Part shown: one piece after another, positions 1-63,871 of the stretch
How the letters are laid out: every line of letters begins with the position of its first letter
How positions within the stretch are numbered: position 1 is the first letter of the stretch
Source: Bacilli bacterium
Lineage (GTDB): Bacteria; Bacillota_I; Bacilli_A; ML615J-28; CAG-313
Reading direction: 5' to 3'
Assembly: GCA_045612145.1 (NCBI GenBank)
Contig: JAZKYN010000136.1
Coordinates: 1 to 63,871, forward strand
DNA length: 63,871 nt
Translations under genes and position numbers: made by a program
Notes under the pieces: model-generated
Database searches by the model: none
Told to the model about the DNA's origin: nothing
The model's input: the letters and a program-made list of their open reading frames with translations, nothing else

Positions 1-143
1 AAAATTTATTAAATAACATAATAAGAAATGACATAAAGATTTTATTTGATAGTACTTTTTATAATAATATTGATATTTATAATATTAAATATTTATATCC
101 TAGTTGCAATAACGTTGATTTTATGATTAAACTAAATTTAAAT

Positions 144-191
144 TAAAAAAGAAAATCGTAACGAACAGATTCCATGTTCGTTTTGATTTTC
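144..191 (-). terminator. rho-independent terminator after the M16 peptidase pair
   Basis: Imperfect hairpin GAAAATCGTAACGAAC / GTTCGTTTTGATTTTC directly after the stop at 193-195. It is followed on the minus strand by a T6 run (A145-150 on plus). Confidence 0.6.
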
Positions 192-192
192 T

Positions 193-1485
193 TTATTTAT
201 TATCTGATGGGAAAATGATAAATGTTGATGTATATTTATCATCAAATAAATCTCTTACATTATGTAAATCTTCAATTGATATTTTGTTTAAAATTTCAAT
301 ATAATCAAATATGTTATGTCCATCCATATGTGATTCAACGATTGAGTTTGCCACATATTCTAAAGAATTGAATCTTTTGATTGCTCTTGCAATATAAAGT
401 TTTCGAATTCTATTAAAATCTTGTTCATTAATATCAGATTTCTTTATTAAATTTAAAATTTCTTTATTTTTTTCTATAAAACTATCTGGTGTTTGACTAT
501 CTACACTTAGTAATAAATGGCCATATGTTTCATCATAATATAATGAATATTCAAAACTATTGTTTATATAACCATTATTCATTAAATCTTCATAAATTTC
601 TGTTGATTCACCATAGTATAAATCAATAAGGATTTCAAGAGCAGTAAATCTTTTTAATGATTCAAGAGGATTTAATTTTTTATATGGAAATTTTATACCA
701 ATTGTTGCTTTTGGGATAAAAACGTTCATATCAACATAACTATTTTTTTCATTTACTTGATCATCATCAATATGATATTTTCTAATGATTTCTTTAGGTT
801 CATCAAATGATTTTTTGTTTTGATTATTTTCAATTAAAGTAATCATTTCATCTTTATCAAAATTACCAATTATAGCAAGTGTCATATTTGACGGATGATA
901 AAATGTGTTATAACATGTATATAGTAAATCTTCATTTATTTCTTTAATAGAATCAACTGTACCACCAATTTCATTTCTAATGCTATTTTCTTTGTATAAT
1001 GCTTTTAAAATTCCATAATATTGAATATTTTGTGGTTGATCTAAATACATTAATAGTTCTTGTTCAATGATTCCTTGTTCTTTTTCAATACCTTCTTTTG
1101 TAAAGTGAGGAGTTTGTACAAAGTCTAATAGTAATTCAACAGAACTAGAAACATCTGATGTTGTAGAAAATAGATAAGCTGTTTGGCTATTTGTTGTAAA
1201 TGCGTTAACATCTGCTCCATAACTTGCAAATAAATTAGATGCGTCATTTCCATCTTCTTGTTCAAATAGTTTATGTTCTAAGAAATGAGCAATTCCTTCT
1301 GGTGTTTTTATATATTCAGAACTTCCTCTTGGAATAAATTCTGTATCTCTAGAACCAAATTTTGTTGCGAAAATCGCGTAGGTTTTATAGAAATCAGTCT
1401 TCGGCATTAAAAATACAGTTAAGCCATTATTTAGAACCTTTTTATAATATTTTTCTTGGATTTTCTTGTTTTCAATTATTTTCAT
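193..1485 (-). CDS. M16 (pitrilysin) family zinc peptidase, catalytic-type subunit
   Basis: 430-aa ORF with the inverted zinc motif HxxEH (AHFLEHKLFE). It overlaps the upstream M16-like ORF by 4 nt, as in paired YmfF/YmfH-type peptidases. Confidence 0.8.
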   Translation of the reverse strand: MKIIENKKIQEKYYKKVLNNGLTVFLMPKTDFYKTYAIFATKFGSRDTEFIPRGSSEYIKTPEGIAHFLEHKLFEQEDGNDASNLFASYGADVNAFTTNSQTAYLFSTTSDVSSSVELLLDFVQTPHFTKEGIEKEQGIIEQELLMYLDQPQNIQYYGILKALYKENSIRNEIGGTVDSIKEINEDLLYTCYNTFYHPSNMTLAIIGNFDKDEMITLIENNQNKKSFDEPKEIIRKYHIDDDQVNEKNSYVDMNVFIPKATIGIKFPYKKLNPLESLKRFTALEILIDLYYGESTEIYEDLMNNGYINNSFEYSLYYDETYGHLLLSVDSQTPDSFIEKNKEILNLIKKSDINEQDFNRIRKLYIARAIKRFNSLEYVANSIVESHMDGHNIFDYIEILNKISIEDLHNVRDLFDDKYTSTFIIFPSDNK

Positions 1486-2732
1486 TTCGTTCCCTCCAAG
1501 AAAAAAATAGTATCAAGTTTTAATCTTTTTGCACATTCAATTAGTTCTTCTTTTTTGATATTTGCAATTGTTTCTATTTTTTCTTCAATTGATCTTTCTG
1601 TTTCATCGTTCATATCTTTTAAAATACTACTAAGTCCATATGATGGTTGATCAGCTATTTTATATTGTGCATTGATTAACATTTTCTTTGTTAAGTTAAT
1701 TGTTTCATCATCAATAAAACCATTCTTATAATCATTAAGGATATTTTGAACAATTTCTTTAAATTCATTATATTTATTTGCACTAATTCCAGCAGTAATT
1801 ACGAATGTTCCTTTTTTAGAACTATAATCACTACTTATTGTATAAGCCAAAGAATGTTTTTCCCTTATTTCTTGGAAAAGTGTTGAATGGAAGAATCCCC
1901 CTAGCATATTGTTTAATAAAAACATTGCAGGATATAATTCATCTTTTTCTCTAATTTCAGTTCTGTATCCCATTAAAATTATTGATTGATTATTTTGTTC
2001 ATATTCTATTATTTCATTAACTTTATGAATATCTTTTGTTTCATAGTCAATGAATTTTAGCTCATCAATTTCAACATCATCAAATTTTAATTGATTGAAT
2101 GCTTCAACAATTCTTTCAAATTCAATATTTCCAATAACATAAAAGATTTTCTTTGATTTAAAGATTAATTCGTATTCTTTCTTTATATCTTCTAATGTTA
2201 AGTTTTCTGCTTCCTCTTTCATTGAAGCAATTGAATATCTGCAAGTTTCATTTTCATACATTGATTTAATAAATTTTAATGTTGCATATTGAACTTTATT
2301 ATCATGCACTCTTTCAATATCCTCAATTAATAATTCTTTTTCTAAATTGAATTTTTGTTCTTCAAATAATGGTTTATTAATTGTATCACTTAGCAATTTT
2401 ATAGTTTCATTAAATAGATCAATGTTTTTATCTTCAATATATTCATCATTTATCATTTTAATAACAAATGAAAGGGAATTAACTAGTGCCATTCTATTAA
2501 AACCAACATATAAACTAGTACCATATAATTCTTCTAAATGTTTTGTTAATAGTTGTTCTGATGGATAGTTTTGATTATATTTCATCATCATATTTGATAA
2601 AACAGAAGTTTCAAGCATTCCTTCTTTTTTTAATGGTCTAAAAAAGTATCCACCGATTGTGAAAGTTTTAAATTTGTTATTTGGAATATGATATAATGTA
2701 AATCCATTCATTTCGATTTTGTTTAATTCCAT
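1482..2732 (-). CDS. M16 family peptidase-like protein, probable non-catalytic partner
   Basis: Long ORF of matching size, coupled to the downstream M16 gene, with no HxxEH motif. I moved the start to ATG 2732 (MELNKIEMNG), which is preceded by GGAGGT at 2737-2742. The track ORF extends to 2768. Confidence 0.7.
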   Translation of the reverse strand: MELNKIEMNGFTLYHIPNNKFKTFTIGGYFFRPLKKEGMLETSVLSNMMMKYNQNYPSEQLLTKHLEELYGTSLYVGFNRMALVNSLSFVIKMINDEYIEDKNIDLFNETIKLLSDTINKPLFEEQKFNLEKELLIEDIERVHDNKVQYATLKFIKSMYENETCRYSIASMKEEAENLTLEDIKKEYELIFKSKKIFYVIGNIEFERIVEAFNQLKFDDVEIDELKFIDYETKDIHKVNEIIEYEQNNQSIILMGYRTEIREKDELYPAMFLLNNMLGGFFHSTLFQEIREKHSLAYTISSDYSSKKGTFVITAGISANKYNEFKEIVQNILNDYKNGFIDDETINLTKKMLINAQYKIADQPSYGLSSILKDMNDETERSIEEKIETIANIKKEELIECAKRLKLDTIFFLEGTK

Positions 2733-2789
2733 ATTTACCTCCAAATGGATATTATTTATTATATCCAAATTTATTTATATTAAACAATA

Positions 2790-2841
2790 TAAAACACTTA
2801 AGAACATCTTTTAAAGAAGATATTCTCAAGTGTTATTTTTT
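2790..2841 (-). terminator. long imperfect hairpin downstream of deoD
   Basis: AACACTTAAGAACATCTT ... AAGATATTCTCAAGTGTT inverted repeat just below the deoD stop (2844-2846). It has T-rich flanks on both strands. Confidence 0.45.
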
Positions 2842-2843
2842 TA

Positions 2844-3560
2844 TTATTCAGCAAGATTTAATGCAATTTGCATCATTTGGTTGAATGCTGTTTGACGTTG
2901 TTCTGAGGTAGTAACTTCATGTGTAACAAGTGAATCTGAAATTGTTAATACACATGCAGCTTTTTTACCAAGAACATTAGCGTTATGGAATAAAGCAAAT
3001 GATTCCATTTCTACGCATACACATTCTTTATCTTTATACATGTGTTCAACAATTGAATCACCTTCACGATAGAAAACATCTGATGAGTGTATTCTTGCAT
3101 AGTGAACTGGAATATTTAAATCATTTGCAATTTTAATTAATTGTTGATTTAATTCCTCATTACCAGCAATTACATCTCTTGTTTCTCCACCTTGAGTTTT
3201 AGCGAAAGATGATTCACTGTATGCTTCTTTTGCAACAACTACATCAAATAGTTTTAAATTTGGATCATATGCACCTGCAGAACCAATTCTGATGATTTTT
3301 TCAACTCCATAAAATTTGAATAATTCATATGAATAAATTCCAATACTTGGCATACCCATACCTGAACCCATTACTGATATTCTTTTACCATTAAAAGTTC
3401 CAGTAAATCCATACATTCCTCTTACTCTGTTAAAGCATTCAACATCTTTTAAATAAGTTTTTGCGATGTATTCAGCACGTAGAGGATCTCCAGGCATTAA
3501 AACGATTTTTGCAATCTTACCTTCTTCACATACTTCAATATGAGGTGTTTTTTCGATCAT
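2844..3560 (-). CDS. deoD: purine nucleoside phosphorylase, DeoD type
   Basis: 238 aa. Motifs VLMPGDPLRAEYIAKTYL, ISVMGSGMGMPS and VEMESFALF match hexameric DeoD PNPs. It lies adjacent to deoC. Confidence 0.9.
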   Translation of the reverse strand: MIEKTPHIEVCEEGKIAKIVLMPGDPLRAEYIAKTYLKDVECFNRVRGMYGFTGTFNGKRISVMGSGMGMPSIGIYSYELFKFYGVEKIIRIGSAGAYDPNLKLFDVVVAKEAYSESSFAKTQGGETRDVIAGNEELNQQLIKIANDLNIPVHYARIHSSDVFYREGDSIVEHMYKDKECVCVEMESFALFHNANVLGKKAACVLTISDSLVTHEVTTSEQRQTAFNQMMQIALNLAE

Positions 3561-3569
3561 AGTTTCCTC

Positions 3570-4232
3570 CTAGTAATCGCTGTTGCTAGTTAGGTTTTCC
3601 ATTATTGCTACACCGCTAGATGCACCAATACGAGTTGCCCCGTTTTCAACCATAACTTCTAAATCAGCTAAGTTTCTTACTCCACCGCTTGCTTTAACAC
3701 CCATTTCAGGTCCAACAGTTTCTCTCATTAATTTGATATCTTCAGCTGTAGCACCACCTGTACCAAATCCTGTTGATGTTTTAACAAATGTAGCATTAGC
3801 ACGTTTTGCTGCAAGACAGCAATTAACTTTTTCTTCATCTGTTAAATAGCAAGTTTCAATGATAACTTTAGTTGTTTTTCCAGCACTAGCTGCAACAACC
3901 ATTTTAATTTCATTTTCGATATAAGCAAAATCTCCTTCTTTTGCTTTACCTACGTTGATAACCATATCGATTTCATCAGCACCATTATTAATAGCATCCA
4001 TTGTTTCTAATGCTTTAACTTCTTTTGTATTAGCACCTAGAGGGAATCCAATAACTGTACAAACTAATACGTCTGATCCTTCTAAACATTCCTTTGCAAA
4101 TTTAATATTTGCAGGATTTACGCATACGCTTTTGAAATCATATTTTTTTGCTTCTTCACAAAGTTTTTTAATTTCCTCTTGTGTAGCAAAAGCTTTAAGT
4201 AATGTGTGGTCAATATATTTATTAATTTGCAT
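3570..4232 (-). CDS. deoC: deoxyribose-phosphate aldolase
   Basis: Class I aldolase motifs FVKTSTGF and VKASGGVR, with N-terminus [13 protein letters not shown]. The start is set at ATG 4232, with AGGAGA 6 nt upstream. The track ORF begins at 4253. Confidence 0.9.
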
Positions 4233-4242
4233 ATTAATTCTC

Positions 4243-5100
4243 CTATTTTTCAATTAAATCTATTAATTTAATATTTTCATATTTGTATGTTGATAAAAAT
4301 GATTTTCTCATTTTTCTAATATATTTTCTAGCTTTTAAACTAGCATTTTCATTTAAGTATCTAATTTTAATACCAATTGAACTATCCTTAATTTCATACA
4401 TTAGTTTTTCTATATATTTATAAAACACTTGTATAGGTACTAAATTTACAAAATTTTCTTCTTCTTCAATATGAACAAAATCAAGTTGAGGAGGGAATGT
4501 TGTAGGTAAACCTACATGCCAATTTACACTAAAATAAACATTGTCATTACCATCTTTTAATACTATATAAGGATTAGCAACAATATCATCTTTTACTACA
4601 CTTGGAAGTTCTCTTATCATAGATTGATATGTACAGACTTCATTTAATAAGTCTTGATCAACTGAATATTTTTTGATTTGAGGATTATTTTCTAAAAATT
4701 TAGTTCTTTCCTTTTGTAATAATGTAATTAGTTCGAACATATTAAATTCTTTAATATTTTCGATTCTTTCATGATAAATTGCAAATTCAAATATTTTACA
4801 TAATTCATCTATTTGTTTAAGAATTAGTCTTAAAACAAATAGTGGAACATCATCTGGTATTTCACAAAGTAAGAATGTGTTTACGAAATTAGGATTAAGT
4901 CTATATAAACTAGAAACTCGTGAACGTTTTGTGATTAAATATCTATATGATGTTTCAAATTCTGGTAAGTTAAATGTTGCAACAAATTCATCGTCATTTG
5001 ATGTTAAAATTGTATTTTCTAACTTATCAAAATATTCGTCAATTAATTGTCCGAAATCTACTCTTTCTTTACTACGATCTTTGAAAAAATATATAATCAT
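4243..5100 (-). CDS. hypothetical protein (285 aa), no recognisable family
   Basis: Clean ORF packed between ileS and deoC on the same strand. It has no signal peptide, TM segment or motif that I recognise. Confidence 0.5.
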
Positions 5101-5124
5101 TTCACGAGCTCCTTTTTAATAAAT

Positions 5125-7866
5125 TTATTTTTTTAAATTAGCAACTACTTTAGCACATCTTTCACATAATTCATCTGGATTAAGTGTTGGAACAATTTGC
5201 CAACATCTGCTACAAGTTTCACCAGTTGCTGGTTCTACTTTAATTTTTCCAGAAGGATATGCAGTTGCTTCAATATCATTTGATGATACAACAAAATCAT
5301 AAACGATTAAAACTTGTTTTAAATCAACTTTTAATGTAGTTAATAATTTTGCAACTTTATCAGTTGGATATAATGTTACTAATGCATTCATACTCTTACC
5401 GATAACTTTTGCAGTTCTTGCTTCTTCAAGAGCTTTAAGAACATCACTTCTAACTTCCATTAATTCTTCATATTTGTTTAATAATTCTGTAGATTGATGA
5501 TAATGAGTATATTTGTACATATCTACTAAATAGATACTTTCTTCTTTATCACCAGGCATATAACTATATACTTCTTCAGTTGTATGAGGAATAATTGGTG
5601 TTAATACAGTCGTTAAAGCTAGTAAAGTTTCATAGAATACAGTTTGGATACTTCTTCTTGCTAAACTATCAGCTTCTTCAATGTATAAGATATCTTTAGT
5701 AAAATCTAAATAAAATGATGAAAGTTCATTAGTCATGAAATTTAATACAGTTCTAAATACTTCTGCAAATTCATAAGCATTATAAGCTTCATGAGATGCT
5801 TTAACAACTTCATTTAATTTGCAAATCATGAATTGATCAATTTCAGGCATTTTATCAAATTCAACTTTATTTTCTTTTGGATCAAAATCAAATACGTTAC
5901 CAAGTAAGAATCTAAAAGTATTTCTGATTTTTCTATATGATTCACTTACTTGACGAAGTAAGTTGTTATCTACTCTAACGTCAGCTTGATATTCAACACT
6001 TGCAACCCAAAGTCTGAAGATATCAGCACCAAGTTCTGAACAAACTTTATTAGGATCAATTGTATTACCTAATGATTTAGATTGTTTTCTTCCTTCACCA
6101 TCAAGTGTAAATCCATGGCTTAATACAGTTTTATATGGAGCTTTACCAGTTAATGCAACACCAGTTGATAAACTTGAGTTGAACCAACCACGATATTGGT
6201 CAGAACCTTCTAAGTAAACATCTGCTTGCTCAACGCCATATTTTTGTTTTAATGCTGCATGATGACTTGTTCCTGAGTCAAACCACACGTCCATGATATC
6301 TGTTTCTTTTGTGAATTTTCCATTAGGGCTTCCTGGATGAGTATAACCTTCTGGTAATAAATCTTTTGCTTCACGTTCAAACCAAACATTTGATCCATAT
6401 TCTTCAAATAATGAAGCAACATGATTTATTACATCTTGATCAATAATTGGTGTTTCATCTTCAGCATAGAAAATTGGAATTGGAACACCCCATACTCTTT
6501 GACGTGAAATACACCAATCTGCTCTATCTTTGATCATATTTGAAATTCTAACTTCACCCCAAGATGGTACCCAGTGAACATTTTTAATAGCATTTAAGAT
6601 TTCTTCTTTAAAATGTTCAATAGATGCAAACCATTGAGCTGTTGCTCTAAAGATAATTGGTTTTTTAGTACGCCAGTCATGTGGATAACTATGTACAATT
6701 TCAATTTCTTTTAATAATGCATTTTCTTCATTTAATCTATTTAAAATAACCTTATTTGATTCTTCATAGAATAAACCTTCAAATTCACCTGCTTCACTTG
6801 TTAAATAACCACGGCTGTCTACAGGGCATAATACATCAAGTCCATATTTTTTACCAACGATGAAGTCATCTTCCCCATGACCTGGAGCAGTATGAACAAG
6901 ACCAGTACCTGCATCAAGTGTAACGTGATCACCTAAAATAACTGGTGAAATTCTATCATATAATGGATGTTTATATGTAATACCTTCTAAATCTGCACCA
7001 AGAAGTCTTTTTACAACTATAACATCTTTTAAACCAATTGTTTCGCAAACAGTATTGATCAATTCTGTAGCAACAACGAAGAATCTTTCGCCTGACATAA
7101 TAACTGAATATTCAATTTCAGGACCTGCACAAATTGCAAGGTTAGCTGGCATTGTCCAAGGAGTTGTTGTCCATATTACAAGTTCGCATGCATTTGATAA
7201 AATATTTTTTCCATCAACTACTTTAAACGCTACATAAATTGAACTACTTTTTACATCATGATATTCAATTTCAGCTTCTGCTAATGCTGTTTCAGAAGAT
7301 GGAGACCAGTATACTGGTTTTAATCCTTTGAAAATTAAGTTTTTAGCAGCCATTTTACCAAAGCATCTGATTTGTTCAGCTTCATATGAATGATTTAAAG
7401 TGATATATGGTTCATCCCATTCACCTAAAATACCTAAACGTTTAAATCCTGCTTTTTGAATTTCAACTTGTTCTAATGCATATTTTTCGCAAAGATTTCT
7501 GAATGCAGCAACACTCATTTCTTTACGATTAATTTTTTGATTTTTTGAAAGAGCAGTTTCTATTGGAAGACCATGTGTATCCCAACCTGGTAAATATGGT
7601 GAATAAAAACCATTCATACTCTTATATCGAATTAAAAAATCTTTTAAAACTTTATTTAATGCATGACCAACGTGGATACTACCATTTGCATATGGAGGAC
7701 CATCGTGTAAGAAGAATGTATCTCTTCCTTCATTTTTCTTTAATAATTTTTCATAAATTTTTGATTCTTCCCATTTCTTTTCAACTGGAATTTCATTAAC
7801 ACCTAAATTTCCTCTCATAGGGAAATCTGTTTTTGGCATCAATAACGTATCTTTATACTCTTTCAT
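5125..7866 (-). CDS. ileS: isoleucyl-tRNA synthetase
   Basis: 913 aa with the HIGH motif ([15 protein letters not shown]), the KMSKS variant (KQSKSLGN) and a C-terminal zinc knuckle (CSRCW...CERC). Confidence 0.97.
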
Positions 7867-7874
7867 ATTCTCTC

Positions 7875-8600
7875 CTAATGTTTTACGCCAATTTTTAATA
7901 CAAGGCGATCTTTTTTAGTTGTTTTCACATTTTCTAGTATTGTAATTCTTCCGAATTTACGAATACTTATTATTTCTAATTCATTACACTTATGTGTAAT
8001 GGATTTTATAATTTTATGATTTATTGATACAAGTCCACTTTCTATTAATTCTGTAGCATCATTTCTACTAATATTTAATGCTCTAGAAATAACAGCATCA
8101 AGTCTTAAACTTGCAACATTTATCGTTTTTATTACTTCTTCTTTTTTATGATTTTCTTCTATATTATCTGTTAATTTAAAAACTAAATTTTGATTATTAA
8201 TTAATGGAATATTATTTATTAAATATTTTTCTATCTCACTAGAAACAAATAAATAAATATTATTATCAACAATATAAATATCACCAAATGTATTTCTTTC
8301 AATACCAAGCGTCATTATGCTTCCAAGAACATTTCTATGACCGATATCTTTATAATTTTTGTTAAATGTTGTATGATAAATTTTAATATTAAAATCTTCA
8401 TTTGATGGTTCATCATATTCTTTATACTGGATTATTGCTCTAACGCGTTCAGCATCATTATATCCACCATAAAAATATACTTTAAGACCATCTTTTTCAA
8501 GTGACTTTATTTGATTGATTTCTTCTAAATCAAGAAATTTTGTTAATACAATATTTCCATCAATGGCTTCTTGATAATAGTCTGATAATCTATTTAACAT
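7875..8600 (-). CDS. ylmH: YlmH-like S4-domain RNA-binding protein (division cluster)
   Basis: 241 aa with a C-terminal S4-like segment ([32 protein letters not shown]). It is positioned after sepF, as in the Bacillus ylm cluster. Confidence 0.7.
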
Positions 8601-8602
8601 GT

Positions 8603-8947
8603 TTATTTTTCATTACCAAAATCTTTTACATATTTTTGTAATGATCCATCCTCAAATGCAACACCTGTTGCAAACAAACGGATTTCATTACCTAAACTAT
8701 ATACAGTACCACCAAGAGCATAAACAACTCCAGATAAAAATGATATTGCGTAATTTACTTCACTTACACTTTTAATTTCTTCAAAGTTTGCAAGTATAGG
8801 TCTATTAGCCATTAAAATATCTGCAAGATCAATTAATTGAGTGTTTAAATCTTCATCTTTTGTTAACGTATAATTTAGAAGGCGATCGAAAGCTGAACCT
8901 ATTTTTCTTATTTCTTTACGTTTACTTCCAAACATATAATACCTCAA
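8603..8947 (-). CDS. sepF: cell division protein SepF-like
   Basis: 114 aa. The C-terminal core (PILANFEEI...AISFLSGVVYALGGTVYSLG) resembles the SepF/YlmF fold. It lies between yggS and ylmH. Confidence 0.6.
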   Translation of the reverse strand: MRYYMFGSKRKEIRKIGSAFDRLLNYTLTKDEDLNTQLIDLADILMANRPILANFEEIKSVSEVNYAISFLSGVVYALGGTVYSLGNEIRLFATGVAFEDGSLQKYVKDFGNEK

Positions 8948-8950
8948 TTC

Positions 8951-9643
8951 TTATTTAGAAAGTAGTGTTCCTATTCTAATCATAGTTGCACCATTTTTAA
9001 TTGCAAGTTTATAATCATTACTCATTCCCATTGAAAGTTCAGTGCATGGAGCATGTGGAAGTTTTAATGATTGAACTTCTTCTTGTAATTCCTTTAATGT
9101 TTTAAAATATCCTTCTAGAATTTCATCATCAAAAGTCATTTCTGCAATTGTCATTAATCCTACTACTTCAATTTTTTCATATTTTGCAAGATTTTTTATA
9201 AATGGAATAACTTTTGCTTCTGTTAAACCTGTTTTATTAGAATTATTAGATAAATTAACTTGAACAAAACATTTTAATTTTCCTGGTTTTTTTCTAGTTT
9301 TATTTATTGCATTTGCAAGATCTATTGAATCTAGTGAATGCAAATAATCAATACTATCAATAAAAGTTGTTGATAATTTCGGAGGAATTTTAATAACTCC
9401 AAAATAATGCCAAATTAAGTTTTTATCCTTTAATTGTTCGTATTTTTCTAGAAACGAATCTTTTCTGTTTTCTCCAACTTCATTAATTCCTGCATCAATT
9501 AACTCGTTCATTTTATCAATGTTAAAATATTTTGTTGCGGCAATAATTCTTACATTCGGATATTCAATTAAGTTTTGTTTTATTTTATCTAGTTGTACTA
9601 CTGCTGACATAATATCACCTTTTCTACTAAATCTATATACCAT
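8951..9643 (-). CDS. yggS: YggS/YlmE family pyridoxal-phosphate homeostasis protein
   Basis: 230 aa with alanine-racemase N-terminal-like motifs (IIAATKY, MGMSNDY, IRIGT). The true start is probably the internal MSAVVQL. Confidence 0.85.
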   Translation of the reverse strand: MVYRFSRKGDIMSAVVQLDKIKQNLIEYPNVRIIAATKYFNIDKMNELIDAGINEVGENRKDSFLEKYEQLKDKNLIWHYFGVIKIPPKLSTTFIDSIDYLHSLDSIDLANAINKTRKKPGKLKCFVQVNLSNNSNKTGLTEAKVIPFIKNLAKYEKIEVVGLMTIAEMTFDDEILEGYFKTLKELQEEVQSLKLPHAPCTELSMGMSNDYKLAIKNGATMIRIGTLLSK

Positions 9644-9686
9644 ACAGGTATTATTTACTAAATTAATTAATTTAAATATACTTTTA

Positions 9687-9695
9687 TGGTATAAT
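9687..9695 (+). promoter_or_regulatory. extended -10 promoter element for tRNA-Arg
   Basis: TGgTATAAT lies 17 nt upstream of the mature tRNA 5' end. I saw no good -35 element. Confidence 0.5.
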
Positions 9696-9712
9696 ATGAA
9701 TAGTTATTATAC

Positions 9713-9787
9713 GTCCTCATAGTTTAACGGATAAAATATAAGATTCCGATTCTTATGATAAAGGTTCAACTCCTTTTGAGGACACCA
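9713..9787 (+). tRNA. tRNA-Arg (anticodon CCG), CCA encoded
   Basis: Hand-folded cloverleaf. Acceptor GTCCTCA/TGAGGAC, D stem GTTT/AAAT, anticodon stem TAAGA/TCTTA with loop TTCCGAT (anticodon CCG), T arm AAAGG-TTCAACT-CCTTT, discriminator A, then CCA. Confidence 0.9.
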
Positions 9788-9789
9788 TT

Positions 9790-9817
9790 AAAAGCATTCT
9801 TTTTGAATGTTTTTTTT
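9790..9817. terminator. hairpin shared by the convergent tRNA-Arg and argS
   Basis: AGCATTC-TTTTT-GAATGTT, followed by a T7 run on the plus strand. It overlaps the argS stop codon (9816-9818). Confidence 0.5.
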
Positions 9818-11492
9818 ACATTTTTTCAGGTGCTGATACACCAATTAAATTTAATGCATTACTTAATACTATTTGTACTGCTTTTAAAATTGTTAATTTC
9901 TCCATTACTAAATTAACATCATCAGTTATTACTTTTTGATCATTATAATAACTATGAAGTTTATAAGCAAGTTCATCAATATAATGAGTAAGTTTATGAA
10001 CAAGTCGTTTTTCTGCAACTTCTTCAATTACACTTTGATATTGTAATAAAGTTAAGCATAATTCATTTACAGTGTTTGGATCAATATTTTTAAAAGATGT
10101 TACAGGAGCAAATTCAATATTTGCTTCTTTTGCATTTTTAAATATACTGCAAATTCTAGCATGTGCATATTGGGCATAGAATACAGGATTATCATTTGAT
10201 TTTTGTTTCATTAAATCAAGGTCTAAATCCATATGAGTACTTAATGATTTAGCAACATAGAAATATCTTAAAGCATCAGTTCCTACTTCTTCCATTAAGT
10301 CTACAAGAGTGATTGCTTTACCACTACGTTTACTCATTTTTACTTCTACACCATTTTCTAAAACTCTTACCATTTGAAGAATTTCAACATCAATTAAGTT
10401 AGAGTTACCACCAACCATTGACACTGCAGCTTTTAATCTATCAATATATCCATGGTGATCAGCTCCAAGTACATCAATTAAGTGGTCATATCCCCTTGAT
10501 AATTTATTAGCATGATATGCTATATCTGGTAAAAGATATGTGTAGCTTCCATCACTTTTGACAATTACTCTATCTTTTTCATCTGTGTAATTTGATGTTT
10601 TAAGCCATAAAGCATCATCTTTTTTATATGTGAATTCTTTTTCATTTAATAAAGATAATACTCCACTTACTGCACCATTTTTATATAAACTCTTTTCTGA
10701 GAACCATGTATCAAATGTAACATTAAATTTATTTAAATCATTTTTTAAATTATTTAATAATTCATTTGTACCAAATTCTTTAAAGAAATCCATATCAAAG
10801 TTATTTAAATATTTATCGCTATAAGCATCTTTTACTTTAGCAGCTACAGTAATAATTTCTTTACCATGATAATAATCATCTTTCATTTCTGCTTGTAAAC
10901 CAAATAATTCCTTATAACGTTCATATACAGATAAAGCCATGTTTGTAATTTGATTACCTGCATCATTTACATAGTGTTCTTTATGAACATTGTATCCAGC
11001 TTTATTCATAATTCTAGCAAGAGAATCACCATAAGCTGCACCACGTCCATGACCTACATGTAAATATCCAGTTGGATTAGCAGAAACAAATTCTAAACAA
11101 ACTTTTGTTCCTTTACCAATATTTGAAGATCCATAATTATCAACTTCTTTATTGATTTTAAGTGCAATATCTAAAACAAAGTTTTTATCAATTGTGAAAT
11201 TAATAAATCCTGGTCCTGCTATTTCAATATTTGATAAATGTAATTCATCTTTGTTAAGACCATTGATAATTTCATTTGCAATATCAAGCGGACGTTTTTT
11301 AGCAACTTTAGCAAGTCTCATAGCTGTGTTTGTTGCGTAATCTCCATGATCTTTGTCTTTAGGCATTTCTAATATGATATCATCACTATTTTTAATAATA
11401 ACACCATCAACATAACCTAAATTATTTATAACACTAAATATGCTATTTTTTAAAAGTTCTTTTAATTTGTTTAACATAAAATCACCATTCAT
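9816..11492 (-). CDS. argS: arginyl-tRNA synthetase
   Basis: 558 aa with a HIGH-type motif (ANPTGYLHVGHGRGA), KMSKRSGK and a C-terminal anticodon-binding region. The likely true start is the internal MLNKLKELL. Confidence 0.95.
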   Translation of the reverse strand: MNGDFMLNKLKELLKNSIFSVINNLGYVDGVIIKNSDDIILEMPKDKDHGDYATNTAMRLAKVAKKRPLDIANEIINGLNKDELHLSNIEIAGPGFINFTIDKNFVLDIALKINKEVDNYGSSNIGKGTKVCLEFVSANPTGYLHVGHGRGAAYGDSLARIMNKAGYNVHKEHYVNDAGNQITNMALSVYERYKELFGLQAEMKDDYYHGKEIITVAAKVKDAYSDKYLNNFDMDFFKEFGTNELLNNLKNDLNKFNVTFDTWFSEKSLYKNGAVSGVLSLLNEKEFTYKKDDALWLKTSNYTDEKDRVIVKSDGSYTYLLPDIAYHANKLSRGYDHLIDVLGADHHGYIDRLKAAVSMVGGNSNLIDVEILQMVRVLENGVEVKMSKRSGKAITLVDLMEEVGTDALRYFYVAKSLSTHMDLDLDLMKQKSNDNPVFYAQYAHARICSIFKNAKEANIEFAPVTSFKNIDPNTVNELCLTLLQYQSVIEEVAEKRLVHKLTHYIDELAYKLHSYYNDQKVITDDVNLVMEKLTILKAVQIVLSNALNLIGVSAPEKM

Positions 11493-11662
11493 TTATACTT
11501 TTCTATTTTCTTTCTTATTATAACATATTTTATCTTTTTTTTCAACTATTATAAATTATAAAAAATATGATTTTAATATTAGTATTTTTCCTTTACTTTA
11601 ATGTAATACATTTTATTAAATATTATATTCTTTAATTTAAATTTAAATTAACGTATTTCAAA

Positions 11663-11699
11663 CAAAAAAAAGCTTTTCGATAAAACTCGAAAAGCTTTT
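11663..11699 (-). terminator. rho-independent terminator after the metK-GH4-kinase unit
   Basis: Perfect 13-bp stem AAAAGCTTTTCGA / TCGAAAAGCTTTT with loop TAAAAC, followed on the minus strand by a T8 run. Confidence 0.8.
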
Positions 11700-11703
11700 T
11701 ATA

Positions 11704-12702
11704 TTAATTTTGTTTATTTTGATACTCAATGATAGAATTTAAAATTTTGTTTTTTGTTTCGCTAGTAGGAAGATATCCATTAGCAATTTCTAATGCCCAA
11801 AGTATTGCACCAAGTACTGGAGGTTCATTTAAAACAATAAAATTACATTCTTTTTTGGTTAAGTTTTTAACTGTTTCTTTGAATTTATTTAACATATTAA
11901 AGTTAGTTGCTTTAGCCCAAACTGAACCAGCTAAAATAACATTAATAGGCTCTAATAAATTAATTTCAGCAATAACACCTGAAGTTGATCTACCCATATT
12001 TTCACCTGCAGTTTCTAGAACTTTAATAGCAGGTTCATCACCTTCATTTGCACGATTGAATAATGATTTAATTAAATATGTAGAATCAATTCTTTTTCCT
12101 ACGATTGCGTCACTGAATTCTTTTTTAGATTCAATACCGTACATTTTAAATACATCTTCAGTAACTTTTGTTTTTGGACCAAATCTGAATGCTTCATCAA
12201 AAGCAATTCTTACTGTAGCTCTTGCCAGGAATGAGCCGCCGCCTTCATCACCTGCAACATATCCGATTCCACCAACTTGCATCCATTTACCATCTTCATC
12301 AATACCAACATTTACTGTACCTGTTCCATTAATTGAACAAACACCAGTTCCTGTTGGAGATGCAGCTTTAATTCCTAAGAAACCATCATTTACAACTTGA
12401 TATTTTTTGAAACCAATTTTTTCAACAGCTTCTTCTAATGCTTTCTTTTGGAATGGAGCATCAACTCCAGCAAGTCCAAATGCGCCAGATTCAACATCTT
12501 CGATTGTTAAATTGTTACGTTTTAGAAGGTTTGTAATTTGGTTGTTCATTTCAATATAAGCACCATTAAATGAACCAATTTTTGGTGATTCATGACTGCA
12601 TGTGCCACATCTTACTCCATCAACAAAATTACCTTCTATATCATATAATAAATAATCTGTTTTAGTGTTTCCACCATCAACGCCAATTACATATTTTTTC
12701 AT
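11704..12702 (-). CDS. BadF/BadG/BcrA/BcrD-type ATPase, N-acetylglucosamine-kinase-like sugar kinase
   Basis: 332 aa. The N-terminal phosphate-1 motif VIGVDGGNTKTDY and later GGIGYVAGDEGGG are typical of BadF-type sugar kinases. It overlaps the GH4 gene by 1 nt. Confidence 0.75.
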   Translation of the reverse strand: MKKYVIGVDGGNTKTDYLLYDIEGNFVDGVRCGTCSHESPKIGSFNGAYIEMNNQITNLLKRNNLTIEDVESGAFGLAGVDAPFQKKALEEAVEKIGFKKYQVVNDGFLGIKAASPTGTGVCSINGTGTVNVGIDEDGKWMQVGGIGYVAGDEGGGSFLARATVRIAFDEAFRFGPKTKVTEDVFKMYGIESKKEFSDAIVGKRIDSTYLIKSLFNRANEGDEPAIKVLETAGENMGRSTSGVIAEINLLEPINVILAGSVWAKATNFNMLNKFKETVKNLTKKECNFIVLNEPPVLGAILWALEIANGYLPTSETKNKILNSIIEYQNKQN

Positions 12703-13988
12703 TATTTTTCTTCCTTATTAAATTGTGGTAAAAATTCTTTATGTGCTTCTAGTAATTCGTCAAAGCAAGCACTTGCAGTGTTTAAATCAGCAACAAGTGG
12801 ATTTGACATTAATGCACGCATAGCTTCAATTTTATCACCATTGATAGCAGCTTTAACAGCATGTTTTTCATACGCTTTTACTTGTTTAATGTAATCTTTG
12901 ATATGATCATTTACATCACTTTCAAGTGGAAGAGGTTTAGCACCATCTTTACCAACATATGCTCTAATTTCAACAGCATCATCATCAGCTAAGAATGGAA
13001 GAGCACCATTATTTAATACGTTAACAACATGAATATCATTTCTATCATTCCAAATAGAATCAACAAGTGAAATTGCTACTTCTGAATATCTAGCACCACC
13101 GCGTTTTGAAAGTTGTGCAGGTTTAACATGAAGTTCACTATCTTGATAGATTTTTAATAGTTCTTCTTCAATTTGCATACAAGTTTCACCACGTGATTTT
13201 TCACTGTGTAATAATTTTTCAAGTTTACTATTTTTGAAATAATAATATTCTAAGTAAGATGTAGGAATTGCACCAATTGCAGCAATTTGTTCTTTAGTAA
13301 ATCCACTAGCTGGAATATTTTTCATTGATTCACTGTTAAGACCTGCATCTAATGCATCTTGTAAATAGTCTTTACCATCTTGTTCAATTTTTGTAATATA
13401 AGCAAAGTGATTTAAACCAATGTATTCAATGTTTGCATTTGGTAAATTCATATGTCTTTTGATACCATCAATTGTATTGATTGGAACGTTACATAAACCA
13501 ATCATTTTAACATTAGTATAATTTAATAATGCTTCAACAATCATACCAGATGGATTTGAGAAGTTAATTAACCATGCATTTGGACAATGTTTTTCCATTA
13601 ATTTAACAATATTCATCATAACAGGAATTGTTCTTAATCCTTTGAACATTCCACCAATACCACATGTTTCTTGACCAATTAAATTATATTTAAGAGGTAT
13701 TTTTTCATCTTTAACACGTGCTGGAAGTTTACCTACACGAATTTGTGCTAAAACGAAATCAGCACCTTTTAATGCTTCTTCATAATCATTTAAAACAAGT
13801 CTAGTTTTACAAGGAAGACCTGCAGCTTCAATCATTCTTTGGCATAAACTACCAACAATATTTAATTTTCTTTCATCAATATCCATTAAATCAAGTTCTG
13901 TTAATGGTAATGAATCTCTTTTATTAATAATACCTTCAATTAATTCTGGAGTATAAGTGCTTCCTGCTCCAATAATACAAATTTTCAT
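12702..13988 (-). CDS. glycoside hydrolase family 4, 6-phospho-beta-glucosidase-like (LicH/CelF type)
   Basis: 428 aa with the N-terminal NAD fold IIGAGSTYTPELIEG, then GQETCGIGG, GLCNVP and LNH motifs. It is close to my recollection of B. subtilis LicH. Confidence 0.85.
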   Translation of the reverse strand: MKICIIGAGSTYTPELIEGIINKRDSLPLTELDLMDIDERKLNIVGSLCQRMIEAAGLPCKTRLVLNDYEEALKGADFVLAQIRVGKLPARVKDEKIPLKYNLIGQETCGIGGMFKGLRTIPVMMNIVKLMEKHCPNAWLINFSNPSGMIVEALLNYTNVKMIGLCNVPINTIDGIKRHMNLPNANIEYIGLNHFAYITKIEQDGKDYLQDALDAGLNSESMKNIPASGFTKEQIAAIGAIPTSYLEYYYFKNSKLEKLLHSEKSRGETCMQIEEELLKIYQDSELHVKPAQLSKRGGARYSEVAISLVDSIWNDRNDIHVVNVLNNGALPFLADDDAVEIRAYVGKDGAKPLPLESDVNDHIKDYIKQVKAYEKHAVKAAINGDKIEAMRALMSNPLVADLNTASACFDELLEAHKEFLPQFNKEEK

Positions 13989-14001
13989 AATGTTCTCCTT
14001 T

Positions 14002-15159
14002 TTAATTTAAATATTTTTTTAATTGTTCTTGTTTATCAAGTTTTTCCCAAGGAAGATCTAAATCATTTCTACCAAAATGACCATAAGCAGCAGTTTGTTT
14101 ATAAATAGGTCTTCTTAAATTTAGGCTAGTAATAATTCCTTTTGGAGTTAATTCAAAGTTTTCTCTAATAATTTCGATTAATTCAACTTCTTTATATTTT
14201 GAAGTTCCAAAAGTTTCCACACAAATTGATGTTGGTTCTGCAACACCAATTGCATATGATAATTGAATTTGCATTTTATCAGCAAATCCAGCTGCAACCA
14301 TGTTTTTAGCAACATATCTTGCCATATAACATGCACTTCTATCAACTTTAGTTGGGTCTTTACCACTAAATGCACCACCACCATGAGGAGCATATCCGCC
14401 ATAAGTATCTACGATAATTTTTCTACCAGTTAACCCAGAGTCTCCTTTAGGTCCACCAATAACGAATCTTCCAGTTGGATTAACAAATATTCTTGTTGAT
14501 TCATCCATTAAATGACTTGGAATGATAGGTTTAATTACTTCTTCTAAAATTAAGTTTCTTAAATATTCTTGAGTAACTTCTTCATCATGTTGTGTTGAAA
14601 CAACTATTGTATCAACTCTAACAGCGTTACCTTCATCATCATATTCAACAGAAACTTGAGTTTTACCGTCAGGTCTTAATTCTTTATGACCTTCTAATTT
14701 TCTTAAATCAGTTAAACGTTTAGCAAGTTTATGTGACAACATAATTGGAAGTGGCATTAATTCTTCTGTTTCTCTACATGCGTAACCAAACATCATACCT
14801 TGGTCACCAGCACCATCTGTATCAACACCCATTGCAATATCTGGAGATTGTTCATTTAAAGCAACAAGTACTGCAAGATTTTCACTATCGAAACCAAATT
14901 TACCACGATTATATCCAATTTCATCAACAACTTGTCTTACAGTTTTTTGTACATCACAATAACCTTTTGTTGTTACTTCTCCCATAACAAGTACAAGTCC
15001 AGTTGTAACTGAAACTTCACATGCAACACGAGAATTAGGATCTTGTGCTAAAATATCATCTAAAATAGCATCACTAATTTGGTCACAAATTTTATCTGGA
15101 TGTCCTTCTGTAACAGATTCTGATGTAAATATTCTTTTATTTTTTAATATTTCACTCAT
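14002..15159 (-). CDS. metK: S-adenosylmethionine synthetase
   Basis: 385 aa with [24 protein letters not shown] and [16 protein letters not shown] motifs. Confidence 0.97.
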
Positions 15160-15197
15160 TTTTTATTACCAATACTTTCTATTATAATTCCTCATAT

Positions 15198-15226
15198 ATT
15201 ATACAACAAAATGACTATTTTTGCAA
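15198..15226 (-). promoter_or_regulatory. sigma-A type promoter of metK
   Basis: On the minus strand, TTGCAA (15221-15226), a 17-nt spacer, then TATAAT (15198-15203). This leaves a 5' UTR of only about 30 nt. Confidence 0.55.
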
Positions 15227-15236
15227 GTTAAGAATA

Positions 15237-15887
15237 CTAAAAATACATATTCCAGTTTTTTGTATTAGGAATTTTCTCAAAAGTCATTTCTTCTTTTGTA
15301 ATAGGATGATTAAAAGTTAATGAATAAGCATATAACATTAAATCAACATTAGTATTTTCACCATATAATTTATCTCCTAATAAAGGATGGTTTATATGAG
15401 AAAATTGAACCCTTATTTGATGATGTCTACCTGTTTTTAAATTAACATCAACTAATGAATTACCATTTACAATATTTTTTACTTCGTAATCTAATATTGC
15501 AAGTTTCCCACTTTTTGCATTACCTACATAAGATTTGACTTCTTTATCATCTTTAATAAGATAATTTTCTAAATGACCTTTTCCTTCTATTACACCTTTT
15601 ACAACAGCATAATATTTTTTCTTAAAATTATGATTTCTTATTTGTTCATTAAGTCTTGTTGCGGCTTTAGATGTTTTAGCAAAAACCATTATACCACCGG
15701 TCATTCTATCTAATCTATGGACTAATCCTAAATAAACATTACCAGGCTTATTGTAAGTATCTTTAATATATTGTTTTATTATAGTTAACATATCCATATC
15801 TTTTGTATAATCTTCTTGTGATAAAATACCAACAGGTTTTACACAAACTATTACGTGATTATCTTCATATAAAATTTCTAAGCTCAT
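15237..15887 (-). CDS. RluA-family pseudouridine synthase (no S4 domain)
   Basis: 216 aa with the catalytic motif HRLDRMTGG and the downstream GRHHQIRVQ motif. Confidence 0.85.
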   Translation of the reverse strand: MSLEILYEDNHVIVCVKPVGILSQEDYTKDMDMLTIIKQYIKDTYNKPGNVYLGLVHRLDRMTGGIMVFAKTSKAATRLNEQIRNHNFKKKYYAVVKGVIEGKGHLENYLIKDDKEVKSYVGNAKSGKLAILDYEVKNIVNGNSLVDVNLKTGRHHQIRVQFSHINHPLLGDKLYGENTNVDLMLYAYSLTFNHPITKEEMTFEKIPNTKNWNMYF

Positions 15888-15992
15888 AATTATACCTCTT
15901 TAATATTATAACATTTATACTCTTTTTTTGCAAAACATAGTATTTTTTATTTTTTTCATAAATAAATATTTCCTATTTATAAAGCCAATAAT

Positions 15993-16021
15993 TTGAATTA
16001 AATACGAAAATGTGTTATAAT
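15993..16021 (+). promoter_or_regulatory. sigma-A type promoter of the HTH gene
   Basis: TTGAAT (15993-15998), a 17-nt spacer, then TGtTATAAT extended -10 (TATAAT at 16016-16021). AAAGGAG lies 7 nt before ATG 16047. Confidence 0.55.
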
Positions 16022-16046
16022 ATAAAACGATGAAAGGAGTCTAGTT

Positions 16047-16646
16047 ATGGAAGAACAAAAACTAGAAGTAGAAACGGTTGTTTCTAACGAAGAATTAAAC
16101 GCAGAAGAAAATCAAGCACCTGCTGATCCTCTTGCTTTCTTTAATGAAAAGCCTACAAAAAAATTATCAAAAATTGAAAAAAGAAAATTAAGAGTTATCA
16201 AAAAATTATTAATGGGTGAAATTAACGGTACTGAAGCCGCTAAAAAACTTAATATTACAACTCGTCAAGTTCGTAATTTAAAACGTCAAGTTTTAAACGA
16301 AGGATACGATGGTGTAGTTCACAAAAACAAAAATTACAAACCATATAATACTTATGACACTGAAATTAGCACTTTTGTTTGTAAATTATACAGAAGAGAA
16401 TATAGAGGTACTAACTTCAGCGAATTCGCAAGAATTTGTCAAGAACAATATGGTGTAGAAGCATCTAGAAGTACAATTTATAACTTCTTAAGAAGAGGAA
16501 GAATTCGTTCACCTCAAAGAAAAACTAAGAAAAAAGTTGTAGTTGCAGTAGAAGCAACAACAAAAACTACAACAAAAAAAACTAGTACTACTAAAAAAAC
16601 TGCTACTACAAAATCTACAACTACGAAAAAAACAAGCTCTAAATAA
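16047..16646 (+). CDS. helix-turn-helix protein resembling the N-terminal DNA-binding half of a transposase, with a Thr/Lys-rich tail
   Basis: 199 aa. An acidic N-terminus is followed by two HTH-like segments (GTEAAKKLNITTRQVRNLKRQ and SEFARICQEQYGVEASRSTIYNFLRRG). The tail is KTTTKKTSTTKKTATTKSTTTKKTSSK. No DDE/integrase core follows. Confidence 0.5.
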   Translation: MEEQKLEVETVVSNEELNAEENQAPADPLAFFNEKPTKKLSKIEKRKLRVIKKLLMGEINGTEAAKKLNITTRQVRNLKRQVLNEGYDGVVHKNKNYKPYNTYDTEISTFVCKLYRREYRGTNFSEFARICQEQYGVEASRSTIYNFLRRGRIRSPQRKTKKKVVVAVEATTKTTTKKTSTTKKTATTKSTTTKKTSSK

Positions 16647-16663
16647 TTATTTAGAGTTTTTTT
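16637..16663 (+). terminator. AT-rich hairpin plus T7 after the HTH gene, abutting ispG
   Basis: Perfect 20-nt palindrome CTCTAAATAATTATTTAGAG overlapping the stop codon, followed by TTTTTTT. The stem is weak (AT-rich), so it is probably leaky. Confidence 0.45.
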
Positions 16664-16671
16664 AAAAGGAT

Positions 16672-17718
16672 GTGATTTTTATTTCTACAAAAGAAATTAA
16701 GATTGGTAATGTTATAATTGGAGGATGTAATCCTGTTGTAATCCAATCAATGACAAATACAAAAACAAAAGATATTAATTCAACAATTAGGCAAATCAAT
16801 GATTTAAAAAATGCCGGAGTACAAATCGTAAGAATGACAATATCCGATATTGAAGATGCTAATGCTATAAGCGAAATAAAAAAACAAGTAGATATTCCAC
16901 TTGTAGGAGATATTCATTTTGACTATAAGCTTGCTCTTCTTGCGATTGAAAATGGTATTGACAAAATTAGAATTAATCCAGGTAATATCGGCTCTTTTGA
17001 AAATGTTAAAAAAATAATCGAAAAAGCAAAAGAAAAAAATATTCCAATTAGAATTGGAATTAATTCTGGTTCATTAGAAAAACATTTATATGAAAAATAT
17101 AATGGAGTTACTCCGGAAGCATTATTCGAAAGCATCAAAAATCATATAGATTTATTTGAATCTTTAGAGTTTTACAACATTGTTTTAAGTATTAAAGCAA
17201 CAAATATTAATACATGTATTGAAACTAATAGATTATTAAAGAAAAATTATGATTACCCAATTCATATTGGACTAACCGAATCAGGTACAATTAATAGTGG
17301 AACAATTAGATCTAGTTATGTATTAGGTACTTTATTAAATGAAGGTATAGGTGATACAATAAGAGTTTCTCTTACCGGAAACCCCGTAAATGAAATTCCT
17401 GTAGCAAAAGAAATTTTATCAATGATGGGCATGTATAATAAACCTACCCTAATAAGTTGTCCCACATGCGGTAGAACTAACTATAACATGGAACCAATCG
17501 TTAGTAAAATTGAACAATATCTTAACACTTTAAATAAAAATATCAAAGTTGCCATTATGGGATGCGCTGTTAATGGTCCAGGTGAAGCAAAAGATGCTGA
17601 TATTGGCGTTGCTGGAGGAAATAAAGAAGCAATTTTATTTAAAAAAGGTCAAATAATAAAGAAAATCCCTGAGGATAAAATTGTTGAAGAATTAATTAAA
17701 GAAATTGATAATATGTAA
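16672..17718 (+). CDS. ispG: 4-hydroxy-3-methylbut-2-enyl diphosphate synthase (flavodoxin)
   Basis: 348 aa with VIQSMTNT, GDIHFDYKLA, RINPGNIG and the Fe-S cysteines CPTCGRT...GCAVNGPGE. The start codon is uncertain (GTG 16672 or ATT 16681). Confidence 0.9.
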   Translation: MIFISTKEIKIGNVIIGGCNPVVIQSMTNTKTKDINSTIRQINDLKNAGVQIVRMTISDIEDANAISEIKKQVDIPLVGDIHFDYKLALLAIENGIDKIRINPGNIGSFENVKKIIEKAKEKNIPIRIGINSGSLEKHLYEKYNGVTPEALFESIKNHIDLFESLEFYNIVLSIKATNINTCIETNRLLKKNYDYPIHIGLTESGTINSGTIRSSYVLGTLLNEGIGDTIRVSLTGNPVNEIPVAKEILSMMGMYNKPTLISCPTCGRTNYNMEPIVSKIEQYLNTLNKNIKVAIMGCAVNGPGEAKDADIGVAGGNKEAILFKKGQIIKKIPEDKIVEELIKEIDNM

Positions 17719-17746
17719 AAAATCCGACACAAGTCGGATTTTTTTA
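17717..17746. terminator. bidirectional terminator between convergent ispG and the membrane-protein gene
   Basis: AAAAAATCCGAC-ACAA-GTCGGATTTTTT, with U-runs available on both strands. Confidence 0.7.
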
Positions 17747-18076
17747 TTCTTCTTCTGATTCTTCAGGAGCAGCTTCTTCTTTAAAATGAGTATGTTTAGT
17801 AACCCATTTTTTCATTTTAATGCCTAACCATAATGAATAAATACCAAGTGTAACGATTGTTAATAATAACCATTTGATATATTGACCAAATAATTGTATT
17901 CCTTTTCCATCAAACACTAATTGTTTTCCATCAATAATTGTATGTTTTGCTATCCATCTTTCCTTAAGACAAACAGCTGCAGGTGCAGCAATACCTAGTG
18001 TAAATACACAGATAAGCCATTGTAAAATAGTAATACCTATAAGTTGAATTAATCTACCAGTAAATTTTGATTCCAT
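17744..18076 (-). CDS. small membrane protein, DUF898/YjgN-like
   Basis: 110 aa with two hydrophobic segments carrying the repeated TLGI(A/Y) signature (FTLGIAAP, VTLGIYSLW) around a soluble loop. The C-terminus is acidic. Confidence 0.5.
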   Translation of the reverse strand: MESKFTGRLIQLIGITILQWLICVFTLGIAAPAAVCLKERWIAKHTIIDGKQLVFDGKGIQLFGQYIKWLLLTIVTLGIYSLWLGIKMKKWVTKHTHFKEEAAPEESEEE

Positions 18077-18160
18077 AAAATCCTCCTTCTTTTTATGATA
18101 TAATTACATATCACGATATTATTATACAACTATATAATTCATATTTCAACATTATTTATA

Positions 18161-18189
18161 AAAAACTCCTATTTGACATAGGAGTTTTT
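18161..18189 (-). terminator. terminator of the pyr operon
   Basis: AAAAACTCCTAT-TTGAC-ATAGGAGTTTTT hairpin directly below the pyrE stop (18193-18195). Confidence 0.7.
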
Positions 18190-18192
18190 GTT

Positions 18193-18837
18193 TTATTCAT
18201 CCATCCAAGAAGGATCACTTGGATTACTTTGGAATTTTAATATTTTTTTGATATCATCTTTAGAAATGTAATTTTCTTCAGCAGCAACTTCTACTAATGT
18301 TTCAAAGTTAGAAAGAGAATGATTAATTACATTTGCTTGTGATAATTTATCTTTTCCTTTTTGTAAGTTATAAGTAAAGATTGAAGCAATACCAAGAACA
18401 TTACATCCCGCTTCTCTTAATACATCTACAACTTCAATTGAAGAACCAGCTGTTGAAATTAAGTCTTCAATTACAACAACATTTTTACCAACAGGTACTA
18501 CACCTTCAATTTGGTTTCCTCTTCCATGGTCTTTAGCTCCACCTCTTACATATCCCATAGGCATATCTAAGATATCAGAAACATATGCAGCATGAGGAAT
18601 CCCTGCAGTTGATGTACCCATAATTACTTCACAAGTTGGGAAATATTCTTTAATTACTTCTGCAAGACCATTTTCAACAACTTTTCTTGTTTCAGGATAA
18701 GATAAAGTTAATCTATTATCACAATAGATTGGAGATTTAATACCTGATGCCCATGTGAATGGATCATTTGGTTTTAAAAATACAGCATTAATTTTTAATA
18801 AATTTTTTGCTACTTCTTTAGCTAATTGGTTACTCAT
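18193..18837 (-). CDS. pyrE: orotate phosphoribosyltransferase
   Basis: 214 aa with the PRPP-binding loop [13 protein letters not shown]. It is the last gene of the pyr operon. Confidence 0.9.
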
Positions 18838-18838
18838 A

Positions 18839-19525
18839 TTAACAAAACTCCTTTACACATTTTTTGTATGCAGCAACTGGATCTTCTGCTCCTGTAATAC
18901 TTCTTCCAACAACAATATATGTTGAACCATTTTCTTTTGCAAACGCAGGTGTTGCAATACGTTTTTGGTCATTTGCAGAATCATCAGCAAATCTAATTCC
19001 AGGAGTTACTGAAATTAATCCTAACTCTTTTATAATTGCAGCTTCAAGTGGTGAACATACAACACCATCAAGTCCTGCTTCTTTTGCATTTAATGCATAT
19101 TGTTTAACAACTTCATTTAATGGTTTTTCAATTAATAATTCTTTTTCTAAAACTTCTTGTGAAGTTGATGTTAATTGTGTTACGGCAATTAGTTTTGTTT
19201 TTTTACCTTCTTCTGTGCTATCAAGACCACGTCTTGCAGCTTTCATCATTTCGATTCCGCCAGCTGCATGAAGATTAGTAATTTCAACACCTAATGTTCC
19301 AATGTTTTTCATTGCTTTTTCAACAGTGTTAGGAATATCATGTAATTTTAAATCTAAGAAGATTTTAAATCCTTTATCATGTAATTCTTTTACAAGTTGA
19401 GGTCCTTCTTTATAAATAATTTCCATTCCAAGTTTTAAATATGGATTTAATCCTTCAAATGGTACTAAAAAATCATATAATTTTTCTTTATTGCTAAAAT
19501 CACAAGCGATAATTACATCTCTCAT
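18839..19525 (-). CDS. pyrF: orotidine 5'-phosphate decarboxylase
   Basis: 228 aa with the [10 protein letters not shown] catalytic motif and a C-terminal VVGRSI motif. Confidence 0.9.
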
Positions 19526-20436
19526 TATTTTCTTCCTCCAATGATATCTTCTAATTTTTCAATATTATATTCTTTCATTACTTTTGGTAAGTCATCAATT
19601 ATTTTTTTACAAGCGTAAGGGTCAATTAAATTTTGTGCACCAACCATTACTAAGCTTGCGCCAGCATACATCATTTCAATTACATCATAAGCAGTTGAAA
19701 CACCACCCATACCTATAATTGGAAGGTCAACAGCATTTGAAACTTCATAAACCATTCTTAAAGCAACTGGGAATATACCAGGACCACTATAACCGCCTTT
19801 AACGTTTGCGATAATTGGTTTTCCTGTCTTTAAATCAAATCTCATTCCAACAAGTGTATTAATTAAACTTATTGCATCAGCTCCAGCTCTTTCAACAGCT
19901 TTTGCCATTTCTACAACATTTGTTACATTTGGGCTAAGTTTTACGATAATTGGTTTAGTAGACACTTTTTTTACTTCTTTTACAAGTTCATATGCAGTAT
20001 CAGGATCAACACCAAAAGCCATACCTCCACCTGTAACGTTAGGACATGAAATATTTAATTCAATAGCAAATGTTTTATCCGATTCGTTAAATTTTTTAAC
20101 AGTTTCAGTATATTCATATACACTGTGGCCACCAACATTTGCAATAATTTGATCTTCATACACTTCATCAAGTTTTACTAATTCTTCAGTTACAACTTTA
20201 TCTACACCTGGATTTTGAAGTCCAATCGCATTAATTAAACCTGATGGACATTCAGCAATTCTTGGAAGTTTATTCCCGTATCTTGGTTCTAATGTTGTAC
20301 CTTTTATTGAAATACTTCCTAATATATTAATATCATATAAGTCACTAAATTCATAACCGAATCCAAATGTTCCAGAAGCTGGAATAATTGGGTTTTTAAA
20401 TTCTTTACCTAGAAATTTAATTTTTAAATTTTCCAT
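19525..20436 (-). CDS. pyrD: dihydroorotate dehydrogenase, class 1B catalytic subunit
   Basis: 303 aa with the active-site LNISCPN cysteine. It is paired with pyrK by 1-nt overlaps on both sides. Confidence 0.9.
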   Translation of the reverse strand: MENLKIKFLGKEFKNPIIPASGTFGFGYEFSDLYDINILGSISIKGTTLEPRYGNKLPRIAECPSGLINAIGLQNPGVDKVVTEELVKLDEVYEDQIIANVGGHSVYEYTETVKKFNESDKTFAIELNISCPNVTGGGMAFGVDPDTAYELVKEVKKVSTKPIIVKLSPNVTNVVEMAKAVERAGADAISLINTLVGMRFDLKTGKPIIANVKGGYSGPGIFPVALRMVYEVSNAVDLPIIGMGGVSTAYDVIEMMYAGASLVMVGAQNLIDPYACKKIIDDLPKVMKEYNIEKLEDIIGGRK

Positions 20437-21164
20437 TAGAATTTCACCTCACTTGCTTCAAAAACAGGACCTTCTTTACAAACACGTTTAGGACCGTTTA
20501 TTGTTTCAATTGAGCATCCCATACATGCGCCAAATCCACATCCCATTCTTGCTTCTAAGCTTACACATCCATTTGGATATGCTTTACTTAAAAACTCAAG
20601 CATTTTGTGTGGTCCACATGAATAATAATAATCAAATTCAATATTATTGTTTTTAATACAATCAATAACATTTCCTTTATATCCAAGTGTTCCATCATCT
20701 GTACAAACAACAACATTACATAGTTTTTCTAGTTCTTCTACAAGCACAATATCATCCTTTGATCTTGCTCCATAAACAAGTGTTGGTTTAATTCCAACTT
20801 TATTGAATTCTTCAGCAAGCCCAAATAGTGGAGCAATACCAATACCACCACCGATTAATAATGGTTTAATATCTTTTTTAACAGTAAAACCATTTCCTAG
20901 TCCAACTAATGTATCAATTTTTGTTCCTTTTTCAAATGTAGATAAGTCTCTTGTTCCATGACCTAATACTTTATATAAAATGTCAACATGTTTATCGCTA
21001 AATCTACATACTGATATTGGTCTTCTTAAATAATATCCTGGAATTGTAACATTAATAAATTCACCAGAATTTTTAATAGCTTTTGTATCACCAACAAGTG
21101 TCATTAAGAAAACATCTTTACCAACTTGTACATTTTTTTCTATTGTCAAAATTACATTTTCCAT
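20436..21164 (-). CDS. pyrK: dihydroorotate dehydrogenase electron-transfer subunit
   Basis: 242 aa with the FAD motif RRPISV and the C-terminal 2Fe-2S cysteines CGFGACMGC...C. Confidence 0.85.
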   Translation of the reverse strand: MENVILTIEKNVQVGKDVFLMTLVGDTKAIKNSGEFINVTIPGYYLRRPISVCRFSDKHVDILYKVLGHGTRDLSTFEKGTKIDTLVGLGNGFTVKKDIKPLLIGGGIGIAPLFGLAEEFNKVGIKPTLVYGARSKDDIVLVEELEKLCNVVVCTDDGTLGYKGNVIDCIKNNNIEFDYYYSCGPHKMLEFLSKAYPNGCVSLEARMGCGFGACMGCSIETINGPKRVCKEGPVFEASEVKF

Positions 21165-21166
21165 AA

Positions 21167-24100
21167 TTACTCCTTGTCAATTACTGAAATACCCATTGTC
21201 ATTTCTTCAAGTACATCAAGTAATACTTTTACAGTATCAAGGCAAGTAAACATTGCTACATTATTATCAATAGCAGCACGTCTAATTGCTCTACCATCAT
21301 TTGTTTCTCTTTCAGAATCAGATGTTGTATTTATTACATAAGTAACATAACCTTTTTTGATTGATTCTAAAATTTCATCGCTACCTTGAGAAATTTTTCC
21401 TCTTACACGCGTTTTAATTCCATGATTTTTTAAGAATGCTGCAGTACCTTTTGTAGCTTCAATATTGAATCCTAAATTATAAAATCTTTGAATTAAAGGT
21501 AAAGTTGCTTCTTTATCTTCATCTGATATTGTTGCAAATACAGTTCCGTAATTTGCAACTCTTGTTCCAGATGCTTTTAATGATTTATATAAAGCTCTAT
21601 TTAATGAATAATCATATCCAATTGCCTCACCTGTAGATTTCATTTCAGGTGATAATACAGCATCAAGTCCTGAAATTTTTGTAAATGAGAATGTTGGAGA
21701 TTTAACATACCATCTTTTTCTATTTTCAGCAACACCAACATATCCAAGTTCTTTTAATGTTTTTCCTAACATTACTTTTGTCGCAATATTTGCAACAGGA
21801 ATACCTGTTGATTTTGCAAGGAACGGCACTGTTCTACTTGAACGTGGATTTACTTCAATAATATATACTTTATTATCTTTATCAACAATAAATTGGATAT
21901 TATATAAACCTTTCATATTTAGTTTTATACCAATTCTTGTTGTATAATCAACAATAACTTTTTTTACTTCTTCACTTAATGAATATGGAGGATATACTGA
22001 CATACTGTCACCACTATGAACACCAGTTCTTTCAATGTGTTCCATAATACCTGGAATAAATACATCAACACCATCACACACAGCGTCTACTTCGCATTCT
22101 TGACCAACAATATATTTATCAACAAGTACAGGATGTTCATTATCAAATTGAACAGCTTCTTTTACTTTTGCTTTTAAAACTTTATCATTGTAAACAATAT
22201 GCATCATTCTACCACCTAGAACAAATGATGGTCTAACAAGTACAGGATATCCAATTTCATTTGCGACTTTAAGGGCCTCTTCAACTGAGTATACACCAAA
22301 TCCTTTAGGCATAGGAATATTAATTTCTTCCATTGCTTCTTCGAATAATTGTCTGTCTTCTGCAAGATCAATACTCTTTGCAGATGAACCAAAAATAGTT
22401 ACACCAGCTGCATCTAAACGTGATGCAAGATTAATTGCAGTTTGTCCACCTAAAGCAACAACAACACCTTCTGGTTTTTCATAATCAATAATATTCATAA
22501 CATCTTCAAATGTTAATGGTTCAAAGTATAATTTATCTGAAACAGTATAGTCTGTAGAAACTGTTTCTGGGTTATTATTAATAATAATAGCTTCATATCC
22601 TGCTTCTTTAATAGCCCAAATCGCATGAACTGTTGTATAGTCGAATTCTACACCTTGTCCAATTCTGATAGGACCAGAACCAAGAACTACGATTTTTTTC
22701 TTTTTAGTTACAATTGATTCATTTTCATTTTCATATGTTGAATAGAAATATGGAACATATGATTTATATTCTCCAGCACATGTGTCGATAAATTTATATA
22801 CTGGATAGATATTATTTTCTTTCCTTAATTCATAAATATCTCTTTCATTAGAATTCCATAGATTAGCAAGATATCCATCTGAGAATCCTAATTTTTTTGC
22901 TTTTTTAAGAATTTCAAGATTAAATTCATTTTCTTTTACTTCATTTTCAAATTCAACAATATTTAAAATTCTATCTAAGAAGAATTTGTCAATTTTTGTT
23001 AAATTATAAATTTCTTCAACAGTTACGCCTTTTCTAAATGCTTCAGCAATTGCAAAAATTCTTTCATCTGTATGATTGTCAATTAAATCAAGAAGTTCTT
23101 CAACACTTAATTCTTTTAATGCTTTTATTTCAATGTGATTAACTTTATTTTCTAAAGATCTAATTGATTTTAAAAGCGATTCTTCAAATGTTCTTCCGAT
23201 ACTCATTACTTCACCAGTTGCTTTCATTTGTGTTGAAAGACTTCTATTGGCAGTAGTAAATTTATCAAATGGGAATCTTGGGAATTTTGTAACAACATAA
23301 TCAATAGTTGGTTCAAATGATGCAGGAGTTGATGCAATTTGAATTTCATCAAGTGTTAATCCCACTGCAATTTTTGCAGAAACTCTCGCAATAGGGAACC
23401 CTGATGCTTTAGAAGCAAGTGCAGATGATCTTGAAACACGTGGATTAACTTCTATTAAATAATACTTGAATGAATAAGGGTCAAGTGCAAATTGTACGTT
23501 ACATCCACCTTCAATTTTTAATCCTCTAATAATTTTTAAAGCAGAATTACTTAGCATTGAAAATTCTTTGCTTGTAAGTGTTTGAGCTGGAGCTACAACA
23601 ATTGAGTCACCAGTATGAATACCTACAGGGTCAACATTTTCCATTGAACAAATAACGATTGATGTATTGTTTTTATCTCTCATTACTTCAAATTCAATTT
23701 CTTTAAATCCTTTTATTGATTTTTCAACAAGTACTTGTGATACAGGAGATAGTTTTAATGCATTTTTTGCAAGAGGAATTAATTCTTCTTCGTTATCAGC
23801 AAATCCTCCACCTGTTCCACCAAGTGTAAATGCAGGTCTTAAAATAACAGGATAACCTATTTTATTTGTTGCAGCAATAACTTCTTCAAGAGTTGTTGCA
23901 ATTTCTGATTCAATAATTGGTTCCCCAAGTTCGATACATAGATTTTTAAATAATTCTCTATCCTCTGCTTTTTCAATTACATCAGCATCTGTACCTAGTA
24001 ATTCTACACGGCATTCGTCAAGAATACCTTTTCTATATAATTGCATACCTAAATTTAAACCAGTTTGTCCTCCAATTGAACAAATCAATCCATCAGGTCT

Positions 24101-24343
24101 TTCGTATCTGATAATTTTTGCTACATTTTCTAAGTCAAGTGGTTCCATGTAAACTTTATCAGCAATCTTAGAGTCAGTCATAATAGTTGCTGGATTTGAG
24201 TTTACAAGAATTACTTGATATCCTTCTTCTTTTAAAGCAAGACATGCTTGTGTTCCAGCATAGTCAAATTCTGCTCCTTGTCCAATAACAATAGGACCAG
24301 AACCAATTACCATTATTTTTTTCAGGTCTTTTCTTTTAGGCAT
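21167..24343 (-). CDS. carB: carbamoyl-phosphate synthase large subunit
   Basis: About 1058 aa with duplicated ATP-grasp halves ([19 protein letters not shown] and [19 protein letters not shown]) and a C-terminal MGS-like domain. The start is set at ATG 24343 (MPKRK), after GGAGG. It overlaps the carA stop by 8 nt. Confidence 0.97.
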
Positions 24344-25427
24344 GTTTATTACCTCCATTATTTTTAATTAAGTTAATAAAAGTTTTAAATACATTTTCAC
24401 TATCTTGATCAATTTGTGGAATAGAATCAAATAATACAGCAAACACATTATTTTCTTTATCCATAAATCCTACAGCTTCTTTGTCAATTACATTTTGATG
24501 CGTAATTTCTAAACTTGAATTATTTAATTCATCTTGATTTAATGAGTATAAATAATTTTGCGCTGTAATTTCAATTTTCCCTGTTTCTAAATTTTTTACA
24601 GGATAATTTAATCCATGGTGCCCTGCTATTAATTTATAAGGTTCAATACCATAAGAAATACCTATTAAATTATAGCCAAGGTTAATACCAAAAACTGGTA
24701 ATACACCGATAAAACTTTTAATATTTTCTATAACTTCATCTAAATATTGGGGGTTACCTGGACCATTAGAAATAAATAGCCCATCTGGTTTATATTTTAA
24801 AATTTCTTCTTTTGTAACATTATAAGGGAAAACAATTACGTTACATCCAAATTTATTTAATTCTTTAATATAACTATTTTTTACACCTAAGTCAATAACA
24901 GCAACATTTAATGATGAGTTAGGAGTACGTGAATACCAAATTCTTTTTGAAGAAACACTTGGTACCATTTTTTCTTCTTCTACATAGTTATTAAGAATTT
25001 CTAAACACTCTTCAAGAGGTTTATCAATATCGCAAATTAATCCTTTTAAACATCCATTGTCACGAACAACTTTCATAATGCTTCTTGTATCAACGCCAGC
25101 AATACCAGAAACATTATTTTCTTCCATTACATCTTCTAAAGTTCTTGTATATCTAAAGTTCGATGGAATTTCATTATATTCTCTAACGATTAAACCTTTT
25201 ACTTTAATGTTTTTAGATTCATAATCTTCATCAGTTAATCCATAGTTACCAATTAAAGGATAAGTCATACAAATCATTTTATTTGCATTAGTTGGATCAG
25301 AAATAATTTCTTGATAGCCAACAACAGAAGTGTTATAGATAATTTCAGCAACACATTCGTTTTGGCAACCAAATCCAACACCTTCAAATACCATTTTGTT
25401 TTCAAGTACTAATTTACGATTGTTCAT
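24336..25427 (-). CDS. carA: carbamoyl-phosphate synthase small subunit homolog with a degenerate glutaminase site
   Basis: 363 aa. The N-terminal CPSase small-chain region is well conserved (TYPLIGNYG). The GATase motifs are altered: FGINLGYNL replaces FGICLGHQL, and LFDSI replaces (Y/F)HPE. Confidence 0.9.
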
Positions 25428-25439
25428 ATTTTTTCTCCC

Positions 25440-26639
25440 TTATTTTTTATATACTAATTTACCATTTACAAATGTATATTTGGTAAAACCATAATACGAT
25501 TCATTTATAAATGGCGAGTTTTTTCCTTTTGATAATATTTCATTTTCTAAATATTGATGTTCATTTTCAATATCTAATACTACAATATCTGCAATAAATC
25601 CTTCTTTTAAATCTCTTTTTGGAAGATTAAAAACTTTAATAGGATTAAAAACAAGAATATCCAAAAATTTATCTAAACTAATAAGATTAGTTTTAACAAA
25701 GTTTGTATAAATAATAGGAATCAGTGTTTCAAGACCAATAATACCATTTGGACATTTATCATATTCTTGCGATTTTTCTTCTTGACTATGTGGTGCATGA
25801 TCTGATGCAATCATACATGCAGTCCCATCAAGTAAAGCCTCAACTGTTGCAATTCGATCTTCTTCAGGTCTAAGAGGGGGATTCATTTTGAAATTTGCAT
25901 TTTTTATCATATCTTTATTTAAGATTAAATGATGTGGTGCAACTTCACATGTAATATTATATCCTTCTTTTTGTGCTTCTCTTATAGCATCAAAAGATTC
26001 TTTTACTGACATATGGCAAAAATGATATTTGCAACCAATTTTTTTTGCAAGTTCTATTTCGCGTCTAACAGCAACATATTCGCCTTCTCTATCATATTTA
26101 TAAAAATTATCTTCTGCATGTGAGGCTATAGTTAAATCATATTTTTTAGCAAGAATCATTGCTTGTTCTAATAATTCTAAATTATTAACACCTCTACCAT
26201 CATCAGAAATACCAAATACTTTGTCATGCATTTCATCAATTTTTGATAAAACTTTGTCTTCCTCATTTACTGTGACACTACAAAATGGATACACATTTAC
26301 AATAGCATCTTTTTTTATAGCATCAAGCTGTACATTTAAATTTTCAAGACAGTCAGGACAAGGTTTTAAGTTTGGCATTGACATTATCGATGTTACTCCA
26401 CCTTTTGCGGCAGACAATGTTCCTGTTTTAACTGTTTCTTTATATTCAAAACCTGGTTCTCTTAAGTGAACATGTACATCTACAGCACCAGGCATTACCA
26501 AACATCCTAATGCATCAATAACTTCACAATTTTCTTCAATATTATTATCAATTTTTAAAATAGTATTTTTTTCAATAAGTATATCTTTTTTAACTAAAGA
26601 ATTGTTTTCAATAATTTTTCCGTTTTTAATAAGAATCAT
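25440..26639 (-). CDS. pyrC: dihydroorotase
   Basis: 399 aa with metal ligands DVHVHLREPG, ASHAED, CHMS and ASDHAPH. Confidence 0.9.
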   Translation of the reverse strand: MILIKNGKIIENNSLVKKDILIEKNTILKIDNNIEENCEVIDALGCLVMPGAVDVHVHLREPGFEYKETVKTGTLSAAKGGVTSIMSMPNLKPCPDCLENLNVQLDAIKKDAIVNVYPFCSVTVNEEDKVLSKIDEMHDKVFGISDDGRGVNNLELLEQAMILAKKYDLTIASHAEDNFYKYDREGEYVAVRREIELAKKIGCKYHFCHMSVKESFDAIREAQKEGYNITCEVAPHHLILNKDMIKNANFKMNPPLRPEEDRIATVEALLDGTACMIASDHAPHSQEEKSQEYDKCPNGIIGLETLIPIIYTNFVKTNLISLDKFLDILVFNPIKVFNLPKRDLKEGFIADIVVLDIENEHQYLENEILSKGKNSPFINESYYGFTKYTFVNGKLVYKK

Positions 26640-26642
26640 ATA

Positions 26643-27515
26643 TTATAATCTACCTTCCATAGCAAGAGATACAACAGCCATTCTTATATAAACACCATTT
26701 GTCATTTGAGGGAAAATTCTACTTTTTTGACATTCAACAACATCATCAGCAATTTCAACACCTCTGTTAACTGGTGCCGGGTGCATGATTATTGCATTTT
26801 CTTTCATTTGATTAACTCTTTCAATTGTTAATCCGTATTCTTTATGATAATCTTCAACCGTCATCTTCATACCTTCAGTATGTCTTTCAAATTGAATACG
26901 TAATAACATAATTACATCCATTTCTTTAATAGCATCTTCAAATGAAATGAATTTACAAGAGTTATCATTAAATTCTTCAGGTCCTGAAATGTATACATCC
27001 ATTCCAAGTCGTTGCATTACTTCAATATTTGTATGAGCAACTCTTGAATTAACAATATCACCAACGATACAACATTTAATGCCTTCAAACTTTCCAAACT
27101 CTTCATAAATAGTCATTAAGTCAAGTAATGATTGTGTAGGGTGATTACTTTTTCCATCTCCACCATTGAAAATAGGAATATTGATATTTTCAAGTTCTTT
27201 GAAGTATTCATCTTGGCTTGATCTGATAACAACACCATCAACACCTAATGATTCAAATGTTTTTACAGTATCATATAAAGATTCACCTTTTTGAGCAGAT
27301 GATTTACCAGTATCACATTGTAAAACATTAATTCCTAAATTCATTAATGCACATTGAAATGAGAAATGTGTTCTTGTTGAATTTTCATAAAATAGTGTAA
27401 CTACTTTTTTACCTGGATAACTAACTTTATATCCATTTTTAATTTTACTTGCATATTCAATTATTTCAACAATTTTTTCTGTTTTTAAATCTTTTAAAGT
27501 AAGTAATCCTTTCAT
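26643..27515 (-). CDS. pyrB: aspartate carbamoyltransferase catalytic subunit
   Basis: STRT(H), HPTQ, NSRV and HPAPVNRG motifs. The start is set at ATG 27515 (MKGLLTLKDL), after GAGGTG. The track ORF starts at GTG 27527. Confidence 0.93.
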   Translation of the reverse strand: MKGLLTLKDLKTEKIVEIIEYASKIKNGYKVSYPGKKVVTLFYENSTRTHFSFQCALMNLGINVLQCDTGKSSAQKGESLYDTVKTFESLGVDGVVIRSSQDEYFKELENINIPIFNGGDGKSNHPTQSLLDLMTIYEEFGKFEGIKCCIVGDIVNSRVAHTNIEVMQRLGMDVYISGPEEFNDNSCKFISFEDAIKEMDVIMLLRIQFERHTEGMKMTVEDYHKEYGLTIERVNQMKENAIIMHPAPVNRGVEIADDVVECQKSRIFPQMTNGVYIRMAVVSLAMEGRL

Positions 27516-27577
27516 TTTGCACCTCACTATTTTATATTTTGATAAATTTTTCTATTTTACCCCATTTTATTCAATAT

Positions 27578-27606
27578 ATAATACCACAAAATGTTTTTTT
27601 TATCAA
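27578..27606 (-). promoter_or_regulatory. sigma-A type promoter of the pyr operon
   Basis: On the minus strand, TTGATA (27601-27606), a 17-nt spacer, then TGgTATTAT extended -10 (27578-27583). The leader to pyrB is about 55 nt. Confidence 0.5.
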
Positions 27607-27632
27607 CATTATAACCATACTTTTTTTAAACT

Positions 27633-27661
27633 AAAAAAAATGCACATTTTAATGTGCATTT
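27633..27661 (-). terminator. rho-independent terminator of nfo
   Basis: AAATGCACAT-TTTA-ATGTGCATTT, with the nfo stop codon in the loop. A T8 run follows on the minus strand. Confidence 0.75.
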
Positions 27662-28551
27662 TTAATAATTTCTTTGATATTTTCATTGAAAATTCCATCT
27701 TTAATCATTTTAATTTCTTCCTTATATGGAGGAACAGACAAATCATCTGTAACATCAATATATGGAGTTTCCAAAATTTTAGGAATATCTTTAAATCTTT
27801 CATCATTGCAAATTTTTACTATAGTATCAAAGCCAACATAACCAAAGCCTATATTTTCGTGTCTGTCTTTTTTAGCATTTAAAGGATTTTTCGAATCATT
27901 AATGTGAATCACTTTTAAGTATTCTAATCCTATAATTTTATCAAATTCATTTATAACATCTTCATAATTATTTACTAAGTCATATCCTGCATCATTAATG
28001 TGGCAAGTATCTAAGCAAACAGCAATTCTATCTTTATTATCAATTTGATTAATAATAGCAGCAATCTCTTCGAAATTTCTTCCACATTCAGTTCCTTTTC
28101 CTGCCATTGTTTCAAGTGCAATTACACTATTATATTCAGAAGTTAAATCTAACATTTGATTAATACCGCTTGCAATTCTATTAATGCCAATATGAGAACC
28201 ACTTCCAACATGGGCACCAGGGTGTAGAACCATATATTTTGCACCAATAAGATCAGTTTTTCTTAATTCATCTGATAAGAATTTAACAGCAAAATTAAAC
28301 TTTTCACTATCTTGTTGAGCTAGGTTTACAATATAAGGAGCATGAACAATAATGTCATGTGGATTAATTCCATTTTCTTTTGCAAGAGTAAGTGCCTTTT
28401 CTACGTTCATTTGCGATAAAGGTTTTCTAAAAGTATTTTGAGGAGCACCTAAATAAACCATCATACAATTTGCATTATATGATAAAGCTTCTTCTACACT
28501 TCCCAGTAACATTTTTGTTCCACTATTCGCTACATGAGAACCTATTTTCAT
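27649..28551 (-). CDS. nfo: endonuclease IV (deoxyribonuclease IV)
   Basis: 300 aa TIM-barrel AP endonuclease with motifs HAPYIVNL, LETMAGKG, CLDTCH and HINDS. It overlaps the helicase gene by 4 nt. Confidence 0.9.
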   Translation of the reverse strand: MKIGSHVANSGTKMLLGSVEEALSYNANCMMVYLGAPQNTFRKPLSQMNVEKALTLAKENGINPHDIIVHAPYIVNLAQQDSEKFNFAVKFLSDELRKTDLIGAKYMVLHPGAHVGSGSHIGINRIASGINQMLDLTSEYNSVIALETMAGKGTECGRNFEEIAAIINQIDNKDRIAVCLDTCHINDAGYDLVNNYEDVINEFDKIIGLEYLKVIHINDSKNPLNAKKDRHENIGFGYVGFDTIVKICNDERFKDIPKILETPYIDVTDDLSVPPYKEEIKMIKDGIFNENIKEIIKNAH

Positions 28552-29888
28552 CGAGAACCTCTTTCTTGTTTAGCACGTTTTTTATAGATTTCACTGATAT
28601 GAGCTTTTTTAGCTTTTTTAATTTGTTTATTAATTTCTTCCATTCGTTTCTTTTTGTATCCTGGTTTTACTTTTTTAGGCATCTTTGTTTTTGCATGGAT
28701 TTCACTTTCAATTGTTTTTGCAAAACCTTGTTCTTTTTTTATAAAGAATTTTGTTTCAACAATTTCATTGTTTGAAATTTTAACAAATTTAGGTTGTAAA
28801 CCTTTTGCTTGTAAACTCTTAATATACCCATCATCTTGATAAGCATACAGTGCATATGCATAGCCTGTATTATTATGTCTTGCTGTTCTTCCTGTTCTGT
28901 GAATATAGAATTCAATATCTTTTGGAAGGTCAAAATTTATTACATGGCTTACACCTTGAATATCAATACCACGTGCCGCAATATCACTTGCTACAATATA
29001 TTGAAATTCTAAAGCATTAATTCTTTTAATCATTTGTTTTCTTGCTCTATCTTCCATTGCACCATGTAGTTTGCCCACACGATACCCTTCTTTTGCAAGC
29101 ATCATTGATAGTTCATCTACGCCTTCTTTGTTATTAACAAAGATTATTGCAAGGAATGGATTGATTATTTTTAATAAATCTAATAAAACAGTTTCTTTTT
29201 GTTTCGCTTTACATTGTAACATTAAATGTTCAATATTTTCAGCTGTTAGATTTTTTTCTTTTAAGGTAATTGTTTTTACTTTATCTAAATATTTTCTTAA
29301 GAAATGTCTTAATCCATTTGGAATAGTAGCACTGAAGATTAAAAACTGAGGTTTACCTTGTATTTTACCCATGATTTTATCAACTTCTAATATTTCTTTT
29401 TCTTCAAAAATCATATCAGCTTCATCAATAATAACCATTGATGCATCATGAATTTTTAAAACATTAGTATCAATTACAAGGTCAACAAGTCTTCCTATTG
29501 TTCCGATAACAATATGTGGTTGAGTTTTTTCATATTTTTTTACTTCTTGTTCTCTATCTACTCCACCTATAGCTTTTGCGACTACAATTTCTTTATCACT
29601 GTGTTTTATTAGTTCTAAGCAAACATTATATAGTTGCATAGCAAGTTCTCTTGTAGGTGAAATTATGACTGCTTGTGTAGTTTTATTATCTTCATCTAAT
29701 CTTTCAAGAATTGGAATCATAAATGAATGTGTTTTACCGCTACCAGTTGCACTTTCTACCATTAAACTTTCTCCACTTATTGCAAGAGGAATTACTTCTT
29801 TTTGAACTTTTGTAGTATCAGTAAAACCTATACTTTTAAGGGCAGTATTTAAATATTCTTTTAAATGATAATCTTTAAATTTACTCAT
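28548..29888 (-). CDS. DEAD-box ATP-dependent RNA helicase (CshB-like)
   Basis: 446 aa with motifs I SATGSGKT, Ia PTRELA, II DEAD, III SAT and VI HRTGRTAR. The C-terminal tail is basic. Confidence 0.9.
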   Translation of the reverse strand: MSKFKDYHLKEYLNTALKSIGFTDTTKVQKEVIPLAISGESLMVESATGSGKTHSFMIPILERLDEDNKTTQAVIISPTRELAMQLYNVCLELIKHSDKEIVVAKAIGGVDREQEVKKYEKTQPHIVIGTIGRLVDLVIDTNVLKIHDASMVIIDEADMIFEEKEILEVDKIMGKIQGKPQFLIFSATIPNGLRHFLRKYLDKVKTITLKEKNLTAENIEHLMLQCKAKQKETVLLDLLKIINPFLAIIFVNNKEGVDELSMMLAKEGYRVGKLHGAMEDRARKQMIKRINALEFQYIVASDIAARGIDIQGVSHVINFDLPKDIEFYIHRTGRTARHNNTGYAYALYAYQDDGYIKSLQAKGLQPKFVKISNNEIVETKFFIKKEQGFAKTIESEIHAKTKMPKKVKPGYKKKRMEEINKQIKKAKKAHISEIYKKRAKQERGSR

Positions 29889-31171
29889 TATTTCACCTCC
29901 TCAGCGAATAATTTATTGTTTTTCTTTTTCACTATTTTGCATATTTTAATTTGGTTTGTTAAATCTTCTTCAGATTCTAAGTAAACTTCTAAATAATTTG
30001 TTGTATGACCAATCCAAGTATTACCTTTCTTTTGTTCAAATAATACTTCAAATTCATAATTGATAAATTTATCTTCATATTCTTTTTTCATTTGTGATGC
30101 AACATCAATCATGATTCTTGCACGTTCTTTAATTAATCCCCCATCTAAGTGACCAGTCATTTCGTCCGCAACAGTTCCTTTTCTTCTTGAATACGGGAAT
30201 ACGTGCATACTTGAAAATTTAATCTTATTTATAAATTCAATAGAATCATTAAAGTCTTTTTCTGTTTCACCAACAAAACCGCATAAACAATCAGTTGTAA
30301 TTGCTATATCAGGGAATATTGTTCTAATTTTCTTTATTAAATTATCATATTCAGCACTATTGTATTTTCTTTTCATTCTTGTAAGTGTATTATCACAACC
30401 ACCTTGAAGTGGAATATGTAAATGATTTGCTATACGATTTTCGTGTTTTTTCATTACATTTAAAAGTTCATCACTTACTTCCATTAATTCAATTGAAGAA
30501 AGTCTTAATCGATATAATGAAGTGTTTTCCATTATTAGTTCTATTAATTTTGCCAAATTAATATTTCCTAGGTCTTGTCCATAAGTACCTGTATTTATTC
30601 CAGCAATTATAATCTCTTTTGTACCAAGTTTTACAAGCGTATTTATTTCATCAATTACATTTTGAGGATCTCTACTTTTGATTTTACCTCTTGCGTAAGG
30701 GATTAAACAATAACTACAAAAGTTTTCACATCCATCTTGTATTTTGATAAATCCTCTTGTATGTTGACTTAATCTATCTAGTTTCATTTCATCATATGTT
30801 GTATAAGTATCAATATCAAATACATGATTTATTTGTTTTTTTGTTTCAATATATTCATTAATCAAATCATAAATGTGAAGTCTATTTTTTGTTCCAACAA
30901 TAATATCAGCAATTTCTGAAGCATTAGCTTCATGAGTTTGAACAAAGCATCCCATAGCAACTATAATTGCATTTGGATGATTTCTTCTTGCTTGTCTTAT
31001 CATTTGTCTTGATTTTTGATCAGAAGTTGCTGTAACAGTACATGTATTTATAATACACACATCAGCATTTTCATTAGAATATTTCCAACCTTTATCTTCT
31101 AGAAAACTTGTTAAAGATTCGGTTTCATATAAATTAACCTTACATCCTAAAGTAATAGTTGTAAATTTCAT
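29888..31171 (-). CDS. mtaB: tRNA (N6-threonylcarbamoyl-A37) methylthiotransferase MtaB
   Basis: MiaB-like N-terminal cysteines (LGCKVN, NTCTVT, GCF) and the radical-SAM motif CENFCSYCLIPYARG. The start is set at ATG 31171 (MKFTTITLGCKVN), after GGAGG within the rsmE end. Confidence 0.85.
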   Translation of the reverse strand: MKFTTITLGCKVNLYETESLTSFLEDKGWKYSNENADVCIINTCTVTATSDQKSRQMIRQARRNHPNAIIVAMGCFVQTHEANASEIADIIVGTKNRLHIYDLINEYIETKKQINHVFDIDTYTTYDEMKLDRLSQHTRGFIKIQDGCENFCSYCLIPYARGKIKSRDPQNVIDEINTLVKLGTKEIIIAGINTGTYGQDLGNINLAKLIELIMENTSLYRLRLSSIELMEVSDELLNVMKKHENRIANHLHIPLQGGCDNTLTRMKRKYNSAEYDNLIKKIRTIFPDIAITTDCLCGFVGETEKDFNDSIEFINKIKFSSMHVFPYSRRKGTVADEMTGHLDGGLIKERARIMIDVASQMKKEYEDKFINYEFEVLFEQKKGNTWIGHTTNYLEVYLESEEDLTNQIKICKIVKKKNNKLFAEEVK

Positions 31172-31172
31172 A

Positions 31173-31904
31173 CTATTCCTCCAGTTCATATGAGATTGCT
31201 GCCATAGCATATGTAGGAGCAACTTCAGTCCTTAATATTCTTGGTCCAAGGCTTACAGGTAAGAAATTATTTTTATTTAAAAAATCAACTTCTTTATCAC
31301 TAATTCCACCTTCAGGTCCAAATAAAATAAGAATGTTTTTATATGAATATTCTTTTAAAACTTGTTTTAAAGGTTTATCTTTTGACGTAATCTCATATGC
31401 ATATAAACATAAATCATATTGATCTTTTAAATTAACCATTTCTTTAAAAGTAATAGGTTTTAAAACTTCTAGTAGTGCAGTCCTATGACTTTGTTCTGAA
31501 GCTTCTTTTGCAATTTTATTCATTCTTTCCATTTTTCTGTCTAATTTTTCATCATTAAACTTTACATTACATCTTTCCATATTTATAGGCAAATAGTAAG
31601 CTGCACCAAGTTGAGTTACTTTATCAATTACTTCTTCCATTTTTTCTCTTCTTGTAATGCCATGAGCAATTGTTACTTTTACAGGAAGTTCTTTTTTTTC
31701 ATTTAATGTTTCCATAATTTCTAAAACAACTTCGTTATCTGTAATTTGTGAAATTACACATTTATAACTATTTGTACCATCACTTACCAATACGTTGTTT
31801 CCTTCCTTCATTCTCATAACCTTTGTAATATGATGATAATCTCCATCAGAAATTATTACTTTATTATCAAATATATTTTTAGGGTCAACAAAGTATCTTT
31901 GCAT
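31173..31904 (-). CDS. rsmE: 16S rRNA (uracil1498-N3)-methyltransferase
   Basis: N-terminus MQRYFVD and C-terminal SPOUT knot LFGPEGGISDKEV...LGPRILRTE. The start is set at ATG 31904, after GAAGGTGA. The track ORF extends into the upstream terminator. Confidence 0.85.
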   Translation of the reverse strand: MQRYFVDPKNIFDNKVIISDGDYHHITKVMRMKEGNNVLVSDGTNSYKCVISQITDNEVVLEIMETLNEKKELPVKVTIAHGITRREKMEEVIDKVTQLGAAYYLPINMERCNVKFNDEKLDRKMERMNKIAKEASEQSHRTALLEVLKPITFKEMVNLKDQYDLCLYAYEITSKDKPLKQVLKEYSYKNILILFGPEGGISDKEVDFLNKNNFLPVSLGPRILRTEVAPTYAMAAISYELEE

Positions 31905-31926
31905 AATTTCACCTTCTTTCTTATTG

Positions 31927-31955
31927 ATTATACCAAAAAACTTGTTTTTTTGCAA
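31927..31955 (-). promoter_or_regulatory. sigma-A type promoter of rsmE-mtaB-helicase-nfo
   Basis: On the minus strand, TTGCAA (31950-31955), a 17-nt spacer, then TGgTATAAT (TATAAT at 31927-31932). It lies immediately downstream of the giant-gene terminator. Confidence 0.55.
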
Positions 31956-31970
31956 GAAGTTTAAACCCAC

Positions 31971-31999
31971 GAAAAAAAGGATATCCAAAAGGATATCCT
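31971..31999 (-). terminator. rho-independent terminator of the 4103-aa gene
   Basis: AGGATATCC-AAAA-GGATATCCT hairpin 12 nt below the stop (32011-32013), followed on the minus strand by a T7 run. Confidence 0.75.
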
Positions 32000-32010
32000 A
32001 ATTTTAGATA

Positions 32011-35000
32011 TTATCTACCTACGTATAAACCTTTAACCATTGAAGCTAATGTAATAGTTTGAGTTTGACCATCTTTAGTAATAGTTACTGTGTAAGTTAC
32101 ACATGTAGTTTCACTTGGTTGTTTAACAACTCTACCATTATCAGCAACGATATCAGTATTATTAGATTTCATAGATACTTCGTATCCTTCGAATTCTGTC
32201 ATCATTGTGTATTCAGATTCTACTAATTGTAAGAATTCACGCCAAATTTCACAATCATTTTCTAACATAGGTTGAGGACAGTTTTTACCAGAGAAGAAAT
32301 GATGTCCTTTAACTCTAGTCATATCTAAATCATTTCTAATCATAATGTCAGCAACTAATTGAGCAGTAATTTGCCATGTGTACCATAAGTCAGAACCTTT
32401 GTTTACACATGATTCAATACCGATTGAATTATAGTTACCACCACTTGAACAGATACGTCCTTCATATACTTGAGTATAGCACCACCATGTAGTACCCATA
32501 TAGTATTTACCATTTTCAACTTTCCATGGAAGACCCATATCATTGATAAATGATTCAGGAGTTCTATTAGCAAATCCAGATTGAGCGAATGCAGGTTGAG
32601 AAGAAATTGTACCATCAGCATTTAAGATATGATCTGTTCCTCTTGAACTATAGTTCCATGGTTTAGGCATTGGAATAGTAGTTTTTTTGCCATTGATTTC
32701 GAAATAGAAATCATCAGAAATTGTGATTACAGGTTCAGCTGGATCATTTGCTAATACTTCAATTCCAGTTTCCATCCATTTGAAATCACCAACTTGTGCA
32801 CGTGAACCAGAGTCACCAGCATGGAATGCAACATATTTTTCATCTGTACAATAGAAGATTCCATCGTTACCAGTTGTATAATGAATTGATGCAGCATTAG
32901 TAGTTGAGAAGTAGTTTGCATTTGCTGCAGCATCTGCACCAGATGCCATATTACCTGTATAGTGAACAGTTACCCATTCAACAGATGACATTTCACCACC
33001 ATTGTATGCAGTTTCTTGAGTTTTTGCATAGTATTTATCGCTAATAGTTAATTTATAGTTAGATAATAATTTAGAAACACTTCCAAAGATATCCATACTA
33101 TAAGCTCCACCGATATTTAAGTTATATCTAGTGAATACATTACTATTATTAGATTCAACAACTAATTCTAAAATTCCTTCAAGAGCTTCTTCTAATACAA
33201 CAACAACAAATTCTAATGTTAATGTTTCATTATCAGGGTCTGTTGCAACAATCTTAGCTTCACCAGCTTTTAATGCTGTAACAACACCGTTTGCATCAAC
33301 TGTAGCAATTTCAGGAGTTAATGAAGTCCATAATACATTTGCATTTGTACCATCTTTGCGAACAACTTGTGCATTTAATTGAATGCTATCGTCTTTTTCA
33401 ACGTATGAGTTTGTAGCGTAAGAACCATCAATATAATCTTCTGTATAAACAGTTAAATCAAATACAACGTCAATTTCACGGTTACCATATACTTTAACAG
33501 TAATAGTTGTTGTACCATTTGCTAAAGCAGTAATTAAACCTTTATTAGAAACTGTAGCAACTTCTTCATTACTTGAGAAGAATTCAACACTCTTATCTGT
33601 AGCGTTATCTGGAGCAATTGACCAAACTAATTGATGAGTTGTGAATAATAATAATTCAGTAACTTTATTAATTTCGATTGTAGTAGGTTTTACTTCTTCA
33701 GCCCATTTAGCATAGAATGTCTTATCACCAGTATCTGTTGATACAATTTGAGTAACAGGTTCACCATTGAATTCAGCATTATCATACCAACCTAAGAATT
33801 CAAGTCCATTTTCCATATGTAATGCAGGAAGAACTACGATTTGTCCACCACGGTAAGATGTTGGAATTTCTTGAGGAATCTTAGCTGCAGAACACATTTT
33901 TGGTAAGAATGATTTATAATATCCTTCACCAGTAGATGTCCATTGTAAGAATTGATGCATTCTAACCATTGTAGCATATGTATCAGTATAGAAGTTTTGA
34001 TCAGCATTAACACCTTTCATAGCTTCTGCGAATACTACGAAGAAATCAGACCATTTTTGATAGTATTTAGGAACATTTAAGAAATATTCTGTGCTACCAT
34101 CTTCTGCAGGATAATTACCTAATTCAGTATTACGTAATTTAATATCAGTATATGCAGCTAATTGTCCATCAATGTATGCTTTGTAATCTTCGAATGATTT
34201 AGTTTCTCCATTGCCTTGAGCCCATTCATATAAGTCAGCATATAATGCATCATAGATTTCGAATCTATCATATGCAGCACGTGAAGGCCATAAAGCATTA
34301 TCTTTGTTAGTAACAAATTCAACATTATAAATTTCACCTTCTAATACTGTGAAATCAGCAACTAATTCTAAGTTTCCTTTAGAATTTGCAGGAATTTCAA
34401 TTACTAATTCTCCATTTAATAACCAACCATTAAATTGGTGATTAGCTTTTGTAAGAGAAGGTAATGCGATAACCGCGTTATTTAAACTATTATAGTTATA
34501 AGTAAATGAATCTCTTGTTGAACCACCATTTAAATCATATGTGATAACCCAGAATTCAACAGTTTCTACTTCTGGTAAAGTTGGTTCAGAACCAAGAATA
34601 GTACCTTTAGTTTTTACATCAATAAAGTATTTATTTAATGTTTCTAAATCTGTAATAGCGTTACCATCATTGTCTTCATAATAGTTAGCACCAAAGATTG
34701 TATTGATTGGAGCAGTTGAATCATTATCACCTGATGTTCCATTTCTTGATGCGAAATAGTATGCATCTGGTAATCCAATGAATTTATTATTTAATACATT
34801 AACAACCCATGTACTTGAAGCATGGTTAGCAGCAGTACCATTGTTACGAAGTCTGATGTAATTTAAGCATCCTTCGAAGTGGTTGTTTTCAATATTAATT
34901 GTTGCACCTTTTTCTTGATAGTTACGTGCAGAGATTGCACCTGAGTATAATCCAGCATCTTTTGTACCAATATTAACGAATTTATTACCTTTAATATCGA

Positions 35001-38000
35001 TTGTAGTGTCATTAATGTTACCACCACCATAAATACGGAAGTAAATACCATTATATCCACCTAAAGTATCTTGTAAGAATTCATTATTAGTAAATGATAA
35101 GATACCATTATTGTATCCACCGTGATTAAATCTAATAGCATCACGTTCAAAGTTTTTAAATACGTTACCATCAAATGAAACATTTTGTACATAAGCTAAG
35201 TTAACGTTTGTATCTGAAACATTTTCAAATTTATTATTAAAGATAGCTAAATTTAATACTTGAGTAGAAGAAGATCCACCATTTAAGTACATAAATCCAT
35301 ATGTATAAGTATTAGTTTCAACCCATGCATTTGCAGCTTTTGTTGTATCATGTACATAGTTATTTTCAAATGTGAAATTAACTACTTGTCCACCAGAAAT
35401 TTTAGCATCACCAGTGAATGCAAGACCAACTAATTTTAAGTTTTTAGCAGCAGCAGCAATTTTAACAGCACCTGTTAATACAGCTTCAGCTTCTCTTACA
35501 CCTGAATTAGGGTTAACATATTGGTTAGGACCAGCAATTGTTAAGTTAGGAACTTTTATTTCAACATCTTCAGCATATGTACCAGCCATTAAGATAATCT
35601 TATCACCATCTTTTGCAGCAGCTAAAGCTTCAGCAAGAGTAGCATAATCTAGACCTTCACCAACATATAAAGCATCTTCTTTCCATGTAGCAACTAAAGT
35701 AACATCACCAGTTTGACCAATAGCTAAACTTTCAACGATTTGACCATTTAATGTCCAACCTAAGAATACATATTTGTCTTTAGTAGGAGTAGGAAGTTTT
35801 GCAAGACCAAGTTCTGAACTATAATATTCAGGAGCATTTTCAACTTCACCACCATTTAATTCATAAGTAATTTTGTATGAATTTTCTTTATCTACATATT
35901 GAGGAACTTCATCTTCATTTGCATAATAAGGATCGTATGTTGCATTTAAGAATGAACTTGCAAGAACTGCTACATCATAGAAGTTATATCTTGCATCAAT
36001 ATTATAAGCACATGCATTATTAATAAAGTATGTTGCAGAACAATTTAATAATTTATTATAGTTAACTGTAACTGGTTGAGTTTCAGCATTTCTGTTTGCA
36101 TTTGCATCTGATCTGTATAATGAATAAGAATTATCTACAGTATTGTATGCAAAGTTAACAGGAGATTTACCATCAGCAGCACCACTATAAGTTCCCATTC
36201 TTACAGCACAGTGAGAACCAGCTGTTTGACCATTATTTAAGAATGTATTATTAACAATTTCATAATTACCTTCTTGATAGTTAATGAACCAAATAACATA
36301 TTGAGCAAAGTTTTCGAAGTGGTTACCAATGATTTTAACATCACCTTTGATACCGAATTCACCTTTATGTGCATCAGCATCATCAGTTGTAATTTTAATA
36401 GCATCATTGTAATTTTTTCTACTTACATTGAAGTTACTATTTTTAATAGTTAATCCATCGATTTGTCCACCGAAGAAAATCATTGGACGACCATTTGTAA
36501 CGTCTGTTTGTTTAATATTTGAAATAACGATATTTTCATATACAGCACCAGCAGTGTATGTATAGAAGAATAATGGAGCATTTGTTGACCATGTTTCAGG
36601 GTTAGTTAATGAATCTTGAATTACAACGTTTGTAATTGTAGGATTAGCAACACCATTATCATTACCTTTAATACGTCCATTTTCAGTTAATTTAATACCA
36701 TCGATTGTAACATCATTAGCACTAATTACAACATCACCAGTAAATACTGTTTCGTTAGTTCTTTCAACTTGGTTAGGGTTAACACCAGCGTTAGCACCTA
36801 AAATAGTAACAGATTTTGTAATATTAATTGTTGTATAAGTACCAGCAGCAATTTTGATTGTATCTCCATCAACTGCAGCTTCTAATGCTTCTTCAAATGT
36901 TGCATATGCATCAGGATTATTAGCATCAACAACTAATTCTTTTGCAGGAACATCTAATTTATTCCATGCAGCATATAAAGTAACATCTTCTTCGCAATCA
37001 GCAGCGATTGATGTAATAGCTTGTGTACAAGCTTCATCAGCAAACCAACCTAAGAATTCATATCCAGCTTTTGTTGGAGTAGGAAGTGTTGCAAGACCAA
37101 CACCTAAAAGATAATCTTTAGGAGCACCTTCAGGAAGTTTACCACCATCTAATACATAGTTAATAGCTTTAGCAGTTTCAGCTTCCCATTTAGCAACTAA
37201 TTCATAATCTCTATTTTCAAGTTTTTCAACTAAAGTTTCACCTTCATACCAACCTAAGAATTTATATCCTTCACGAGTAGGAATAGGTAAAACAACAGCT
37301 TCATTATAACCAAATTCTACTTTAGCTCCTTCAGGTAAAATTCCTTCAGCAACATCGTAAGAAATTGTATATTTTAAAGTAGCAGTATCAACCCATTTTG
37401 CAGTTAATGTGCAATTTGATCTAACAGCTGTAACTAAATCTTCACCAATATACCAACCTAAGAATAAATGACCTTCTTTAACTGGAGTAGGTAAAGCATC
37501 TTTAGCACAATAAGTATTATCCATATCGCCTAATAGAGCATTAAATCTAGCAATATTTTCAGCAACTGAGTAATCTACCATATAACCATCGTACATACCT
37601 TTTTCAGCAGGAGCAAGATTTTCATTAATTAAACCTTGAATCCAATAACGGAAGATAGTTCTTGCATTACCACCATCATTAATATTAACAGCATTTACAT
37701 CACCAGCGATCATACCATCTAACATTTTGAATAAGTCAGTGTAATATTCATTACCTAAGAAGTTATTAGCAGCAGCTGCAGCTTGCATTTCAACTTTTGC
37801 AAATTCAAAGAACCATTTATATTTAGCAAGCATTTCTGCATTACTCCAAACATATTTAATATTTGGATGAGATGTTCCTTTGAAGTTTTCTTTTGTAGTT
37901 ACTTTAGCATCAGATTTACCTGTGCTATTAAAATCTTTTAATAATTCTTCAGCAAATGAATTTAAATCTTGACCTTCCCAATGACCACCATCAAGTTCGA

Positions 38001-41000
38001 ATTCAACTGTCCATTCGTAGTCATCGATATGAATCCATTCAGCAACTAATACATCATCACCAGTTGCATTTTGAACTTTTACACCATCTAAATACCAACC
38101 TAAGAAAATATAATTTTCTTTTACAGCTACTGGTAATTCTTCATTTGGTTCAACAGTTCTTTGAACTGGGCAATAAACATTAGTGAATTTTTCCATATTA
38201 TATTCATTAGAGAAATCTAACATAAATGGATAATCACCATTACCAACAATCTTATGGTTCATTAAACCTTCTAACCAGAAACGGAATGCAGTTCTACCTT
38301 CAGCATATGAACCACCAATTGTAGCAGTATTACCAGCGATTAAACCTTCTAACATTTCAACTGTATTTGTATAACGAGCAGATTCAGTTACACCATTTGC
38401 TTCACCTGCAGCTTTGATTTCTTCAAGTGCAAATACAAATAACCAATGATATTTTTCTAACATTTCTGTATTATTAAATACATATTTAATATTTGGATGA
38501 GAAGTTGATTTAAAGCTTTCTCTTGTAGTAACAACTGCATCACTTGCACCAGTACTATTGAAATCTTTAACTAATTCTTCAGCAAATTGATCTAAATTCT
38601 TTTCAAATTGACCACCGTTTAAATCGAAGATTACTTCGTAACCAGTTTGTCCAATTTCTTTCCATTTAGCAGTTAATTTATAATTTTCATTACCAATTTT
38701 ATTAACATATTCGCCTAATTGTGTCCAGCCTAAGAATTCATATCCTTCTTTAACTGGTTCAGGAATTACAACTTCTTGTCCATATTCAAATGATGTAGGT
38801 CCTTCTGTTCCTTCTAACCATGAACCTTCATTTAAATCATATTGAATTTCAAATTTAATAATTTCCCATTTAGCAGTTAAACTAGCATCACCAGATACTT
38901 TTTCAACTTTATCATCACCATCAAACCAACCTAAGAAGATATAACCAGTACGAACAGGAGTTGGTAATTTATCTTCAACAGATAATTTAAATACGCTGTT
39001 TTGAGCAGCTAAAGCAGCTTCAAATCTTTCCATATTTTCAGCAACAGAGAAGTCAGTCATGAATGGATAATCGCTATTACCAACGATTTTTTTGTTCATT
39101 AATCCTTCTAACCAGAATCTGAAAGCAGTTCTACCTTCAGCATATGAACCACCAATTGTTGCAGTATTACCAGCAATTAATCCTTCTAACATTTCAACTG
39201 TATTAGTATAACGAGCTTCACTTGTAGTACCATTAGCTTTTGCAGCAGCTTTGATTTCTTCAAGCGCTAATACAAATACCCAATGATATTTTTCTAACAT
39301 TTCAGCTTTATCAAATACATATTTAATGTTTGGATGAGAAGTAGCTTTAAAGTCTTCTTTAGTAGTAACTTTAGCATCACTTGCACCAGTGCTATTGAAA
39401 TCTTTAACTAATTCTTCAGCAAATGCATCTAAATCCATACCTTCAACGTTAAGAGCACCACCTTGTGCATCTAATGCAACATTATATTTAGCAGCTTCCC
39501 ATTTAGCAACTAATGTTGCTTCATAAGTAGCAGTTTCTACTTGAGTTTCACCATCAAACCAACCTACAAATACATAATGTTCTCTTTCGATTGCAGGTAA
39601 TTTTGCACCATGTTCTAATACTTGAGATGGCATAGATGCTCCACCTTCTTGAACATCATAGAATTTTTGTAAATTTTCAGCAACAGAGAAGTCAGTCATG
39701 AATGGATAATCTTTATTACCAACAATTTTTTGGTTCATTAATCCTTCTAACCAGAAACGGAATGCTGTTCTTCCTTCAGCGTAATCTCCACCAATTGTTG
39801 CAGTATTACCAGCGATTAATCCTTCTAACATTGCAACCGTATTAGTGTAACGAGCTTCACTTGTAGTACCATTTGCTTTTGCTGCAGCTTTAATTTCTTC
39901 AAGCGCAAATACAAATACCCAATGATATTTTTCTAACATTTCAGCTTTATTAAATACATATTTGATGTTTGGATGAGATGTAGCTTTGAAATCTTCTTTA
40001 GTAGTAACTTTTGCATCGCTTGCACCAGTACTATTGAAATCTTTAACTAATTCTTCAGCAAATTCATCAAGAGTAAGAGGTTCAGAATATTCTGTACCAT
40101 CGTTGTAATCAAAATAAATTTTATATTCATTAACTTTCCATGTAGCAACAAGTGTTAAAGCACCTGAAGTACCAGCAGGTATCTTATCGATTTTTTCACC
40201 ATTTAATTCCCATCCTGTGAATGTATAACCTTCACGTAATGGATCACATAAAATGATTTCATCTAATTTGCTATATTTATCAGGATTTGAATCACTATTT
40301 GTACCACCGTTTAATTCATAAGTAATTTCAAATCTTTCAGAGATATATTTTGCCCATAATTCGATATCACCAGTTGTTCCAAGAGGTAATTCATAAATAG
40401 CTTCACCAGTTAATTCAGCATTAGTATACCAACCAGCAAATTCTTGACCAGCAGGAGCACCAGGGATTGCAAGAGTATAAGGTAAATCTTCAACAGTATA
40501 TGTTGTTGGAGCAAGAACTACTTCTTCATGAATTAATTCAAAATGATCCCATACTTTACCCCAAACTTCTTCTGATGTATAGTCACTACCATAACCAGCA
40601 GTAACACCAGCATCTTTAGAAGATCTTGTTAATAAGTTTTGAAGTTCTCCACGAGCTTCAGCTTGACCATCGTCTTTTGTTAATTCAGCAGCACCACGAG
40701 CAACACGTGCTTCATTAATGATAACTAATAATCCATTCCATTTAGCACCGTATTCAGCACTTGTTAAGAAGTTATAACCAGCACTTGAACCATCGCCCAT
40801 ATAAGATCTTGCAAAGAAGTCAGATCCATCAGATTTAACTACTTTACCAGAATGTTTGTTGAAATCAACAACGAAATCAGCAACTAATGCAGCCCAATCA
40901 GCGTAATCACCAACTTGAATTGTGATAGTAGGAAGAGTACCTTCACCAGCATTATATTTAATTGAATATTCGATTGCTTCCCATGCAGCGTAAACTGTTT

Positions 41001-44000
41001 TTTCGCCTTTATCTAAAGCAGTGAATTCAGTTACTGCTACTGTGCAAGCAGCGTCTAAGAACCAACCTTTAAATTCATATCCTGAACGTGTAGCACCTTT
41101 AGAAAGAGCAACACCAGTTTCTTCAACGTATGATGTAGGAGCACCAGCTTCTAATGCACCACCGTTTAATTCATAATTAATAGCATAAGTATCAAATGCG
41201 ATTACTGAATCAGACCATCTAGCATATAAAGTAATATCGCCAATTAGATCTAATGAAATAGCTTCTACTTTACCATTTTTAAGATCACTATTTGTATACC
41301 AACCAACAAATGTAGCATCCTTTTTATTAGGAGTAGCAAGTGCAACTGGTAAATCATTAATTGTATATTCGTTTACAGCTTCAGTACCAACTTGAATGTC
41401 TTTATTAGGACATGCAGCCCAGAATGCTTCACCATCAACTTCTTTAAAGTTTAGAGAAACTGGAGAAACAGATGTTAACATTGTTTCTTGTAATAAAGCA
41501 GCAAAGTTAGATCTTGCATATTTATTAAAGTTAGCAGCACCAGCAGTTAATGATAAGTAAGCTTTACCTGTATATCCTGCTTCTGCAGCATATTCAGCAA
41601 CATATTCTAATACCCAACCCCATTTAGCAGCCATTTCAGCGTTATTGAAGAATGAGTATAATCCGTATTTAACTGATTTACCGTAGAAGTTAGCAGCAGT
41701 AACATCAGCAACACCAGTTAATGTAGCATAATCATTAATGAATTCAGCAACGAATGCATCAAATGAATCGTATAATTCAGCAACTTCGTCTCTAACGAAT
41801 TGTCCACCATTTAATTCATAAGTAATTTCATAAACTGTTAATTCCCATGCAGCATATAATTTAACACTTTCAAGTAATCCAGCTTCGATAGCTTCAACTT
41901 TTTCAGTGCATGCAGCATCAGAATACCAACCTAAGAATGTATAACCTAATTTAGTAGGAACAGGAAGAGTAGCTAAACCTTCAGCGTATGTAAATGATGT
42001 AGCAGCACCTTCTGGTAATACACCTTCATTTAATACATATTCAACAGCAATTGGATCATGAGACCATTTAGCTTCTAATACAACATCTTTAGCGATTAAA
42101 GCATTGATAGTTTCAACTTTTTCACCATTTAAATACCAGCCTAAGAATTCGTTTCCAGCTTTAGCAGGAACTGGTAATGTGATTTCGCCATCAGTATAAA
42201 TGAATGAAGTTACAGGATCAACAGCACCTGGTTTTTTAACTAAATCCCAGAAACCATTTCCGATAGCATCTAATGAATAATCAGCAGTTACATAATTTTT
42301 ATTTTTTGAATATTGAATAGCACCAACAAAACCTCTTAATTCATAAGCAATTGAGTAAATATAGTTACTATTTGCAGCATTTAACTCTGATTGACTATTA
42401 TATTTATTGAAGTTTTCCCATGCTTTTTTATTAGCAGAACCAGCTACGCTTGTAATATAATCTACTAACCAAGCCCATTTAGTTCTATATTCAGCATTAT
42501 ATAAGAATAATGATGCATCACTAATTTCACTCCAAGAACCTAGAGCTGAGAATGTTGCAGCTGTATGAGATTTACCTCTTGCAGTATTATAATCATTTAA
42601 GAAATCAGCAACTAATTCTTCACGAGATGAATATAAATAATTGCTTAATAATCCACCATTGTAGTTATATGTGATTGTATATTGATCAAGTTCAAATTTA
42701 GCAGTTAATTCAATATCACCAGCAGAACCTTTTTCAATTTTTTCAACTTTATTACCATCAGCATCATACCAACCTAAGAATTTTTCACCAAGTTTGTAAG
42801 CAACAGGTAATTCGAATGTTTCTGTATTAACTGTGAAAGTATTTACTAATTCAAAATTTAATAATTGATCCCAGAAACCATTAGCTAATTCATCATTAGT
42901 AAAGTCAGCACTCTTTGGCCAGCTTGCGCGACAATCTTCAAATAAGAATGCACCTAAAGAATATCTCCAGAATGCTTCACTACCACTGATTAAGCTATCT
43001 TTGCTTCCGCCTTCAGTAGACTCGATGATATAGTCTTTTAACCAAGCCCATTTAGCAGCATATTTAGCATCTGAGAAGAATCCATAAATAGCACTAAATA
43101 CGTTAGCGAATCCATATGCGTCTCCTGAATCATCAACCATGCAAGTAGGTTTGTTTGTTTTACCTGCCCATGCCATAGCATCATTTAAGAAATCATCAAC
43201 CATAGCAGCACGATCTTTACCATATTCATATAAATCACCAGGGTTAAGTGACCAGTCACCACCATTTAAGTTATATGAAATAGTGTATTCAGCTAATTCC
43301 CATTTAGCAACTAATTCAACGTTACCAATAGTTAATTTTTCAACTTTGTTTTCACCAGCATACCAACCTAAGAAATTATATCCATGTTTAGTTGGAGCAA
43401 CAAGAGTAACAGGAGCATCAACAACTGTGTATGCAGTTGGGTTAGTTTCAGCACCTTCACCACCAGCTAAATCATAACTTACAGTGTAAGTAATAATATC
43501 CCATTTAGCATAAAGTGTTAAGTCTTCTCTTGCATCAGCAGGGATTTCTGTTAATGCTTCACCAGTAAATGCAGCGTTATCATACCAACCAGCAAATGTA
43601 TAACCTTCTTTTGTAGCTTCAGCTAAAGCGATAGGAAGATTAAATACGTTGTAACCAGCAGGGTTAGTAGCAGCATTTGTACCACCGTCTAAAACGTAGT
43701 TAACTGTGAAATCAGACTCTAAAACTTCAAGTTCAAATTTATATGTACGATATTCTTCTTCGTATAATAAATTTTCTGCAACAACTGTAATAGTTACTTT
43801 ACCAGCTTTTAAAGTAGTAATTAAACCATTTTCATCGATTGCAGCAACTTCTGGATTAGATGATGCATAAGTTAATTTAACATTTTCTTCTGCTTCTGCA
43901 GGAGTAAATGTGCATTCAACTTGGCTAGTTTTTCCTTTAAGGATACTGCCTTCAGCACCAACAAATTCCATTTCAGGAAGTCTGTCTTGAATAACTGTGA

Positions 44001-44322
44001 TAACAACTGTATCATATGCGATTGCTTTATTAGCAACATATGCTTTTACCACAGTTTGACCAACGCTTACACCAGTAACTTTTGCGTCACTATAAGAAGC
44101 GATTAAATCATTTTGTGAAACGTAAACAAGATCTACTTGTCCAGCAGCTTCACCTTTGTTTACTGTTGGAACTACATCGATAGTTTCACCAACAACGATT
44201 ACATATTCATCAGTATCAAACTTAACTTCAACGTAATCATTAACTTTTGTACAGCTAGCGATACTAACTAGTAAACCAACAATAGTTAATAATAAGAAAA
44301 ATCTTTTTCTAATGTTTAACAT
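32011..44322 (-). CDS. giant (4103 aa) surface lipoprotein. In order: 2 Ig-like domains, 19 Listeria-Bacteroides repeats (9 with a nested helical module), 2 beta-helix modules, 2 more Ig-like domains and a C-terminal Amidase_2-like domain.
   Basis: Uninterrupted 12.3-kb ORF with GGAGA 5 nt before the ATG. Signal peptide with lipobox IASC (Cys24). Recurrent G(Y/x)xFxGW(Y/F)...L(Y/x)AKW repeats. Beta-helix N-caps DGDTIKIAAGTYT and DGDKIILMAGTYA. Amidase motifs VTVHYTGN, AFHAGD, NSIGIE and KNCP. Confidence 0.95.
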   Translation of the reverse strand: MLNIRKRFFLLLTIVGLLVSIASCTKVNDYVEVKFDTDEYVIVVGETIDVVPTVNKGEAAGQVDLVYVSQNDLIASYSDAKVTGVSVGQTVVKAYVANKAIAYDTVVITVIQDRLPEMEFVGAEGSILKGKTSQVECTFTPAEAEENVKLTYASSNPEVAAIDENGLITTLKAGKVTITVVAENLLYEEEYRTYKFELEVLESDFTVNYVLDGGTNAATNPAGYNVFNLPIALAEATKEGYTFAGWYDNAAFTGEALTEIPADAREDLTLYAKWDIITYTVSYDLAGGEGAETNPTAYTVVDAPVTLVAPTKHGYNFLGWYAGENKVEKLTIGNVELVAKWELAEYTISYNLNGGDWSLNPGDLYEYGKDRAAMVDDFLNDAMAWAGKTNKPTCMVDDSGDAYGFANVFSAIYGFFSDAKYAAKWAWLKDYIIESTEGGSKDSLISGSEAFWRYSLGAFLFEDCRASWPKSADFTNDELANGFWDQLLNFELVNTFTVNTETFELPVAYKLGEKFLGWYDADGNKVEKIEKGSAGDIELTAKFELDQYTITYNYNGGLLSNYLYSSREELVADFLNDYNTARGKSHTAATFSALGSWSEISDASLFLYNAEYRTKWAWLVDYITSVAGSANKKAWENFNKYNSQSELNAANSNYIYSIAYELRGFVGAIQYSKNKNYVTADYSLDAIGNGFWDLVKKPGAVDPVTSFIYTDGEITLPVPAKAGNEFLGWYLNGEKVETINALIAKDVVLEAKWSHDPIAVEYVLNEGVLPEGAATSFTYAEGLATLPVPTKLGYTFLGWYSDAACTEKVEAIEAGLLESVKLYAAWELTVYEITYELNGGQFVRDEVAELYDSFDAFVAEFINDYATLTGVADVTAANFYGKSVKYGLYSFFNNAEMAAKWGWVLEYVAEYAAEAGYTGKAYLSLTAGAANFNKYARSNFAALLQETMLTSVSPVSLNFKEVDGEAFWAACPNKDIQVGTEAVNEYTINDLPVALATPNKKDATFVGWYTNSDLKNGKVEAISLDLIGDITLYARWSDSVIAFDTYAINYELNGGALEAGAPTSYVEETGVALSKGATRSGYEFKGWFLDAACTVAVTEFTALDKGEKTVYAAWEAIEYSIKYNAGEGTLPTITIQVGDYADWAALVADFVVDFNKHSGKVVKSDGSDFFARSYMGDGSSAGYNFLTSAEYGAKWNGLLVIINEARVARGAAELTKDDGQAEARGELQNLLTRSSKDAGVTAGYGSDYTSEEVWGKVWDHFELIHEEVVLAPTTYTVEDLPYTLAIPGAPAGQEFAGWYTNAELTGEAIYELPLGTTGDIELWAKYISERFEITYELNGGTNSDSNPDKYSKLDEIILCDPLREGYTFTGWELNGEKIDKIPAGTSGALTLVATWKVNEYKIYFDYNDGTEYSEPLTLDEFAEELVKDFNSTGASDAKVTTKEDFKATSHPNIKYVFNKAEMLEKYHWVFVFALEEIKAAAKANGTTSEARYTNTVAMLEGLIAGNTATIGGDYAEGRTAFRFWLEGLMNQKIVGNKDYPFMTDFSVAENLQKFYDVQEGGASMPSQVLEHGAKLPAIEREHYVFVGWFDGETQVETATYEATLVAKWEAAKYNVALDAQGGALNVEGMDLDAFAEELVKDFNSTGASDAKVTTKEDFKATSHPNIKYVFDKAEMLEKYHWVFVLALEEIKAAAKANGTTSEARYTNTVEMLEGLIAGNTATIGGSYAEGRTAFRFWLEGLMNKKIVGNSDYPFMTDFSVAENMERFEAALAAQNSVFKLSVEDKLPTPVRTGYIFLGWFDGDDKVEKVSGDASLTAKWEIIKFEIQYDLNEGSWLEGTEGPTSFEYGQEVVIPEPVKEGYEFLGWTQLGEYVNKIGNENYKLTAKWKEIGQTGYEVIFDLNGGQFEKNLDQFAEELVKDFNSTGASDAVVTTRESFKSTSHPNIKYVFNNTEMLEKYHWLFVFALEEIKAAGEANGVTESARYTNTVEMLEGLIAGNTATIGGSYAEGRTAFRFWLEGLMNHKIVGNGDYPFMLDFSNEYNMEKFTNVYCPVQRTVEPNEELPVAVKENYIFLGWYLDGVKVQNATGDDVLVAEWIHIDDYEWTVEFELDGGHWEGQDLNSFAEELLKDFNSTGKSDAKVTTKENFKGTSHPNIKYVWSNAEMLAKYKWFFEFAKVEMQAAAAANNFLGNEYYTDLFKMLDGMIAGDVNAVNINDGGNARTIFRYWIQGLINENLAPAEKGMYDGYMVDYSVAENIARFNALLGDMDNTYCAKDALPTPVKEGHLFLGWYIGEDLVTAVRSNCTLTAKWVDTATLKYTISYDVAEGILPEGAKVEFGYNEAVVLPIPTREGYKFLGWYEGETLVEKLENRDYELVAKWEAETAKAINYVLDGGKLPEGAPKDYLLGVGLATLPTPTKAGYEFLGWFADEACTQAITSIAADCEEDVTLYAAWNKLDVPAKELVVDANNPDAYATFEEALEAAVDGDTIKIAAGTYTTINITKSVTILGANAGVNPNQVERTNETVFTGDVVISANDVTIDGIKLTENGRIKGNDNGVANPTITNVVIQDSLTNPETWSTNAPLFFYTYTAGAVYENIVISNIKQTDVTNGRPMIFFGGQIDGLTIKNSNFNVSRKNYNDAIKITTDDADAHKGEFGIKGDVKIIGNHFENFAQYVIWFINYQEGNYEIVNNTFLNNGQTAGSHCAVRMGTYSGAADGKSPVNFAYNTVDNSYSLYRSDANANRNAETQPVTVNYNKLLNCSATYFINNACAYNIDARYNFYDVAVLASSFLNATYDPYYANEDEVPQYVDKENSYKITYELNGGEVENAPEYYSSELGLAKLPTPTKDKYVFLGWTLNGQIVESLAIGQTGDVTLVATWKEDALYVGEGLDYATLAEALAAAKDGDKIILMAGTYAEDVEIKVPNLTIAGPNQYVNPNSGVREAEAVLTGAVKIAAAAKNLKLVGLAFTGDAKISGGQVVNFTFENNYVHDTTKAANAWVETNTYTYGFMYLNGGSSSTQVLNLAIFNNKFENVSDTNVNLAYVQNVSFDGNVFKNFERDAIRFNHGGYNNGILSFTNNEFLQDTLGGYNGIYFRIYGGGNINDTTIDIKGNKFVNIGTKDAGLYSGAISARNYQEKGATINIENNHFEGCLNYIRLRNNGTAANHASSTWVVNVLNNKFIGLPDAYYFASRNGTSGDNDSTAPINTIFGANYYEDNDGNAITDLETLNKYFIDVKTKGTILGSEPTLPEVETVEFWVITYDLNGGSTRDSFTYNYNSLNNAVIALPSLTKANHQFNGWLLNGELVIEIPANSKGNLELVADFTVLEGEIYNVEFVTNKDNALWPSRAAYDRFEIYDALYADLYEWAQGNGETKSFEDYKAYIDGQLAAYTDIKLRNTELGNYPAEDGSTEYFLNVPKYYQKWSDFFVVFAEAMKGVNADQNFYTDTYATMVRMHQFLQWTSTGEGYYKSFLPKMCSAAKIPQEIPTSYRGGQIVVLPALHMENGLEFLGWYDNAEFNGEPVTQIVSTDTGDKTFYAKWAEEVKPTTIEINKVTELLLFTTHQLVWSIAPDNATDKSVEFFSSNEEVATVSNKGLITALANGTTTITVKVYGNREIDVVFDLTVYTEDYIDGSYATNSYVEKDDSIQLNAQVVRKDGTNANVLWTSLTPEIATVDANGVVTALKAGEAKIVATDPDNETLTLEFVVVVLEEALEGILELVVESNNSNVFTRYNLNIGGAYSMDIFGSVSKLLSNYKLTISDKYYAKTQETAYNGGEMSSVEWVTVHYTGNMASGADAAANANYFSTTNAASIHYTTGNDGIFYCTDEKYVAFHAGDSGSRAQVGDFKWMETGIEVLANDPAEPVITISDDFYFEINGKKTTIPMPKPWNYSSRGTDHILNADGTISSQPAFAQSGFANRTPESFINDMGLPWKVENGKYYMGTTWWCYTQVYEGRICSSGGNYNSIGIESCVNKGSDLWYTWQITAQLVADIMIRNDLDMTRVKGHHFFSGKNCPQPMLENDCEIWREFLQLVESEYTMMTEFEGYEVSMKSNNTDIVADNGRVVKQPSETTCVTYTVTITKDGQTQTITLASMVKGLYVGR
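32260..32990 (-). other. C-terminal N-acetylmuramoyl-L-alanine amidase (Amidase_2/PGRP-like) domain with an internal insertion
   Basis: Motif order is EWVTVHYTGN ... SIHYTT ... YVAFHAGD [about 120 aa] NYNSIGIESC ... VKGHHFFSGKNCPQP. In T7 lysozyme and CwlA, as I recall them, the HxGD and NSIG(V/I)E motifs are only about 10 residues apart. Confidence 0.7.
33200..33700 (-). other. two Big_2-like Ig domains preceding the amidase
   Basis: SIAPDNATDKSVEFFSSNEEVATVSNKGLITALANGTTTITV and LWTSLTPEIATVDANGVVTALKAGEAKIVA are typical Big_2 signatures. Confidence 0.65.
33930..34266 (-). repeat. helical-module copy 9 (distal, diverged), nested in the repeat after beta-helix 2
   Basis: Encodes RFEIYDALYADLYEWAQGNGETKSFEDYKAY...PKYYQKWSDFFVVFAEAMKG...MVRMHQFLQW. 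It lies between a YNVEF strand and LPALHMENGLEFLGWYDN. Confidence 0.6.
34620..35690 (-). other. right-handed parallel beta-helix module 2
   Basis: N-cap YATLAEALAAAKDGDKIILMAGTYAEDVEIKVPNLTIAGPNQYVNPN, followed by Asn/Gly-rich coils of about 22-25 aa (NNYV, NNKFENV, DGNVFKNF, NNEF, GNKFVNI, NNHFEGC, NNKFIG). Confidence 0.65.
35930..36950 (-). other. right-handed parallel beta-helix module 1
   Basis: N-cap YATFEEALEAAVDGDTIKIAAGTYTTINITKSVTILGANAGVNPN, followed by repetitive coils (ANDVTIDGI, ITNVVIQDS, YENIVISNI, GLTIKNSNF, IIGNHFENF, VNNTFLNN). Confidence 0.65.
37540..37962 (-). repeat. helical-module copy 8 (more diverged)
   Basis: Encodes NSFAEELLKDFNSTGKSDAKVTTKENFKGTSHPNIKYVWSNAEMLAKYKWFFEFAKVEMQ...YSVAENIARF. 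Confidence 0.8.
38180..38592 (-). repeat. helical-module copy 7
   Basis: Encodes DQFAEELVKDFNSTGASDAVVTTRESFKSTSHPNIKYVFNNTEMLEKYHWLFVFALEEIKAAGEANG...FSNEYNMEKF. Confidence 0.85.
39010..39429 (-). repeat. helical-module copy 6
   Basis: Encodes DAFAEELVKDFNSTGASDAKV...FSVAENMERF. My by-eye alignment to copy 5 shows about 30 mismatches in about 395 nt. Confidence 0.85.
39650..40068 (-). repeat. helical-module copy 5 (first of four recent copies)
   Basis: Encodes DEFAEELVKDFNSTGASDAKVTTKEDFKATSHPNIKYVFNKAEMLEKYHWVFVFALEEIKAAAKANG...FSVAENLQKF. Confidence 0.85.
44251..44322 (-). other. lipoprotein signal peptide of the 4103-aa protein
   Basis: MLNIRKRFFLLLTIVGLLVSIASC has a basic n-region, a hydrophobic core and the lipobox I-A-S-C, with Cys at residue 24. 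Confidence 0.8.
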
Positions 44323-44354
44323 GTTATTCTCCTTTTCGTTTGAATTTACACTTT

Positions 44355-44383
44355 ATTATAGCACTTTTGTAAAAAACTAGCAA
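44355..44383 (-). promoter_or_regulatory. sigma-A type promoter of the 4103-aa gene
   Basis: On the minus strand, TTGCTA (44378-44383), a 17-nt spacer, then TATAAT (44355-44360), about 35 nt upstream of the ATG. Confidence 0.55.
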
Positions 44384-44528
44384 GCGTTTTCATTATATTT
44401 TTAGTATATTCTTTAAACTTTAGTTTAAAAAACGACATTTTTTATTTTCTTAGTATGTTAAATAAAACTATAACAGTCATTTTTTCGTTAAAAAATCCAC
44501 GCAATTTTTTCCTCTTTAAACATCAAAT

Positions 44529-44552
44529 AAAGGAAGTTTAAAAACTTCCTTT
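44529..44552 (-). terminator. second hairpin in the spacer between the two large genes
   Basis: AAAGGAAGTT-TAAA-AACTTCCTTT, with T-rich flanks on both strands. It may act as a back-up terminator. Confidence 0.4.
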
Positions 44553-44609
44553 ATTTCGCCTTTTGACAATTTATTATATCATTATTATTTTTTTAGACAA
44601 GACATATAC

Positions 44610-44637
44610 GAAAAAATAGCAGGTAAAACCTGCTATT
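44610..44637 (-). terminator. rho-independent terminator of the 910-aa gene
   Basis: ATAGCAGG-TAAAA-CCTGCTAT hairpin 4 nt below the stop (44641-44643), followed on the minus strand by a T6 run. Confidence 0.75.
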
Positions 44638-44640
44638 TTA

Positions 44641-47373
44641 TTATCTAAAGAATTCTACATTATCAATAGCTATACGAGCATTTTGATTAGATGTATAAGT
44701 ACTTGAAGCTTCAGTGTAAATTCTTACAAATTTAGCATCAACTAAATCTACAACAATTTCAGTATATTTAGTAGCATCAATTTTGCTAGCTGATCCTAAA
44801 TCTACTGATGTCCAAGTTTTTCCATCTGTAGAATATTGTACTTCAAATTTTTTGATTTTTGAGGCATGCGAACTCTTATCACTTGAACTCCACCAAGATA
44901 CATCAAATTTAATTCTTGACACTGCTTCATTAAATTTAAATTCAAAGAATGAATTTTTTGTACTATTATTTTTTCTTGTAGGGCAAAGAACACCAAAAGA
45001 TCCAGTATTTTTATGAGGAGCATTTGTAGAATTTGTAATTTGAGCTTGATGACCAGTAATTGTAACACTCTTTCCTGATAATTCTTCTTTAACTGATAGT
45101 GATTTATTATTTGTATAACCAGTTAAATTTAAGCTACCAAATGTATATTGTTCACATAATTCAGGTTCTGAAACATAAACATACTCAATTGAAGCAACAT
45201 AAACTGTATAACTTGGCATATTATGAGAAATACTAACATATGTATAATGTTGTGTATCTGGATAAATTTCATAAACAGCTTGACCACTAACTGTAGACAT
45301 AGTTGTTGCGTAATCACTATATGAATTATCTGTACCAAATTCAATTAATAATGCATCTTTATTATTATATCCAGTTCTTCCAGTTGTTAATGTAATTATA
45401 ACTTTTTCTAATTTTTTAGTAAATGCTGTCGCATTAGCAATTGAAGAATGAATATTATTTTTATATCTCATTTGGATATCATCGTTATTATATTTACCAA
45501 GTTGGATGTAATCAAATTTAACACCTGTAATAACTTTTGAACCGTCAGCATAATTTCCTAATCCTAATGCTTCATCGGTAACAACAACAGATTTAACATC
45601 TTCAGGATCTTTAGCAACAATAACAATTTCGTATACTTTAGTTGCAACAGCTTTGTTATATTTGCAAGTACCAACTAATTTGATTACAGCATCACCATCA
45701 AAATTTTCTGGGCGAGTAACTTTTAATACACCGTTTTCGATTTTTGCATTTTCATAATCTTCTGCAAGAGCAAATGTTACATTTTCAACTTGTGGAAGTT
45801 TGTAATCTTCTACTAAATTCTTTTCAATTGAAATATTTTCTAATACTTCTTCACCTCTCATCTCATCTGTTACTAATACTTCTTCATATAAGTGAGAAAT
45901 ATAGTTAGTTGAGCTTGATAAGTAACTTGAGTAACTAGCACTAAATGTTGTATAAGAATTATATGTACCTAAGAATAAAGTATCACTTCCAAGTTTTGCA
46001 GTGAATGTATTGTATTGTTCATTATATTGCCATACAGTTGAAGGACTAGCGTTAAATTTAATGTTATTGTATGATCCACTCTTTTCTAAACAAATATATT
46101 TAACTGATCCATTTTTTAAAGTTAATTTTAAGTAATATCCACCAGTAGTTTCAACAACGTTAAGTTTAGCAGCACTTGCAAAACTTGTTGTAGTTGCACC
46201 ATAGTAACCACTTAATGTACCAGTCATGTATAATGTTTGTTTTTTGTTACCTTGATACATACCTAAAACATAATCTTTTGATGTATCAAATGTTTCAGCA
46301 ACTCTAATTTTAAATTCACCAAATACTGGTTTAAGAGTTAAATCACCACTTGTACCATATCCAATTTCTGTGATTAACGCATCTAATTCTTCATTTGCTT
46401 CACCATTTTCATCAATGATTGCCCATCCTAAGAATCTCCATCCAGTTTGAGTTGCTTTACGTGTTGGTAAATCAAATTCATCAAAATATGTATATTCTAC
46501 TGTTTCTTCAGTATCTGTATAAGTAATAGTATATTTAGCGATTTCCCATTTAGCATAGAATAAATAATCATGTGCATTTGAAGTATCAACAGTTTCAACT
46601 GCATTACCAGCTAAATTTTTATTTCCATACCATCCTAAGAAATTATAACCAGTTTTAACAGGAGTTGGAAGAGTAATAACTTCTTCGCCAGCTCTAAATT
46701 GATTTTCAAATTCTTCTTCTAATTCTCCACCTTCTAAGTTAAGTGTAATATTATAAATATTAAGTACTTTATATTCAAATTTATATTCTAGATATTGATC
46801 AGTATTTTTCTTATCAACAATTTTTGCAGTAAATACAACTTTACCTTTTGCTAAAGCAGTAATGTTACCTTCAGCATCAATAGTTGCAACTTTTTCATTT
46901 GAACTTGAAAATTGCATTTCAACATTTGGATTTTGATGAGAATATTCATAAACTAATTTATTTTCATCACCAATATATAAATTTCCTTCTAAGCCTGCAG
47001 GACCTTCAACATCAAATGTTGCTTCAGGCATATCAATAATTTCATATACATCAATTTCAGCTGTAGCTGCGATATATTTTTTTCCTTCGATCCATACTTT
47101 AACAGTTGTTGAGCCTACGCCTACTGCAGTTAATTCTCCTTCATTACATTCAACAACAGTATCATCTTCAACATCCCATTGGAATTTATAATTTGTTTCA
47201 CCAGCATTTTTTAAAATAGGTTCAAGTGTTAAATTATCTCCTAATTCTAAATCATAGCTAGTTTTCTCAAAATCTAATTGTATAGAATTTGAAATGTCTC
47301 CACAACTTGCAAGTGTAAATGCAAAAGCAAATACTGCAATTAATAAAAACAATCTAATATAATTTTTTTTCAT
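44641..47373 (-). CDS. 910-aa surface lipoprotein. In order: 2 Ig-like domains, 2 Listeria-Bacteroides repeats, an unassigned central region and C-terminal jelly-roll (discoidin/CBM-like) modules.
   Basis: Signal peptide MKKNYIRLFLLIAVFAFAFTLASC (lipobox LASC, Cys24). Big_2-like VATIDAEGNITALAKGKVVFTA. Repeats GYNFLGWYGN...LFYAKW and GWRFLGWAII...LKPVFG. The C-terminus is KKFEVQYSTDGKTWTSV...AKFVRIY...IAIDNVEFF. Confidence 0.9.
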   Translation of the reverse strand: MKKNYIRLFLLIAVFAFAFTLASCGDISNSIQLDFEKTSYDLELGDNLTLEPILKNAGETNYKFQWDVEDDTVVECNEGELTAVGVGSTTVKVWIEGKKYIAATAEIDVYEIIDMPEATFDVEGPAGLEGNLYIGDENKLVYEYSHQNPNVEMQFSSSNEKVATIDAEGNITALAKGKVVFTAKIVDKKNTDQYLEYKFEYKVLNIYNITLNLEGGELEEEFENQFRAGEEVITLPTPVKTGYNFLGWYGNKNLAGNAVETVDTSNAHDYLFYAKWEIAKYTITYTDTEETVEYTYFDEFDLPTRKATQTGWRFLGWAIIDENGEANEELDALITEIGYGTSGDLTLKPVFGEFKIRVAETFDTSKDYVLGMYQGNKKQTLYMTGTLSGYYGATTTSFASAAKLNVVETTGGYYLKLTLKNGSVKYICLEKSGSYNNIKFNASPSTVWQYNEQYNTFTAKLGSDTLFLGTYNSYTTFSASYSSYLSSSTNYISHLYEEVLVTDEMRGEEVLENISIEKNLVEDYKLPQVENVTFALAEDYENAKIENGVLKVTRPENFDGDAVIKLVGTCKYNKAVATKVYEIVIVAKDPEDVKSVVVTDEALGLGNYADGSKVITGVKFDYIQLGKYNNDDIQMRYKNNIHSSIANATAFTKKLEKVIITLTTGRTGYNNKDALLIEFGTDNSYSDYATTMSTVSGQAVYEIYPDTQHYTYVSISHNMPSYTVYVASIEYVYVSEPELCEQYTFGSLNLTGYTNNKSLSVKEELSGKSVTITGHQAQITNSTNAPHKNTGSFGVLCPTRKNNSTKNSFFEFKFNEAVSRIKFDVSWWSSSDKSSHASKIKKFEVQYSTDGKTWTSVDLGSASKIDATKYTEIVVDLVDAKFVRIYTEASSTYTSNQNARIAIDNVEFFR
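44644..45100 (-). other. C-terminal discoidin/CBM-like beta-sandwich of the 910-aa protein
   Basis: The pattern IKKFEVQYSTDGKTWTSV ... YTEIVVDLVDAKFVRIYT ... ARIAIDNVEF resembles F5/8 type C carbohydrate-binding modules. Confidence 0.5.
46330..46775 (-). repeat. two Listeria-Bacteroides repeats in the 910-aa protein
   Basis: YNITLNLEGG...LPTPVKTGYNFLGWYGN...LFYAKWEIAKYTITY...LPTRKATQTGWRFLGWAI...LTLKPVFG. Confidence 0.7.
47302..47373 (-). other. lipoprotein signal peptide of the 910-aa protein
   Basis: Lipobox L-A-S-C with Cys at residue 24, the same position as in the 4103-aa protein. Confidence 0.8.
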
Positions 47374-47430
47374 ACGTATCTCCTTTGTTTTTTCATAAAG
47401 GTATTCGTTTTTATTTTATACCCATCACAT

Positions 47431-47459
47431 ATTTTACCATAATTATATTTTTTTGTAAA
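47431..47459 (-). promoter_or_regulatory. sigma-A type promoter of the 910-aa gene
   Basis: On the minus strand, TTTACA (47454-47459), a 17-nt spacer, then TGgTAAAAT (TAAAAT at 47431-47436). Confidence 0.5.
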
Positions 47460-47491
47460 CAATTTGAATAAAATTAAAATATTTTTTGTAC

Positions 47492-47527
47492 AAAAAGAAA
47501 AAAACAAAGTAGATTTTAACTACTTTG
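47492..47527 (-). terminator. rho-independent terminator of the dnaK operon
   Basis: CAAAGTAG-ATTTTAA-CTACTTTG hairpin spanning the dnaJ stop (TAG, 47520-47522), followed on the minus strand by TTTTTTTCTTTTT. Confidence 0.7.
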
Positions 47528-48641
47528 CTTTTGTATTTTTATTTATAAACTTCTTGATTTTCTCAAAAATGTTATTATCTTTAGTTTCATCAGTTTTAGA
47601 TAACTCAGCAAAAATTTCCTTTTGTTTAGATGTTAAAATAGTTGGTGTAACAACAGTTACAGTTACTATTTGATCACCTTTTCTTCCATTAATTTTGTTA
47701 TCTATCCCTTTACCTGAAAGTTTTAATTTCGTTCCGCTTTGGATACCAGCTTGAATTTTTAAATTAACTGGTCCGTGCAATGTATTAATTTCAATGTTTG
47801 TCCCTAACGCTGCTTGGCTGAATGTGATTGGTAAATCAATAAGAATGTTATTTCCATCTCTTACAAAAACTTCATGTTTTTTAACATTAACGTGAATTAA
47901 TAAATCACCACTTGGTCCACCTTTTGTTCCAGCATTACCTTCACCTGCAAGTCTGATTGTTTGATCATCATTAATACCTGCGGGAATTTTAACATTAAGC
48001 GTTTTTGACTTTCTTGTTCTTCCGCCTCCGCTACATTCAGGGCAAACTTTCTTAATTTTCTTACCAGTACCATTACATTCTGGACATGTAGATTCACTTC
48101 TCATTACACCTAAAATAGTGTGTTGTTGAACAAAAACTGTACCTCTACCACTACATCTATTACATGTTGTGATATCGCTTTTTGATTCTGCACCACTACC
48201 TCCACACTTTGAGCAAGTATCTAGTTTAGTAACATTTATCTTTTTATCAACACCAAATGCAGCTTCTTCAAAAGTAATTGACACATCAACTCTGATATCA
48301 TCCCCTCGTTTTGCGGCAGATCTTGTACGTGATGAACCACCAAATCCACCACCAAAAAAGCTACTAAAGATATCTTCAAACCCAAATCCTGCTCCACCAG
48401 CTCCACCAGTGAATCCATTCATATCATCTGTGCCAAATCTATCATAATTTGCTTTTTTATCAGGATCACTTAAACAATCATATGCTCCTTGTATCTCGGC
48501 AAATTTTTCTGTAGCATTCGGATCACTAGAAACGTCTGGATGGTATTTTTTTGCAAGGCTTCTGTAGGCCTTTTTTATTTCTTCTTGAGAGGCATCTCGC
48601 GATACCCCCAAGACTTCATAGTAATCTCTCTTAGTTGCCAT
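47520..48641 (-). CDS. dnaJ: molecular chaperone DnaJ
   Basis: 373 aa with a J domain containing HPD (KKYHPDV), a G/F-rich linker and four CxxCxGxG zinc motifs. Confidence 0.97.
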
Positions 48642-48674
48642 AAAAGGCCCCTTTCTCTTCTATTAATTTATTTA

Positions 48675-50513
<1,839 letters not shown>

Positions 50514-50526
50514 TTATATTAAAATT

Positions 50527-51138
50527 TTATTTACTTACTTTAACGACACTTGGTCTTAAAATTCTGTCTTTATACATGTAACCTTCTGTAATTACAGCTA
50601 CTACTGTATCAGACTCAACACCTTCAGCTTCCACAACCTCGAAAGCTTCATGGTACATTGGATCAAATGGTTTATTTAATGCTTCAATTTTAGTAACACC
50701 ATAACTTTCAAGTGTTCTTTTCATTTGCATATTTACCATTGCAAATCCTTTTAAAAATTTTTGAAGTTTTTCATCTTCAGTTTTTACGCTTACTGCTTTA
50801 TCAAATACATCAATTACATCAATTACTTCGCTAAAGTAATCTTGCATTGCATATTTTCTTTCTTTAATTCTTTCTTCATTAGTTCTTTTTTTGAAATTTT
50901 CAAGCTCGGCTTGATTTCTTAAAAGTTGATCTTGTAAATAAACAATTTTGTTTTGTAATTCATCGTTTAATTCTTCAAGTTCTTTAATTCTTTGTTTTGA
51001 TTTTTTAGAACCTTTTACAGGTTCTTCTTGAACAGCTTCATCTAATTCTTCCCTAACTTCTTCTTTGATTGGCTCTTCTACATTTGTATTTAATTCTTTT
51101 TCTTCTTCGCGATAACGATTATTTTCCATAAATTCCAC
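50527..51138 (-). CDS. grpE: nucleotide exchange factor GrpE
   Basis: 203 aa with an acidic N-terminus, a coiled coil (LRNQAELENFKKR) and a C-terminal beta domain (ILRPSVVKV). It lies between hrcA and dnaK. Confidence 0.93.
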   Translation of the reverse strand: MEFMENNRYREEEKELNTNVEEPIKEEVREELDEAVQEEPVKGSKKSKQRIKELEELNDELQNKIVYLQDQLLRNQAELENFKKRTNEERIKERKYAMQDYFSEVIDVIDVFDKAVSVKTEDEKLQKFLKGFAMVNMQMKRTLESYGVTKIEALNKPFDPMYHEAFEVVEAEGVESDTVVAVITEGYMYKDRILRPSVVKVSK

Positions 51139-52152
51139 CTATACAATTTTTTTCATATTTTTTGCAATATATTCAAGAAGTGGAATTACTTTATCATATT
51201 CCATTCTAGTTGGTCCAAAAACTGTTATTGCACCAACGCTTCCACTTGTTGTCTCGTATGGAACTGTTATAACAGAACAATCTCTCATAATTTTCATTTC
51301 ATTTTCTTGTCCAATTTTAATATTGATTCCCATACTATCAGATTTAACTATTCTTAATATATCACGTTTTTCAATTGCTTCAAGGAATGCTCTTACTTTA
51401 TTTGGATCTTTAAATTCAGGTTGTGATAATATATTATATTTACCACTTATATGAAATTTATCAGATACCATTTCTGTAAATGCATTAATAAAAGCATCAA
51501 CCAGTTGACTATGGTATTGTATATAATCACTAATTTCCTCATTTTGGATATCATTTAACAAATGATTTTTAATGTCACTTACTAAACAATTATGTAAAGC
51601 TCTATCTAAAACATTTATTGTTTTTTCAATTTCTCTTACACTTAATCCATAAGGTACCATAATCCTTTTACTTTCAACATGTCCTTGGTCAGTTACCATT
51701 AATATTACTGCGTAATTTTCTTTTAAAGAAATAAATTCAAGTTTTTTTACTCTTGAATTATATGCAGTTTTACCAAGAGCAATTGTTGCATAATTGGTAA
51801 GTTCTGTAACGAGTTCAACAGATTCAGTTATTGCTTCTTCTCTAGTGATAAATGGTCTATCAAATATTTTATCAATTAGAGGAAAATTAACTTCATCATT
51901 ATTCTTTCTCATTATTACTTCTTCAACATAAAGTCTATATCCTCTTTGTGAAGGAACTCTTCCACTTGAAGTATGCGTTTTTTCTAAATACCCCATTTCT
52001 TCAAGAAGTGCCATTTCATTTCTTAAGGTTGCACTTGAAAAATTAAGTTCTGGACGTTTACATAAAGCAAGAGATCCAACAGGTTCATTAGTTTTAACAT
52101 ACTCTTCAACAATAGCAACTAACACTAATCTTTGTCTTTCGCTTAACATCAA
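51139..52152 (-). CDS. hrcA: heat-inducible transcription repressor HrcA
   Basis: 337 aa with an N-terminal winged helix (LSERQRLVLVAIVEEYVKTNEPVGS). It is the first gene of the dnaK operon and is preceded by CIRCE. The start is probably ATG 52149, after GGAGGT, rather than TTG 52152. Confidence 0.93.
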   Translation of the reverse strand: MMLSERQRLVLVAIVEEYVKTNEPVGSLALCKRPELNFSSATLRNEMALLEEMGYLEKTHTSSGRVPSQRGYRLYVEEVIMRKNNDEVNFPLIDKIFDRPFITREEAITESVELVTELTNYATIALGKTAYNSRVKKLEFISLKENYAVILMVTDQGHVESKRIMVPYGLSVREIEKTINVLDRALHNCLVSDIKNHLLNDIQNEEISDYIQYHSQLVDAFINAFTEMVSDKFHISGKYNILSQPEFKDPNKVRAFLEAIEKRDILRIVKSDSMGINIKIGQENEMKIMRDCSVITVPYETTSGSVGAITVFGPTRMEYDKVIPLLEYIAKNMKKIV

Positions 52153-52162
52153 ATACCTCCTT

Positions 52163-52189
52163 TTAGCACTCTTTTATCTTATCTGCTAA
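52163..52189. promoter_or_regulatory. CIRCE-like operator, proximal, half-degenerate
   Basis: TTAGCACTC-N9-ATCTGCTAA against the consensus TTAGCACTC-N9-GAGTGCTAA. The left arm matches 9/9 and the right arm 6/9. It lies 2 nt from the hrcA Shine-Dalgarno sequence. Confidence 0.6.
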
Positions 52190-52206
52190 CATTATATCAC
52201 ACTATT

Positions 52207-52233
52207 TTAGCACTGTCAAGAGAAAAGTGCTAA
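52207..52233. promoter_or_regulatory. CIRCE operator, distal
   Basis: TTAGCACTG-N9-AAGTGCTAA, with 8/9 matches in each arm to the CIRCE consensus. Confidence 0.8.
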
Positions 52234-52274
52234 TTTATTATTATTTTATACAAAAAATATTTTTTTATACCTTA

Positions 52275-52307
52275 AAAAAGAAAAAAAGTAGAGTTTTACT
52301 CTACTTC
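52275..52307 (-). terminator. terminator of the upstream membrane-protein gene
   Basis: AGTAGAG-TTTTA-CTCTACT, with the stop codon (52296-52298) in the loop. A T7 run follows on the minus strand. Confidence 0.6.
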
Positions 52308-53093
52308 ACATCTTAAGCTTTTATTTTTATTTAAAATCATTTTAACAAAATAATAAATACCATAAACAACAACAGTTGTTAAATATATAATTACTATAAC
52401 CAAAAACGGATTTATTGAATCAGGAATAAAACCAAAAACAGGATCTTTTAAAAAAAACCAATTATACCCTGAATTAGTTGTAGAATATAACGCATTACCA
52501 AACGTTGCCCACAAAGCTACAAATAAAGTACATAAAGCTTCTTTATAGCATTTCTTAATAGAAAGTTTTTCTTCTTCCAATACCACATACAAACATCCAT
52601 AACCAAACACAGCACCATGATATGCAAAAAGTTGAAAAACAACATATGAAAAGGCAGATTGATCTGCATCTAGTGCAGTTCCTGGATAAATAAGCCACAT
52701 AAGCGGACCTGTACATGCAAGTAGCGCAAAAGAAGTTTTAAATTTATTTCCTATTTTTGTATATCTCGAAAATAAAATTAACGGGCATAAAACAGTACAA
52801 ATATGAAATGGAAATTTATCAATTATCATATTACCATTATTATCTAACGTTCCACCATTATAAAGAGGTTGTACAAAAAAATCACCTAAGTACAACAACG
52901 CTATAATTATAGCTGCAACATTTAGAATCTTATTTTTATCTTTTAAAACTTTTTTATAATATAAGATTGCTACAGCAGCAATTATCAGTAATATTACAAA
53001 AACATACAATATATGAGTCCAAGAAAACATTTCAATTTTGTTAAAATCATTTTCTGGTTTATGTCCAAAAATCTTTAAAAATAACTCTCTCAT
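52296..53093 (-). CDS. integral membrane protein, YwaF/TIGR02206-like
   Basis: 265 aa with about 7 predicted TM segments. The N-terminus (FSWTHILYVFVILLIIAAV) and overall layout resemble the YwaF family. Confidence 0.55.
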   Translation of the reverse strand: MRELFLKIFGHKPENDFNKIEMFSWTHILYVFVILLIIAAVAILYYKKVLKDKNKILNVAAIIIALLYLGDFFVQPLYNGGTLDNNGNMIIDKFPFHICTVLCPLILFSRYTKIGNKFKTSFALLACTGPLMWLIYPGTALDADQSAFSYVVFQLFAYHGAVFGYGCLYVVLEEEKLSIKKCYKEALCTLFVALWATFGNALYSTTNSGYNWFFLKDPVFGFIPDSINPFLVIVIIYLTTVVVYGIYYFVKMILNKNKSLRCEVE

Positions 53094-53246
53094 CTTATTC
53101 CTCTTTTCCTCGTGCTAAATAAAGAACCTTCTACCAATAATTTTTCTTTATTCAATATTTAATTTTATTTATTAAAATTTTATCATTTTCTTCATTTTAA
53201 GACAATATTTATTTTATCAAAATACATTTTTATACTATTAGAATGC

Positions 53247-53276
53247 AAAAGAAAAAGAGTAGAATTATCTACTCTT
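53247..53276 (-). terminator. terminator after the MBL hydrolase gene
   Basis: AAGAGTAGA-ATTA-TCTACTCTT hairpin just below the stop (53279-53281), followed on the minus strand by TTTTCTTTT. Confidence 0.65.
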
Positions 53277-53278
53277 TC

Positions 53279-53893
53279 TTATTTCATGTAAGGATTATAT
53301 TTTTGTTCATTAAATAGTGTTGTGCTATTTTCATGACCTGGGTATATTTTATAATCTATTTTCATTTTCTTCAACATATTCAGTGTATTCATTTGAACAG
53401 CTGAATTTCCTGTTGCAAGATCAGTTCTTCCAACTGACATATTAAATAATGTATCTCCAGAAAACATTAGCTCATCAATTATATAAACAACTGAACAATT
53501 TGTATGTCCAGGAGTAAATATAGTTTTTACTTTAATATTTTCTAGAGTGATAGATTGTCCATCATTTACAAAGATAAAATCTTCTTTTGTTACATCAGGT
53601 GTTTTAAAACATCCAAACATCTTAGCATACGATGTCTCAATATTCATAACTTTTTCATAAGCATTTTTATGTAAATAACATTTTACATTAAACTCTTTTA
53701 ACGTATCATCTAAATTTTTGAAATGATCAAAATGCCCATGTGTTAGGAAAACACCAAGAATTTTTTTATCTTTAACATATTTTTTTAAATATTTAATATC
53801 ACAAGCAGGATCAATTATAATAGCATTTATTCCATTAGAAACTAAATATGTATTTGCAAAATTATAGTTATCTTGTAAAACTTCTATTTGCAT
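53279..53893 (-). CDS. metallo-beta-lactamase fold hydrolase (YqgX-like)
   Basis: 204 aa with the THGHFDH metal motif, then TPGHT and a later GD...H. It overlaps the upstream kinase-like gene by 1 nt. Confidence 0.8.
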   Translation of the reverse strand: MQIEVLQDNYNFANTYLVSNGINAIIIDPACDIKYLKKYVKDKKILGVFLTHGHFDHFKNLDDTLKEFNVKCYLHKNAYEKVMNIETSYAKMFGCFKTPDVTKEDFIFVNDGQSITLENIKVKTIFTPGHTNCSVVYIIDELMFSGDTLFNMSVGRTDLATGNSAVQMNTLNMLKKMKIDYKIYPGHENSTTLFNEQKYNPYMK

Positions 53894-55239
53894 TATTTAG
53901 TTTTTGGAAGACTTGCTGCTGCAATTGATTGACCAACACGTCTTGTCCATTCATCTGGCATAGTGATTTCAACATCTTTATATTCAGGGAATTCATTATG
54001 TAAAACTTCAGTAGCTTTTTCAATAATGATGTCTCCACCTTTACCACTTGTTACACGTCCTAATAATAATAAGTATTTAATATCATAGAATTCAGCATAC
54101 CAAGCAATACTATAACCTAAATATGTACCAATGTTTTCATAAATTTCTTGTGCACGAGGATCATTTTCGGCCATTAATCCTTGAACAACTTTTAATTTTT
54201 CTGCAGGAGATAAAGTTTCATCAAGTTCGATTCCAGCAAAACCAGCAAGTTTGATAACACCATCTTGGCTGAAGTATTTAACACCACATCCGTAGTCTCC
54301 ACTCCATTCATCAACCATTGCACCTTGATTGTAGTCAACTGGTACGAATGCAAGTTCACTTAACCAACCATTTAAATTACCATCTTTATTAACGTAACCT
54401 ACAGCTTCACTAGTACCCATAGCGATACCTAAAACTTTACCACTCTTTAAGCTAATAGAACCAGCTAAAGCAGTAACGTCACCATCATTAGCAACAGTTA
54501 GAGGTACATCACCATATTCTTTTGCAGCACGAATGTACATATCACGTACTTCTGCATCAAATTTATCTTGAGGAACTTTAATGAATAATGATGCTACACG
54601 AACTTCATTATCAATATAGATACCAGCACTTGAAACACCAATTGCATCAACTCTAGGCATTTTTGATGCAGCTAGTCTAAAGCTATCTAAAATTCCTTCA
54701 TAATGATATTTTGGATCTTCATTTGTTTTAGGGAACCATACAACTTCTTTAGAGAAAATAACTTCACCATTAACAACAGCACTTACTTTTCTATCTGATC
54801 CACCAGCATCGAAACCGATTCTACAACCATCAAGATTACCACCAGCTGGTAAAGATGCTTCAATACTTGCAGGAACTTCTTCTAATGTGCAAGGAACAAC
54901 TTCAAATTTTTGATCATAAACTTTTTGCATGAAGTCAACGTCAAAATCTCTTTTTCCACCTAATGAGAATACTTCTTGCATTTTTTTACAGATGTAATCA
55001 TTTCCACCTAAATAAATTTTGAACCCACCAACAACCCAAAGAATACTCTTAATTACTCTTTCGATCATTTCATAGTTTTCTTCGTTATCACCAGGAAGAA
55101 CATTTAATTCATAACGATAACGATATCCATTTTGTCTTTCTACACAAATAGCAAATGGAACAGTAGCTTTTTCTTTGAATTTTCTTAATTCAACAATCAT
55201 TGGTCTAAATGATTTTTCAAGACTTGGTACATAATTCAT
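53893..55239 (-). CDS. ASKHA-fold (ROK/glucokinase-like) sugar kinase homolog with an N-terminal extension of about 130 aa
   Basis: 448 aa with the phosphate-1 motif RIGFDAGGSDRKV and later ANDGDVTALAG and GIAMGTSEAVGY. I saw no ROK CxCGxxGC zinc motif. Confidence 0.6.
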   Translation of the reverse strand: MNYVPSLEKSFRPMIVELRKFKEKATVPFAICVERQNGYRYRYELNVLPGDNEENYEMIERVIKSILWVVGGFKIYLGGNDYICKKMQEVFSLGGKRDFDVDFMQKVYDQKFEVVPCTLEEVPASIEASLPAGGNLDGCRIGFDAGGSDRKVSAVVNGEVIFSKEVVWFPKTNEDPKYHYEGILDSFRLAASKMPRVDAIGVSSAGIYIDNEVRVASLFIKVPQDKFDAEVRDMYIRAAKEYGDVPLTVANDGDVTALAGSISLKSGKVLGIAMGTSEAVGYVNKDGNLNGWLSELAFVPVDYNQGAMVDEWSGDYGCGVKYFSQDGVIKLAGFAGIELDETLSPAEKLKVVQGLMAENDPRAQEIYENIGTYLGYSIAWYAEFYDIKYLLLLGRVTSGKGGDIIIEKATEVLHNEFPEYKDVEITMPDEWTRRVGQSIAAASLPKTK

Positions 55240-55260
55240 ATTTCTTAAACCTCTTTCTTA

Positions 55261-55524
55261 TTATATGTCTTCTTTTCTTTTTTGCCTATTTTCAACTATA
55301 ATGACATCATTACCAATTTTAATAATATTATTCCAAGGAATTTGAATGACGTCTTTATTGTTAAACCAATTTAAAAATTTAAAACTACGATAAATATTTA
55401 CATTTAATATTTTACCTGTAGCAACATCAATCTCGGCATCCGCAATCTTCCCAAGGCGAGTGCCATCTTCATCATCAATTACATCTTTTGATGAAATTTC
55501 TGACAGTTTCATATTATCAACCAC
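55261..55524 (-). CDS. YlmC/YmxH family PRC-barrel protein (sporulation-associated)
   Basis: 87 aa. LSEISSKDVIDDEDGTRLGKIADAEIDVATGKILNVNIY matches the YlmC/YmxH pattern. Confidence 0.75.
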   Translation of the reverse strand: MVDNMKLSEISSKDVIDDEDGTRLGKIADAEIDVATGKILNVNIYRSFKFLNWFNNKDVIQIPWNNIIKIGNDVIIVENRQKRKEDI

Positions 55525-55569
55525 TTTCTTCTTATTATATGAAAGTAGCTACATAATTAGACAATTTTT

Positions 55570-55896
55570 TTATTCGATAAAAAGTATTGGATTATCTCCA
55601 TACATTCCATCTAAGTTATAACGATATCTTTCTTCACCAACAAATAAATGAACAACTACATCATTTAAGTCGATTAAATACCATAAAGAATCAGTTCCTG
55701 TTGAAAAACCCCTTACTGTAAGCCCAATAGTTTCTGCTTCTTTTTTTAAGTAGTTTACTGCCGCATTCCCTTGTCGTCCAGTATTTACACTACATATAAT
55801 ACTATAATCATAAAATGGTGTCAAATTTTTCATATCATAAACTTTAATATTTTTAACAACAGCCTTATTTAAAATCTCAATTACTTTATTATACAT
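55570..55896 (-). CDS. rsfS: ribosome silencing factor RsfS (iojap)
   Basis: 108 aa with the motif FYDYSIICSVNTGRQGNA...WYLIDLNDVVVHLF. It is located after yqeK, as in Bacillus. Confidence 0.85.
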   Translation of the reverse strand: MYNKVIEILNKAVVKNIKVYDMKNLTPFYDYSIICSVNTGRQGNAAVNYLKKEAETIGLTVRGFSTGTDSLWYLIDLNDVVVHLFVGEERYRYNLDGMYGDNPILFIE

Positions 55897-56500
55897 TATT
55901 TTTTCCTTTTTCTAAATAATATTCATATGTTTCAAAAGTTTTAACATATATACTTTTGTCTTCTTTATTTAAATATTCAATAGTATCCGATAATGTTTTA
56001 ACAAGAGCATCATCTAAATTCTTATAAGCAAGTTCTCTTGCGATAATCATTGATTCGCGTGTTCTTGTTACTTTTTCAACATAGTCACTTACAAAAATTA
56101 ACTTTTCAAGATTCGTCATATCTACTTTTCCAGTAGTATGATATTTTATTGCATTCAATATATCATCATCTAATATTTCAAATTTAGTTTTTGCAACATA
56201 TGAGCCAACAAAACTATGCCAAACAGTTGGATAATCTTTTAATTCTGGATATAAATTTGAAAATTCAGTTTTTAAAATTTCTTCCATTTCTTCTTTTGGC
56301 ATAAGTTTTGCAACATCATGTAATGCTGCAGAAATAAATACTTTATTTTCATCTAAATTTAAGTTTAACTTTTTATTAAGAGTAAGCGCCATTTCAATTA
56401 CGCCTAATGTATGAACATATCTTTTATGAATTTCACCATTAACTGTAAACTCTTCTAAAACCTTTTCGATTAAAATTTTTTTATTCACAAGAAGCCTCAT
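55889..56500 (-). CDS. yqeK: HD-domain protein YqeK (bis(5'-nucleosyl)-tetraphosphatase type)
   Basis: 203 aa with HTLGV ... AALHDVAK (the H...HD signature). It overlaps yqeH and rsfS. Confidence 0.8.
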   Translation of the reverse strand: MRLLVNKKILIEKVLEEFTVNGEIHKRYVHTLGVIEMALTLNKKLNLNLDENKVFISAALHDVAKLMPKEEMEEILKTEFSNLYPELKDYPTVWHSFVGSYVAKTKFEILDDDILNAIKYHTTGKVDMTNLEKLIFVSDYVEKVTRTRESMIIARELAYKNLDDALVKTLSDTIEYLNKEDKSIYVKTFETYEYYLEKGKNNV

Positions 56501-57635
56501 CGTCCATTACTTCAACTTGAATCATTTTAGGGACAGTTACATCAACAAATGCACCTTCAGTTACAAGATGAACAAATCCAATACCTGAAATAAACAAATT
56601 ACAACTTTTATTGATTTCAAATTTAATTGTTTTTTCTTCATTTAATCTTTCTGCTTCTTCTATTGTAAGCGGAGGAGTTAACATTTTCATGTATTGAGTA
56701 GTTTTAATATGTTCTTTTTGAATTGTTTTTGTTCTATGTAAATATAATTCATTTGAGACAAAGAAACTAGCATTAATTTTATTTTCACCATAAAAATCTA
56801 TTGAAGCAAGTCCACCTAAAAAGATAGTTTGATCTGGATTTAATTGGAACGTTCTTGGTTTAATATATTTTTTAACTGTTAGAATTTTAACAGATTCATT
56901 TTCTAAATAAGCACCATAATTTTTAGGATTAATAATCCCTGGAGTATCAATGATATAATTTTTTTGGTCAAGTGGCCATTTAATAAAATCTAAAGTTGTT
57001 TGGAACTGACTACTTGTTGTAATTACATCAGTTTGATGATTTAAATATAGTTTACCAATTTGATTCATTAATGTTGATTTACCAACACTTGCATGTCCTA
57101 CAACATAACAATTTCCAAAGCGTTCTTTAACAGGTTTCTTTGAATATTTGTTTTTTGGTGGATATTTAAGTTTTGTAATTTTTGCAATAATCTTTTTAAC
57201 AAATTCAGGATTATTAGCACTACCAAATAAAATTGATTCTACTTCTAATTTAGATTTTTTCGCAAGTCTTCTTACAAACATTTCTAAATTATGAAGTTTC
57301 ATTTTCTTAGGCATGACATCTATTTTATTAACAACAATGAATACTTTGTTTTTACCAATGTATTTATCTAAATCAGGAATAAAACCACCGATTAAATCCA
57401 TTACATCAATTATTAATAAAACAAGTGCTTCTTCATCTTTTATTACTTTTATTTTATCATAATAATCTGCTAAATTATTCTCAGGAACATATTTTAAATT
57501 ATGATGTCTAATTGCATAACATCTTTTACAATATACATTTTCGCCTCTTTCAATTAAAGCTACTTCTGGTAAATATCCTGGTTTATTTTGATCATTTGAT
57601 TGTATTTTAATTCCACAACCGATACATCTACTCAT
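56481..57635 (-). CDS. yqeH: ribosome biogenesis GTPase YqeH
   Basis: 384 aa with an N-terminal zinc finger (CIGCGIKIQ...CKRC) and a circularly permuted G domain (NKID, then GHASVGKST, then DTPG). Confidence 0.88.
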   Translation of the reverse strand: MSRCIGCGIKIQSNDQNKPGYLPEVALIERGENVYCKRCYAIRHHNLKYVPENNLADYYDKIKVIKDEEALVLLIIDVMDLIGGFIPDLDKYIGKNKVFIVVNKIDVMPKKMKLHNLEMFVRRLAKKSKLEVESILFGSANNPEFVKKIIAKITKLKYPPKNKYSKKPVKERFGNCYVVGHASVGKSTLMNQIGKLYLNHQTDVITTSSQFQTTLDFIKWPLDQKNYIIDTPGIINPKNYGAYLENESVKILTVKKYIKPRTFQLNPDQTIFLGGLASIDFYGENKINASFFVSNELYLHRTKTIQKEHIKTTQYMKMLTPPLTIEEAERLNEEKTIKFEINKSCNLFISGIGFVHLVTEGAFVDVTVPKMIQVEVMDDEASCE

Positions 57636-57645
57636 ATTTAATACC

Positions 57646-58185
57646 TCATTTTTTTATAAGTTCTAATACTTCATTTGCATTAGGTAATTGTTTTTTAACA
57701 AGTTTTTTTACTATATATTTTTCTCTTAATCTATTAATATTCGTATACCATTTTTGGCTACTTTTATCAATAGTTTTTACAAGAATTGATTCAATTCCAA
57801 CTCTATTTGCACATAAGATATCTGTTAATATTTGATCTCCCACAAATATAACTTCTTCTTTTTTAATATTATGTTTTTCTAAAAACTCTAAAGTTTTATT
57901 AGGAAATGGTTTACATGCTTTTAATAAAAATCCATCAATTATAAACTTTTCAGTAAATTTTGAAATTCTTGTACCTTTATTATTAGAAACAATATATACA
58001 TTAAAACCAATACTATATAACATATTTCTAAATTCAATATGTTTATTAGTTGGTTCTAATTCACTATATGTTGCTATTGTATTATCTAAATCAAATAGTA
58101 TAACTCTTTTTCCATTTGCATATAATGCATTAAAGTCAATGTTATAGATTGATTCATATACATATGTTGGTAAATATTTTTTCAA
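57646..58185 (-). CDS. yqeG: YqeG-family HAD phosphatase
   Basis: 179 aa with the HAD motif I FDLDNT and motif IV VGDQILTD. Confidence 0.85.
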   Translation of the reverse strand: MKKYLPTYVYESIYNIDFNALYANGKRVILFDLDNTIATYSELEPTNKHIEFRNMLYSIGFNVYIVSNNKGTRISKFTEKFIIDGFLLKACKPFPNKTLEFLEKHNIKKEEVIFVGDQILTDILCANRVGIESILVKTIDKSSQKWYTNINRLREKYIVKKLVKKQLPNANEVLELIKK

Positions 58186-58278
58186 AAAACCACATCCTAT
58201 TCCATTATAATTATACTAAATTTTTAAAATTTTGTCTATAATTAAGTATATGAATTAATTTTATTTGGAGGTATTTTT

Positions 58279-58950
58279 ATAGAACTTTTTACTTTTTTAA
58301 TTCTTCCTCTTCTTGGAGCTATCAATTCTCAAAATTTTCCCGATGTATTATCTAGTGAAGAAGAACAAAAATATTTAGAGTTATGGAAGAACAAAGACTT
58401 TGAAGCAAGAAACACATTAATTGAACACAATTTAAGATTAGTTGCTCATATTGTTAAAAAATACGAATCGACAAAACTTGATAAAGATGATTTATTATCA
58501 ATAGGTACATTTGGTTTAATAAAAGCAGTTGACACATTTAATTTTGATGCGGCAAACAAACTTTCTACTTATGCTGCAAGATGTATTGAAAACGAAATCT
58601 TAATGCATATTAGAAGCAATAAAAAAAGAAAAGATACAATTTCACTTTATAGCCCTATTGGCGAAGACAAAGAAGGAAATGAAATAAGTTTATGTGATAT
58701 TATTGAAGATCCATCTCCTTCTATAAGCGACTCTATAATTAAAGAAGAGCAAACAAATAAACTGTACGATGCTTTAAAAGTCTTAAACAAAAGAGAATAT
58801 GAAATAATTACAAGAAGATATGGATTAAACAATAGGGAAGTAGAAACTCAGCAAGATGTTGCAGACAGTTTAAAAATCAGTAGAAGTTATGTTTCTAGAA
58901 TTGAAAAACGTGCTCTTACAAAAATGTATTTATATTTAAAAGATGAATAA
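58279..58950 (+). CDS. sigK: sporulation-type sigma factor, SigK-like, with a short pro-sequence and no canonical start codon
   Basis: The frame is open from 58246. Translation from 58279 reads IELFTFLILPLLGAINSQNFPDVLSSEEEQKYLEL..IEHNLRLVAHIVKK..TYAARCIENEILMH..PIGEDKEGNEISL..ISRSYVSRIEKRAL. These blocks match B. subtilis SigK as I recall it. GGAGG lies at 58267-58271. The only in-frame codon at proper spacing is ATA (58279). The first in-frame ATG is at 58603. Confidence 0.75.
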   Translation: MELFTFLILPLLGAINSQNFPDVLSSEEEQKYLELWKNKDFEARNTLIEHNLRLVAHIVKKYESTKLDKDDLLSIGTFGLIKAVDTFNFDAANKLSTYAARCIENEILMHIRSNKKRKDTISLYSPIGEDKEGNEISLCDIIEDPSPSISDSIIKEEQTNKLYDALKVLNKREYEIITRRYGLNNREVETQQDVADSLKISRSYVSRIEKRALTKMYLYLKDE

Positions 58951-59008
58951 TAAATAAAACAATTGAATTTTTTAAGTTTTTTATGTATAATAACTATGAG
59001 GTGTGTTT

Positions 59009-59734
59009 ATGGAACGTTTTTCTAGAAGCATGTTAGTACTACCAGAAAATAGTATTAATACATTAAAAAATAAAAAAGTAGCAATATTTGGAATAGGTGG
59101 AGTAGGAAGTTTTACTTTAGAGACTTTAGCAAGAACCGGTATAGAAAACTTCGTAATTATCGATAACGATACCGTTTCTATCAGTAATATCAATAGACAA
59201 ATAATTGCAACAACATCTACTATTGATAAATATAAAGTTGATGTTGCAAAAGATAGATTGCTTGATATTAATCCAAATATTAATGTTCAAACATATAATA
59301 CTTTTGTTACAAAAGACAATATTAACGATTTTAATTATCGTGAATTTGATTATATTGTTGATGCAATTGATACAATTTCATCAAAAATATTACTGATTGA
59401 AAAAGCAAAAGAATTTAATATTCCTATCATTTCTTCTATGGGAACAGGAAATAAGTTAGATCCATTAAAGTTCCAAATTACTGATATTTCAAAAACAACA
59501 GTATGTCCTCTTGCGAAAGTAATGAGATACGAATTAAGAAAAAGAAACATTAAAAATGTTAAAGTATTATATTCTACTGAAGAACCAATTGATATTACAA
59601 ATCATCCGATTGAATTAGAACTTCTAAAAGAAAATCCACATAAACATCAAATTCCTGGCAGCATTGCTTTTGTACCAAGCGTTGCTGGAATATTAATTGC
59701 TAGAGAAGTAATATTAGATCTAATTAAATTATAA
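59009..59734 (+). CDS. tcdA: tRNA threonylcarbamoyladenosine dehydratase (ThiF/E1-like)
   Basis: About 241 aa with the Rossmann motif VAIFGIGGVGS and DNDTVSISNINRQ. The start is set at ATG 59009, after GAGGTG. Confidence 0.8.
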   Translation: MERFSRSMLVLPENSINTLKNKKVAIFGIGGVGSFTLETLARTGIENFVIIDNDTVSISNINRQIIATTSTIDKYKVDVAKDRLLDINPNINVQTYNTFVTKDNINDFNYREFDYIVDAIDTISSKILLIEKAKEFNIPIISSMGTGNKLDPLKFQITDISKTTVCPLAKVMRYELRKRNIKNVKVLYSTEEPIDITNHPIELELLKENPHKHQIPGSIAFVPSVAGILIAREVILDLIKL

Positions 59735-59767
59735 AAAATAAAAATAGCTTATTGATAATTCAATAAG

Positions 59768-60448
59768 CTATTTTATCATTTCTAATACTTTTTTTGAAAC
59801 TTTTTCTACTGCTTTTGTTGAAAAAGATAAATAATCGAATTTATTAGTTGAACCAATGATGTCTGATATTGCACGCATAATAATAAATTTTACATCATTT
59901 AGTGTACAAATTTGAGCGATAGAACCAGACTCCATATCAAATGCTAATACATTTTCATCGTTGAAATATTTCTTTACAAGTGTATCACATTTTTCATAAT
60001 TATCAACAAATTGATCACCAGTTAAAATACTTCCAATTTTACAGTCATCAATATTATTTAATAAATTATAACTAGATTCAAACCCATGAGGTAAACCTTC
60101 GATTTGTCCATATTTATATGCACCTGCAATAGGACTTGTCATATCAACATCTGAATAGAAAACTTTATCAGCAACAACAATATCAAGTGGATTTAACTCT
60201 TTACTATATCCACCAGCAATTCCCGTATTAATTATTAAACAAGGATTGAAATGTTCAATAAGTAAAGTTGTTGCAACAGCGGCATTTACTTTGCCAATTC
60301 CAGCTTTGGTAAACACAACTTTATTATCTAAATAAATTCCTTCATAAAATGTAATGTTACAAATTTTATGTTCTTTTGTACAATTAAAGACTTCTTTAAA
60401 ATGTACAATTTCTTTTTCCATTGCAACAATTATTCCGTACGTGTTCAT
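59768..60448 (-). CDS. mtnN: 5'-methylthioadenosine/S-adenosylhomocysteine nucleosidase
   Basis: 226 aa with IIVAMEKE, GIAGG, FDMESGSIAQ and RAISD motifs. Confidence 0.9.
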   Translation of the reverse strand: MNTYGIIVAMEKEIVHFKEVFNCTKEHKICNITFYEGIYLDNKVVFTKAGIGKVNAAVATTLLIEHFNPCLIINTGIAGGYSKELNPLDIVVADKVFYSDVDMTSPIAGAYKYGQIEGLPHGFESSYNLLNNIDDCKIGSILTGDQFVDNYEKCDTLVKKYFNDENVLAFDMESGSIAQICTLNDVKFIIMRAISDIIGSTNKFDYLSFSTKAVEKVSKKVLEMIK

Positions 60449-60948
60449 TATTTTTTCTTAGCTTTTGCTTTTTTAGCATCATCAGAAATGTTGATGATTT
60501 CAACTTCAAATTTTTCACCATCTTCAGTGTTAACAAGAACTTTATCACCTTTTTTAGCGTGTAAAATAACTTTACCAAGAGGAGATTCATCTGAAATTTT
60601 TTGTTCTAAAGGGTTTGCTTGAACTGTACCAACAAGTTGATAAGTTTCTTCTTCTGCTCCTTCTTCATCTAAGAATTTAACTGTAATAAATTTACCTAAG
60701 TTTGTTTTTTCATCTTCTTGAATTAAAACATAGTTATTTAAAATATTTTCAGTTTCTTTTAAAGCTGCAGCAATAATAGCTTGTTGATTTCTAGCCGCAT
60801 CATAGTCAGCATTTTCTGATAAGTCACCTTGTGATCTTGCATCTTGTAAAGCGACGATATTTTTTCTTTCAGCTTCTTTTAATTCGGTATATTTCTTAAG
60901 CTGTTCTTCATAACCTTCTTTTGTTAAATATATTTTTTGTTGTGCCAT
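60448..60948 (-). CDS. greA: transcription elongation factor GreA
   Basis: 166 aa with the coiled-coil tip GDLSENADYDAA and the C-terminal domain PLGKVILHAKKGD. It also has a short Lys-rich tail. Confidence 0.92.
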   Translation of the reverse strand: MAQQKIYLTKEGYEEQLKKYTELKEAERKNIVALQDARSQGDLSENADYDAARNQQAIIAAALKETENILNNYVLIQEDEKTNLGKFITVKFLDEEGAEEETYQLVGTVQANPLEQKISDESPLGKVILHAKKGDKVLVNTEDGEKFEVEIINISDDAKKAKAKKK

Positions 60949-61018
60949 AATTGACCCACCTTTCTTTTTTCTCGGGTATTATTATACCATATTTTATATG
61001 TTTTTTGCAAGTATTTAC

Positions 61019-62224
61019 CTATTTTACTTTTCTCATCATATCATGTTGTTTTATATCAACATCAATATTAATTAGAAGTTTTTGTAATGGATGTCTTGCA
61101 ACAGTAAGTTCTTCTTTTGTTTCAAAGTCTACTATATTATTAATTTTTGTTCTAGCATTTTCAAGATTAGGTCCAAAGAATTCAACGCTGTCTCCTACTT
61201 CAAAATAGTTTCTTTGTTCAATTAATGCAGTTTTAGTATCCTTATTATAATCTAATACATAACCAATATATTCTTTTGTAGGATGTTCTTCTCTAGTATC
61301 ATATAATTGTTCATTAATTGTAACCATGCCATTTAAAAAACCAGTACTTGTAAGACGGTTTTCTGCTTTATTGATTTCTTCTGTATATTCTAAATAATCT
61401 TGTTCTGTAAGTTCTTTACACTCATAGTATTTATCAATTAATTTTCTATAGCATCTTACAACAGTTGCAAGATAATATGTTGATTTCATTCTTCCTTCAA
61501 TTTTAAGTGAAGCAATATTCATATCAATCATTTGAGGAATCTCACGAATAGCCATTAAATCTTTAGAACCCATATTAAAATAAAGATTTTTCGGTGGAAC
61601 TCGTTTTGAACCTTTATATAATACATAATTCCATCTACATGAATGAGCACAACCTCCACGGTTAGCATCACGTTTAGTCATATGATTACTTAAAACACAT
61701 CTTCCTGAATAGCTTGAGCACATTCCACCATGAATAAATACTTCAAGTTCAAGATTTGAATTGTCTTTAATCTTTTTCATTTCGTTAAGAGTAACTTCTC
61801 TTGCAAGAACAACTCTTGTACAACCAAGTTTTTCATAAAACTTTATTGTTCTACTATTTGTAATTGATGTTTGAGTAGAAACATGTCTTTCAATGCTAGG
61901 TGCAACCCTTTTTGCAGTTTCCATAATATGAATACTTGATGTAATAATTGCATCAACTTTTGCATTTTCTAAGTCTTTTAAATATTCTTCAAGATAATCT
62001 AAATCTTCATCATGCGGAATAATATTCATAGTTATATAAACTTTTTTATTAAGTCCATGAGCAAAATCACATAATTCTTTAATATCGCACACATCAAAGT
62101 TTGATGCTCTTGCTCTTAAACTAAATTTTTTACCACCAACATATACAGCATCAGCGCCATATAACAATGCAATTTTTGCTTTTTCTAAATTTCCTGCAGG
62201 AGCTAATAATTCGATTTTATTCAT
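61019..62224 (-). CDS. peptidase U32 family protein (YrrO/TrhP-like, probable tRNA U34 hydroxylation factor)
   Basis: 401 aa with the U32 signature region (EVFIHGGMCSSYSGRCVLSN...GGCAHSCRW). It is the third gene of a yrrM-yrrN-yrrO-like cluster. Confidence 0.8.
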   Translation of the reverse strand: MNKIELLAPAGNLEKAKIALLYGADAVYVGGKKFSLRARASNFDVCDIKELCDFAHGLNKKVYITMNIIPHDEDLDYLEEYLKDLENAKVDAIITSSIHIMETAKRVAPSIERHVSTQTSITNSRTIKFYEKLGCTRVVLAREVTLNEMKKIKDNSNLELEVFIHGGMCSSYSGRCVLSNHMTKRDANRGGCAHSCRWNYVLYKGSKRVPPKNLYFNMGSKDLMAIREIPQMIDMNIASLKIEGRMKSTYYLATVVRCYRKLIDKYYECKELTEQDYLEYTEEINKAENRLTSTGFLNGMVTINEQLYDTREEHPTKEYIGYVLDYNKDTKTALIEQRNYFEVGDSVEFFGPNLENARTKINNIVDFETKEELTVARHPLQKLLINIDVDIKQHDMMRKVK

Positions 62225-63080
62225 TATTAGTCACCTCGCTTTTTAATAAAACTGATTTAGATTCCATAATACCTTTATATAATAATATATTTGTATTTAC
62301 TAAATCAACTTCGTTCATATTTAAGTATGAATCAACTACTTTTTTATATGTTGTCGCATTAAGCGTTGCACTATTTATAATTACATAATCAACATTATTT
62401 AATTCTTTCAATTCACTCATTAAATAATAGTGTTTACTTTCGTAAACATATGCACCATGAATATCTTCATAAATATGATACAATTCTTCTCTAAATTCTT
62501 CTTTCAAATTATAATCTTTATCAAATGGATTAAGTCCTAAATCTCTATATTTAAAATAGTTTGTTAAAAGTGGTCTTTTTGAATAAAAAACAACTGATTT
62601 ACCAAATCCATAAATAATTACATTTTTATTAATTTGATTAGTTAAGTCTTTTAATTCATCAACAGATATTTGATTTGAAACAACTACATATTCATTATAT
62701 TTTGAATATTCTAATACATCCATTTTATTAGTTGTATAAGTATAAGCATCATATACGGCTTTATTTGAAATATTTAATTCTTCAAATACATCAAGCAAAC
62801 CTAAATCAGAATATAAAACAAATTTAACTTTTTCAAGTTTAATTTGTTTTAATGTTTCAATTAACTTTTCAATTTCATCTTCATGAAATAATCTATTAAC
62901 TTTTAATGACACTTTAATAGTATCTTTATACATTAATAATTCATTTAATTCATCAATTGTTAATTTTAAAGAGTCACCTGATGTTAAATAATTAGTGCCA
63001 ACTAAAATATCTGTTTTTCTTCTACAGTTTAAAAACTGTTTTGCTTGTGAAAAAGTAACAGGTTCAAAAATAAATTTCAT
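62217..63080 (-). CDS. peptidase U32 family protein (YrrN-like)
   Basis: About 287 aa, paired with the larger U32 gene by an 8-nt overlap. The start is set at ATG 63080 (MKFIFEPVTF), after GGAGA. The track ORF overlaps the upstream gene by 68 nt. Confidence 0.7.
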   Translation of the reverse strand: MKFIFEPVTFSQAKQFLNCRRKTDILVGTNYLTSGDSLKLTIDELNELLMYKDTIKVSLKVNRLFHEDEIEKLIETLKQIKLEKVKFVLYSDLGLLDVFEELNISNKAVYDAYTYTTNKMDVLEYSKYNEYVVVSNQISVDELKDLTNQINKNVIIYGFGKSVVFYSKRPLLTNYFKYRDLGLNPFDKDYNLKEEFREELYHIYEDIHGAYVYESKHYYLMSELKELNNVDYVIINSATLNATTYKKVVDSYLNMNEVDLVNTNILLYKGIMESKSVLLKSEVTNNE

Positions 63081-63081
63081 T

Positions 63082-63708
63082 TTAATTTCTCCTTGTTGTA
63101 ATGGCAAGCCCATCACCAGTATCAATAAAAACAGTTTTGAAACTTTCATGATTAGTTAAGAAATTATTATATGCATCAATTTTCTTAACCATGTTTTTAA
63201 CATTTTTGCTTTGTCCTTCGCTATTTTCAACACAACCATGGAATAATAAATTATCAGTAACAATTATTCCATCTTTTTTTAGAAGTGGTTCAAATTTATT
63301 AAAGAACTTTTCCGATTGAGCTTTTGCTGCATCAATAAAAATCAGATCATATTCTTTCTCTAATCTATTCATATCTATTTCTAACGCATCAGAGAAATGA
63401 ACATTAATTTGCTCTTCAAGACCAAAGTCTTTTATGTTCTTTATTGCAAGTTGATATATTTCTTCATTTCTTTCGATAGTATCAACAATAATTTTTTTAT
63501 CAAGTAATGCCATATTAATGCTTGAATATGCGATAGCTGTTCCAATTTCTAATATTTTTCTAACTTTATTTGTATTAATTAAAGCACATATAACCATTAA
63601 TGAGTCATATTCAATAATAGGAACATCATTGATTTCTGCATATTCTTCTAGATACGTTACATCTTTTATTTGTTGTTTTCTATTTAAGTTTTCTAAGTAT
63701 TTGTTCAT
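63082..63708 (-). CDS. trmR: class I SAM-dependent O-methyltransferase (YrrM/TrmR-like)
   Basis: 208 aa with the SAM motif ILEIGTAIAYS and the later FIDAAK. It lies upstream of the U32 pair, as in B. subtilis yrrMNO. Confidence 0.75.
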   Translation of the reverse strand: MNKYLENLNRKQQIKDVTYLEEYAEINDVPIIEYDSLMVICALINTNKVRKILEIGTAIAYSSINMALLDKKIIVDTIERNEEIYQLAIKNIKDFGLEEQINVHFSDALEIDMNRLEKEYDLIFIDAAKAQSEKFFNKFEPLLKKDGIIVTDNLLFHGCVENSEGQSKNVKNMVKKIDAYNNFLTNHESFKTVFIDTGDGLAITTRRN

Positions 63709-63871
63709 ATTTATAACCTCATTAATTATTATACCATAAAATGCATATTTTTTAAAGAAAAATACTACAAATAGGTTTAATTGAATTTAGATAACATTAG
63801 ATTGCATGCTTCTTTATATTTACTACATCTTATATTTATTTCTATTAATTCATTTTTAAAAACATTTTCAA

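Follow-up and report, generated by a model that had tools for sequence, protein, structure and literature searches.

Which nitrogen source feeds pyrimidine synthesis when the carbamoyl phosphate synthetase (CPS) small subunit has lost the residues that hydrolyse glutamine? The question is raised by the carA gene of a pyr operon lying in the 63,871-nt (64-kb) stretch of DNA that was analysed here, called the window throughout. The answer that we find probable is that the product of carA is a glutaminase subunit that folds but no longer catalyses, with CarB making carbamoyl phosphate from free ammonia. The features on which the argument depends are the following.

18193..27515, minus strand: pyr operon, pyrB-pyrC-carA-carB-pyrK-pyrD-pyrF-pyrE, assigned by NCBIfam equivalogs.
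21167..24343, minus strand: carB, intact CPS large subunit of 1058 aa (1062 bits with E. coli CarB; 1510 bits with NF003671).
23549..23551, minus strand: codon AGT for CarB Ser265, at a position where Arg265 is invariant in 91 CarBs with an intact CarA partner.
24336..25427, minus strand: carA, CPS small subunit with a putatively inactivated (pseudo-)glutaminase domain; a 363-aa ORF giving a full-length CarA.
24336..24356, minus strand: GGAGGTAATAAACATGCCTAA, the carB Shine-Dalgarno sequence and ATG placed within the final carA codons and stop (translational coupling).
25035..25412, minus strand: N-terminal CPSase small-chain domain of CarA, residues 6-131 (Pfam PF00988, CPSase_sm_chain, E 3.9e-44).
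24357..24911, minus strand: class I GATase-fold domain of CarA (PF00117), residues 173-357, lacking both the triad and the glutamine site.
24681..24683, minus strand: codon AAC for Asn249, which phmmer and MAFFT place opposite the nucleophile (E. coli Cys269).
24408..24428, minus strand: residues 334-340 of the remodelled segment F-D-S-I-P-Q-I-D (residues 333-340), which stands in the alignments in place of Y-H-P-E-S-A-P-G-P.

The gene is a CarA orthologue by descent, since its product passes the NCBIfam model TIGR01368 (351.6 bits; cut-off 307.35) and it adjoins carB. The PF00988 match spans the whole model (1-126/126); a first, sequence-only reading of this locus had described the N-terminal part as canonical. 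This domain is the part of CarA that docks on CarB. Pfam GATase (PF00117) is matched by residues 177-331 (E 1.5e-26), with no Cys, His or Glu at the catalytic positions. The AF2 model has a mean pLDDT of 89.3, exceeding 90 across the GATase domain; its TM-score is 0.90 against E. coli CarA (1jdb) and 0.85 against the N-terminal moiety of human CPS1, which is inactive. The family label 'glutamine-hydrolysing' (TIGR01368 / NF009475) that such a protein would carry is not supported, as judged from its predicted active site.

The phmmer alignment (PDB 1c30/1m6v) and three MAFFT alignments all set Asn249 against Cys269 of E. coli. The nucleophile elbow, G-x-C-x-G, is aligned gap-free and reads G-I-N-L-G in the window protein, whose elbow segment has no Cys at all. 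Segment 353-355 contains neither His353 nor Glu355, and its register is ambiguous because the window CarA has a one-residue deletion there: phmmer sets Ile336 against His353 and Gln338 against Glu355, while MAFFT, in family context, sets Asp334 (GAT, 24426-24428) against His353 and either Ile336 or a gap against Glu355. The disagreement between registers is what could be said for an alignment or assembly artefact, in which a correct alignment would bring back Cys, His and Glu, but neither register produces a His or Glu at 353/355, and the sole His beyond residue 310 lies two residues from the C-terminus. The concordance of pairwise phmmer, the three MAFFT alignments and the structural match rules out an alignment shift. 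The 90% cluster of the window CarA holds 15 member sequences on separate contigs, the same sequence recurs on many independent contigs, and two independent assemblies at 86-90% identity (L083 and L084) have the same Asn at the nucleophile position, which together argue against an assembly error. We give an artefact practically no chance.

The glutamine pocket has changed as well. Further substitutions in the window CarA are Ser47 to Thr, Tyr48 to Asn, Gln51 to Lys, His272 to Tyr, Gln273 to Asn, Gly293 to Leu, His312 to Tyr and Gly359/Pro360 to Ile/Asp, so that the glutamine-binding residues Ser47, His272, Gln273 and His312 are all replaced. As a baseline, 96 triad-intact CarAs from many phyla were compared; Cys269, Gln273, His312, His353 and Glu355 are present in 96/96 and Ser47 in 95/96, and this near-total invariance means that the window substitutions are not normal variation. 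The comparison thus confirms that the window CarA, as read from its alignments, has no Cys-His-Glu triad and has also lost the conserved residues of its glutamine pocket. The sequence-only reading had claimed the loss of the whole triad, with an Asn codon AAC in the place of Cys269 and VLFDSIPQ in place of (Y/F)-H-P-E. Pairwise, multiple and structural alignments bear out the first point, codon and alignments agree on the second, and on the third the motif alignment was correct, with no register restoring the His or Glu.

The large subunit tells the opposite story. Window CarB keeps all ATP-grasp catalytic residues and the tunnel gate C232/A251/A314, and carB shows a dN/dS of 0.044-0.063 in comparisons with L083 and L084. 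The overlap of carA with carB is 8 nt (ATGCCTAA), with the carB ATG at 24343, and is preserved in four relatives (L081-L084); the same pyr gene order is found in these and in L165, L167 and L170. The earlier claims of an 8-nt overlap, an intact carB and a complete operon from pyrB to pyrE were each verified. Elsewhere the 64-kb window contains neither a further amidotransferase gene nor one for glutamine synthetase, an ammonium transporter or carbamate kinase, and it has no rRNA.

Two CarB substitutions were considered as possible partners of the triad loss. Kim and Raushel (2004) reportedly described a triple mutant, alphaP360A/alphaH361A/betaR265A, linked to a perforated tunnel, and Ser265 of window CarB could have been a clade-defining adaptation of that kind. 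This is only partly supported: position 265 is non-Arg in L001, L003 and L169, and within the triad-less clade it is mostly Arg (R 100, K 17, S 3), a distribution that shows relaxed constraint, with no required change. Co-evolution of CarB P88C with triad loss was ruled out, since the triad-intact sister L165 also has Cys88, which makes P88C a phylogenetic change.

Triad loss is common to ~100 homologue clusters with 56-90% identity to the window CarA, and in these the degenerate carA occupies the orthologous slot of the same eight-gene pyr operon. By these alignments the loss is clade-wide and old. The residues at position 269 (n=100) are G 63, C 18, A 8, N 7 and S 4; the 18 members that keep Cys269 do so without His353 or Glu355. 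The clade consensus for the remodelled segment is F-E-P-V-x-P-I-D. The nearest triad-intact CarA comes from a sister lineage (L165), having an identical operon in another genome, whose CarB is 82% identical to that of the window while its CarA is 57% identical. Among the 150 nearest 50%-identity cluster representatives, about half are also triad-less, through many independent losses; L001, L003, L015 and L085 are such independent degenerate lineages, as are many of the representatives. Searches of genome and metagenome contigs returned mostly distant triad-intact CarAs in place of the close clade; the distant ones served as the intact control set, and the searches also revealed independent degenerate cases. 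Relatives carry the labels 'Bacilli bacterium' and 'Acholeplasmatales bacterium'. The sequence-only reading had considered that dependence on free ammonia would be unusual for a bacterial pyrimidine CPSase; the triad loss it described is real, but it missed the scale, a large clade together with many independent losses elsewhere.

No protein of the window pyr operon is less conserved than CarA, and carB initiates from signals inside the end of carA. Both facts could suit a decaying pseudogene whose frame stays open merely through the coupled translation of carB. Against this, the carA dN/dS is 0.11-0.14 (window versus L083/L084) and that of the GATase domain alone 0.13-0.14, well under 1 in both domains; there is no frameshift or stop in ~100 clusters diverged to 56% identity, the fold is confidently predicted, and the N-terminal domain is very conserved. 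The dN/dS values and the clade-wide open frames rule out a pseudogene or coupling relic for practical purposes, and we consider it very improbable. Constraint on the GATase domain of clade CarAs is relaxed, not lost. Alignment columns of the clade have a mean entropy of 0.74 bits in the N-terminal domain, compared with 1.28 bits in the GATase domain. The ratio of GATase-domain to CarB divergence is 3.2-3.7 in the clade versus 1.3-1.45 in triad-intact lineages, that is, relative to CarB the domain evolves at ~2.5x its speed in the intact lineages. The carA/carB dN ratio is 2.4-2.6 versus 1.2-1.26 in the intact sister clade, where dS is saturated (>1) and dN/dS unusable, so that only dN ratios are compared. 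Positions invariant in the 96 intact CarAs and variable in the 100-member clade are S47, C269, H272, Q273, F288, H290, H312, D334, Q351, H353, E355 and D362. All three triad residues (C269, H353, E355) are in this set, and so are S47, H272, Q273 and H312, which bind glutamine.

Two further explanations accept a real and selected gene. Outside the window there may be another, intact carA, or a complete second CPS, that provides glutamine-dependent synthesis, making the operon copy a specialised high-ammonium isoenzyme or a tolerated relic. Our data span 64 kb of the genome, both B. subtilis (a Bacilli member) and B. thetaiotaomicron have two CPS systems (PMC8121099), and the relaxed constraint in the GATase domain would fit redundancy. 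Yet the degenerate gene holds its slot in the only pyr operon seen across ~100 clusters, and no second carA or carB was found in the window or in ~170 loci examined. At one locus (L168) argC-J-B-D-F lies immediately upstream of a pyr operon whose carA is degenerate; this arg cluster adjoins the degenerate carAB and has none of its own, there being no extra carAB in the 16.9-kb locus, an arrangement that hints at a sole enzyme. A redundant copy is therefore unlikely in our estimate, and with or without a second CPS the present CarAB would still be ammonia-dependent.

The other explanation is that the remodelled pocket (N48, K51, Y295, E/D353, I359, D360) has gained a role, as an ammonium capture and entry site feeding the old tunnel or as the place where a regulatory ligand or a different nitrogen donor binds. 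Within the clade these residues are 89-97% conserved, whereas the former catalytic positions drift, His353 has become a carboxylate in 93% of clade members, and N294, P296 and N311 are invariant or nearly so; such strong conservation could mean new function instead of plain loss. Other observations speak against a new function. Position 293, which is Gly, Ala or Ser in intact CarAs, is Leu in the window and Cys or Ser in most of the clade, and position 359 has changed from Gly to Ile; bulky residues at 293 and 359 obstruct or disrupt the tunnel of the E. coli enzyme and of CPS1 (PMC4655335; 1m6v title). The pocket signature is also absent from lineages that degenerated independently (L001, L003, L015, L085 and many of the representatives) and so is not required for the phenotype. 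We hold a new function, in either candidate form, to be quite unlikely.

Ammonia dependence remains the best-supported reading because CarB is complete and under strongly purifying selection, CarA is kept with a native-like predicted fold, and the loss is clade-wide and old. The sequence-only reading had proposed the same dependence, with CarA as a structural partner, and the intact CarB and retained CarA lend that proposal support. Triad loss, selection on carA and an intact CarB together suggest that pyrimidines in this gut-type bacterium, as in many of its uncultured relatives, are probably made from free ammonia, which would run against textbook accounts of such bacterial enzymes. CarB would take NH3 from the cytoplasm, much as in the ammonia-dependent reaction of E. 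coli CarB, and CarA may have been retained since CarB needs a structural or allosteric partner, chiefly through the conserved N-terminal docking domain. Known E. coli biochemistry leaves this retention unexplained, since the isolated large subunit is active with ammonia; CarB of E. coli can use ammonium on its own (PMC8121099). Ammonia-rich gut contents may have removed the advantage of tunnelled ammonia derived from glutamine. Loss of His353 and Glu355 likely preceded that of Cys269; in such a sequence the 355-361 loop would have been remodelled along with the first step, and Cys269 and the glutamine pocket would then have drifted.

Reviews and recent experimental papers describe bacterial CPSs as all glutamine-dependent (PMC8121099, PMC6022934), the sole proposed exception being a Bacteroides orphan CarB, and our full-text literature search turned up no account of a bacterial CarA without the triad. 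The best reading of the window enzyme, by analogy, is an ammonia-dependent CPS with a non-catalytic CarA that would resemble animal CPS I. We put at about even the chance of a broader claim, that ammonia-dependent CPS with a retained pseudo-glutaminase is widespread and repeatedly evolved in uncultured, mostly gut-associated bacteria and is their only CPS, serving both pyrimidine and arginine synthesis; its hosts, with the same even chance, would include RF39-like and Acholeplasmatales-like Bacilli along with some Clostridia and further groups. If true, this broader claim would overturn the long-held view and provide a convergent parallel to animal CPS I. If confirmed, the system would be a fourth natural route to ammonia-dependent carbamoyl phosphate synthesis and a natural experiment on the roles of the small subunit besides glutamine hydrolysis, and direct ammonia use would be a recurring adaptation in small-genome gut anaerobes. 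Profile annotation, which these proteins satisfy (TIGR01368 is passed), would then be giving the wrong EC 6.3.5.5, in place of 6.3.4.16, to many MAG proteins, and the misassignment would affect metabolic models of the gut microbiome.

Among known systems the glutamine-dependent, CPS II type E. coli enzyme (PDB 1jdb, 1c30, 1m6v) is the closest in build. It has the same two subunits and the same two CarA domains, its carA and carB are likewise adjacent and overlapping, and the CarB catalytic residues and tunnel gate are identical. The window CarA differs from it in having neither Cys269, His353, Glu355 nor the glutamine-binding residues, in its shorter 355-361 loop with Gly359/Pro360 replaced, and in its bulky position 293; its CarB differs in the change of Arg265 to Ser. 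Archaea also make carbamoyl phosphate from ammonia without glutamine hydrolysis, by a carbamate-kinase-like enzyme in Pyrococcus and a mini-CPS in Methanobrevibacter smithii (PMC8121099, PMC6022934), but these proteins have an amino-acid-kinase fold or form a half-size synthetase dimer, with no CarA-like subunit.

The orphan CarB2 of B. thetaiotaomicron (BT3866), a proposed ammonium-dependent CPS for high-ammonium gut conditions (PMC8121099), follows the same ecological logic, a gut bacterium using ammonium directly when it is plentiful. CarB2 lacks any small subunit and occurs alongside a canonical CarAB, whereas the window keeps a non-catalytic CarA in the single operon seen; with its carA present, coupled to carB and under purifying selection, the window system is not of the orphan-CarB type. 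Human CPS1 (PDB 5dot/5dou) likewise retains a glutaminase-like domain that is inactive and takes up external ammonia (PMC4655335), as the window enzyme is predicted to do. CPS1 is one fused, N-acetylglutamate-requiring polypeptide of the urea cycle, while the window has two separate genes; CPS1 has changed only the Cys (to Ser), while the window has lost the entire triad and pocket; and the window gene, coming from a bacterial pyr operon, has an origin independent of CPS1. Both nevertheless carry a larger residue at tunnel position 293 (E. coli numbering), Gln318 in CPS1 and Leu in the window (PMC4655335).

At its N-terminus the carA product has a full CPSase small-chain domain (PF00988, E 3.9e-44), followed by a class I GATase domain (PF00117, E 1.5e-26). 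The gene and its operon are:

24336..25427, minus strand: carA, ORF of 363 aa
27515..18193, minus strand: pyr operon pyrB-pyrC-carA-carB-pyrK-pyrD-pyrF-pyrE, every member confirmed by NCBIfam

The sequence-only reading had called this context canonical, with a complete pyr operon and an 8-nt carB overlap, and both were confirmed: carB starts at ATG 24343, overlapping the carA stop by 8 nt (ATGCCTAA), and its Shine-Dalgarno GGAGG lies within the final carA codons. The conserved CarA C-terminal tail G-G-N/K-K-H/N-A (24336-24356) is coded by GGAGGTAATAAACATGCCTAA, which is also the carB ribosome-binding site and start codon, and its conservation probably reflects constraint at the nucleotide rather than the protein level. 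Orthologues and Shine-Dalgarno positions moved two starts from the mechanical ORF list, that of carB from ATG 24358 to ATG 24343 (1058 aa) and that of pyrB from GTG 27527 to ATG 27515 (290 aa). An Rfam scan found no PyrR-binding attenuator or other Rfam element upstream of pyrB (27516-27648); the sole Rfam match in the whole window is one tRNA (9713-9784), and no pyrR gene lies within the window. G+C is 29%, and the remaining content is housekeeping genes of a Bacilli-type organism. A 4103-aa ORF (32011-44322, minus strand) combines 12 or more Listeria-Bacteroides repeats with Big_2 domains and, at its C-terminus, an Amidase_2 domain (N-acetylmuramoyl-L-alanine amidase). Next to it comes a 910-aa protein (44641-47373, minus strand) with Listeria-Bacteroides repeats and an F5/8 type C domain, and similar giant proteins occupy the matching place in the close relatives L083 and L084. 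Pfam gave no match at E <= 0.001 for two minus-strand ORFs, 4243-5100 (285 aa) and 53893-55239 (448 aa).

The absence of a Cys-His-Glu triad from this CarA, first noticed in the sequence-only reading, is upheld in both phmmer and MAFFT alignments (E. coli residue numbers are used except for Asn249 and Asp334 of the window protein). The nucleophile elbow, aligned without gaps by phmmer to PDB 1c30 and 1m6v, reads G-I-N-L-G-Y-N against G-I-C-L-G-H-Q in E. coli; the nucleophile Cys is replaced, as had been read, by Asn (Asn249, codon AAC at 24681-24683). The His353-Pro-Glu355 region reads L-F-D-S-I-P-Q-I-D with one residue deleted. The phmmer register sets Ile against His353 and Gln against Glu355, the MAFFT register, with family context, sets Asp334 against His353 and a gap or Ile against Glu355, and neither supplies His or Glu at these positions. 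Glutamine-binding residues have changed too (Ser47 to Thr, Gln273 to Asn, His312 to Tyr, His272 to Tyr). In a set of 96 triad-intact CarAs from many phyla, all have Cys269, Gln273, His312, His353 and Glu355, and 95 have Ser47. Judged by these alignments, the glutaminase site of the window CarA is shown to be destroyed.

A survey of relatives found the same loss, with the triad missing in 96 full-length clusters among the 120 best (56-90% identity). About 93% of these 96 carry Glu or Asp at position 353, and residue 355 is absent or hydrophobic; position 269 in the 100-member clade is Gly (63), Cys (18), Ala (8), Asn (7) or Ser (4). The window CarA's own 90% cluster has 15 members, each on a separate contig, and in the relatives with DNA (L081-L084) the operon and the carA/carB overlap are as in the window. 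Selection was gauged by the Nei-Gojobori method between the window and L083 and L084 (dS ~0.5).

dN/dS of the window against two triad-less relatives
carA, whole: 0.11-0.14
carA, N-terminal domain: 0.09-0.13
carA, GATase domain: 0.13-0.14
carB: 0.044-0.063
other pyr genes: 0.025-0.105

An AlphaFold2 model of CarA, from an alignment of 39 clade sequences, has a mean pLDDT of 89.3 (GATase domain >90) and superposes with TM 0.90 on E. coli CarA and 0.85 on the inactive N-terminal moiety of human CPS1. The low dN/dS and confident native-like fold thus point to a folded product maintained by selection. Given the 15-contig cluster, the clade-wide loss, the dN/dS values and the fold model, carA is neither artefact nor pseudogene, and it is no isolated case.

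The nearest intact homologue, P0096, is encoded in an identical operon of another genome (locus L165, GCA_964473015.1), with which the window shares 82% identity in CarB and 70-84% in the remaining pyr proteins, but only 57% in CarA. All genomes with a CarB of at least 83.7% identity to that of the window have a degenerate (triad-less) CarA. The identical operon with an intact CarA, together with this limit of CarB identity, indicates loss in place, in the orthologous pyr-operon gene of a large clade's ancestor. Since Cys269 (even G-x-C-L-G-H-Q) is kept in some clade members and His353 or Glu355 in none, and since a few members pair the new motif at 353-360 with Tyr48 and Gln51 still in place, the alignment suggests that loss of His353 and Glu355 and remodelling of the loop came first, and drift of Cys269 and the pocket later. 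Just upstream of the pyr operon in L165 (5870-7742) are genes for a Sa_NUDIX protein and a SMODS/DncV-like nucleotidyltransferase (CBASS-like defence genes).

Column entropies were compared between the 96 intact CarAs and the 100-member clade. Positions invariant in the former and variable in the latter are S47, C269, H272, Q273, F288, H290, H312, D334, Q351, H353, E355 and D362, which include the triad and the glutamine-binding S47, H272, Q273 and H312. Clade members conserve the N-terminal docking domain far better than the GATase domain (0.74 vs 1.28 bits), while intact CarAs show the reverse order (1.45 vs 1.26 bits). Divergence was also compared between 34 degenerate-CarA and 78 intact-CarA genomes at equal CarB p-distance (0.08-0.16).

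Divergence relative to CarB
GATase domain: clade 3.2-3.7 fold; intact lineages 1.3-1.45 fold
N-terminal domain: clade 1.9-2.2 fold; intact lineages 1.6-1.7 fold

In the nearest intact sister clade (L165, L171, L172) dN(carA)/dN(carB) is 1.2-1.26 and CarA is among the operon's best conserved proteins; the window's clade has a ratio of 2.4-2.6, with CarA the least conserved of them. Constraint is relaxed exactly at the former glutaminase function.

All 1.84 billion cluster representatives (50% identity) were scanned, with 1477 matches at E <= 1e-30; among the best 150 of these, 74 have Cys-His-Glu and about 70 lack it (mostly Gly at 269). Triad-less CarAs beyond the window's clade are found among representatives P0274-P0422 and at loci L001, L003, L010, L015, L085, L111 and L167-L170. 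A rough neighbour-joining tree was built from 129 full-length representatives without the active-site columns; on it the 65 that are degenerate require at least 18 state changes and form 24 all-degenerate groups, an approximate count given a noisy tree, over-representation of fast evolvers among cluster representatives and singletons that may in part be errors. A full-length carB adjoins every degenerate representative looked up (L167-L170), in complete pyr operons at L167 and L170 and as a carA-carB pair at L169. At L168 (428-15060) argC-argJ-argB-argD-argF lies directly upstream of pyrB-pyrC-carA-carB-pyrK-pyrD-pyrF-pyrE with a degenerate carA (G269, Y353, D355), and this arrangement suggests one ammonia-type CPS for both arginine and pyrimidine synthesis. 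One triad-less cluster, on >100 contigs, is the CarA of Candidatus Pelethenecus faecipullorum (RF39), and others come from an Anaeroplasmataceae MAG (L001) and a human-gut Clostridiales MAG (L015). For the window itself taxonomy is approximate, relatives being labelled 'Bacilli bacterium' and 'Acholeplasmatales bacterium'. An Oscillospiraceae MAG (L010) has lost Cys269 alone. Informative sample names of triad-less cases are gut or faecal.

The window CarB (1062 bits against E. coli CarB) has all ATP-grasp catalytic residues in both halves and keeps Cys232, Ala251 and Ala314, named as the conserved ammonia-tunnel gate (PMC4655335). By its residues, the large subunit is intact. Of the positions that 91 CarBs with intact partners conserve at 97% or more, it departs at just four: P88C, D226N, R265S and one Phe to Tyr. 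A tie between P88C and triad loss was rejected as phylogenetic, because the intact sister CarB also has Cys. Arg265 is present in all 91 and replaced only in degenerate-CarA genomes, by Ser in the window's subclade (window codon 23549-23551) and L003, by Lys in L001 and 17 of 120 clade CarBs, and by Val in L169. The L169 CarB has also changed the gate Cys232, to Thr. We take Arg265 to line the ammonia tunnel together with small-subunit Pro360 and His361; residues of this region (Arg265, Pro360, His361) were reportedly mutated by Kim and Raushel in 2004. If Arg265 is tunnel wall, its lost invariance would add a second indication that selection has ceased to keep the glutamine-to-CarB tunnel.

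With the glutaminase site destroyed, CarA retained and CarB complete, CarB's nitrogen source would be free NH3. Most economically, ammonia would reach the carboxyphosphate site bypassing the old glutaminase pocket, and CarA would be kept as a structural or allosteric partner via its conserved N-terminal domain. Blocking the E. coli small-subunit tunnel is said (Huang and Raushel, in 2000, cited in PMC4655335 and PMC6245113) to have abolished glutamine use and left ammonia use. These mutants, and the ammonium-dependent function of isolated E. coli CarB in the account that PMC8121099 gives of Trotta et al. 1971, make the use of free NH3 by CarB feasible. The window has bulky residues at small-subunit tunnel positions 293 (Leu) and 359 (Ile, by the MAFFT register). 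Human CPS1 has Gln where E. coli has Gly293, which closes the ancestral tunnel, and its ammonia is believed to take another way in (PMC4655335). The conserved new residues N48, K51, Y295, E/D353, I359 and D360 may instead mark an ammonium entry site or a ligand site, and the genome may hold a second CPS or an intact carA beyond the 64-kb window. In clade member L082 (17310-18053), just downstream of the pyr operon, lies a 247-aa NAD synthase without a glutaminase domain (ammonia-dependent NadE type); this fits an ammonia-based nitrogen economy, yet the type is common in Bacillota.

The window CarA scores 351.6 bits against NCBIfam TIGR01368 ('glutamine-hydrolyzing' CPS small subunit; curated cut-off 307.35), and it and the triad-less homologues P0020, P0093 and P0442 exceed the cut-offs of TIGR01368 and NF009475. 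Public records name these proteins 'glutamine-hydrolyzing carbamoyl-phosphate synthase small subunit', an implied activity that is very probably wrong. The window protein is a CarA orthologue by descent, yet it lacks the catalytic features by which the glutamine-hydrolysing family is defined.

Full-text literature searches found no description of a bacterial CarA without the triad. Known types are the glutamine-dependent CPS II of bacteria, fungi and CAD, CPS III, the ammonia- and NAG-dependent CPS I of animals with its inactive glutaminase-like domain, archaeal ammonia-dependent systems and a proposed orphan CarB2 of Bacteroides thetaiotaomicron (PMC6022934, PMC4655335, PMC8121099). All eubacterial CPSs found to date have been stated to be glutamine-dependent, which is called a long-standing hypothesis (PMC8121099). 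In its working mode the window enzyme would be closest to CPS I; unlike CPS I, it is a two-subunit enzyme of a bacterial pyr operon, with an independent origin.

Follow-up and report, generated by a model that had tools for sequence, protein, structure and literature searches.

In B. subtilis and many Firmicutes, the gene order is hrcA-grpE-dnaK-dnaJ-prmA(yqeT)-rsmE(yqeU)-mtaB(yqeV). Among 80 diverse dnaJ loci, dnaJ-prmA-rsmE was found in 17, dnaJ directly abutted rsmE in seven, and other content lay between the two genes in two. In the window (the whole 63,871-nt stretch of DNA analyzed), the order is dnaJ–terminator–promoter–LP910–terminator–promoter–LP4103–terminator–promoter–rsmE–mtaB, with all five genes on the minus strand (Table 1). 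dnaJ is the final gene of an hrcA-grpE-dnaK-dnaJ unit, and rsmE and mtaB (29888..31907) together form the downstream boundary; the real start of rsmE is the ATG at 31907, not the listed TTG at 31988, and the gene ends at 31173. A sequence-only reading of the window had described two giant lipoprotein genes between dnaJ and rsmE, and the gene calls and lipoboxes confirm them: LP910 and LP4103 both begin with a lipoprotein signal and Cys24 (…FTLASC and …VSIASC, respectively). The same reading had noted the absence of prmA from this locus, and tblastn of the whole window with two Pfam-verified PrmA proteins indeed found none, even at E≤10.

Table 1. Predicted features of the dnaJ-rsmE locus, in window coordinates
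Feature	Coordinates	Strand	Details
dnaJ	47520..48641	-	Pfam DnaJ, DnaJ_C, DnaJ_CXXCXGXG; upstream locus boundary
dnaJ terminator	47500..47532	-	pattern scan; ΔG -13.4 kcal/mol, z -5.0; overlaps dnaJ stop codon
LP910 promoter	47431..47459	-	TTTACA-17-TAAAAT, extended TG -10
LP910 (910-aa lipoprotein gene)	44641..47373	-	
LP910 terminator	44610..44637	-	folds -14.4 kcal/mol, z -4.0
Second hairpin	44525..44556	-	folds -16.2 kcal/mol, z -5.0
Giant-gene promoter	44355..44383	-	TTGCTA-17-TATAAT, extended TG -10
LP4103 (4103-aa giant lipoprotein gene)	32011..44322	-	
InlB-type B-repeat (Flg_new) array	36970..43710	-	aa 205-2451
Recently duplicated module copies	37762..40073	-	630-840-nt units, 76-91% identical
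β-helix domain 1 (right-handed)	35872..36969	-	aa 2452-2817; AF2 pTM 0.80, pLDDT 72.5
β-helix domain 2 (right-handed)	34546..35688	-	aa 2879-3259; alignment, 35% identical to domain 1
Three Big_2/Big-like Ig domains	33013..33705	-	about aa 3540-3770; Pfam Big_2, Big-like
Amidase_2 (N-acetylmuramoyl-L-alanine amidase)	32203..32997	-	aa 3776-4040; Pfam 61 bits, cut-off 26
Giant-gene terminator	31978..31999	-	pattern scan; folds -16.0 kcal/mol, z -4.9
rsmE-mtaB promoter	31927..31955	-	TTGCAA-17-TATAAT, extended TG -10
rsmE	31173-31907	-	Pfam Methyltrans_RNA, PUA_4
mtaB	29888-31171	-	Pfam UPF0004, Radical_SAM

All Anaeroplasma-like relatives recovered, the most distant at about 60% RsmE and 72–77% DnaJ identity (close relatives, 91–95% DnaJ identity), carry an ortholog of the giant gene at the dnaJ-rsmE junction. 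One of them is a MAG called Anaeroplasma bactoclasticum (the name comes from the database and does not denote a phenotype), which shares gene order with the window at 60–88% amino-acid identity. Two junctions were complete, with dnaJ-giant(2213 aa)-rsmE in L099/L100 and dnaJ-giant(split)-rsmE in L101. L091, L095, L096, and L097 show the rsmE side, where the giants measure 3620, 2987, at least 2134, and 2862 aa, and L001, L081, L083, and L086 carry a giant on the dnaJ side. The orthologs range from 2194 to 4105 aa with the same N and C termini and share the N-terminal sequence (MLNIRKRFFLLLT…), promoter, and C-terminal amidase; the order rsmE-mtaB-DEAD-nfo is also kept in relatives. The block is missing from Izemoplasmatales L003, where dnaJ lies 92 nt from rsmE, and from Anaeroplasmataceae L010, where a 185-aa uncharacterized ORF lies between them. 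Comparison of the junction separates two levels: orthologs of native composition occupy the site throughout the clade, and the more distant families lack them. These comparisons show the block to be an old, vertically inherited locus for predicted surface lipoproteins, specific to the Anaeroplasma-like clade, with a single giant gene as its fixed core, flanked by a promoter and a terminator of its own, both conserved.

Only the intact 910-aa-type paralogs vary in presence, from zero to three per relative, and the window's subclade has one to three of them added between dnaJ and the giant gene. LP910 homologs (60–98% identity) always lie directly after dnaJ, and the type is missing from L001, L099, and L101. 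LP910 is a paralog of the N-terminal "head" of the giant (29% identity over about 320 aa) and contains PKD/Big_2, Flg_new repeats, aBig_2, and a C-terminal F5/8-type-C (CBM32-like) domain.

Promoter-like patterns matched the window 68 times versus 98 expected from shuffles, so the pattern alone is no evidence; the three promoters are credible because of their position and because relatives have them in front of the same genes. In L081 and L083, the LP910 promoter is almost unchanged, and in L086 it is still recognizable. The giant-gene promoter sits within a conserved box (AAAACGCTTGCtaGTTTTTTAcAAAAGTGyTATAAT) and, together with the RBS GAAAAGGAGAATAAC, is kept in L001, L081, L099, and L101. 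The rsmE-mtaB promoter (CTTGCAA-N17-TGGTATAAT) is kept in L091, L092, and L094–L098, and its −35 element is ATTGCAA in L099. The dnaJ terminator exists, but its earlier description as strong was overstated, since only 3 of its 13 stem pairs are G-C; in relatives, the hairpin and T-run are kept with a different stem sequence. A hairpin and T-run with differing stems likewise occupy the giant-gene terminator position in every relative. The LP910 terminator was missed by the pattern scan and recognized by eye in the sequence. The second hairpin, absent from the sequence-only reading, forms the upstream edge of the giant gene's conserved leader region, and homology to L081, L083, and L086 restarts beside it, at window positions 44552–44561. 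With promoters and terminators conserved across relatives, the layout of three predicted transcription units is well supported.

Pairwise identities show that divergence is faster in the predicted lipoproteins of the block than in most of the neighboring housekeeping proteins. In L086, DnaK and HrcA are both 97% and DnaJ 91% identical versus 60% for LP910 and 64% for the giant; in L083, DnaJ is 95% identical, but the two lipoproteins only 82% and 81%. The region around the module copies (40138–35760) is rearranged compared with L081, which is otherwise 95% identical, and in L081 a 1.55-kb ISL3-family IS replaces an 87-nt stretch at the LP910 terminator. An extra 1252-aa amidase gene in L091 is colinear with the 3′ end of the window's giant gene and rsmE. 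The window's amidase module is 64–66% identical to stand-alone lipoproteins of ~970 aa but only 40–47% identical to three syntenic-type orthologs, including the syntenic giant of L095. Together, the alignments show a locus in which repeat modules have been duplicated and lost, paralogous amidase modules have recombined, C-terminal domains have been swapped, and an IS has inserted.

From N to C terminus, LP4103 comprises a lipobox, two Big_2 domains, 19 InlB-type B-repeats (counted by iterated HMM over the whole protein), two β-helices, three Big_2 domains, and the amidase. In a module alignment, a helical insertion of 130–150 aa follows the first strand in eight repeats of the array and in a ninth at aa 3323–3538. 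This insert in nine LP4103 B-repeats is novel; a Pfam search of it gave no match, and a PDB fold search with an insert-bearing repeat (AF2 model, pLDDT 82) returned nothing significant except the InlB B-repeat. β-helix 1 had no Pfam match on its own. In Foldseek it matched a PL6 alginate lyase (8bwk, E 8e-5) and the RbmB lyase (9ozl, TM 0.55), with TM-scores to lyases of only 0.45–0.55, and further matches were to chondroitinase B, pectin methylesterases, tailspikes, and the adhesin PfbA. The predicted structure confirms a polysaccharide-lyase/tailspike-like β-helix fold in LP4103.

The amidase module is the best-conserved part of LP4103 and is found in every syntenic ortholog. Its Amidase_2 domain holds a conserved 110–140-aa insertion, is 31–43% identical to phage endolysins, and resembles XlyA (PDB: 3hmb; E 2e-12) and PlyL (PDB: 1yb0), with the HxT, SIGIE, and H…SGKxCP motifs aligning. 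The metal and catalytic motifs are invariant across 10 orthologs and paralogs, and by this sequence criterion the LP4103 amidase is a predicted catalytically intact enzyme of the endolysin/phage (XlyA/PlyL) type.

Anaeroplasma belongs taxonomically to the Mollicutes. Strains with bacteriolytic activity have been reported, according to passages of PMC5165256 and PMC8941964 that cite them. The best explanation of our data, which we favor by a modest degree, is a clade-inherited lipoprotein locus with a membrane-tethered enzyme that cuts the walls of other bacteria. LP4103 would be lipid anchored in the membrane through Cys24, and its Ig-like domains and B-repeats would form a long, outward-projecting stalk displaying the two polysaccharide-lyase/tailspike-like β-helices, with the amidase at the far C-terminal end. 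The amidase would cleave peptidoglycan outside the cell, most likely the wall of neighboring bacteria or wall debris, for lysis and nutrient scavenging. Such extracellular action would be in keeping with the bacteriolytic activity classically described for Anaeroplasma, and LP910, with its CBM32-like domain, would be a glycan-binding partner. The LP4103 amidase may explain the lysis of other bacteria by Anaeroplasma-like gut bacteria. It counts against this proposal that enzymes and adhesins directed at host or plant glycans have β-helix and F5/8-C domains just as typically. Lipoprotein-anchored Big_2-Amidase_2 proteins are also common in gut Bacilli MAGs, which may be walled or wall-less (706 matches), so this architecture does not by itself mark a bacteriolytic lifestyle.

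Because mur genes occur in 40–60% of Anaeroplasmataceae genomes (PMC10868615), the amidase could act on the cell's own wall. If this organism is one of the walled or thin-walled Anaeroplasmataceae, the giant lipoprotein would be an autolysin for cell separation or wall remodeling, its repeats spanning the wall or acting as a spacer; Amidase_2 enzymes of the XlyA/CwlA type count among the classical autolysins of Firmicutes, and strong conservation of the amidase motifs is consistent with this role. We consider it unlikely, however, because the 4103-aa stalk puts the enzyme furthest from its membrane anchor, a geometry ill-suited to the septum, because Pfam found no cell-wall-binding domains (SH3b, LysM, CWB, SLH, or PG_binding), and because very fast change in sequence and copy number, with extra amidase paralogs at the locus, is unusual for housekeeping autolysins.

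The locus could also encode a host- or fiber-directed adhesin and glycan degrader (mucus, plant fiber, or host glycans) under diversifying selection, with variation serving escape from immunity or phages and the amidase in a secondary role, such as detoxifying or harvesting free muropeptides. The F5/8-type-C domain of LP910, the alginate, chondroitin, and pectin enzymes and PfbA among the best β-helix matches, B-repeats typical of adhesins such as InlB, and lipoproteins diverging much faster than their neighbors all point this way. This account is nevertheless improbable in our view: the module conserved most strongly, with invariant catalytic motifs in every syntenic ortholog, is the amidase, and no phase-variation switch was found, with promoter spacers remaining at 17 nt in relatives and neither convincing inverted repeats nor a recombinase gene.

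The sequence-only reading had instead proposed an accessory cassette. GC3 of the two block genes is 0.138 and 0.096 compared with 0.120±0.023 for 43 other window genes, so the composition of 32011–47373 is native; GC3 is native in L099 too. At 33% versus about 28%, the giant gene has a slightly higher total G+C, but codon positions 1 and 2 account for the excess, which thus reflects amino-acid composition. No mobility signature was detected in the window: it lacks an integrase, and the block has neither a tRNA next to it nor direct repeats on its flanks. Nor is the block, which had been called the only clearly accessory region, the window's only variable one, since the pyr operon (18193–27527) and a 265-aa membrane protein gene (52296–53093) also differ between relatives. 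The nearest block-less lineages, L003 and L010, likewise lack prmA between dnaJ and rsmE, so prmA was probably not displaced by the block. A horizontally acquired accessory cassette inserted in the dnaK operon in place of prmA, to which the missing block in L003 and L010, the 17 dnaJ-prmA-rsmE loci, and the raised G+C lend something, is therefore very improbable, and strain variability or recent acquisition is largely refuted by clade-wide junction orthologs, native GC3, and the lack of mobility genes. One ancient acquisition, at the clade's base, may have occurred. Relative to the order in Bacillus, dnaJ and rsmE are separated in this lineage by ~15.5 kb of predicted surface-protein genes.

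The window has a G+C content of ~28% and carries nearly all of its genes on the minus strand, in the order hrcA, grpE, dnaK, dnaJ, LP910 (a 910-aa lipoprotein gene), LP4103 (a 4103-aa lipoprotein gene, here called the giant), rsmE, mtaB, a DEAD-box helicase gene, nfo, and the pyr operon. Comparison with relatives showed that two mechanically called ORFs were over-extended: rsmE starts at ATG 31907, 3' of its promoter, rather than at TTG 31988, and mtaB starts at ATG 31171, one base past the rsmE stop, rather than at TTG 31222. The one-base spacing suggests that rsmE and mtaB may be translationally coupled. The sequence-only reading had proposed that a terminator closes dnaJ, that LP910 and the giant each have a promoter and a terminator, and that a fresh promoter drives rsmE-mtaB; this layout was confirmed, and a second hairpin, absent from that reading, was also detected. 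The promoter pattern alone is no proof because a scan found fewer promoter-like sites in the window than in shuffled sequence (68 compared with 98), and the support comes instead from conservation of the signals in relatives. The box AAAACGCTTGCnnGTTTTTTAnAAAAGTGyTATAAT and the ribosome-binding site GAAAAGGAGAATAAC precede all giants compared, and the rsmE promoter, CTTGCAA-N17-TGGTATAAT (ATTGCAA in L099), was present in every relative with the full spacer read. In the relatives, a hairpin and T-run always lie 5' of the rsmE promoter, with a stem sequence that varies by lineage, which is the expected mark of a conserved terminator.

Rfam and tRNA scans of the dnaJ-rsmE block found no RNA elements. 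The LP910 ribosome-binding region, AAAAAACAAAGGAGAT, matches the 5′ stem arm of the dnaJ terminator (47499-47514) at 15 of 16 positions, probably by chance in A/T-rich sequence. Elsewhere in the window, ylmE and argS flank a single tRNA-Arg(CCG) gene that is read from the opposite strand, and the tail of the division cluster survives as a remnant (ylmE, ylmH, ileS) in which divIVA is missing from between ylmH and ileS.

Positions of features in the window (ΔG in kcal/mol)
Feature	Position	Strand	Remarks
dnaJ	47520-48641	-	
LP910 (910-aa ORF)	44641-47373	-	Lipoprotein signal, Cys24
LP4103, giant (4103-aa ORF)	32011-44322	-	Lipoprotein signal, Cys24
dnaJ terminator	47532-47500	-	ΔG -13.4, z -5.0
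LP910 terminator	44637-44610	-	ΔG -14.4, z -4.0
Second hairpin	44556-44525	-	ΔG -16.2, z -5.0
Giant-gene terminator	31999-31978	-	ΔG -16.0, z -4.9
LP910 promoter	47459-47431	-	Extended TG -10
Giant promoter	44383-44355	-	Extended TG -10
rsmE-mtaB promoter	31955-31927	-	Extended TG -10
LP910 ribosome-binding region	47378-47393		
B-repeats with helical insert	33709-43305		Example module 39502-40143
Repeat region rearranged relative to L081	40138-35760		
Amidase domain with insertion	32203-32997		
pyr operon	18193-27527		pyrB, pyrC, carA, carB, pyrK, pyrD, pyrF, pyrE
265-aa membrane protein gene	52296-53093		
tRNA-Arg(CCG)	9713-9787	+	

The best genome match for DnaJ came from L001, a MAG from rabbit gut that carries the label 'uncultured Bacilli' (75% identity), and the remaining DnaJ genome matches, with Izemoplasmatales, Anaeroplasmataceae, and Erysipelotrichaceae among them, were at most 50% identical. 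RsmE homologs formed a graded series from 91% to 60% identity, the 60% member belonging to a MAG (L097) listed by NCBI as Anaeroplasma bactoclasticum. The window has the order rsmE-mtaB-DEAD-nfo-ispG-HTH-rluA-metK-GH4-BadF in common with that MAG; for L095, L099, and L101, the common order extends to argS, and proteins encoded by colinear genes in these four loci are 54-88% identical to those of the window. The RsmE series and the gene order mark the host, by sequence, as an Anaeroplasma-like member of the Anaeroplasmataceae.

Gene order at the dnaJ-rsmE junction in other genomes, with protein identity to the window
Locus	Identity to window	Gene order
L081	DnaJ 95%, DnaK 99%	dnaJ, LP908, ISL3 transposase, 3613-aa giant
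L083	DnaJ 95%, LP910 82% (N-terminal 598 aa only), giant 81%	dnaJ, LP871, split paralog (218 + 462 aa), 1447-aa gene, giant
L086	DnaK 97%, HrcA 97%, DnaJ 91%, LP910 60%, giant 64%	dnaJ, LP875, 1033-aa gene, 1444-aa gene, 3634-aa giant
L091	RsmE 88%	3620-aa giant, extra 1252-aa amidase lipoprotein, rsmE
L001	DnaJ 75%	dnaJ, giant-like gene (split), end of contig
L095	RsmE 68-69%	694-aa amidase protein, 2987-aa giant ortholog, rsmE
L101	RsmE 67%, DnaJ 72%	dnaJ, giant as two ORFs (1478 + 1540 aa), rsmE
L099/L100	RsmE 61%, DnaJ 77%, DnaK 90%	dnaJ, one 2213-aa lipoprotein (Big_2, Flg_new, Big_2, Amidase_2), rsmE
L097 (A. bactoclasticum MAG)	RsmE 60%	2862-aa giant ortholog, rsmE

A giant gene was found in every recovered relative with at least 60% RsmE identity, so presence is not patchy in the manner of an island, and all giants at the junction have the N terminus MLNIRKRFFLLLT in common. 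Among close relatives, only the copy number of LP910-type paralogs varies. From these arrangements, we infer that the ancestral junction of the clade is dnaJ, giant, rsmE and that LP910-type genes were added later, in the window's subclade only. The giant has a GC3 of 0.138 and LP910 one of 0.096, compared with 0.120±0.023 (range 0.062-0.175) for the 43 other genes of the window; in L099, the giant (0.125) likewise falls within the range of its flanking genes (0.11-0.19). A foreign origin argued from the raised total G+C of the giant was rejected because the excess sits in codon positions 1 and 2. No integrase, tRNA, or flanking direct repeats were found at the block in the window, and the only insertion sequence (IS) known at the locus is in a relative, L081, inside the locus. 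The block had been read as an accessory cassette, for which foreign composition would speak; its GC3 is normal for the window, and giant orthologs occupy the dnaJ-rsmE junction throughout the clade, which argues against an accessory nature of the giant. The block is very probably an inherited, clade-wide, hypervariable locus.

The cassette had also been said to stand where prmA normally lies. PrmA proteins from L009 and L002 (Pfam-verified at 2e-103 and 3e-73) were used as tblastn queries; neither a match at E≤10 nor a remnant was found in the window, intergenic regions included, and the Anaeroplasma-like loci searched gave no match at E≤10. Among 80 diverse dnaJ loci, 17 have the order dnaJ-prmA-rsmE and 7 have dnaJ directly followed by rsmE. 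In L003 (Izemoplasmatales), dnaJ lies 92 nt from rsmE, and in L010 (another Anaeroplasmataceae lineage), the two are separated by a 185-aa ORF of no known kind; prmA is missing from the site in both. The absence of prmA and the presence of the block both hold for the window, but replacement of prmA by an acquired cassette is undercut by the lack of island features and by the prmA-less outgroups. It is probable that prmA was already gone from the dnaJ-rsmE site beforehand.

In L083 and L086, the lipoproteins diverge from those of the window faster than most of their neighbors, and in L083, the C-terminal F5/8-C domain is carried by a separate paralog. L081 is 95-96% identical to the window at the DNA level and colinear save for an IS site and the repeat region. 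The IS (ISL3 family, 1.55 kb, L081 5635-7186, 451-aa transposase) lies precisely in the gap that separates the LP910 ortholog from the giant and takes the place of 87 nt (window 44553-44639) in which the window has its LP910 terminator. The repeat region is rearranged between the two, and its module copies in the window are 630-840 nt long and 76-91% identical. L091 has an extra gene between the giant and rsmE (6133-9891), which encodes a 1252-aa lipoprotein with Flg_new, Big_2, and Amidase_2 domains. The 3' end of this gene runs parallel to the final 500 nt of the window giant (window 32523 onwards) and stays colinear into rsmE, at 86% identity, and the 3' end of the L091 giant itself also aligns to that of the window giant (93%), which suggests deletion or duplication through recombination between paralogous amidase modules. 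The C-terminal 729 aa of the window giant are 64-66% identical to stand-alone lipoproteins of ~970 aa, one of which was checked and lies at a different locus in a different MAG, but only 40-47% identical to three syntenic-type orthologs, including the syntenic L095 giant. A 30-aa segment within the amidase insertion is common only to the window giant and the stand-alone family.

The giant is split into two ORFs in L001 (11375-16973; 585 + 1283 aa) and L101 (914-9935; 1478 + 1540 aa, overlapping), with no homopolymer at the inspected split sites; these could be pseudogenes or assembly errors in a repetitive gene. Phase variation by an invertible promoter was considered and rejected: the inverted repeats detected in the window are short, imperfect, and within what chance would give, the window has no recombinase ORF, and L081, L083, and L086 keep the same 17-nt promoter spacers as the window.

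The block had further been described as the only accessory region of the window, but the presence of the pyr cluster also varies between relatives. In the window, nfo and ispG flank the pyr operon; in L091, pyrB, pyrC, carA, and carB come after nfo, and in L094, L095, L097, L099, and L101, ispG follows nfo directly, with the cluster missing between them. A second small variable site holds a gene for a 265-aa multi-pass membrane protein between an MBL-fold gene and hrcA in the window, a 220-nt gap in L083, and an AAA_14/DUF4143 ATPase gene in L086. Even a conspicuous interruption of a classical operon is not necessarily a recent island; the one described here is very probably clade-defining and vertically inherited, and the dnaJ-rsmE locus has become a hot spot of surface-protein evolution.

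LP910 and LP4103 are predicted lipoproteins (Lgt/LspA substrates). In both, the N-terminal signal has a positively charged n-region, followed by a hydrophobic h-region and then by a lipobox of the form [LVI][ASTVI][GAS]C (LP910, MKKNYIRLFLLIAVFAFAFTLAS-C24; LP4103, MLNIRKRFFLLLTIVGLLVSIAS-C24), and the lipobox recurs in 12/12 close LP910 homologs and 84/120 homologs of the amidase module. LP910 has a ~300-aa head in common with the giant (29% identity) and an F5/8-type-C domain at its end; in the PDB, its C-terminal region matched only CBM32, non-significantly (E 0.07). From the N to the C terminus, LP4103 is composed of the lipobox, two Big_2 domains, the B-repeats, two β-helices, three Big_2 domains, Amidase_2, and a terminal aBig_2. 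Iterated HMM searches detected 19 InlB-type B-repeats, and the family assignment is supported by Flg_new (PF09479; 478.6 bits, 14 stretches in Pfam) and TIGR02543 (296 bits). In nine of the 19, a helical bundle of 130-150 aa follows the first strand. The AF2 model of this module has a pLDDT of 82, Pfam matches only the flanking Flg_new, and Foldseek against the PDB gave no significant fold match for the insert. A profile search of a 1.8-billion-protein library returned full-length matches to the insert module in many proteins of 1000-6000 aa; the insert is an undescribed, widely distributed domain.

The two β-helix domains of LP4103 are 35% identical to each other. The AF2 model (pTM 0.80), built for the first of them, is a right-handed parallel β-helix that Foldseek matched to PL6 lyases, RbmB, and chondroitinase B with a probability of 1.0; the best fold matches also include pectin methylesterases, tailspikes, and the adhesin PfbA. 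Neither domain alone matches Pfam, and NCBIfam and PDB sequence searches gave no usable match, the sole PDB hit being to a pectinesterase (E 0.038). On the model, the fold can be assigned, but the family cannot be assigned by sequence, and the domains could serve for binding only.

Amidase_2 (PF01510) scores 61 bits in LP4103 (cut-off 26), and an insertion breaks the match into two stretches. TVHYTGN, SIGIE, and GHHFFSGKNCP align with the motifs of XlyA (PDB: 3hmb), PlyL aligns too, and the Zn-binding His, His, and Cys and the catalytic Glu and Lys are all present by alignment. The motifs HxT, SIGIE, and H…SGKxCP do not vary among 10 orthologs and paralogs, and neither does the family-specific insertion, a conserved stretch of 110-140 aa between WHAGD and SIGIE. 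Its motifs, INGKxT… and YYMGTTWWCYxQVxEGRICSxGGN, are common to the syntenic orthologs and the ~970-aa stand-alone lipoprotein-amidases. LP4103 thus apparently carries a conserved, competent peptidoglycan amidase at the end farthest from its anchor. Recent capture of the amidase from a phage was rejected because the best phage matches are only 31-43% identical over ~80 aa. The C-terminal amidase module of the giant gave 706 matches, and lipoprotein-amidases form a large, expanded family. In a different gut MAG (L089, 5189-19824), three Amidase_2 proteins (358, 970, and 1394 aa) are encoded within 15 kb, in a cluster unrelated to the dnaJ or rsmE locus.

The amidase of the giant would act outside the cell. 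Cultured Anaeroplasma are wall-less; if the organism studied here is wall-less too, then the substrate must be foreign peptidoglycan, which would agree with reports of bacteriolytic strains in the genus. Rumen Anaeroplasma bacteriolysis goes back to Robinson et al. (1975), as cited in passages of PMC5165256 and PMC8941964. A role of the giant in foreign-wall attack or scavenging comes close to an even chance. The main caveat is that mur genes occur in 40-60% of Anaeroplasmataceae genomes (PMC10868615); the giant could accordingly be an autolysin that acts on the cell's own wall, a reading we consider unlikely. It is similarly improbable that the giant is an adhesin or enzyme for host or fibre glycans in which the amidase is secondary.

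Foreign-wall attack has a narrower form, in which the syntenic giant is the molecular basis of the Anaeroplasma bacteriolysis described in the 1970s. This is doubtful, but it names a candidate for the lysis: a lipid-anchored predicted protein with an intact endolysin-class amidase and two depolymerase-like β-helices. A wall-less mollicute would bear a long, membrane-tethered stalk carrying tailspike-type β-helices and an endolysin-type amidase, this phage-like kit would open the walls of neighboring bacteria on contact, and the locus would have diversified fast in an arms race with the surfaces of its prey. If true, this would be contact-dependent wall degradation by Mollicutes-related gut bacteria, and it could account for similar lipoprotein-amidases, which number in the hundreds in uncultured gut Bacilli.

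Our literature search found nothing specific on an Anaeroplasma lytic factor or on amidases in wall-less Mollicutes, and nothing on the LP4103 architecture, the dnaJ-rsmE placement, the B-repeat helical insert, or the link to bacteriolysis. The recognizable domains are all from known families (lipobox, Big_2, Flg_new, Amidase_2, and the β-helix fold), and hypervariable surface-protein loci at fixed chromosomal sites are a known phenomenon. What is new is the architecture of LP4103, its constant position between dnaJ and rsmE throughout the Anaeroplasma-like clade, the helical insert of the B-repeats, and a potential connection with bacteriolysis.

Compared with the B. subtilis-type order hrcA-grpE-dnaK-dnaJ-prmA(yqeT)-rsmE(yqeU)-mtaB(yqeV), the window keeps hrcA, grpE, dnaK, dnaJ, rsmE, and mtaB in sequence but lacks prmA; dnaJ is split from rsmE by two lipoprotein genes with individual promoters and terminators, and a separate, conserved promoter serves rsmE-mtaB. 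In Mycoplasma, the vlp, vsp, and vsa systems are arrays of lipoprotein paralogs that contain repeated modules, diverge rapidly, and change in copy number. The window locus is likewise a fast-diverging paralogous lipoprotein array in a Mollicutes-related lineage, but no invertible promoter, recombinase, or length-variable homopolymer was found at the locus, and its proteins are 10-40 times larger, contain enzyme domains, and are encoded at a fixed position between housekeeping genes.

At the domain level, the predicted β part of the LP4103 module superposes on the InlB B-repeat, and its 19 above-threshold repeats place LP4103 with internalin B and the Listeria-Bacteroides repeat (Flg_new/TIGR02543) proteins. 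Unlike internalin B, LP4103 has no LRR internalin domain, is anchored by a lipobox rather than by GW or LPXTG modules, and has nine repeats interrupted by a helical bundle without a Pfam or PDB match. The β-helices belong to the fold class of lyases and tailspikes (PL6, PDB: 8bwk; V. cholerae RbmB, PDB: 9ozl; chondroitinase B, PDB: 1dbg; Sf6 tailspike, PDB: 4urr; Foldseek E 1e-4 to 1e-3, probability 1.0), although identity is 10-16%, TM-scores are 0.45-0.55, and neither Pfam Beta_helix nor a lyase family is matched. The amidase is of the same domain family as the Amidase_2 endolysins and autolysins (B. subtilis XlyA, PDB: 3hmb/3rdr; B. anthracis PlyL, PDB: 1yb0), with aligned His/His/Cys and Glu motifs, and is 31-43% identical to phage Amidase_2 endolysins over its C-terminal half. 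It differs from XlyA and PlyL in its 110-140-aa insertion, in its position at the C terminus of a 4103-aa lipid-anchored predicted protein, in having no known wall-binding domain, and in lying outside a prophage or lysis cassette. In the case of rumen Anaeroplasma bacteriolysis, the lineage is the same, the MAG labelled A. bactoclasticum has a syntenic giant ortholog, and an external peptidoglycan amidase would be, by analogy, the kind of activity that the phenotype needs.

Follow-up and report, generated by a model that had tools for sequence, protein, structure and literature searches.

The window, a stretch of 63,871 nucleotides from a Bacilli bacterium (contig JAZKYN010000136.1), contains a very long gene for a surface lipoprotein, which lies between dnaJ and rsmE in housekeeping surroundings (Table 1). 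From the N-terminus to the C-terminus, the encoded protein consists of a lipobox, a Big_2 domain, at least 14 Flg_new (Listeria-Bacteroides) repeats, beta-helix modules, three further Big_2 domains, and an amidase cassette. The N-terminal lipobox claimed in the original prediction, which was made from the DNA letters, is indeed present (MLNIRKRFFLLLTIVGLLVSIASC); together with the signal peptide, its Cys provides the features expected of a bacterial lipoprotein, and a regular expression detected a lipobox at the start of 106 of 144 family representatives (sharing no more than 50% identity with one another). The amidase had also been placed at the far end of the protein. Its C-terminal location holds, although a small Ig-like domain of approximately 60 aa comes after it. 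No known wall-binding domain could be found by domain search in the whole 4103-aa protein.

Table 1. Features of the lipoprotein gene and its C-terminal amidase cassette (positions are those of the window).
Feature	Residues	Nucleotides	Strand	Basis or remark
Surface lipoprotein gene	4103 aa	32011..44322	minus	ORF
Lipoprotein signal peptide, MLNIRKRFFLLLTIVGLLVSIAS followed by Cys	1-24	44251..44322	minus	sequence reading
C-terminal cassette, ~390 aa	3715-4103	32014..33180	minus	one rigid unit by AF2
N-terminal extension of the cassette	3715-3782	32977..33180	minus	conserved in the subfamily; no Pfam family
Amidase_2, N-terminal half	3783-3837	32812..32976	minus	contains zinc ligand H3787 and the HAGD motif
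Motif VTVHYTGN	3784-3791	32973-32950	minus	
Zinc ligand	H3787	32962-32964	minus	
Motif SIHYTT	3812-3817		minus	
Motif AFHAGD	3832-3837	32829-32812	minus	
Nested beta-rich domain	3838-3960	32443..32811	minus	gap in XlyA; extra subgroup-specific loop at ~3888-3920
Amidase_2, C-terminal half	3961-4042	32197..32442	minus	
Groove-end Asn	N3963	32434-32436	minus	
Motif NSIGIESC	3965-3972	32430-32407	minus	
Catalytic Glu	E3970	32413-32415	minus	
Motif GHHFFSGKNCPQP	4006-4018	32307-32269	minus	
Zinc ligand	H4007	32302-32304	minus	
Conserved Lys	K4013	32284-32286	minus	
Zinc ligand	C4015	32278-32280	minus	
Small C-terminal Ig-like beta domain	4043-4103	32014..32196	minus	AF2 strands; Pfam aBig_2 below cut-off

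All five amidase motifs were found in this reading frame in the predicted order, and the Pfam Amidase_2 profile (PF01510) matched the protein in two separate stretches (E=1.7e-18, 67.6 bits against a cut-off of 26; 61 bits with the whole protein as query). By using phmmer, residues 25-85 of Bacillus subtilis XlyA (PDB 3hmb) could be aligned with residues 3780-3839 and XlyA residues 86-147 with residues 3960-4021. The insertion between HAGD and NSIGIE, estimated beforehand at about 120 residues, is exactly 120 residues in this alignment and splits the amidase precisely between XlyA residues 85 and 86, where XlyA itself contains no additional residue. The same split was obtained when a profile built from 80 relatives was compared with XlyA (E=8e-28).

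The zinc ligands H3787, H4007, and C4015 match the ligand columns of XlyA and PlyL, the last two being eight residues apart. These three residues, E3970, and K4013 are identical in all of the 144 representatives, and N3963, seven positions N-terminal to the catalytic Glu, is conserved in 141 of them. The roles of PlyL E90 and AmiE E119 (catalytic Glu), of PlyL K135 (transition-state Lys), of AmiE N112 (groove-end Asn) and W105, and of Asp as a zinc ligand have been described previously (PMC2837410, PMC12203907). In AmiE and peptidoglycan recognition proteins (PGRPs), the conserved Asn forms hydrogen bonds with stem-peptide residues 2 and 3 (PMC2837410). Judged by its sequence, the region comprising residues 3783-4042 is an Amidase_2 domain of the XlyA/PlyL type. 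Whereas a contiguous catalytic domain of approximately 130-180 aa is expected in Amidase_2, the core is here split by a nested domain of 120-123 aa, which makes the protein a variant Amidase_2 and not a non-member. The cassette is predicted, from both sequence and structural models, to be a zinc-dependent N-acetylmuramoyl-L-alanine amidase with the XlyA/PlyL (T7-lysozyme/PGRP) fold and an intact-looking active site.

The conservation of the active site also bears on the idea that the cassette is a non-catalytic wall anchor, which would use PGRP-like peptidoglycan binding to fix surface proteins at their distal end in a bacterium that lacks a sortase. No sortase was found in this genome, and the cassette is a C-terminal module common to many surface proteins, similar to sorting or anchoring domains. 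However, the zinc ligands and the catalytic Glu and Lys are retained throughout the family, unlike in non-lytic PGRPs, which have lost the zinc ligands (PMC2837410), and the carrier Acholeplasma laidlawii (see below) has no wall to anchor to; such a role appears very improbable.

Comparison with solved amidases places the cassette close to the lysins XlyA (B. subtilis PBSX prophage; PDB 3hmb, 3rdr) and PlyL/PlyG (Bacillus anthracis prophage and phage; PDB 1yb0, 2ar3, 2l47), with which it shares the fold, the His/His/Cys zinc site, the H+8 spacing, the catalytic Glu (PlyL E90), the Lys (PlyL K135), and the groove-end Asn. In the AF2 model of the cassette (pLDDT 94.2, pTM 0.93), the core superposes on XlyA 3rdr with a TM of 0.91 and an rmsd of 1.8 A, leaving approximately 125 alignment columns unmatched, and the comparison with PlyL gave a TMt of 0.82. 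Thus, the predicted model has the mixed alpha/beta fold of Amidase_2 and superposes on solved amidases. XlyA and PlyL possess a contiguous catalytic domain of approximately 150 aa, a separate C-terminal wall-binding domain, no signal peptide, and a role in phage lysis, whereas the lipoprotein described here has a nested domain of about 120 aa, its own N-terminal extension and Ig-like domain, a C-terminal position of the amidase, and a housekeeping gene context. AmiE/AmiA of staphylococcal Atl (PDB 3lat, 4knk, 4knl) belong to the same fold family and share the catalytic logic and the Asn seven residues before the Glu; on the other hand, the TM to the cassette reaches only about 0.6, the whole nested domain of the cassette is represented in AmiE by a short loop that carries W105, and Atl is targeted to the wall by separate R repeats (PMC2837410).

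The cassette has a fixed architecture, composed of the N-terminal extension, the split amidase, and the Ig-like domain, and all 79 related loci examined align across query positions 1-389 and carry it at the C-terminus. The Ig-like domain resembles Pfam aBig_2 with 22 bits, which is under the cut-off of 27, and was matched by Foldseek to 55-60-residue domains of AbnA and Am2136. The nested domain itself is confidently predicted to be an autonomous, self-folding domain (pLDDT 95.4 and pTM 0.87 when folded alone). No fold match for the isolated insert could be detected in the PDB by Foldseek (best E=1.1, TM no higher than 0.25), a sequence-profile search of the PDB recovered the canonical amidase halves but not the insert, and neither the insert nor the N-terminal extension has a Pfam family at E<=10 or an NCBIfam model. 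The insert was not found as a mobile domain outside amidases: all HMM matches in this genome are amidase cassettes, and six partial matches in other genomes turned out to be full cassettes. A conserved disulfide between C3948 and C3958 was considered and rejected, as the two positions show no covariation (57 representatives with both Cys, 32 and 28 with only the second or only the first, and 27 with neither).

Several features of the insert point to a role in substrate choice. It varies from 80 to 141 aa in length across the family and shows less sequence conservation than the core (identity of 0.43-0.51 versus 0.60-0.70), a pattern that fits a specificity element. It lies in the loop that connects the HAGD strand to the GGNxNSIGIE strand, ends three residues ahead of the conserved N3963, and takes the place of the AmiE loop whose W105 lies at the exit on the cross-bridge side. 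Because of this location, which is deduced relative to the groove from the sequence position and published work on AmiE and PGRPs, the best reading is that the insert may be a domain for substrate recognition or wall binding that is built into the enzyme where the groove takes up the peptide. The earlier suggestion of a substrate-selectivity subdomain is therefore supported in so far as the subdomain is discrete and situated where substrate choice could be affected.

The same suggestion had allowed for an autoinhibitory lid, which would keep the groove closed until it is freed by a partner, by proteolysis, or by contact. Tight regulation is common among amidases, and the insertion point adjoins the peptide-binding end of the groove. 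However, AF2 sets the insert rigidly on the core, with high pLDDT where the chain enters and leaves it, neither a protease site nor a partner gene shows conservation in the vicinity (the gene contexts being housekeeping), and no member lacks the insert, small stand-alone ones included. A regulatory lid thus seems unlikely.

The insertion is not special to one protein but marks a large and conserved subfamily. At E<1e-30, 253 representative clusters (clustered at 50% identity) were identified, and 528 genomic loci were found. The cassette occurs in 89 of the 106 genomes of the order, with one to nine copies each, and at least eight paralogs are present in this genome. It is mostly borne on lipoproteins whose stalks are adhesin-like and of very different lengths. 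Two small paralogs have no signal peptide and lie among housekeeping genes, so not every copy of the cassette belongs to the cell surface. The subfamily was also observed in Clostridia-labelled MAGs. Its members are annotated as amidases in GenBank, but searches for a structure, a Pfam or NCBIfam model, or a publication that describes the insert found none; within these searches, the insertion is not a known feature of a characterised amidase subfamily.

Since the closest solved relatives are prophage lysins, it might be asked whether the cassette is a remnant of a prophage endolysin fused by chance to a surface protein. A tblastn search against 50,697 phage records matched the C-terminal amidase half alone, in six records, and no viral model covering the insert was found by Foldseek against BFVD (TMq no higher than 0.39). 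The protein differs from phage and prophage endolysins in being a lipoprotein with a housekeeping gene context, no wall-binding domain, and an insert that occurs in no phage record; moreover, the small paralogs are found in housekeeping rather than prophage surroundings, and hundreds of cellular members are conserved with a fixed architecture. A phage origin was thus rejected, and its probability is considered negligible.

A different kind of evidence comes from the wall-less Mollicute A. laidlawii. Exact protein look-up identified three cassettes in this species (ABX80683.1, ABX80684.1, and ABX81138.1), and the A2 profile matched these proteins of strain PG-8A with E=1e-77 to 1e-79. As in the 4103-aa protein, the same cassette with its nested domain forms the C-terminal end of proteins that have a lipobox and Flg_new/Ig stalks, and the H, HAGD, GGNxNSxGIE, and H..K.D motifs are intact. 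In contrast, Asp replaces Cys as the third zinc ligand, giving an intact-looking H/H/D site (the cassette variants of A. laidlawii and G138 resemble AmiE D179 in this respect), the insert is shorter (approximately 95 aa), and the host has no peptidoglycan synthesis genes. In GenBank, the three proteins are named as N-acetylmuramoyl-L-alanine amidase, InlB B-repeat-containing, or Ig-like domain-containing proteins, and no literature on amidase lipoproteins of Acholeplasma or their function was found.

Neither FtsW/RodA (SEDS) nor a PBP transpeptidase could be detected in A. laidlawii genomes, whereas both were found in walled controls. The retention of the cassette in an organism lacking these genes argues for an action on foreign peptidoglycan there, and at least in A. 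laidlawii the cassette probably cuts the walls of other bacteria. For the same reason, the cassette family as a whole would act at least partly on non-self peptidoglycan. The distribution in Acholeplasmataceae is patchy: 6 of 81 genomes, from 2 of 20 genera, carry the cassette, and within the genus of A. laidlawii it is present in 5 of the 9 genomes sampled. The cassette may have been acquired horizontally in this group, and its function there need not carry over to the lineage of the window.

The window organism itself is walled. A wall-less producer was considered for this genome and rejected, given that PBPs, FtsW/RodA, and Mur ligases are encoded. The sortase-less, reduced-genome gut lineage that bears the cassette is probably the order ML615J-28, for which loss of sortase and of most classical lyt/cwl hydrolases has been predicted, together with possible muropeptide scavenging (PMC10868615). 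The earlier proposal that the enzyme acts beyond the wall of its producer is thus indirectly supported by the cassettes of A. laidlawii, while in the window organism, with its peptidoglycan synthesis genes, its own outer wall is a fully possible target.

A self-directed autolysin would trim or recycle the own wall, for example its outer layers or septum, with the insert fitted to the own chemotype and the stalk setting the reach from the membrane. The wall synthesis genes, the reported loss of classical hydrolases, for which replacements would be needed (PMC10868615), and the near-universal presence of the cassette in the order are in favour of this role. On the other hand, wall-less A. laidlawii has kept the cassette with an active site that looks intact, six to nine copies per genome on highly diverse adhesin-like stalks are unusual for housekeeping autolysins, and three Amidase_3 genes and one NlpC/P60 gene are still present in this genome. 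A self-directed function is accordingly regarded as possible but doubtful.

Taken together, the explanation we favour, with moderate confidence, is that of a conserved amidase cassette with a nested recognition domain that acts partly on foreign peptidoglycan. In this model, the insert would lengthen the groove on its peptide side and adjust which peptidoglycan is bound. It would thereby take over the task that phage and autolysin amidases leave to separate wall-binding domains, none of which is found in the 4103-aa protein. The cassette would be a shared warhead displayed on lipid-anchored, adhesin-like stalks, and its targets could be neighbouring cells or wall debris, for the purpose of lysis or muropeptide scavenging. 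A more specific version, namely a module for harvesting or attacking foreign peptidoglycan in which reduced-genome gut Bacilli and the wall-less A. laidlawii group display the cassette on lipid-anchored adhesin stalks so as to bind neighbours or wall debris and strip stem peptides or muropeptides, and the nested domain picks the peptidoglycan type of the prey, is put forward only tentatively.

These findings concern a well-studied enzyme class, yet they reveal hundreds of uncharacterised clusters that are near-universal in one uncultured gut order. If the own wall is the target, the cassettes would supply the autolysins that seem to be missing from a lineage in which the classical enzymes have reportedly been lost. 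If foreign peptidoglycan is the target, they would explain the muropeptide supply of sortase-less, precursor-auxotrophic gut Bacilli, and the insert would offer a new substrate-recognition domain for engineered lysins. The cultivable wall-less Mollicute carrier makes the question of self versus foreign wall accessible to bench work. Should the harvesting or attack version be true, it would imply surface-tethered, contact-dependent feeding on, or killing of, walled neighbours by wall-poor or wall-less bacteria.

The split amidase that the original prediction placed at the far end of a giant membrane-anchored protein was borne out by sequence comparison. All five amidase motifs occur in one ORF in the order claimed, an arrangement far beyond chance, and the N-terminus carries the expected lipobox within a typical lipoprotein signal (MLNIRKRFFLLLTIVGLLVSIAS followed by C). 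Pfam recovered Amidase_2 homology over the last 399 residues (E=1.7e-18, 67.6 bits against a cut-off of 26), and this match falls into two stretches. By phmmer alignment to PDB sequences, residues 25-85 of B. subtilis XlyA correspond to residues 3780-3839 and XlyA residues 86-147 to residues 3960-4021, so that the halves of a contiguous 150-aa enzyme are parted by exactly 120 residues, the insertion length that had been estimated. H3787, H4007 and C4015 occupy the zinc-ligand columns of XlyA and PlyL, while E3970 and K4013 align with PlyL E90 and K135; functional roles of these PlyL residues and of the zinc ligands have been described (PMC2837410, PMC12203907). Profile, ligands, catalytic residues and predicted fold all agree with Amidase_2 and contiguity does not; the domain is a member of this family that is variant in one respect, its non-contiguity. 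The enzyme class is not new, because public records already annotate members as amidases.

Features of the split amidase, its cassette and related loci
Feature	Position	Strand	Remarks
Lipoprotein gene	32011-44322	minus	ORF, 4103 aa
VTVHYTGN motif	residues 3784-3791	minus	in lipoprotein ORF
SIHYTT motif	residues 3812-3817	minus	in lipoprotein ORF
AFHAGD motif	residues 3832-3837	minus	in lipoprotein ORF
NSIGIESC motif	residues 3965-3972	minus	in lipoprotein ORF
GHHFFSGKNCPQP motif	residues 4006-4018	minus	in lipoprotein ORF
Cassette	residues 3715-4103	minus	N to C: ~68-aa N-extension; amidase N-half; nested domain; amidase C-half; ~60-aa Ig-like domain
Neighbouring gene	44641-47373	minus	910 aa
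Canonical Amidase_2 gene, own genome	C105:4576-6645	minus	690 aa
Stand-alone cassette, own genome	C109:10066-11205	minus	379 aa
Stand-alone cassette, own genome	C106:8140-9156	plus	338 aa
ABX80683.1, A. laidlawii PG-8A	L097, G285:C1:47500-55300		867 aa, tandem with ABX80684.1
ABX80684.1, A. laidlawii PG-8A	L097, G285:C1:47500-55300		1153 aa, tandem with ABX80683.1
ABX81138.1, A. laidlawii PG-8A			2025 aa, ~500 kb from the tandem pair
Cassette in another Acholeplasmataceae genus	G466:C8:14927-15268		single copy

An AlphaFold2 model of the 389-aa cassette, based on an 80-sequence alignment, had a mean pLDDT of 94.2 and a pTM of 0.93, and the cassette is modelled as one rigid body. In a Foldseek search of the PDB, its predicted core overlays XlyA (3rdr; target-normalised TM 0.91, rmsd 1.8 A) and also PlyL, with approximately 125 of the 278 alignment columns lacking a counterpart in this overlay, and the trailing domain resembles the small Ig-like domains of AbnA and Am2136. 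When predicted alone, the insert (124 aa) folded with a pLDDT of 95.4 and a pTM of 0.87 into about nine strands and two short helices. Foldseek found no match to this fold among 350,542 PDB chains (best E=1.1, TM <=0.25), Pfam has no family for the insert or the N-extension, NCBIfam gave no match in the cassette, and the insert was absent from the phage genomes and predicted viral structures searched. Because of this confident lone fold and the lack of matches, the insert is, as modelled, a nested autonomous domain whose relatives are not recognised in the PDB, Pfam, NCBIfam or phages. Differences from XlyA/PlyL-type endolysins in gene context, in the signal peptide and in the missing wall-binding domain led us to reject that identity, and a prophage remnant is exceedingly improbable.

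Conservation within the family bears on whether the cassette cleaves or only binds. In a set of 144 representatives with pairwise identities of <=50%, every sequence (144/144) keeps H3787, E3970, H4007, K4013 and C4015; H3834 of HAGD is kept in 143 and N3963 in 141. At the sequence level, such invariance is a strong sign that catalysis is under selection, and it tells against a PGRP-like role in binding alone. A non-catalytic wall anchor is highly unlikely in view of this invariant catalytic set, and the existence of a wall-less carrier also speaks against it.

In AmiE, the strictly conserved N112 precedes catalytic E119 by seven residues; bacterial amidases and PGRPs, among them PlyL, share this Asn at the lower end of their peptidoglycan groove, and it forms hydrogen bonds with the carbonyl groups of residues 2 and 3 of the stem peptide, and W105, in the loop just ahead of it, touches the side chain of residue 3 at the point where the cross-bridge exits the groove (PMC2837410). 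N3963 of the window's protein is likewise seven residues ahead of E3970. Since the insert (residues 3838-3960) ends three residues before N3963, alignment and spacing suggest that the nested domain takes the place of the W105 loop. Conservation is lower in the insert than in the core (mean identity 0.43-0.51 versus 0.60-0.70), and insert length runs between 80 and 141 aa across the family, the window's protein belonging to a long-insert subgroup with an extra loop at approximately residues 3888-3920; the best conserved part of the insert is the aromatic-rich GTTWWCYTQVxEGRICS leading into the Asn. No LysM, SH3b, SLH, CWB or PG_binding domain was found across the whole 4103-aa protein. This variability, the conserved aromatic segment and the lack of a known wall-binding domain also support a role in recognition, and the best-supported reading is that the insert may serve as a built-in substrate-recognition or wall-binding domain at the peptide/cross-bridge end of the groove. 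An autoinhibitory lid, the other role originally proposed, is not favoured and seems improbable, given the predicted rigid packing of the insert and the absence of a conserved partner.

The window's own genome (1.69 Mb in 165 contigs; MAG 88% complete) contains eight insert-bearing Amidase_2 copies, on contigs C136, C124, C21, C148, C112, C109, C106 and C159, whose inserts are homologous to one another (identity up to 74%). A canonical, uninterrupted Amidase_2 (70.8 bits) is also present on a lipoprotein with lipobox ITGC, and thus both forms coexist in one genome. With E<1e-30 as the limit, a full HMMER scan of 1.84 billion representatives yielded 253 clusters; of the 150 listed, nearly all align over the whole 271-aa query, insert included, with the match near the C-terminus of 350-4100-aa proteins. 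A regex search placed a lipobox at the start of 106 of the 144 representatives. Scanning one genome per species gave 528 confirmed loci; gut MAGs under the labels Bacilli, Erysipelotrichaceae, 'Mollicutes', Coprobacillus sp. CAG:698 and Staphylococcus sp. CAG:324, together with some Clostridia, supplied the best 80 of these. The unit is the cassette, since similarity spans the 389-aa query in all 79 distinct loci among these 80, stopping 0-22 residues ahead of the stop codon. In the window's order, the insert HMM gave matches in 89 of 106 genomes and in 24 of 31 genera, with 1-9 copies per genome, and the insert always lay within a full cassette where checked (8/8 in the own genome and 6/6 weaker matches elsewhere).

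Several variants accompany this arrangement. Stand-alone whole cassettes without a signal peptide occur in housekeeping contexts on two contigs of the own genome, and many genomes of the order have cassette-bearing ORFs of ~350-400 aa. In the stand-alone copies the insert has diverged (YFNxTYKKIANRGGN versus WWCYTQVxEGRICSxGGN), and they may represent a cytoplasmic muropeptide-recycling or mother-cell-lysis enzyme, possibly the ancestral form. In sister genomes (loci L088 in G030:C1, L089 in G001:C20 and L090 in G003:C2), a 760-910-aa ORF ~9 kb from a giant gene with the cassette also ends in one; the window's neighbour terminates instead in an F5/8 type C domain, a difference that may reflect exchange of C-terminal modules. 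Some cassette-carrying MAGs (loci L047, L033, L081 and G003:C2) are labelled Prevotella sp. or Bacteroidales. These labels look wrong, and in at least one case the contig (JAMPDF010000001.1, 557,177 bp) belongs to a genome of the same genus as the low-GC Bacilli genome of the window.

Judged from its genes, the window's organism makes peptidoglycan: it encodes two PBP transpeptidases, one FtsW/RodA protein and Mur ligases. Three small genes for Amidase_3 proteins and a single NlpC/P60 gene are also present. The genome yielded no match to sortase (PF04203), a provisional result because the MAG is only 88% complete, although it agrees with the srtA/B loss published for ML615J-28 (PMC10868615) and fits heavy use of the lipobox for surface display. 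This uncultured order, to which family CAG-698 belongs, is predicted to be mostly walled with srtA/B sortases lost; the loss of most PBPs and lyt/cwl hydrolases is predicted for the ancestor common to it, RFN20 and RF39, and both RF39 and ML615J-28 might, by prediction, be forced to scavenge muropeptides by gaps in their precursor synthesis (PMC10868615). A matching ORF of 1214 aa points to 'Coprobacillus sp. CAG:698' as the name of one genome in the window's order, and the window itself probably belongs to ML615J-28. A self-directed autolysin standing in for the lost lyt/cwl enzymes is a possibility that we entertain only tentatively, and it is compatible with the reading that we favour below.

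In a class-wide sample of 401 genomes, matches to the insert HMM outside the window's order were limited to a single walled genome (G138) and to G158, G213 and G285, three members of another family. Exact protein look-up identified G285 and G213 as Acholeplasma laidlawii, whose PG-8A cassette proteins are annotated as N-acetylmuramoyl-L-alanine amidase, InlB B-repeat-containing protein or Ig-like domain-containing protein. Acholeplasma is wall-less; in agreement with this, no FtsW/RodA or PBP transpeptidase was found in the A. laidlawii genomes (99% complete), whereas the walled controls G001, G049 and G138 have both. Against the cassette profile, the A. laidlawii copies reach E=1e-73 to 1e-79. 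They form the C-terminal part of lipobox proteins and retain the first His, HAGD, GGNxNSxGIE and H-x5-K-x-D, in which an Asp replaces the Cys at the same spacing, the counterpart of AmiE D179. Since an apparently functional amidase is kept on a wall-less surface, it must, if functional as its sequence makes it appear, act on foreign peptidoglycan or another substrate. The cassette is patchy in Acholeplasmataceae: it occurs in 6 of 81 genomes and in 2 of 20 genera, and in the genus of A. laidlawii 5 of the 9 genomes sampled have it. It was probably acquired there by transfer, and what it does in this family need not be what it does in the window's walled lineage. In another genus of the family, the single cassette of G466 has an insert much closer to the gut-Bacilli type (E=1e-34 versus ~1e-17 for A. 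laidlawii), which suggests a separate transfer or bin contamination.

We favour, with moderate confidence, a reading in which the cassette would be an active zinc amidase whose nested domain would recognise substrate at the stem-peptide end of the groove; adhesin-like stalks with a lipid anchor would share it as their C-terminal warhead, and some of the family, at the least, would act on peptidoglycan other than the producer's own. Our literature search found no paper on the nested domain, the cassette architecture or its occurrence in a wall-less Mollicute. Three points are new: the nested domain, described as a self-contained and unmatched predicted fold at the groove's specificity end; the fixed architecture of the cassette; and its presence in a wall-less Mollicute. 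The A. laidlawii comparison bears directly on whether such enzymes would be aimed at the producer's own wall or at a foreign one.

Follow-up and report, generated by a model that had tools for sequence, protein, structure and literature searches.

A helical domain nested in Listeria-Bacteroides repeats of a giant amidase-bearing surface protein from Bacilli

In the window studied here, the 63,871 nucleotides of contig JAZKYN010000136.1 from a Bacilli bacterium (GCA_045612145.1), one gene encodes a 4103-aa surface protein in which nine of 19 Flg_new (Listeria-Bacteroides) repeats carry a helical insert. This insert is a new domain family within a known kind of architecture. Sequence comparisons and predicted structures support its nested arrangement, its helical fold, its absence from known families, its ability to stand alone, purifying selection on it and the exchange of cassettes between relatives. 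As to function, which we infer together with any ligand, the module probably serves as an interchangeable binding head, borne on a stalk with a C-terminal amidase.

The reading frame of the host protein is unbroken over 12.3 kb. From the N-terminus it holds a putative lipoprotein-type signal, Big_2, the 19 Flg_new repeats, two beta-helix-like regions, a further Big_2, Amidase_2 and aBig_2. The parts outside the nested repeats that are referred to below are the following.

32011..44322, minus strand: gene of the 4103-aa surface protein, from the list of open reading frames and the translation
44251..44322, minus strand: putative N-terminal signal, aa 1-24, with the lipobox-like VSIASC, read off the translation
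35923..36930, minus strand: beta-helix-like region 1, aa 2465-2800, distal to the repeat stalk, assigned from its sequence pattern only
34498..35685, minus strand: beta-helix-like region 2, aa 2880-3275, with a weak PDB sequence match to pectinesterase 1xg2 (E 0.017)
32743..32985, minus strand: best-matching stretch, aa 3780-3860, of the C-terminal N-acetylmuramoyl-L-alanine amidase (Amidase_2, Pfam PF01510, E 2e-16)

From its sequence the N-terminal segment would be a lipoprotein-type signal; a regular expression finds a lipobox-like N-terminus in 72 of 152 family proteins. Beta-helix-like region 1 has no match in Pfam or in PDB sequences. Homologous regions are present in 20 (region 1) and 34 (region 2) of the 152 proteins, and the same C-terminal amidase is common to 36. 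With 19 Flg_new repeats, several Big_2 domains and the putative lipobox, the protein combines the repeated stalk domains and the surface anchor of a fibrillar adhesin; for the adhesive domain the helical module is a candidate.

The 19 repeats were counted with a local HMM of the repeat's C-terminal part, and in a scan of the whole protein PF09479 matches at E 5e-147 in 14 stretches and TIGR02543 at E 3e-90. In nine of them strand 1 (YTISYNLNGG and similar) is parted from the remainder (LPxPxKxGxxFxGWY...AKW), so that the unit is no longer a contiguous stretch of about 65-70 aa and its strands 1 and 2 lie 138-156 aa apart. Past the insert the Pfam Flg_new profile picks up again at position 12, and in unit 9 positions 12-65 match. 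The interrupted nine are members of the Flg_new repeat with a nested foreign domain, located as follows.

42691..43287, minus strand: nested unit 1, aa 346-544; insert 42844-43257, aa 356-493, subtype 'MVDDFLNDAMAW'; 128.7 bits with the independent HMM described below
42061..42681, minus strand: nested unit 2, aa 548-754; insert 42211-42651, aa 558-704; independent HMM 159.0 bits
41212..41832, minus strand: nested unit 3, aa 831-1037; insert 41374-41802, aa 841-983; independent HMM 136.2 bits
40342..40968, minus strand: nested unit 4, aa 1119-1327; insert 40507-40938, aa 1129-1272; independent HMM 101.1 bits
39496..40125, minus strand: nested unit 5, aa 1400-1609; insert 39628-40095, aa 1410-1565; independent HMM 147.5 bits; modelled with AlphaFold2
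38863..39486, minus strand: nested unit 6, aa 1613-1820; insert 38992-39456, aa 1623-1777; recent duplicate of unit 5
38032..38640, minus strand: nested unit 7, aa 1895-2097; insert 38161-38610, aa 1905-2054
37390..38013, minus strand: nested unit 8, aa 2104-2311; insert 37519-37983, aa 2114-2268; independent HMM 159.7 bits
33700..34329, minus strand: nested unit 9, aa 3332-3541; insert 33862-34299, aa 3342-3487; divergent subtype C; modelled with AlphaFold2

The original prediction had nine of the 19 repeats split after the first strand, exactly as the local HMM and the translation have it, but its insert length of 120-140 aa was too short. Its eight copies in the tandem region, placed at 37540-43290, are present with corrected limits (units 37390-43287, inserts 37519-43257), and so is the ninth, which moves from 33930-34266 to 33862-34299 for the insert and 33700-34329 for the unit.

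Units 5 and 9 were modelled with AlphaFold2 at high confidence, no segment falling below 50 pLDDT. In unit 5 (pLDDT 93.3, pTM 0.77) strand 1 is followed by eight helices and then strands 2-5, and in unit 9 (pLDDT 91.8, pTM 0.80) by five helices and the remaining strands. In these models the insert is a compact all-alpha globule of about 140-155 aa. When the models are searched with Foldseek, their beta part matches solely InlB B-repeat entries (probability 0.94-0.97); against the B-repeat 2y5p the target-normalised TM is 0.57 and the rmsd 3.0 Å over 61 columns, at a modest E of 0.06-0.12. The InlB B-repeat fold is beta-grasp-like but lacks the usual helix (PMC8900821), and the modelled beta halves are predicted to share that fold as seen in PDB 2Y5P. 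An all-alpha fold inserted in a beta repeat, as had been proposed from composition, is what both the models and the Foldseek matches of their beta part show.

The host domain is thus the same as the InlB B-repeat (PF09479, TIGR02543, 2Y5P), as both the profile matches and the superposed beta halves indicate; the difference is that in nine units here a helical domain some 150 aa long takes the place of the beta1-beta2 turn of about 10 residues. No nested form of Flg_new was found in literature searches or among the PDB entries matched by Foldseek. The Listeria-Bacteroides repeat is usually seen as an inert stalk, and here a full domain is tolerated and kept in one of its hairpins.

The helical part itself is a different matter. 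Six of the seven window inserts scanned against Pfam have no match at E<=10, and insert 9 has chance matches only; a match of insert 9 to DUF6055 did not recur. Among 61 diverse family members no Pfam family is matched by more than two, with a best E of 0.009, and NCBIfam and PHROGs give single chance matches only. Profile searches of PDB sequences return no match in one case and a single match at E 5.6 in the other. With Foldseek, the helical parts of the two models find among 350,542 PDB chains only alignments with E>0.4, TM<=0.31 and rmsd>10 Å, and BFVD is likewise without a match. The earlier failure to assign the module to a known family therefore extends to Pfam, NCBIfam, PHROGs, PDB sequences and the folds in PDB and BFVD, and leaves a confidently modelled module, under purifying selection, without a relative in any of them. 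It could still be a very divergent member of a characterised helical family, for instance wall-binding, Ig-binding or lysozyme-like, that the searches missed, since small helical bundles are hard to match and the fold comparison covered PDB and BFVD. This is improbable, given that 61 diverse members lack a consistent Pfam match, that no PDB profile hit falls below E 5 and that two confident models find no good helical counterpart.

To judge the kinship of the copies we used an independent HMM, built solely from modules of other proteins that are less than 50% identical to those of the window. Units 1-8 score 101-160 bits, and by this profile their inserts belong to one family. Copy 9 reaches just 14 bits. 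When its subfamily profile is aligned to the main family with hhalign, the score is 35.5 (E 2.3e-5), compared with at most 15.7 for 40 column-shuffled controls and 13.5 for the reversed one. Because this score exceeds the controls while the HMM score is low, insert 9 is taken as a distant subtype, with clear kinship over the N-terminal half only.

Of the motifs that had been described, two are confirmed, the DF(L/I)ND-like start and the central K(W/Y)xW(L/V)xx(Y/F), in which the K and the second W are conserved in at least 90% of the 61 diverse members; the terminal FW/VW is limited to copies 1-4. Inserts 5-7 are 77-83% identical as protein and 84-91% as DNA over 300 nt, with inserts 5 and 6 at the upper end of both (83% and 91%), in line with the recent amplification suspected at the outset. 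Insert 8 is about 50% identical to inserts 5-7. The protein as a whole carries at least six subtypes, with a mutual identity of 20-36%.

An exhaustive search among 1.84 billion representatives gives 228 protein clusters at E<=1e-3, and 100 at E<=1e-10. The 20 clusters that were looked up are unnamed and come solely from metagenomes or MAGs (ENA, NCBI, Logan, JGI/IMG), gut Bacilli among them, and never from UniRef; this absence may explain why curated families have missed the module. Pfam-style models of it and of a second cassette described below would annotate several hundred blank regions in large metagenomic proteins. The metagenomic origin of every looked-up member is also what could be said for there being no real domain at all, only a disordered linker, a low-complexity expansion or an assembly artefact. 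This can hardly be true and is effectively refuted: the models reach pLDDT 92-93, the 228 clusters stem from many independent samples, the 12.3 kb frame is intact and under purifying selection, and the closest ortholog, P0005, is present on two contigs.

About 80% of the module copies are nested. Others, in P0027, P0030, P0031, P0034, P0055, P0133 and P0135, stand free between Pro/Glu linkers or Cys-rich motifs, without Flg_new flanks, and are 50-65% identical to nested copies. Since some copies are free between linkers, the helical domain should fold on its own. P0032 and P0034 each have a beta-helix-like region no more than about 30 residues after a free-standing module.

Measured against P0005, dN/dS comes to 0.32 both for inserts 3-9 and for the plain repeats, and to 0.25-0.27 for the beta halves. 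Taken singly, insert 3 (77% identical) has 0.36, unit 4 has 0.24 and unit 9 has 0.10. These sequence ratios support purifying selection on the inserts, as on the rest of the protein, and agree with the selected function that had been predicted. No diversifying selection within a cassette is seen by dN/dS.

Subtypes 3, 4 and 9 are conserved at 77-92% in P0005. At the position of insert 1, however, P0005 has another subtype, and at that of insert 2 an unrelated cassette X of about 135 aa, in both cases between conserved flanks, so the same hairpin site of the Flg_new repeat hosts different cassettes. In P0006 and P0008 the subtypes are found at different positions. It should be kept in mind that exchange is seen in one close ortholog pair and positional shuffling in more distant relatives, all from metagenome assemblies. 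The inserts look like interchangeable functional heads, and the exchange favours a specificity-determining role without proving one.

The explanation we put forward is that of an uncatalogued, autonomous helical domain in the Flg_new loop. It would have been inserted in the loop of the beta1-beta2 hairpin of an InlB B-repeat, whose split beta halves would still form the repeat, giving a composite unit in which a stalk segment carries a helical globule projecting sideways. This unit would then have been multiplied by tandem duplication, and recombination between conserved beta flanks would have swapped its cassettes. The globules would serve as recognition or binding heads, several diverged subtypes on one membrane-anchored fibre, and would let it attach multivalently, and variably from strain to strain, to a ligand that could be a glycan, a cell-wall component or a protein. 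Such attachment would place the distal beta-helix regions, as well as the C-terminal peptidoglycan amidase, at the substrate they act on. Taken as a whole this is plausible, if a little short of an even chance. More tentatively, it is possible that the beta1-beta2 loop of these Flg_new repeats serves in nature as a site for displaying inserted domains, occupied by at least two cassettes that are unrelated and uncatalogued (the helical module, with deep subtypes A, B and C, and cassette X), and that swapping them between positions and between close strains re-programs the binding specificity of giant amidase-bearing fibres in uncultured gut Bacilli; other bacteria's cell walls or host glycans are possible targets. 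If the heads do bind ligands, they offer a handle on what such proteins attach to, and the repeat a possible scaffold for engineered domain display.

The same globules might instead have a structural role only: packed against the beta repeat and against its neighbours, they would make a stalk of about 50 nm (an estimate) stiffer or thicker, space it or shield it from proteases, and bind no external ligand. Flg_new is counted among the stalk domains found in fibrillar adhesins (Monzon et al., J Bacteriol 2022, PMC9210967). The two-part unit has a pTM of 0.77-0.80, which suggests that the insert is rigidly packed on the repeat in a fixed orientation. The modules are also as acidic as the rest of the protein, and purifying selection on them equals that on the plain stalk repeats. 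On the other hand, free-standing copies occur outside repeat stalks, between flexible linkers and adjoining enzyme-like regions, and one protein holds at least six deeply diverged subtypes, several of them kept in the ortholog. A spacer has no need of such diversity, nor of a site that an unrelated cassette can fill, and we regard this role as unlikely, though not far-fetched.

As in fibrillar adhesins, repeated stalk domains would make up a long fibre, anchored to the cell, that carries functional domains. Insertion of one domain into another is a known way to display a head, as in the Gram-positive pilus adhesin RrgA. The differences from both are that the head here occurs nine times along the stalk and not once at the tip, that the anchor is a putative lipobox and not LPXTG, that the amidase is at the tip and that the inserted fold is new. 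LysM, SH3b, GW, CW_binding_1/2, SLH and PG_binding_1 likewise place multiple non-catalytic modules in a chain with a peptidoglycan amidase, and because these wall-hydrolase targeting modules share that arrangement a targeting function is proposed here. None of their Pfam profiles matches in the whole-protein or insert scans, and the present module is all-alpha, about 150 aa long, acidic and nested instead of tandem. GW and CWB2 domains are basic, and the acidic character of the modules (median pI 4.7, 2% above pI 7) argues against their binding anionic wall polymers electrostatically in the same way. Gram-positive surface proteins also carry small helical binding modules in repeats, the protein A domains and the GA module, which bind host proteins; those are tandem three-helix bundles of 45-60 aa, whereas the globule here has 5-8 helices in 140-155 aa and matches them neither in sequence nor by Foldseek.

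Finally, the conserved polar residues of the module are D, N, T, K, R, R and S. Within a compact fold of about 150 aa, K, D, R and R are invariant or nearly so and are joined by DxS; this, and the co-occurrence with hydrolase-type domains, could point to an enzymatic or cofactor-binding domain with the same substrate as the amidase and the beta-helix regions, and not to a binding head. We hold this to be very improbable: Foldseek finds no enzyme with a matching fold, and nine copies of at least six diverged subtypes per chain would be unusual for a catalytic domain. The most conserved positions of the module, moreover, are mainly aromatic or hydrophobic residues of the core type.

The open reading frame at 32011-44322 (-) encodes a 4103-aa product with Pfam matches to Flg_new (E 5e-147), Big_2, Big-like, aBig_2 and a C-terminal Amidase_2, and an NCBIfam match to TIGR02543. 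When the C-terminal two-thirds of the Listeria-Bacteroides repeat (Flg_new, or InlB B-repeat) are counted with a local HMM, 19 repeats are found. The original prediction, made from the sequence alone, held that nine of these are split after the first strand (YTISYNLNGG and similar), and this is upheld: 138-156 aa lie between that strand and the remainder. The predicted insert length of 120-140 aa was slightly short, and at the low end the predicted positions deviate by as much as ~150 nt. Each split repeat forms a composite unit with its insert.

Composite units of the 4103-aa protein
37390-43287 (-), units 1-8 together
aa 346-544, 548-754, 831-1037 and 1119-1327, units 1-4
aa 1400-1609, 1613-1820, 1895-2097 and 2104-2311, units 5-8
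33700-34329 (-), aa 3332-3541, unit 9

A six-frame scan of the window finds no module copy beyond these nine. The motifs thought to be shared by the inserts are real, and K(W/Y)xW is the best-conserved feature across the whole module family; the FW motif at the module end is restricted to copies 1-4.

At the protein level, inserts 5-7 share 77-83% mutual identity, insert 8 is ~50% identical to them, and the remaining pairs fall at 20-36%. The DNA of copies 5-7 is 84-91% identical over 300 nt, so the recent amplification that had been proposed is real. Against an independent HMM, for which modules were taken solely from other proteins and only if their identity to the window's copies was <50%, units 1-8 score 101-160 bits and unit 9 only 14 bits. 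Further, the profile of the unit-9 subfamily, which has ten copies among other proteins, aligns with the main family in hhalign at E 2.3e-5 over 63 columns (score 35.5), corresponding to the first helix and the KW helix; 40 column shuffles gave at most 15.7 and the reversed profile 13.5. In addition, P0101, one member of the unit-9 subfamily, carries EMVEAFLTDF, a main-family motif. The HMM scores, the hhalign result with its controls and the P0101 motif show that the protein contains eight clear copies and one distant, probably homologous subtype, unit 9.

An all-alpha insert within a beta repeat had been expected, with structure prediction of one unit and a Foldseek search as the proposed check. 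Both were run, and confident AlphaFold2 models of units 5 and 9 agree with the expectation. The unit 5 model (aa 1398-1611, 47 aligned nested units) has a mean pLDDT of 93.3 and a pTM of 0.77, and is ordered as a strand at 2-8, eight helices within residues 21-164 and strands at 169-213. The unit 9 model, based on 10 aligned sequences, has a pLDDT of 91.8 and a pTM of 0.80, with a strand at 2-8, five helices and a long loop (61-88) within 24-150, and then the remaining strands. Among 350,542 PDB chains, the sole Foldseek matches of the beta part are InlB B-repeat entries, the best being 2y5p (TM 0.57 to target, rmsd 3.0 A, 61 columns). Nine units of the host repeat are not contiguous, yet by profile and fold the repeat is still a bona fide Flg_new / InlB B-repeat.

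The B-repeat has a beta-grasp-like fold without the usual beta2-beta3 helix (PMC8900821). The nested insert is not found at the position of that helix but replaces the short beta1-beta2 turn, in agreement with the Pfam repeat profile, whose match resumes beyond the insert at profile position 12 of 65. For the helical part, the search of the same PDB chains gives nothing meaningful (E>0.4, TM<=0.31, rmsd>10 A); hemerythrin-like, terpene-synthase-like and talin-like matches were dismissed at TM<=0.31 and rmsd 11-17 A. In BFVD the helical part likewise has no meaningful match, and the beta part matches only repeat-containing phage proteins.

The sequence databases give a similar picture. When seven window inserts are searched against Pfam (E<=10), six have no match and insert 9 has two weak ones, DUF6055 and Cds6_C, which are attributed to chance and are absent from its subtype-C family. 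Among 61 diverse modules, no Pfam family is matched by more than two members, and NCBIfam and PHROGs give single chance matches only. Of the profile searches of all PDB sequences, one gave no match and another a single one at E 5.6. The view that the module could not be assigned to a known family is thus borne out, as no Pfam, NCBIfam, PHROGs or PDB match recurs. The tests of membership gave the insert no place in a curated family or beside a solved structure, nor among the known wall-binding repeats or the three-helix binding modules; in the literature searched on the repeat, no nested form is described. That the module is a missed member of a known family is improbable, and the helical insert is, on solid grounds, a previously uncatalogued domain.

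A word-indexed homologue search with the insert alignments gave only 4 and 1 close fragments, and an exhaustive profile search was used instead. With an HMM built from the module, HMMER detected 228 proteins at E<=1e-3 among 1.84 billion cluster representatives, 100 of them at E<=1e-10 and 22 at E<=1e-30. They are mostly large, and many carry 2-8 copies. In the best 152 proteins we counted 232 near-full-length copies: the C-terminal part of Flg_new follows within 60 aa in ~80%, and the end of the previous repeat lies at most 20 aa before the module in ~73%. Nesting is therefore the rule. In seven proteins (P0027, P0030, P0031, P0034, P0055, P0133 and P0135) the module is free-standing: it is bordered by Pro/Glu-rich linkers or Cys-rich motifs, and neither the local HMM nor Pfam nor inspection by eye reveals Flg_new flanks. 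The identity of these modules to the nested copies is 50-65%. The module is thus a domain that can stand alone and has moved both into and out of the repeat.

In P0027, P0030, P0031 and P0135, repeated Cys-rich motifs (CTE.GLTEGKKCS.CGEVL...; C.ECG.CTAEDCDG) precede the free-standing module and Pro/Glu linkers follow it. A type IV pilin-like methylation motif is present at the N-terminus of P0032, and P0058 contains a dockerin. In a cluster look-up, twenty family proteins come from ENA, NCBI-MAG, Logan or JGI metagenome sources only, never from UniRef, and have no product name from any source save one 'hypothetical protein'. A genome scan with the pattern of subtype B, one of the deep subtypes of the module, finds two records titled 'MAG: Bacilli bacterium', one from a human-gut SGB and one from sheep colon; the alignment used was narrow, and these two loci underestimate the distribution. 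A scan of viral contigs finds none with the module.

The closest ortholog of the window protein is P0005 (4105 aa, on two contigs), with 73-93% identity over plain repeats, beta halves and most inserts.

dN/dS between the window protein and P0005 (Nei-Gojobori)
inserts 3-9, 0.32
insert 9 alone, 0.10
beta halves of the split repeats, 0.25-0.27
plain repeats, 0.32
Big_2/amidase end, 0.35

The constraint on the inserts is the same as that on the rest of the protein. An artefactual module is scarcely credible.

Inserts 1 and 2 depart from this pattern. Insert 1 (42844-43257) is 34-38% identical to P0005 aa ~356-509, with flanks at 61-80%; P0005 has a different, unit-4-like helical subtype at this site. 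The window's insert-1 subtype is found at other repeat positions in the family proteins P0006 (aa 1142) and P0008 (aa 557), which indicates positional shuffling of cassettes. The insert 2 site of P0005 (aa 561-696; L005:1842-2249 in its locus) holds an unrelated ~135-aa cassette, here called X, between flanks that hardly differ from those in the window (YTITYNYNGG ... SFIYTDxEIxLP); amino-acid identity falls off sharply where the insert begins and ends. At least 17 of the 152 family proteins carry cassette X, whose motif is WW.YI.L.ET...G.YEI.QIV...VT.EYDYVI.WHS...YVG.YV; Pfam has no match for it, and the window contains no copy. It lies behind the Flg_new first strand in 11 of 12 copies inspected; in the exception, P0066, the cassette X match itself starts in the AKW end of the previous repeat. 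Together, the displaced insert-1 subtype and cassette X point to the beta1-beta2 loop as an insertion hot spot with shuffled contents. For the Listeria-Bacteroides repeat it is new that one hairpin hosts interchangeable, unrelated cassettes.

The supported layout of the protein begins with a lipobox-type N-terminus and continues as a long Big_2 and Flg_new stalk from which nine helical globules project laterally; it also includes two beta-helix-like regions and, distally, a peptidoglycan amidase.

Beta-helix-like regions, identified by sequence pattern
35923-36930 (-), region 1, homologous region in 20 of 152 family proteins
34498-35685 (-), region 2, homologous region in 34 of 152 family proteins

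Both regions are ~340-400 aa long with a parallel-beta-helix-like pattern (TIxIxAGTY..., NxxIxxN repeats) and have no Pfam match; among PDB sequences region 1 has none and region 2 one weak match, a pectinesterase (E 0.017). The C-terminal amidase is common to 36 of the 152 proteins and the Big_2 regions to 45-49. Domain-in-domain display is already known from Gram-positive surface fibres, and the nested architecture is alike; what is new is the inserted fold family and its lateral position, which recurs along the stalk.

Tentatively, we read the globules as putative exchangeable binding heads, because of the domain autonomy, the deep subtypes within one chain, each conserved, the cassette exchange, the free-standing copies near beta-helix-like regions and the analogy with repeated targeting modules of wall hydrolases. 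Such heads would give multivalent, strain-variable attachment and may position the distal enzymes. The high pTM fits a rigid structural part as well as a binding head; a purely structural role is rather unlikely, and an enzymatic role of the module very improbable. Since the modules are acidic (median pI 4.7), electrostatic binding of the teichoic-acid type was judged unlikely. A wall-less (Mollicutes-like) host, in which an amidase would be odd, was also considered. P0007 (3104 aa, GCA_965338945.1, locus L004) combines the module with a C-terminal Amidase_2, and its gene adjoins, directly upstream, a division and cell-wall cluster with rsmH, PBP, murE and mraY. The organism of P0007, a relative of the window's, therefore makes peptidoglycan, which makes the wall-less alternative less likely for the window's own host.

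The block at 31173-52152 (-), hrcA-grpE-dnaK-dnaJ ... rsmE-mtaB, is typical of Firmicutes except that the two large surface-protein genes lie between dnaJ and rsmE. The gap between dnaJ and rsmE is usually occupied by prmA. The gene directly upstream of that for the 4103-aa protein, 44641-47373 (-), encodes a 910-aa surface protein with Big_2, one Flg_new and F5/8 type C (discoidin), and no helical module. On the contig of P0005 the downstream gene is another Flg_new/Big_2/Amidase_2 protein, so the genome position is not conserved.

The G+C of the window is ~29%, and nearly all genes, including ~43 of 46 large ORFs (1-63871), are on the minus strand. Over the same range the cumulative GC skew falls monotonically; with the strand bias this places the window inside one replichore, with no origin or terminus. 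Its sole RNA gene is a tRNA-Arg(CCG) at 9713-9787 (+).
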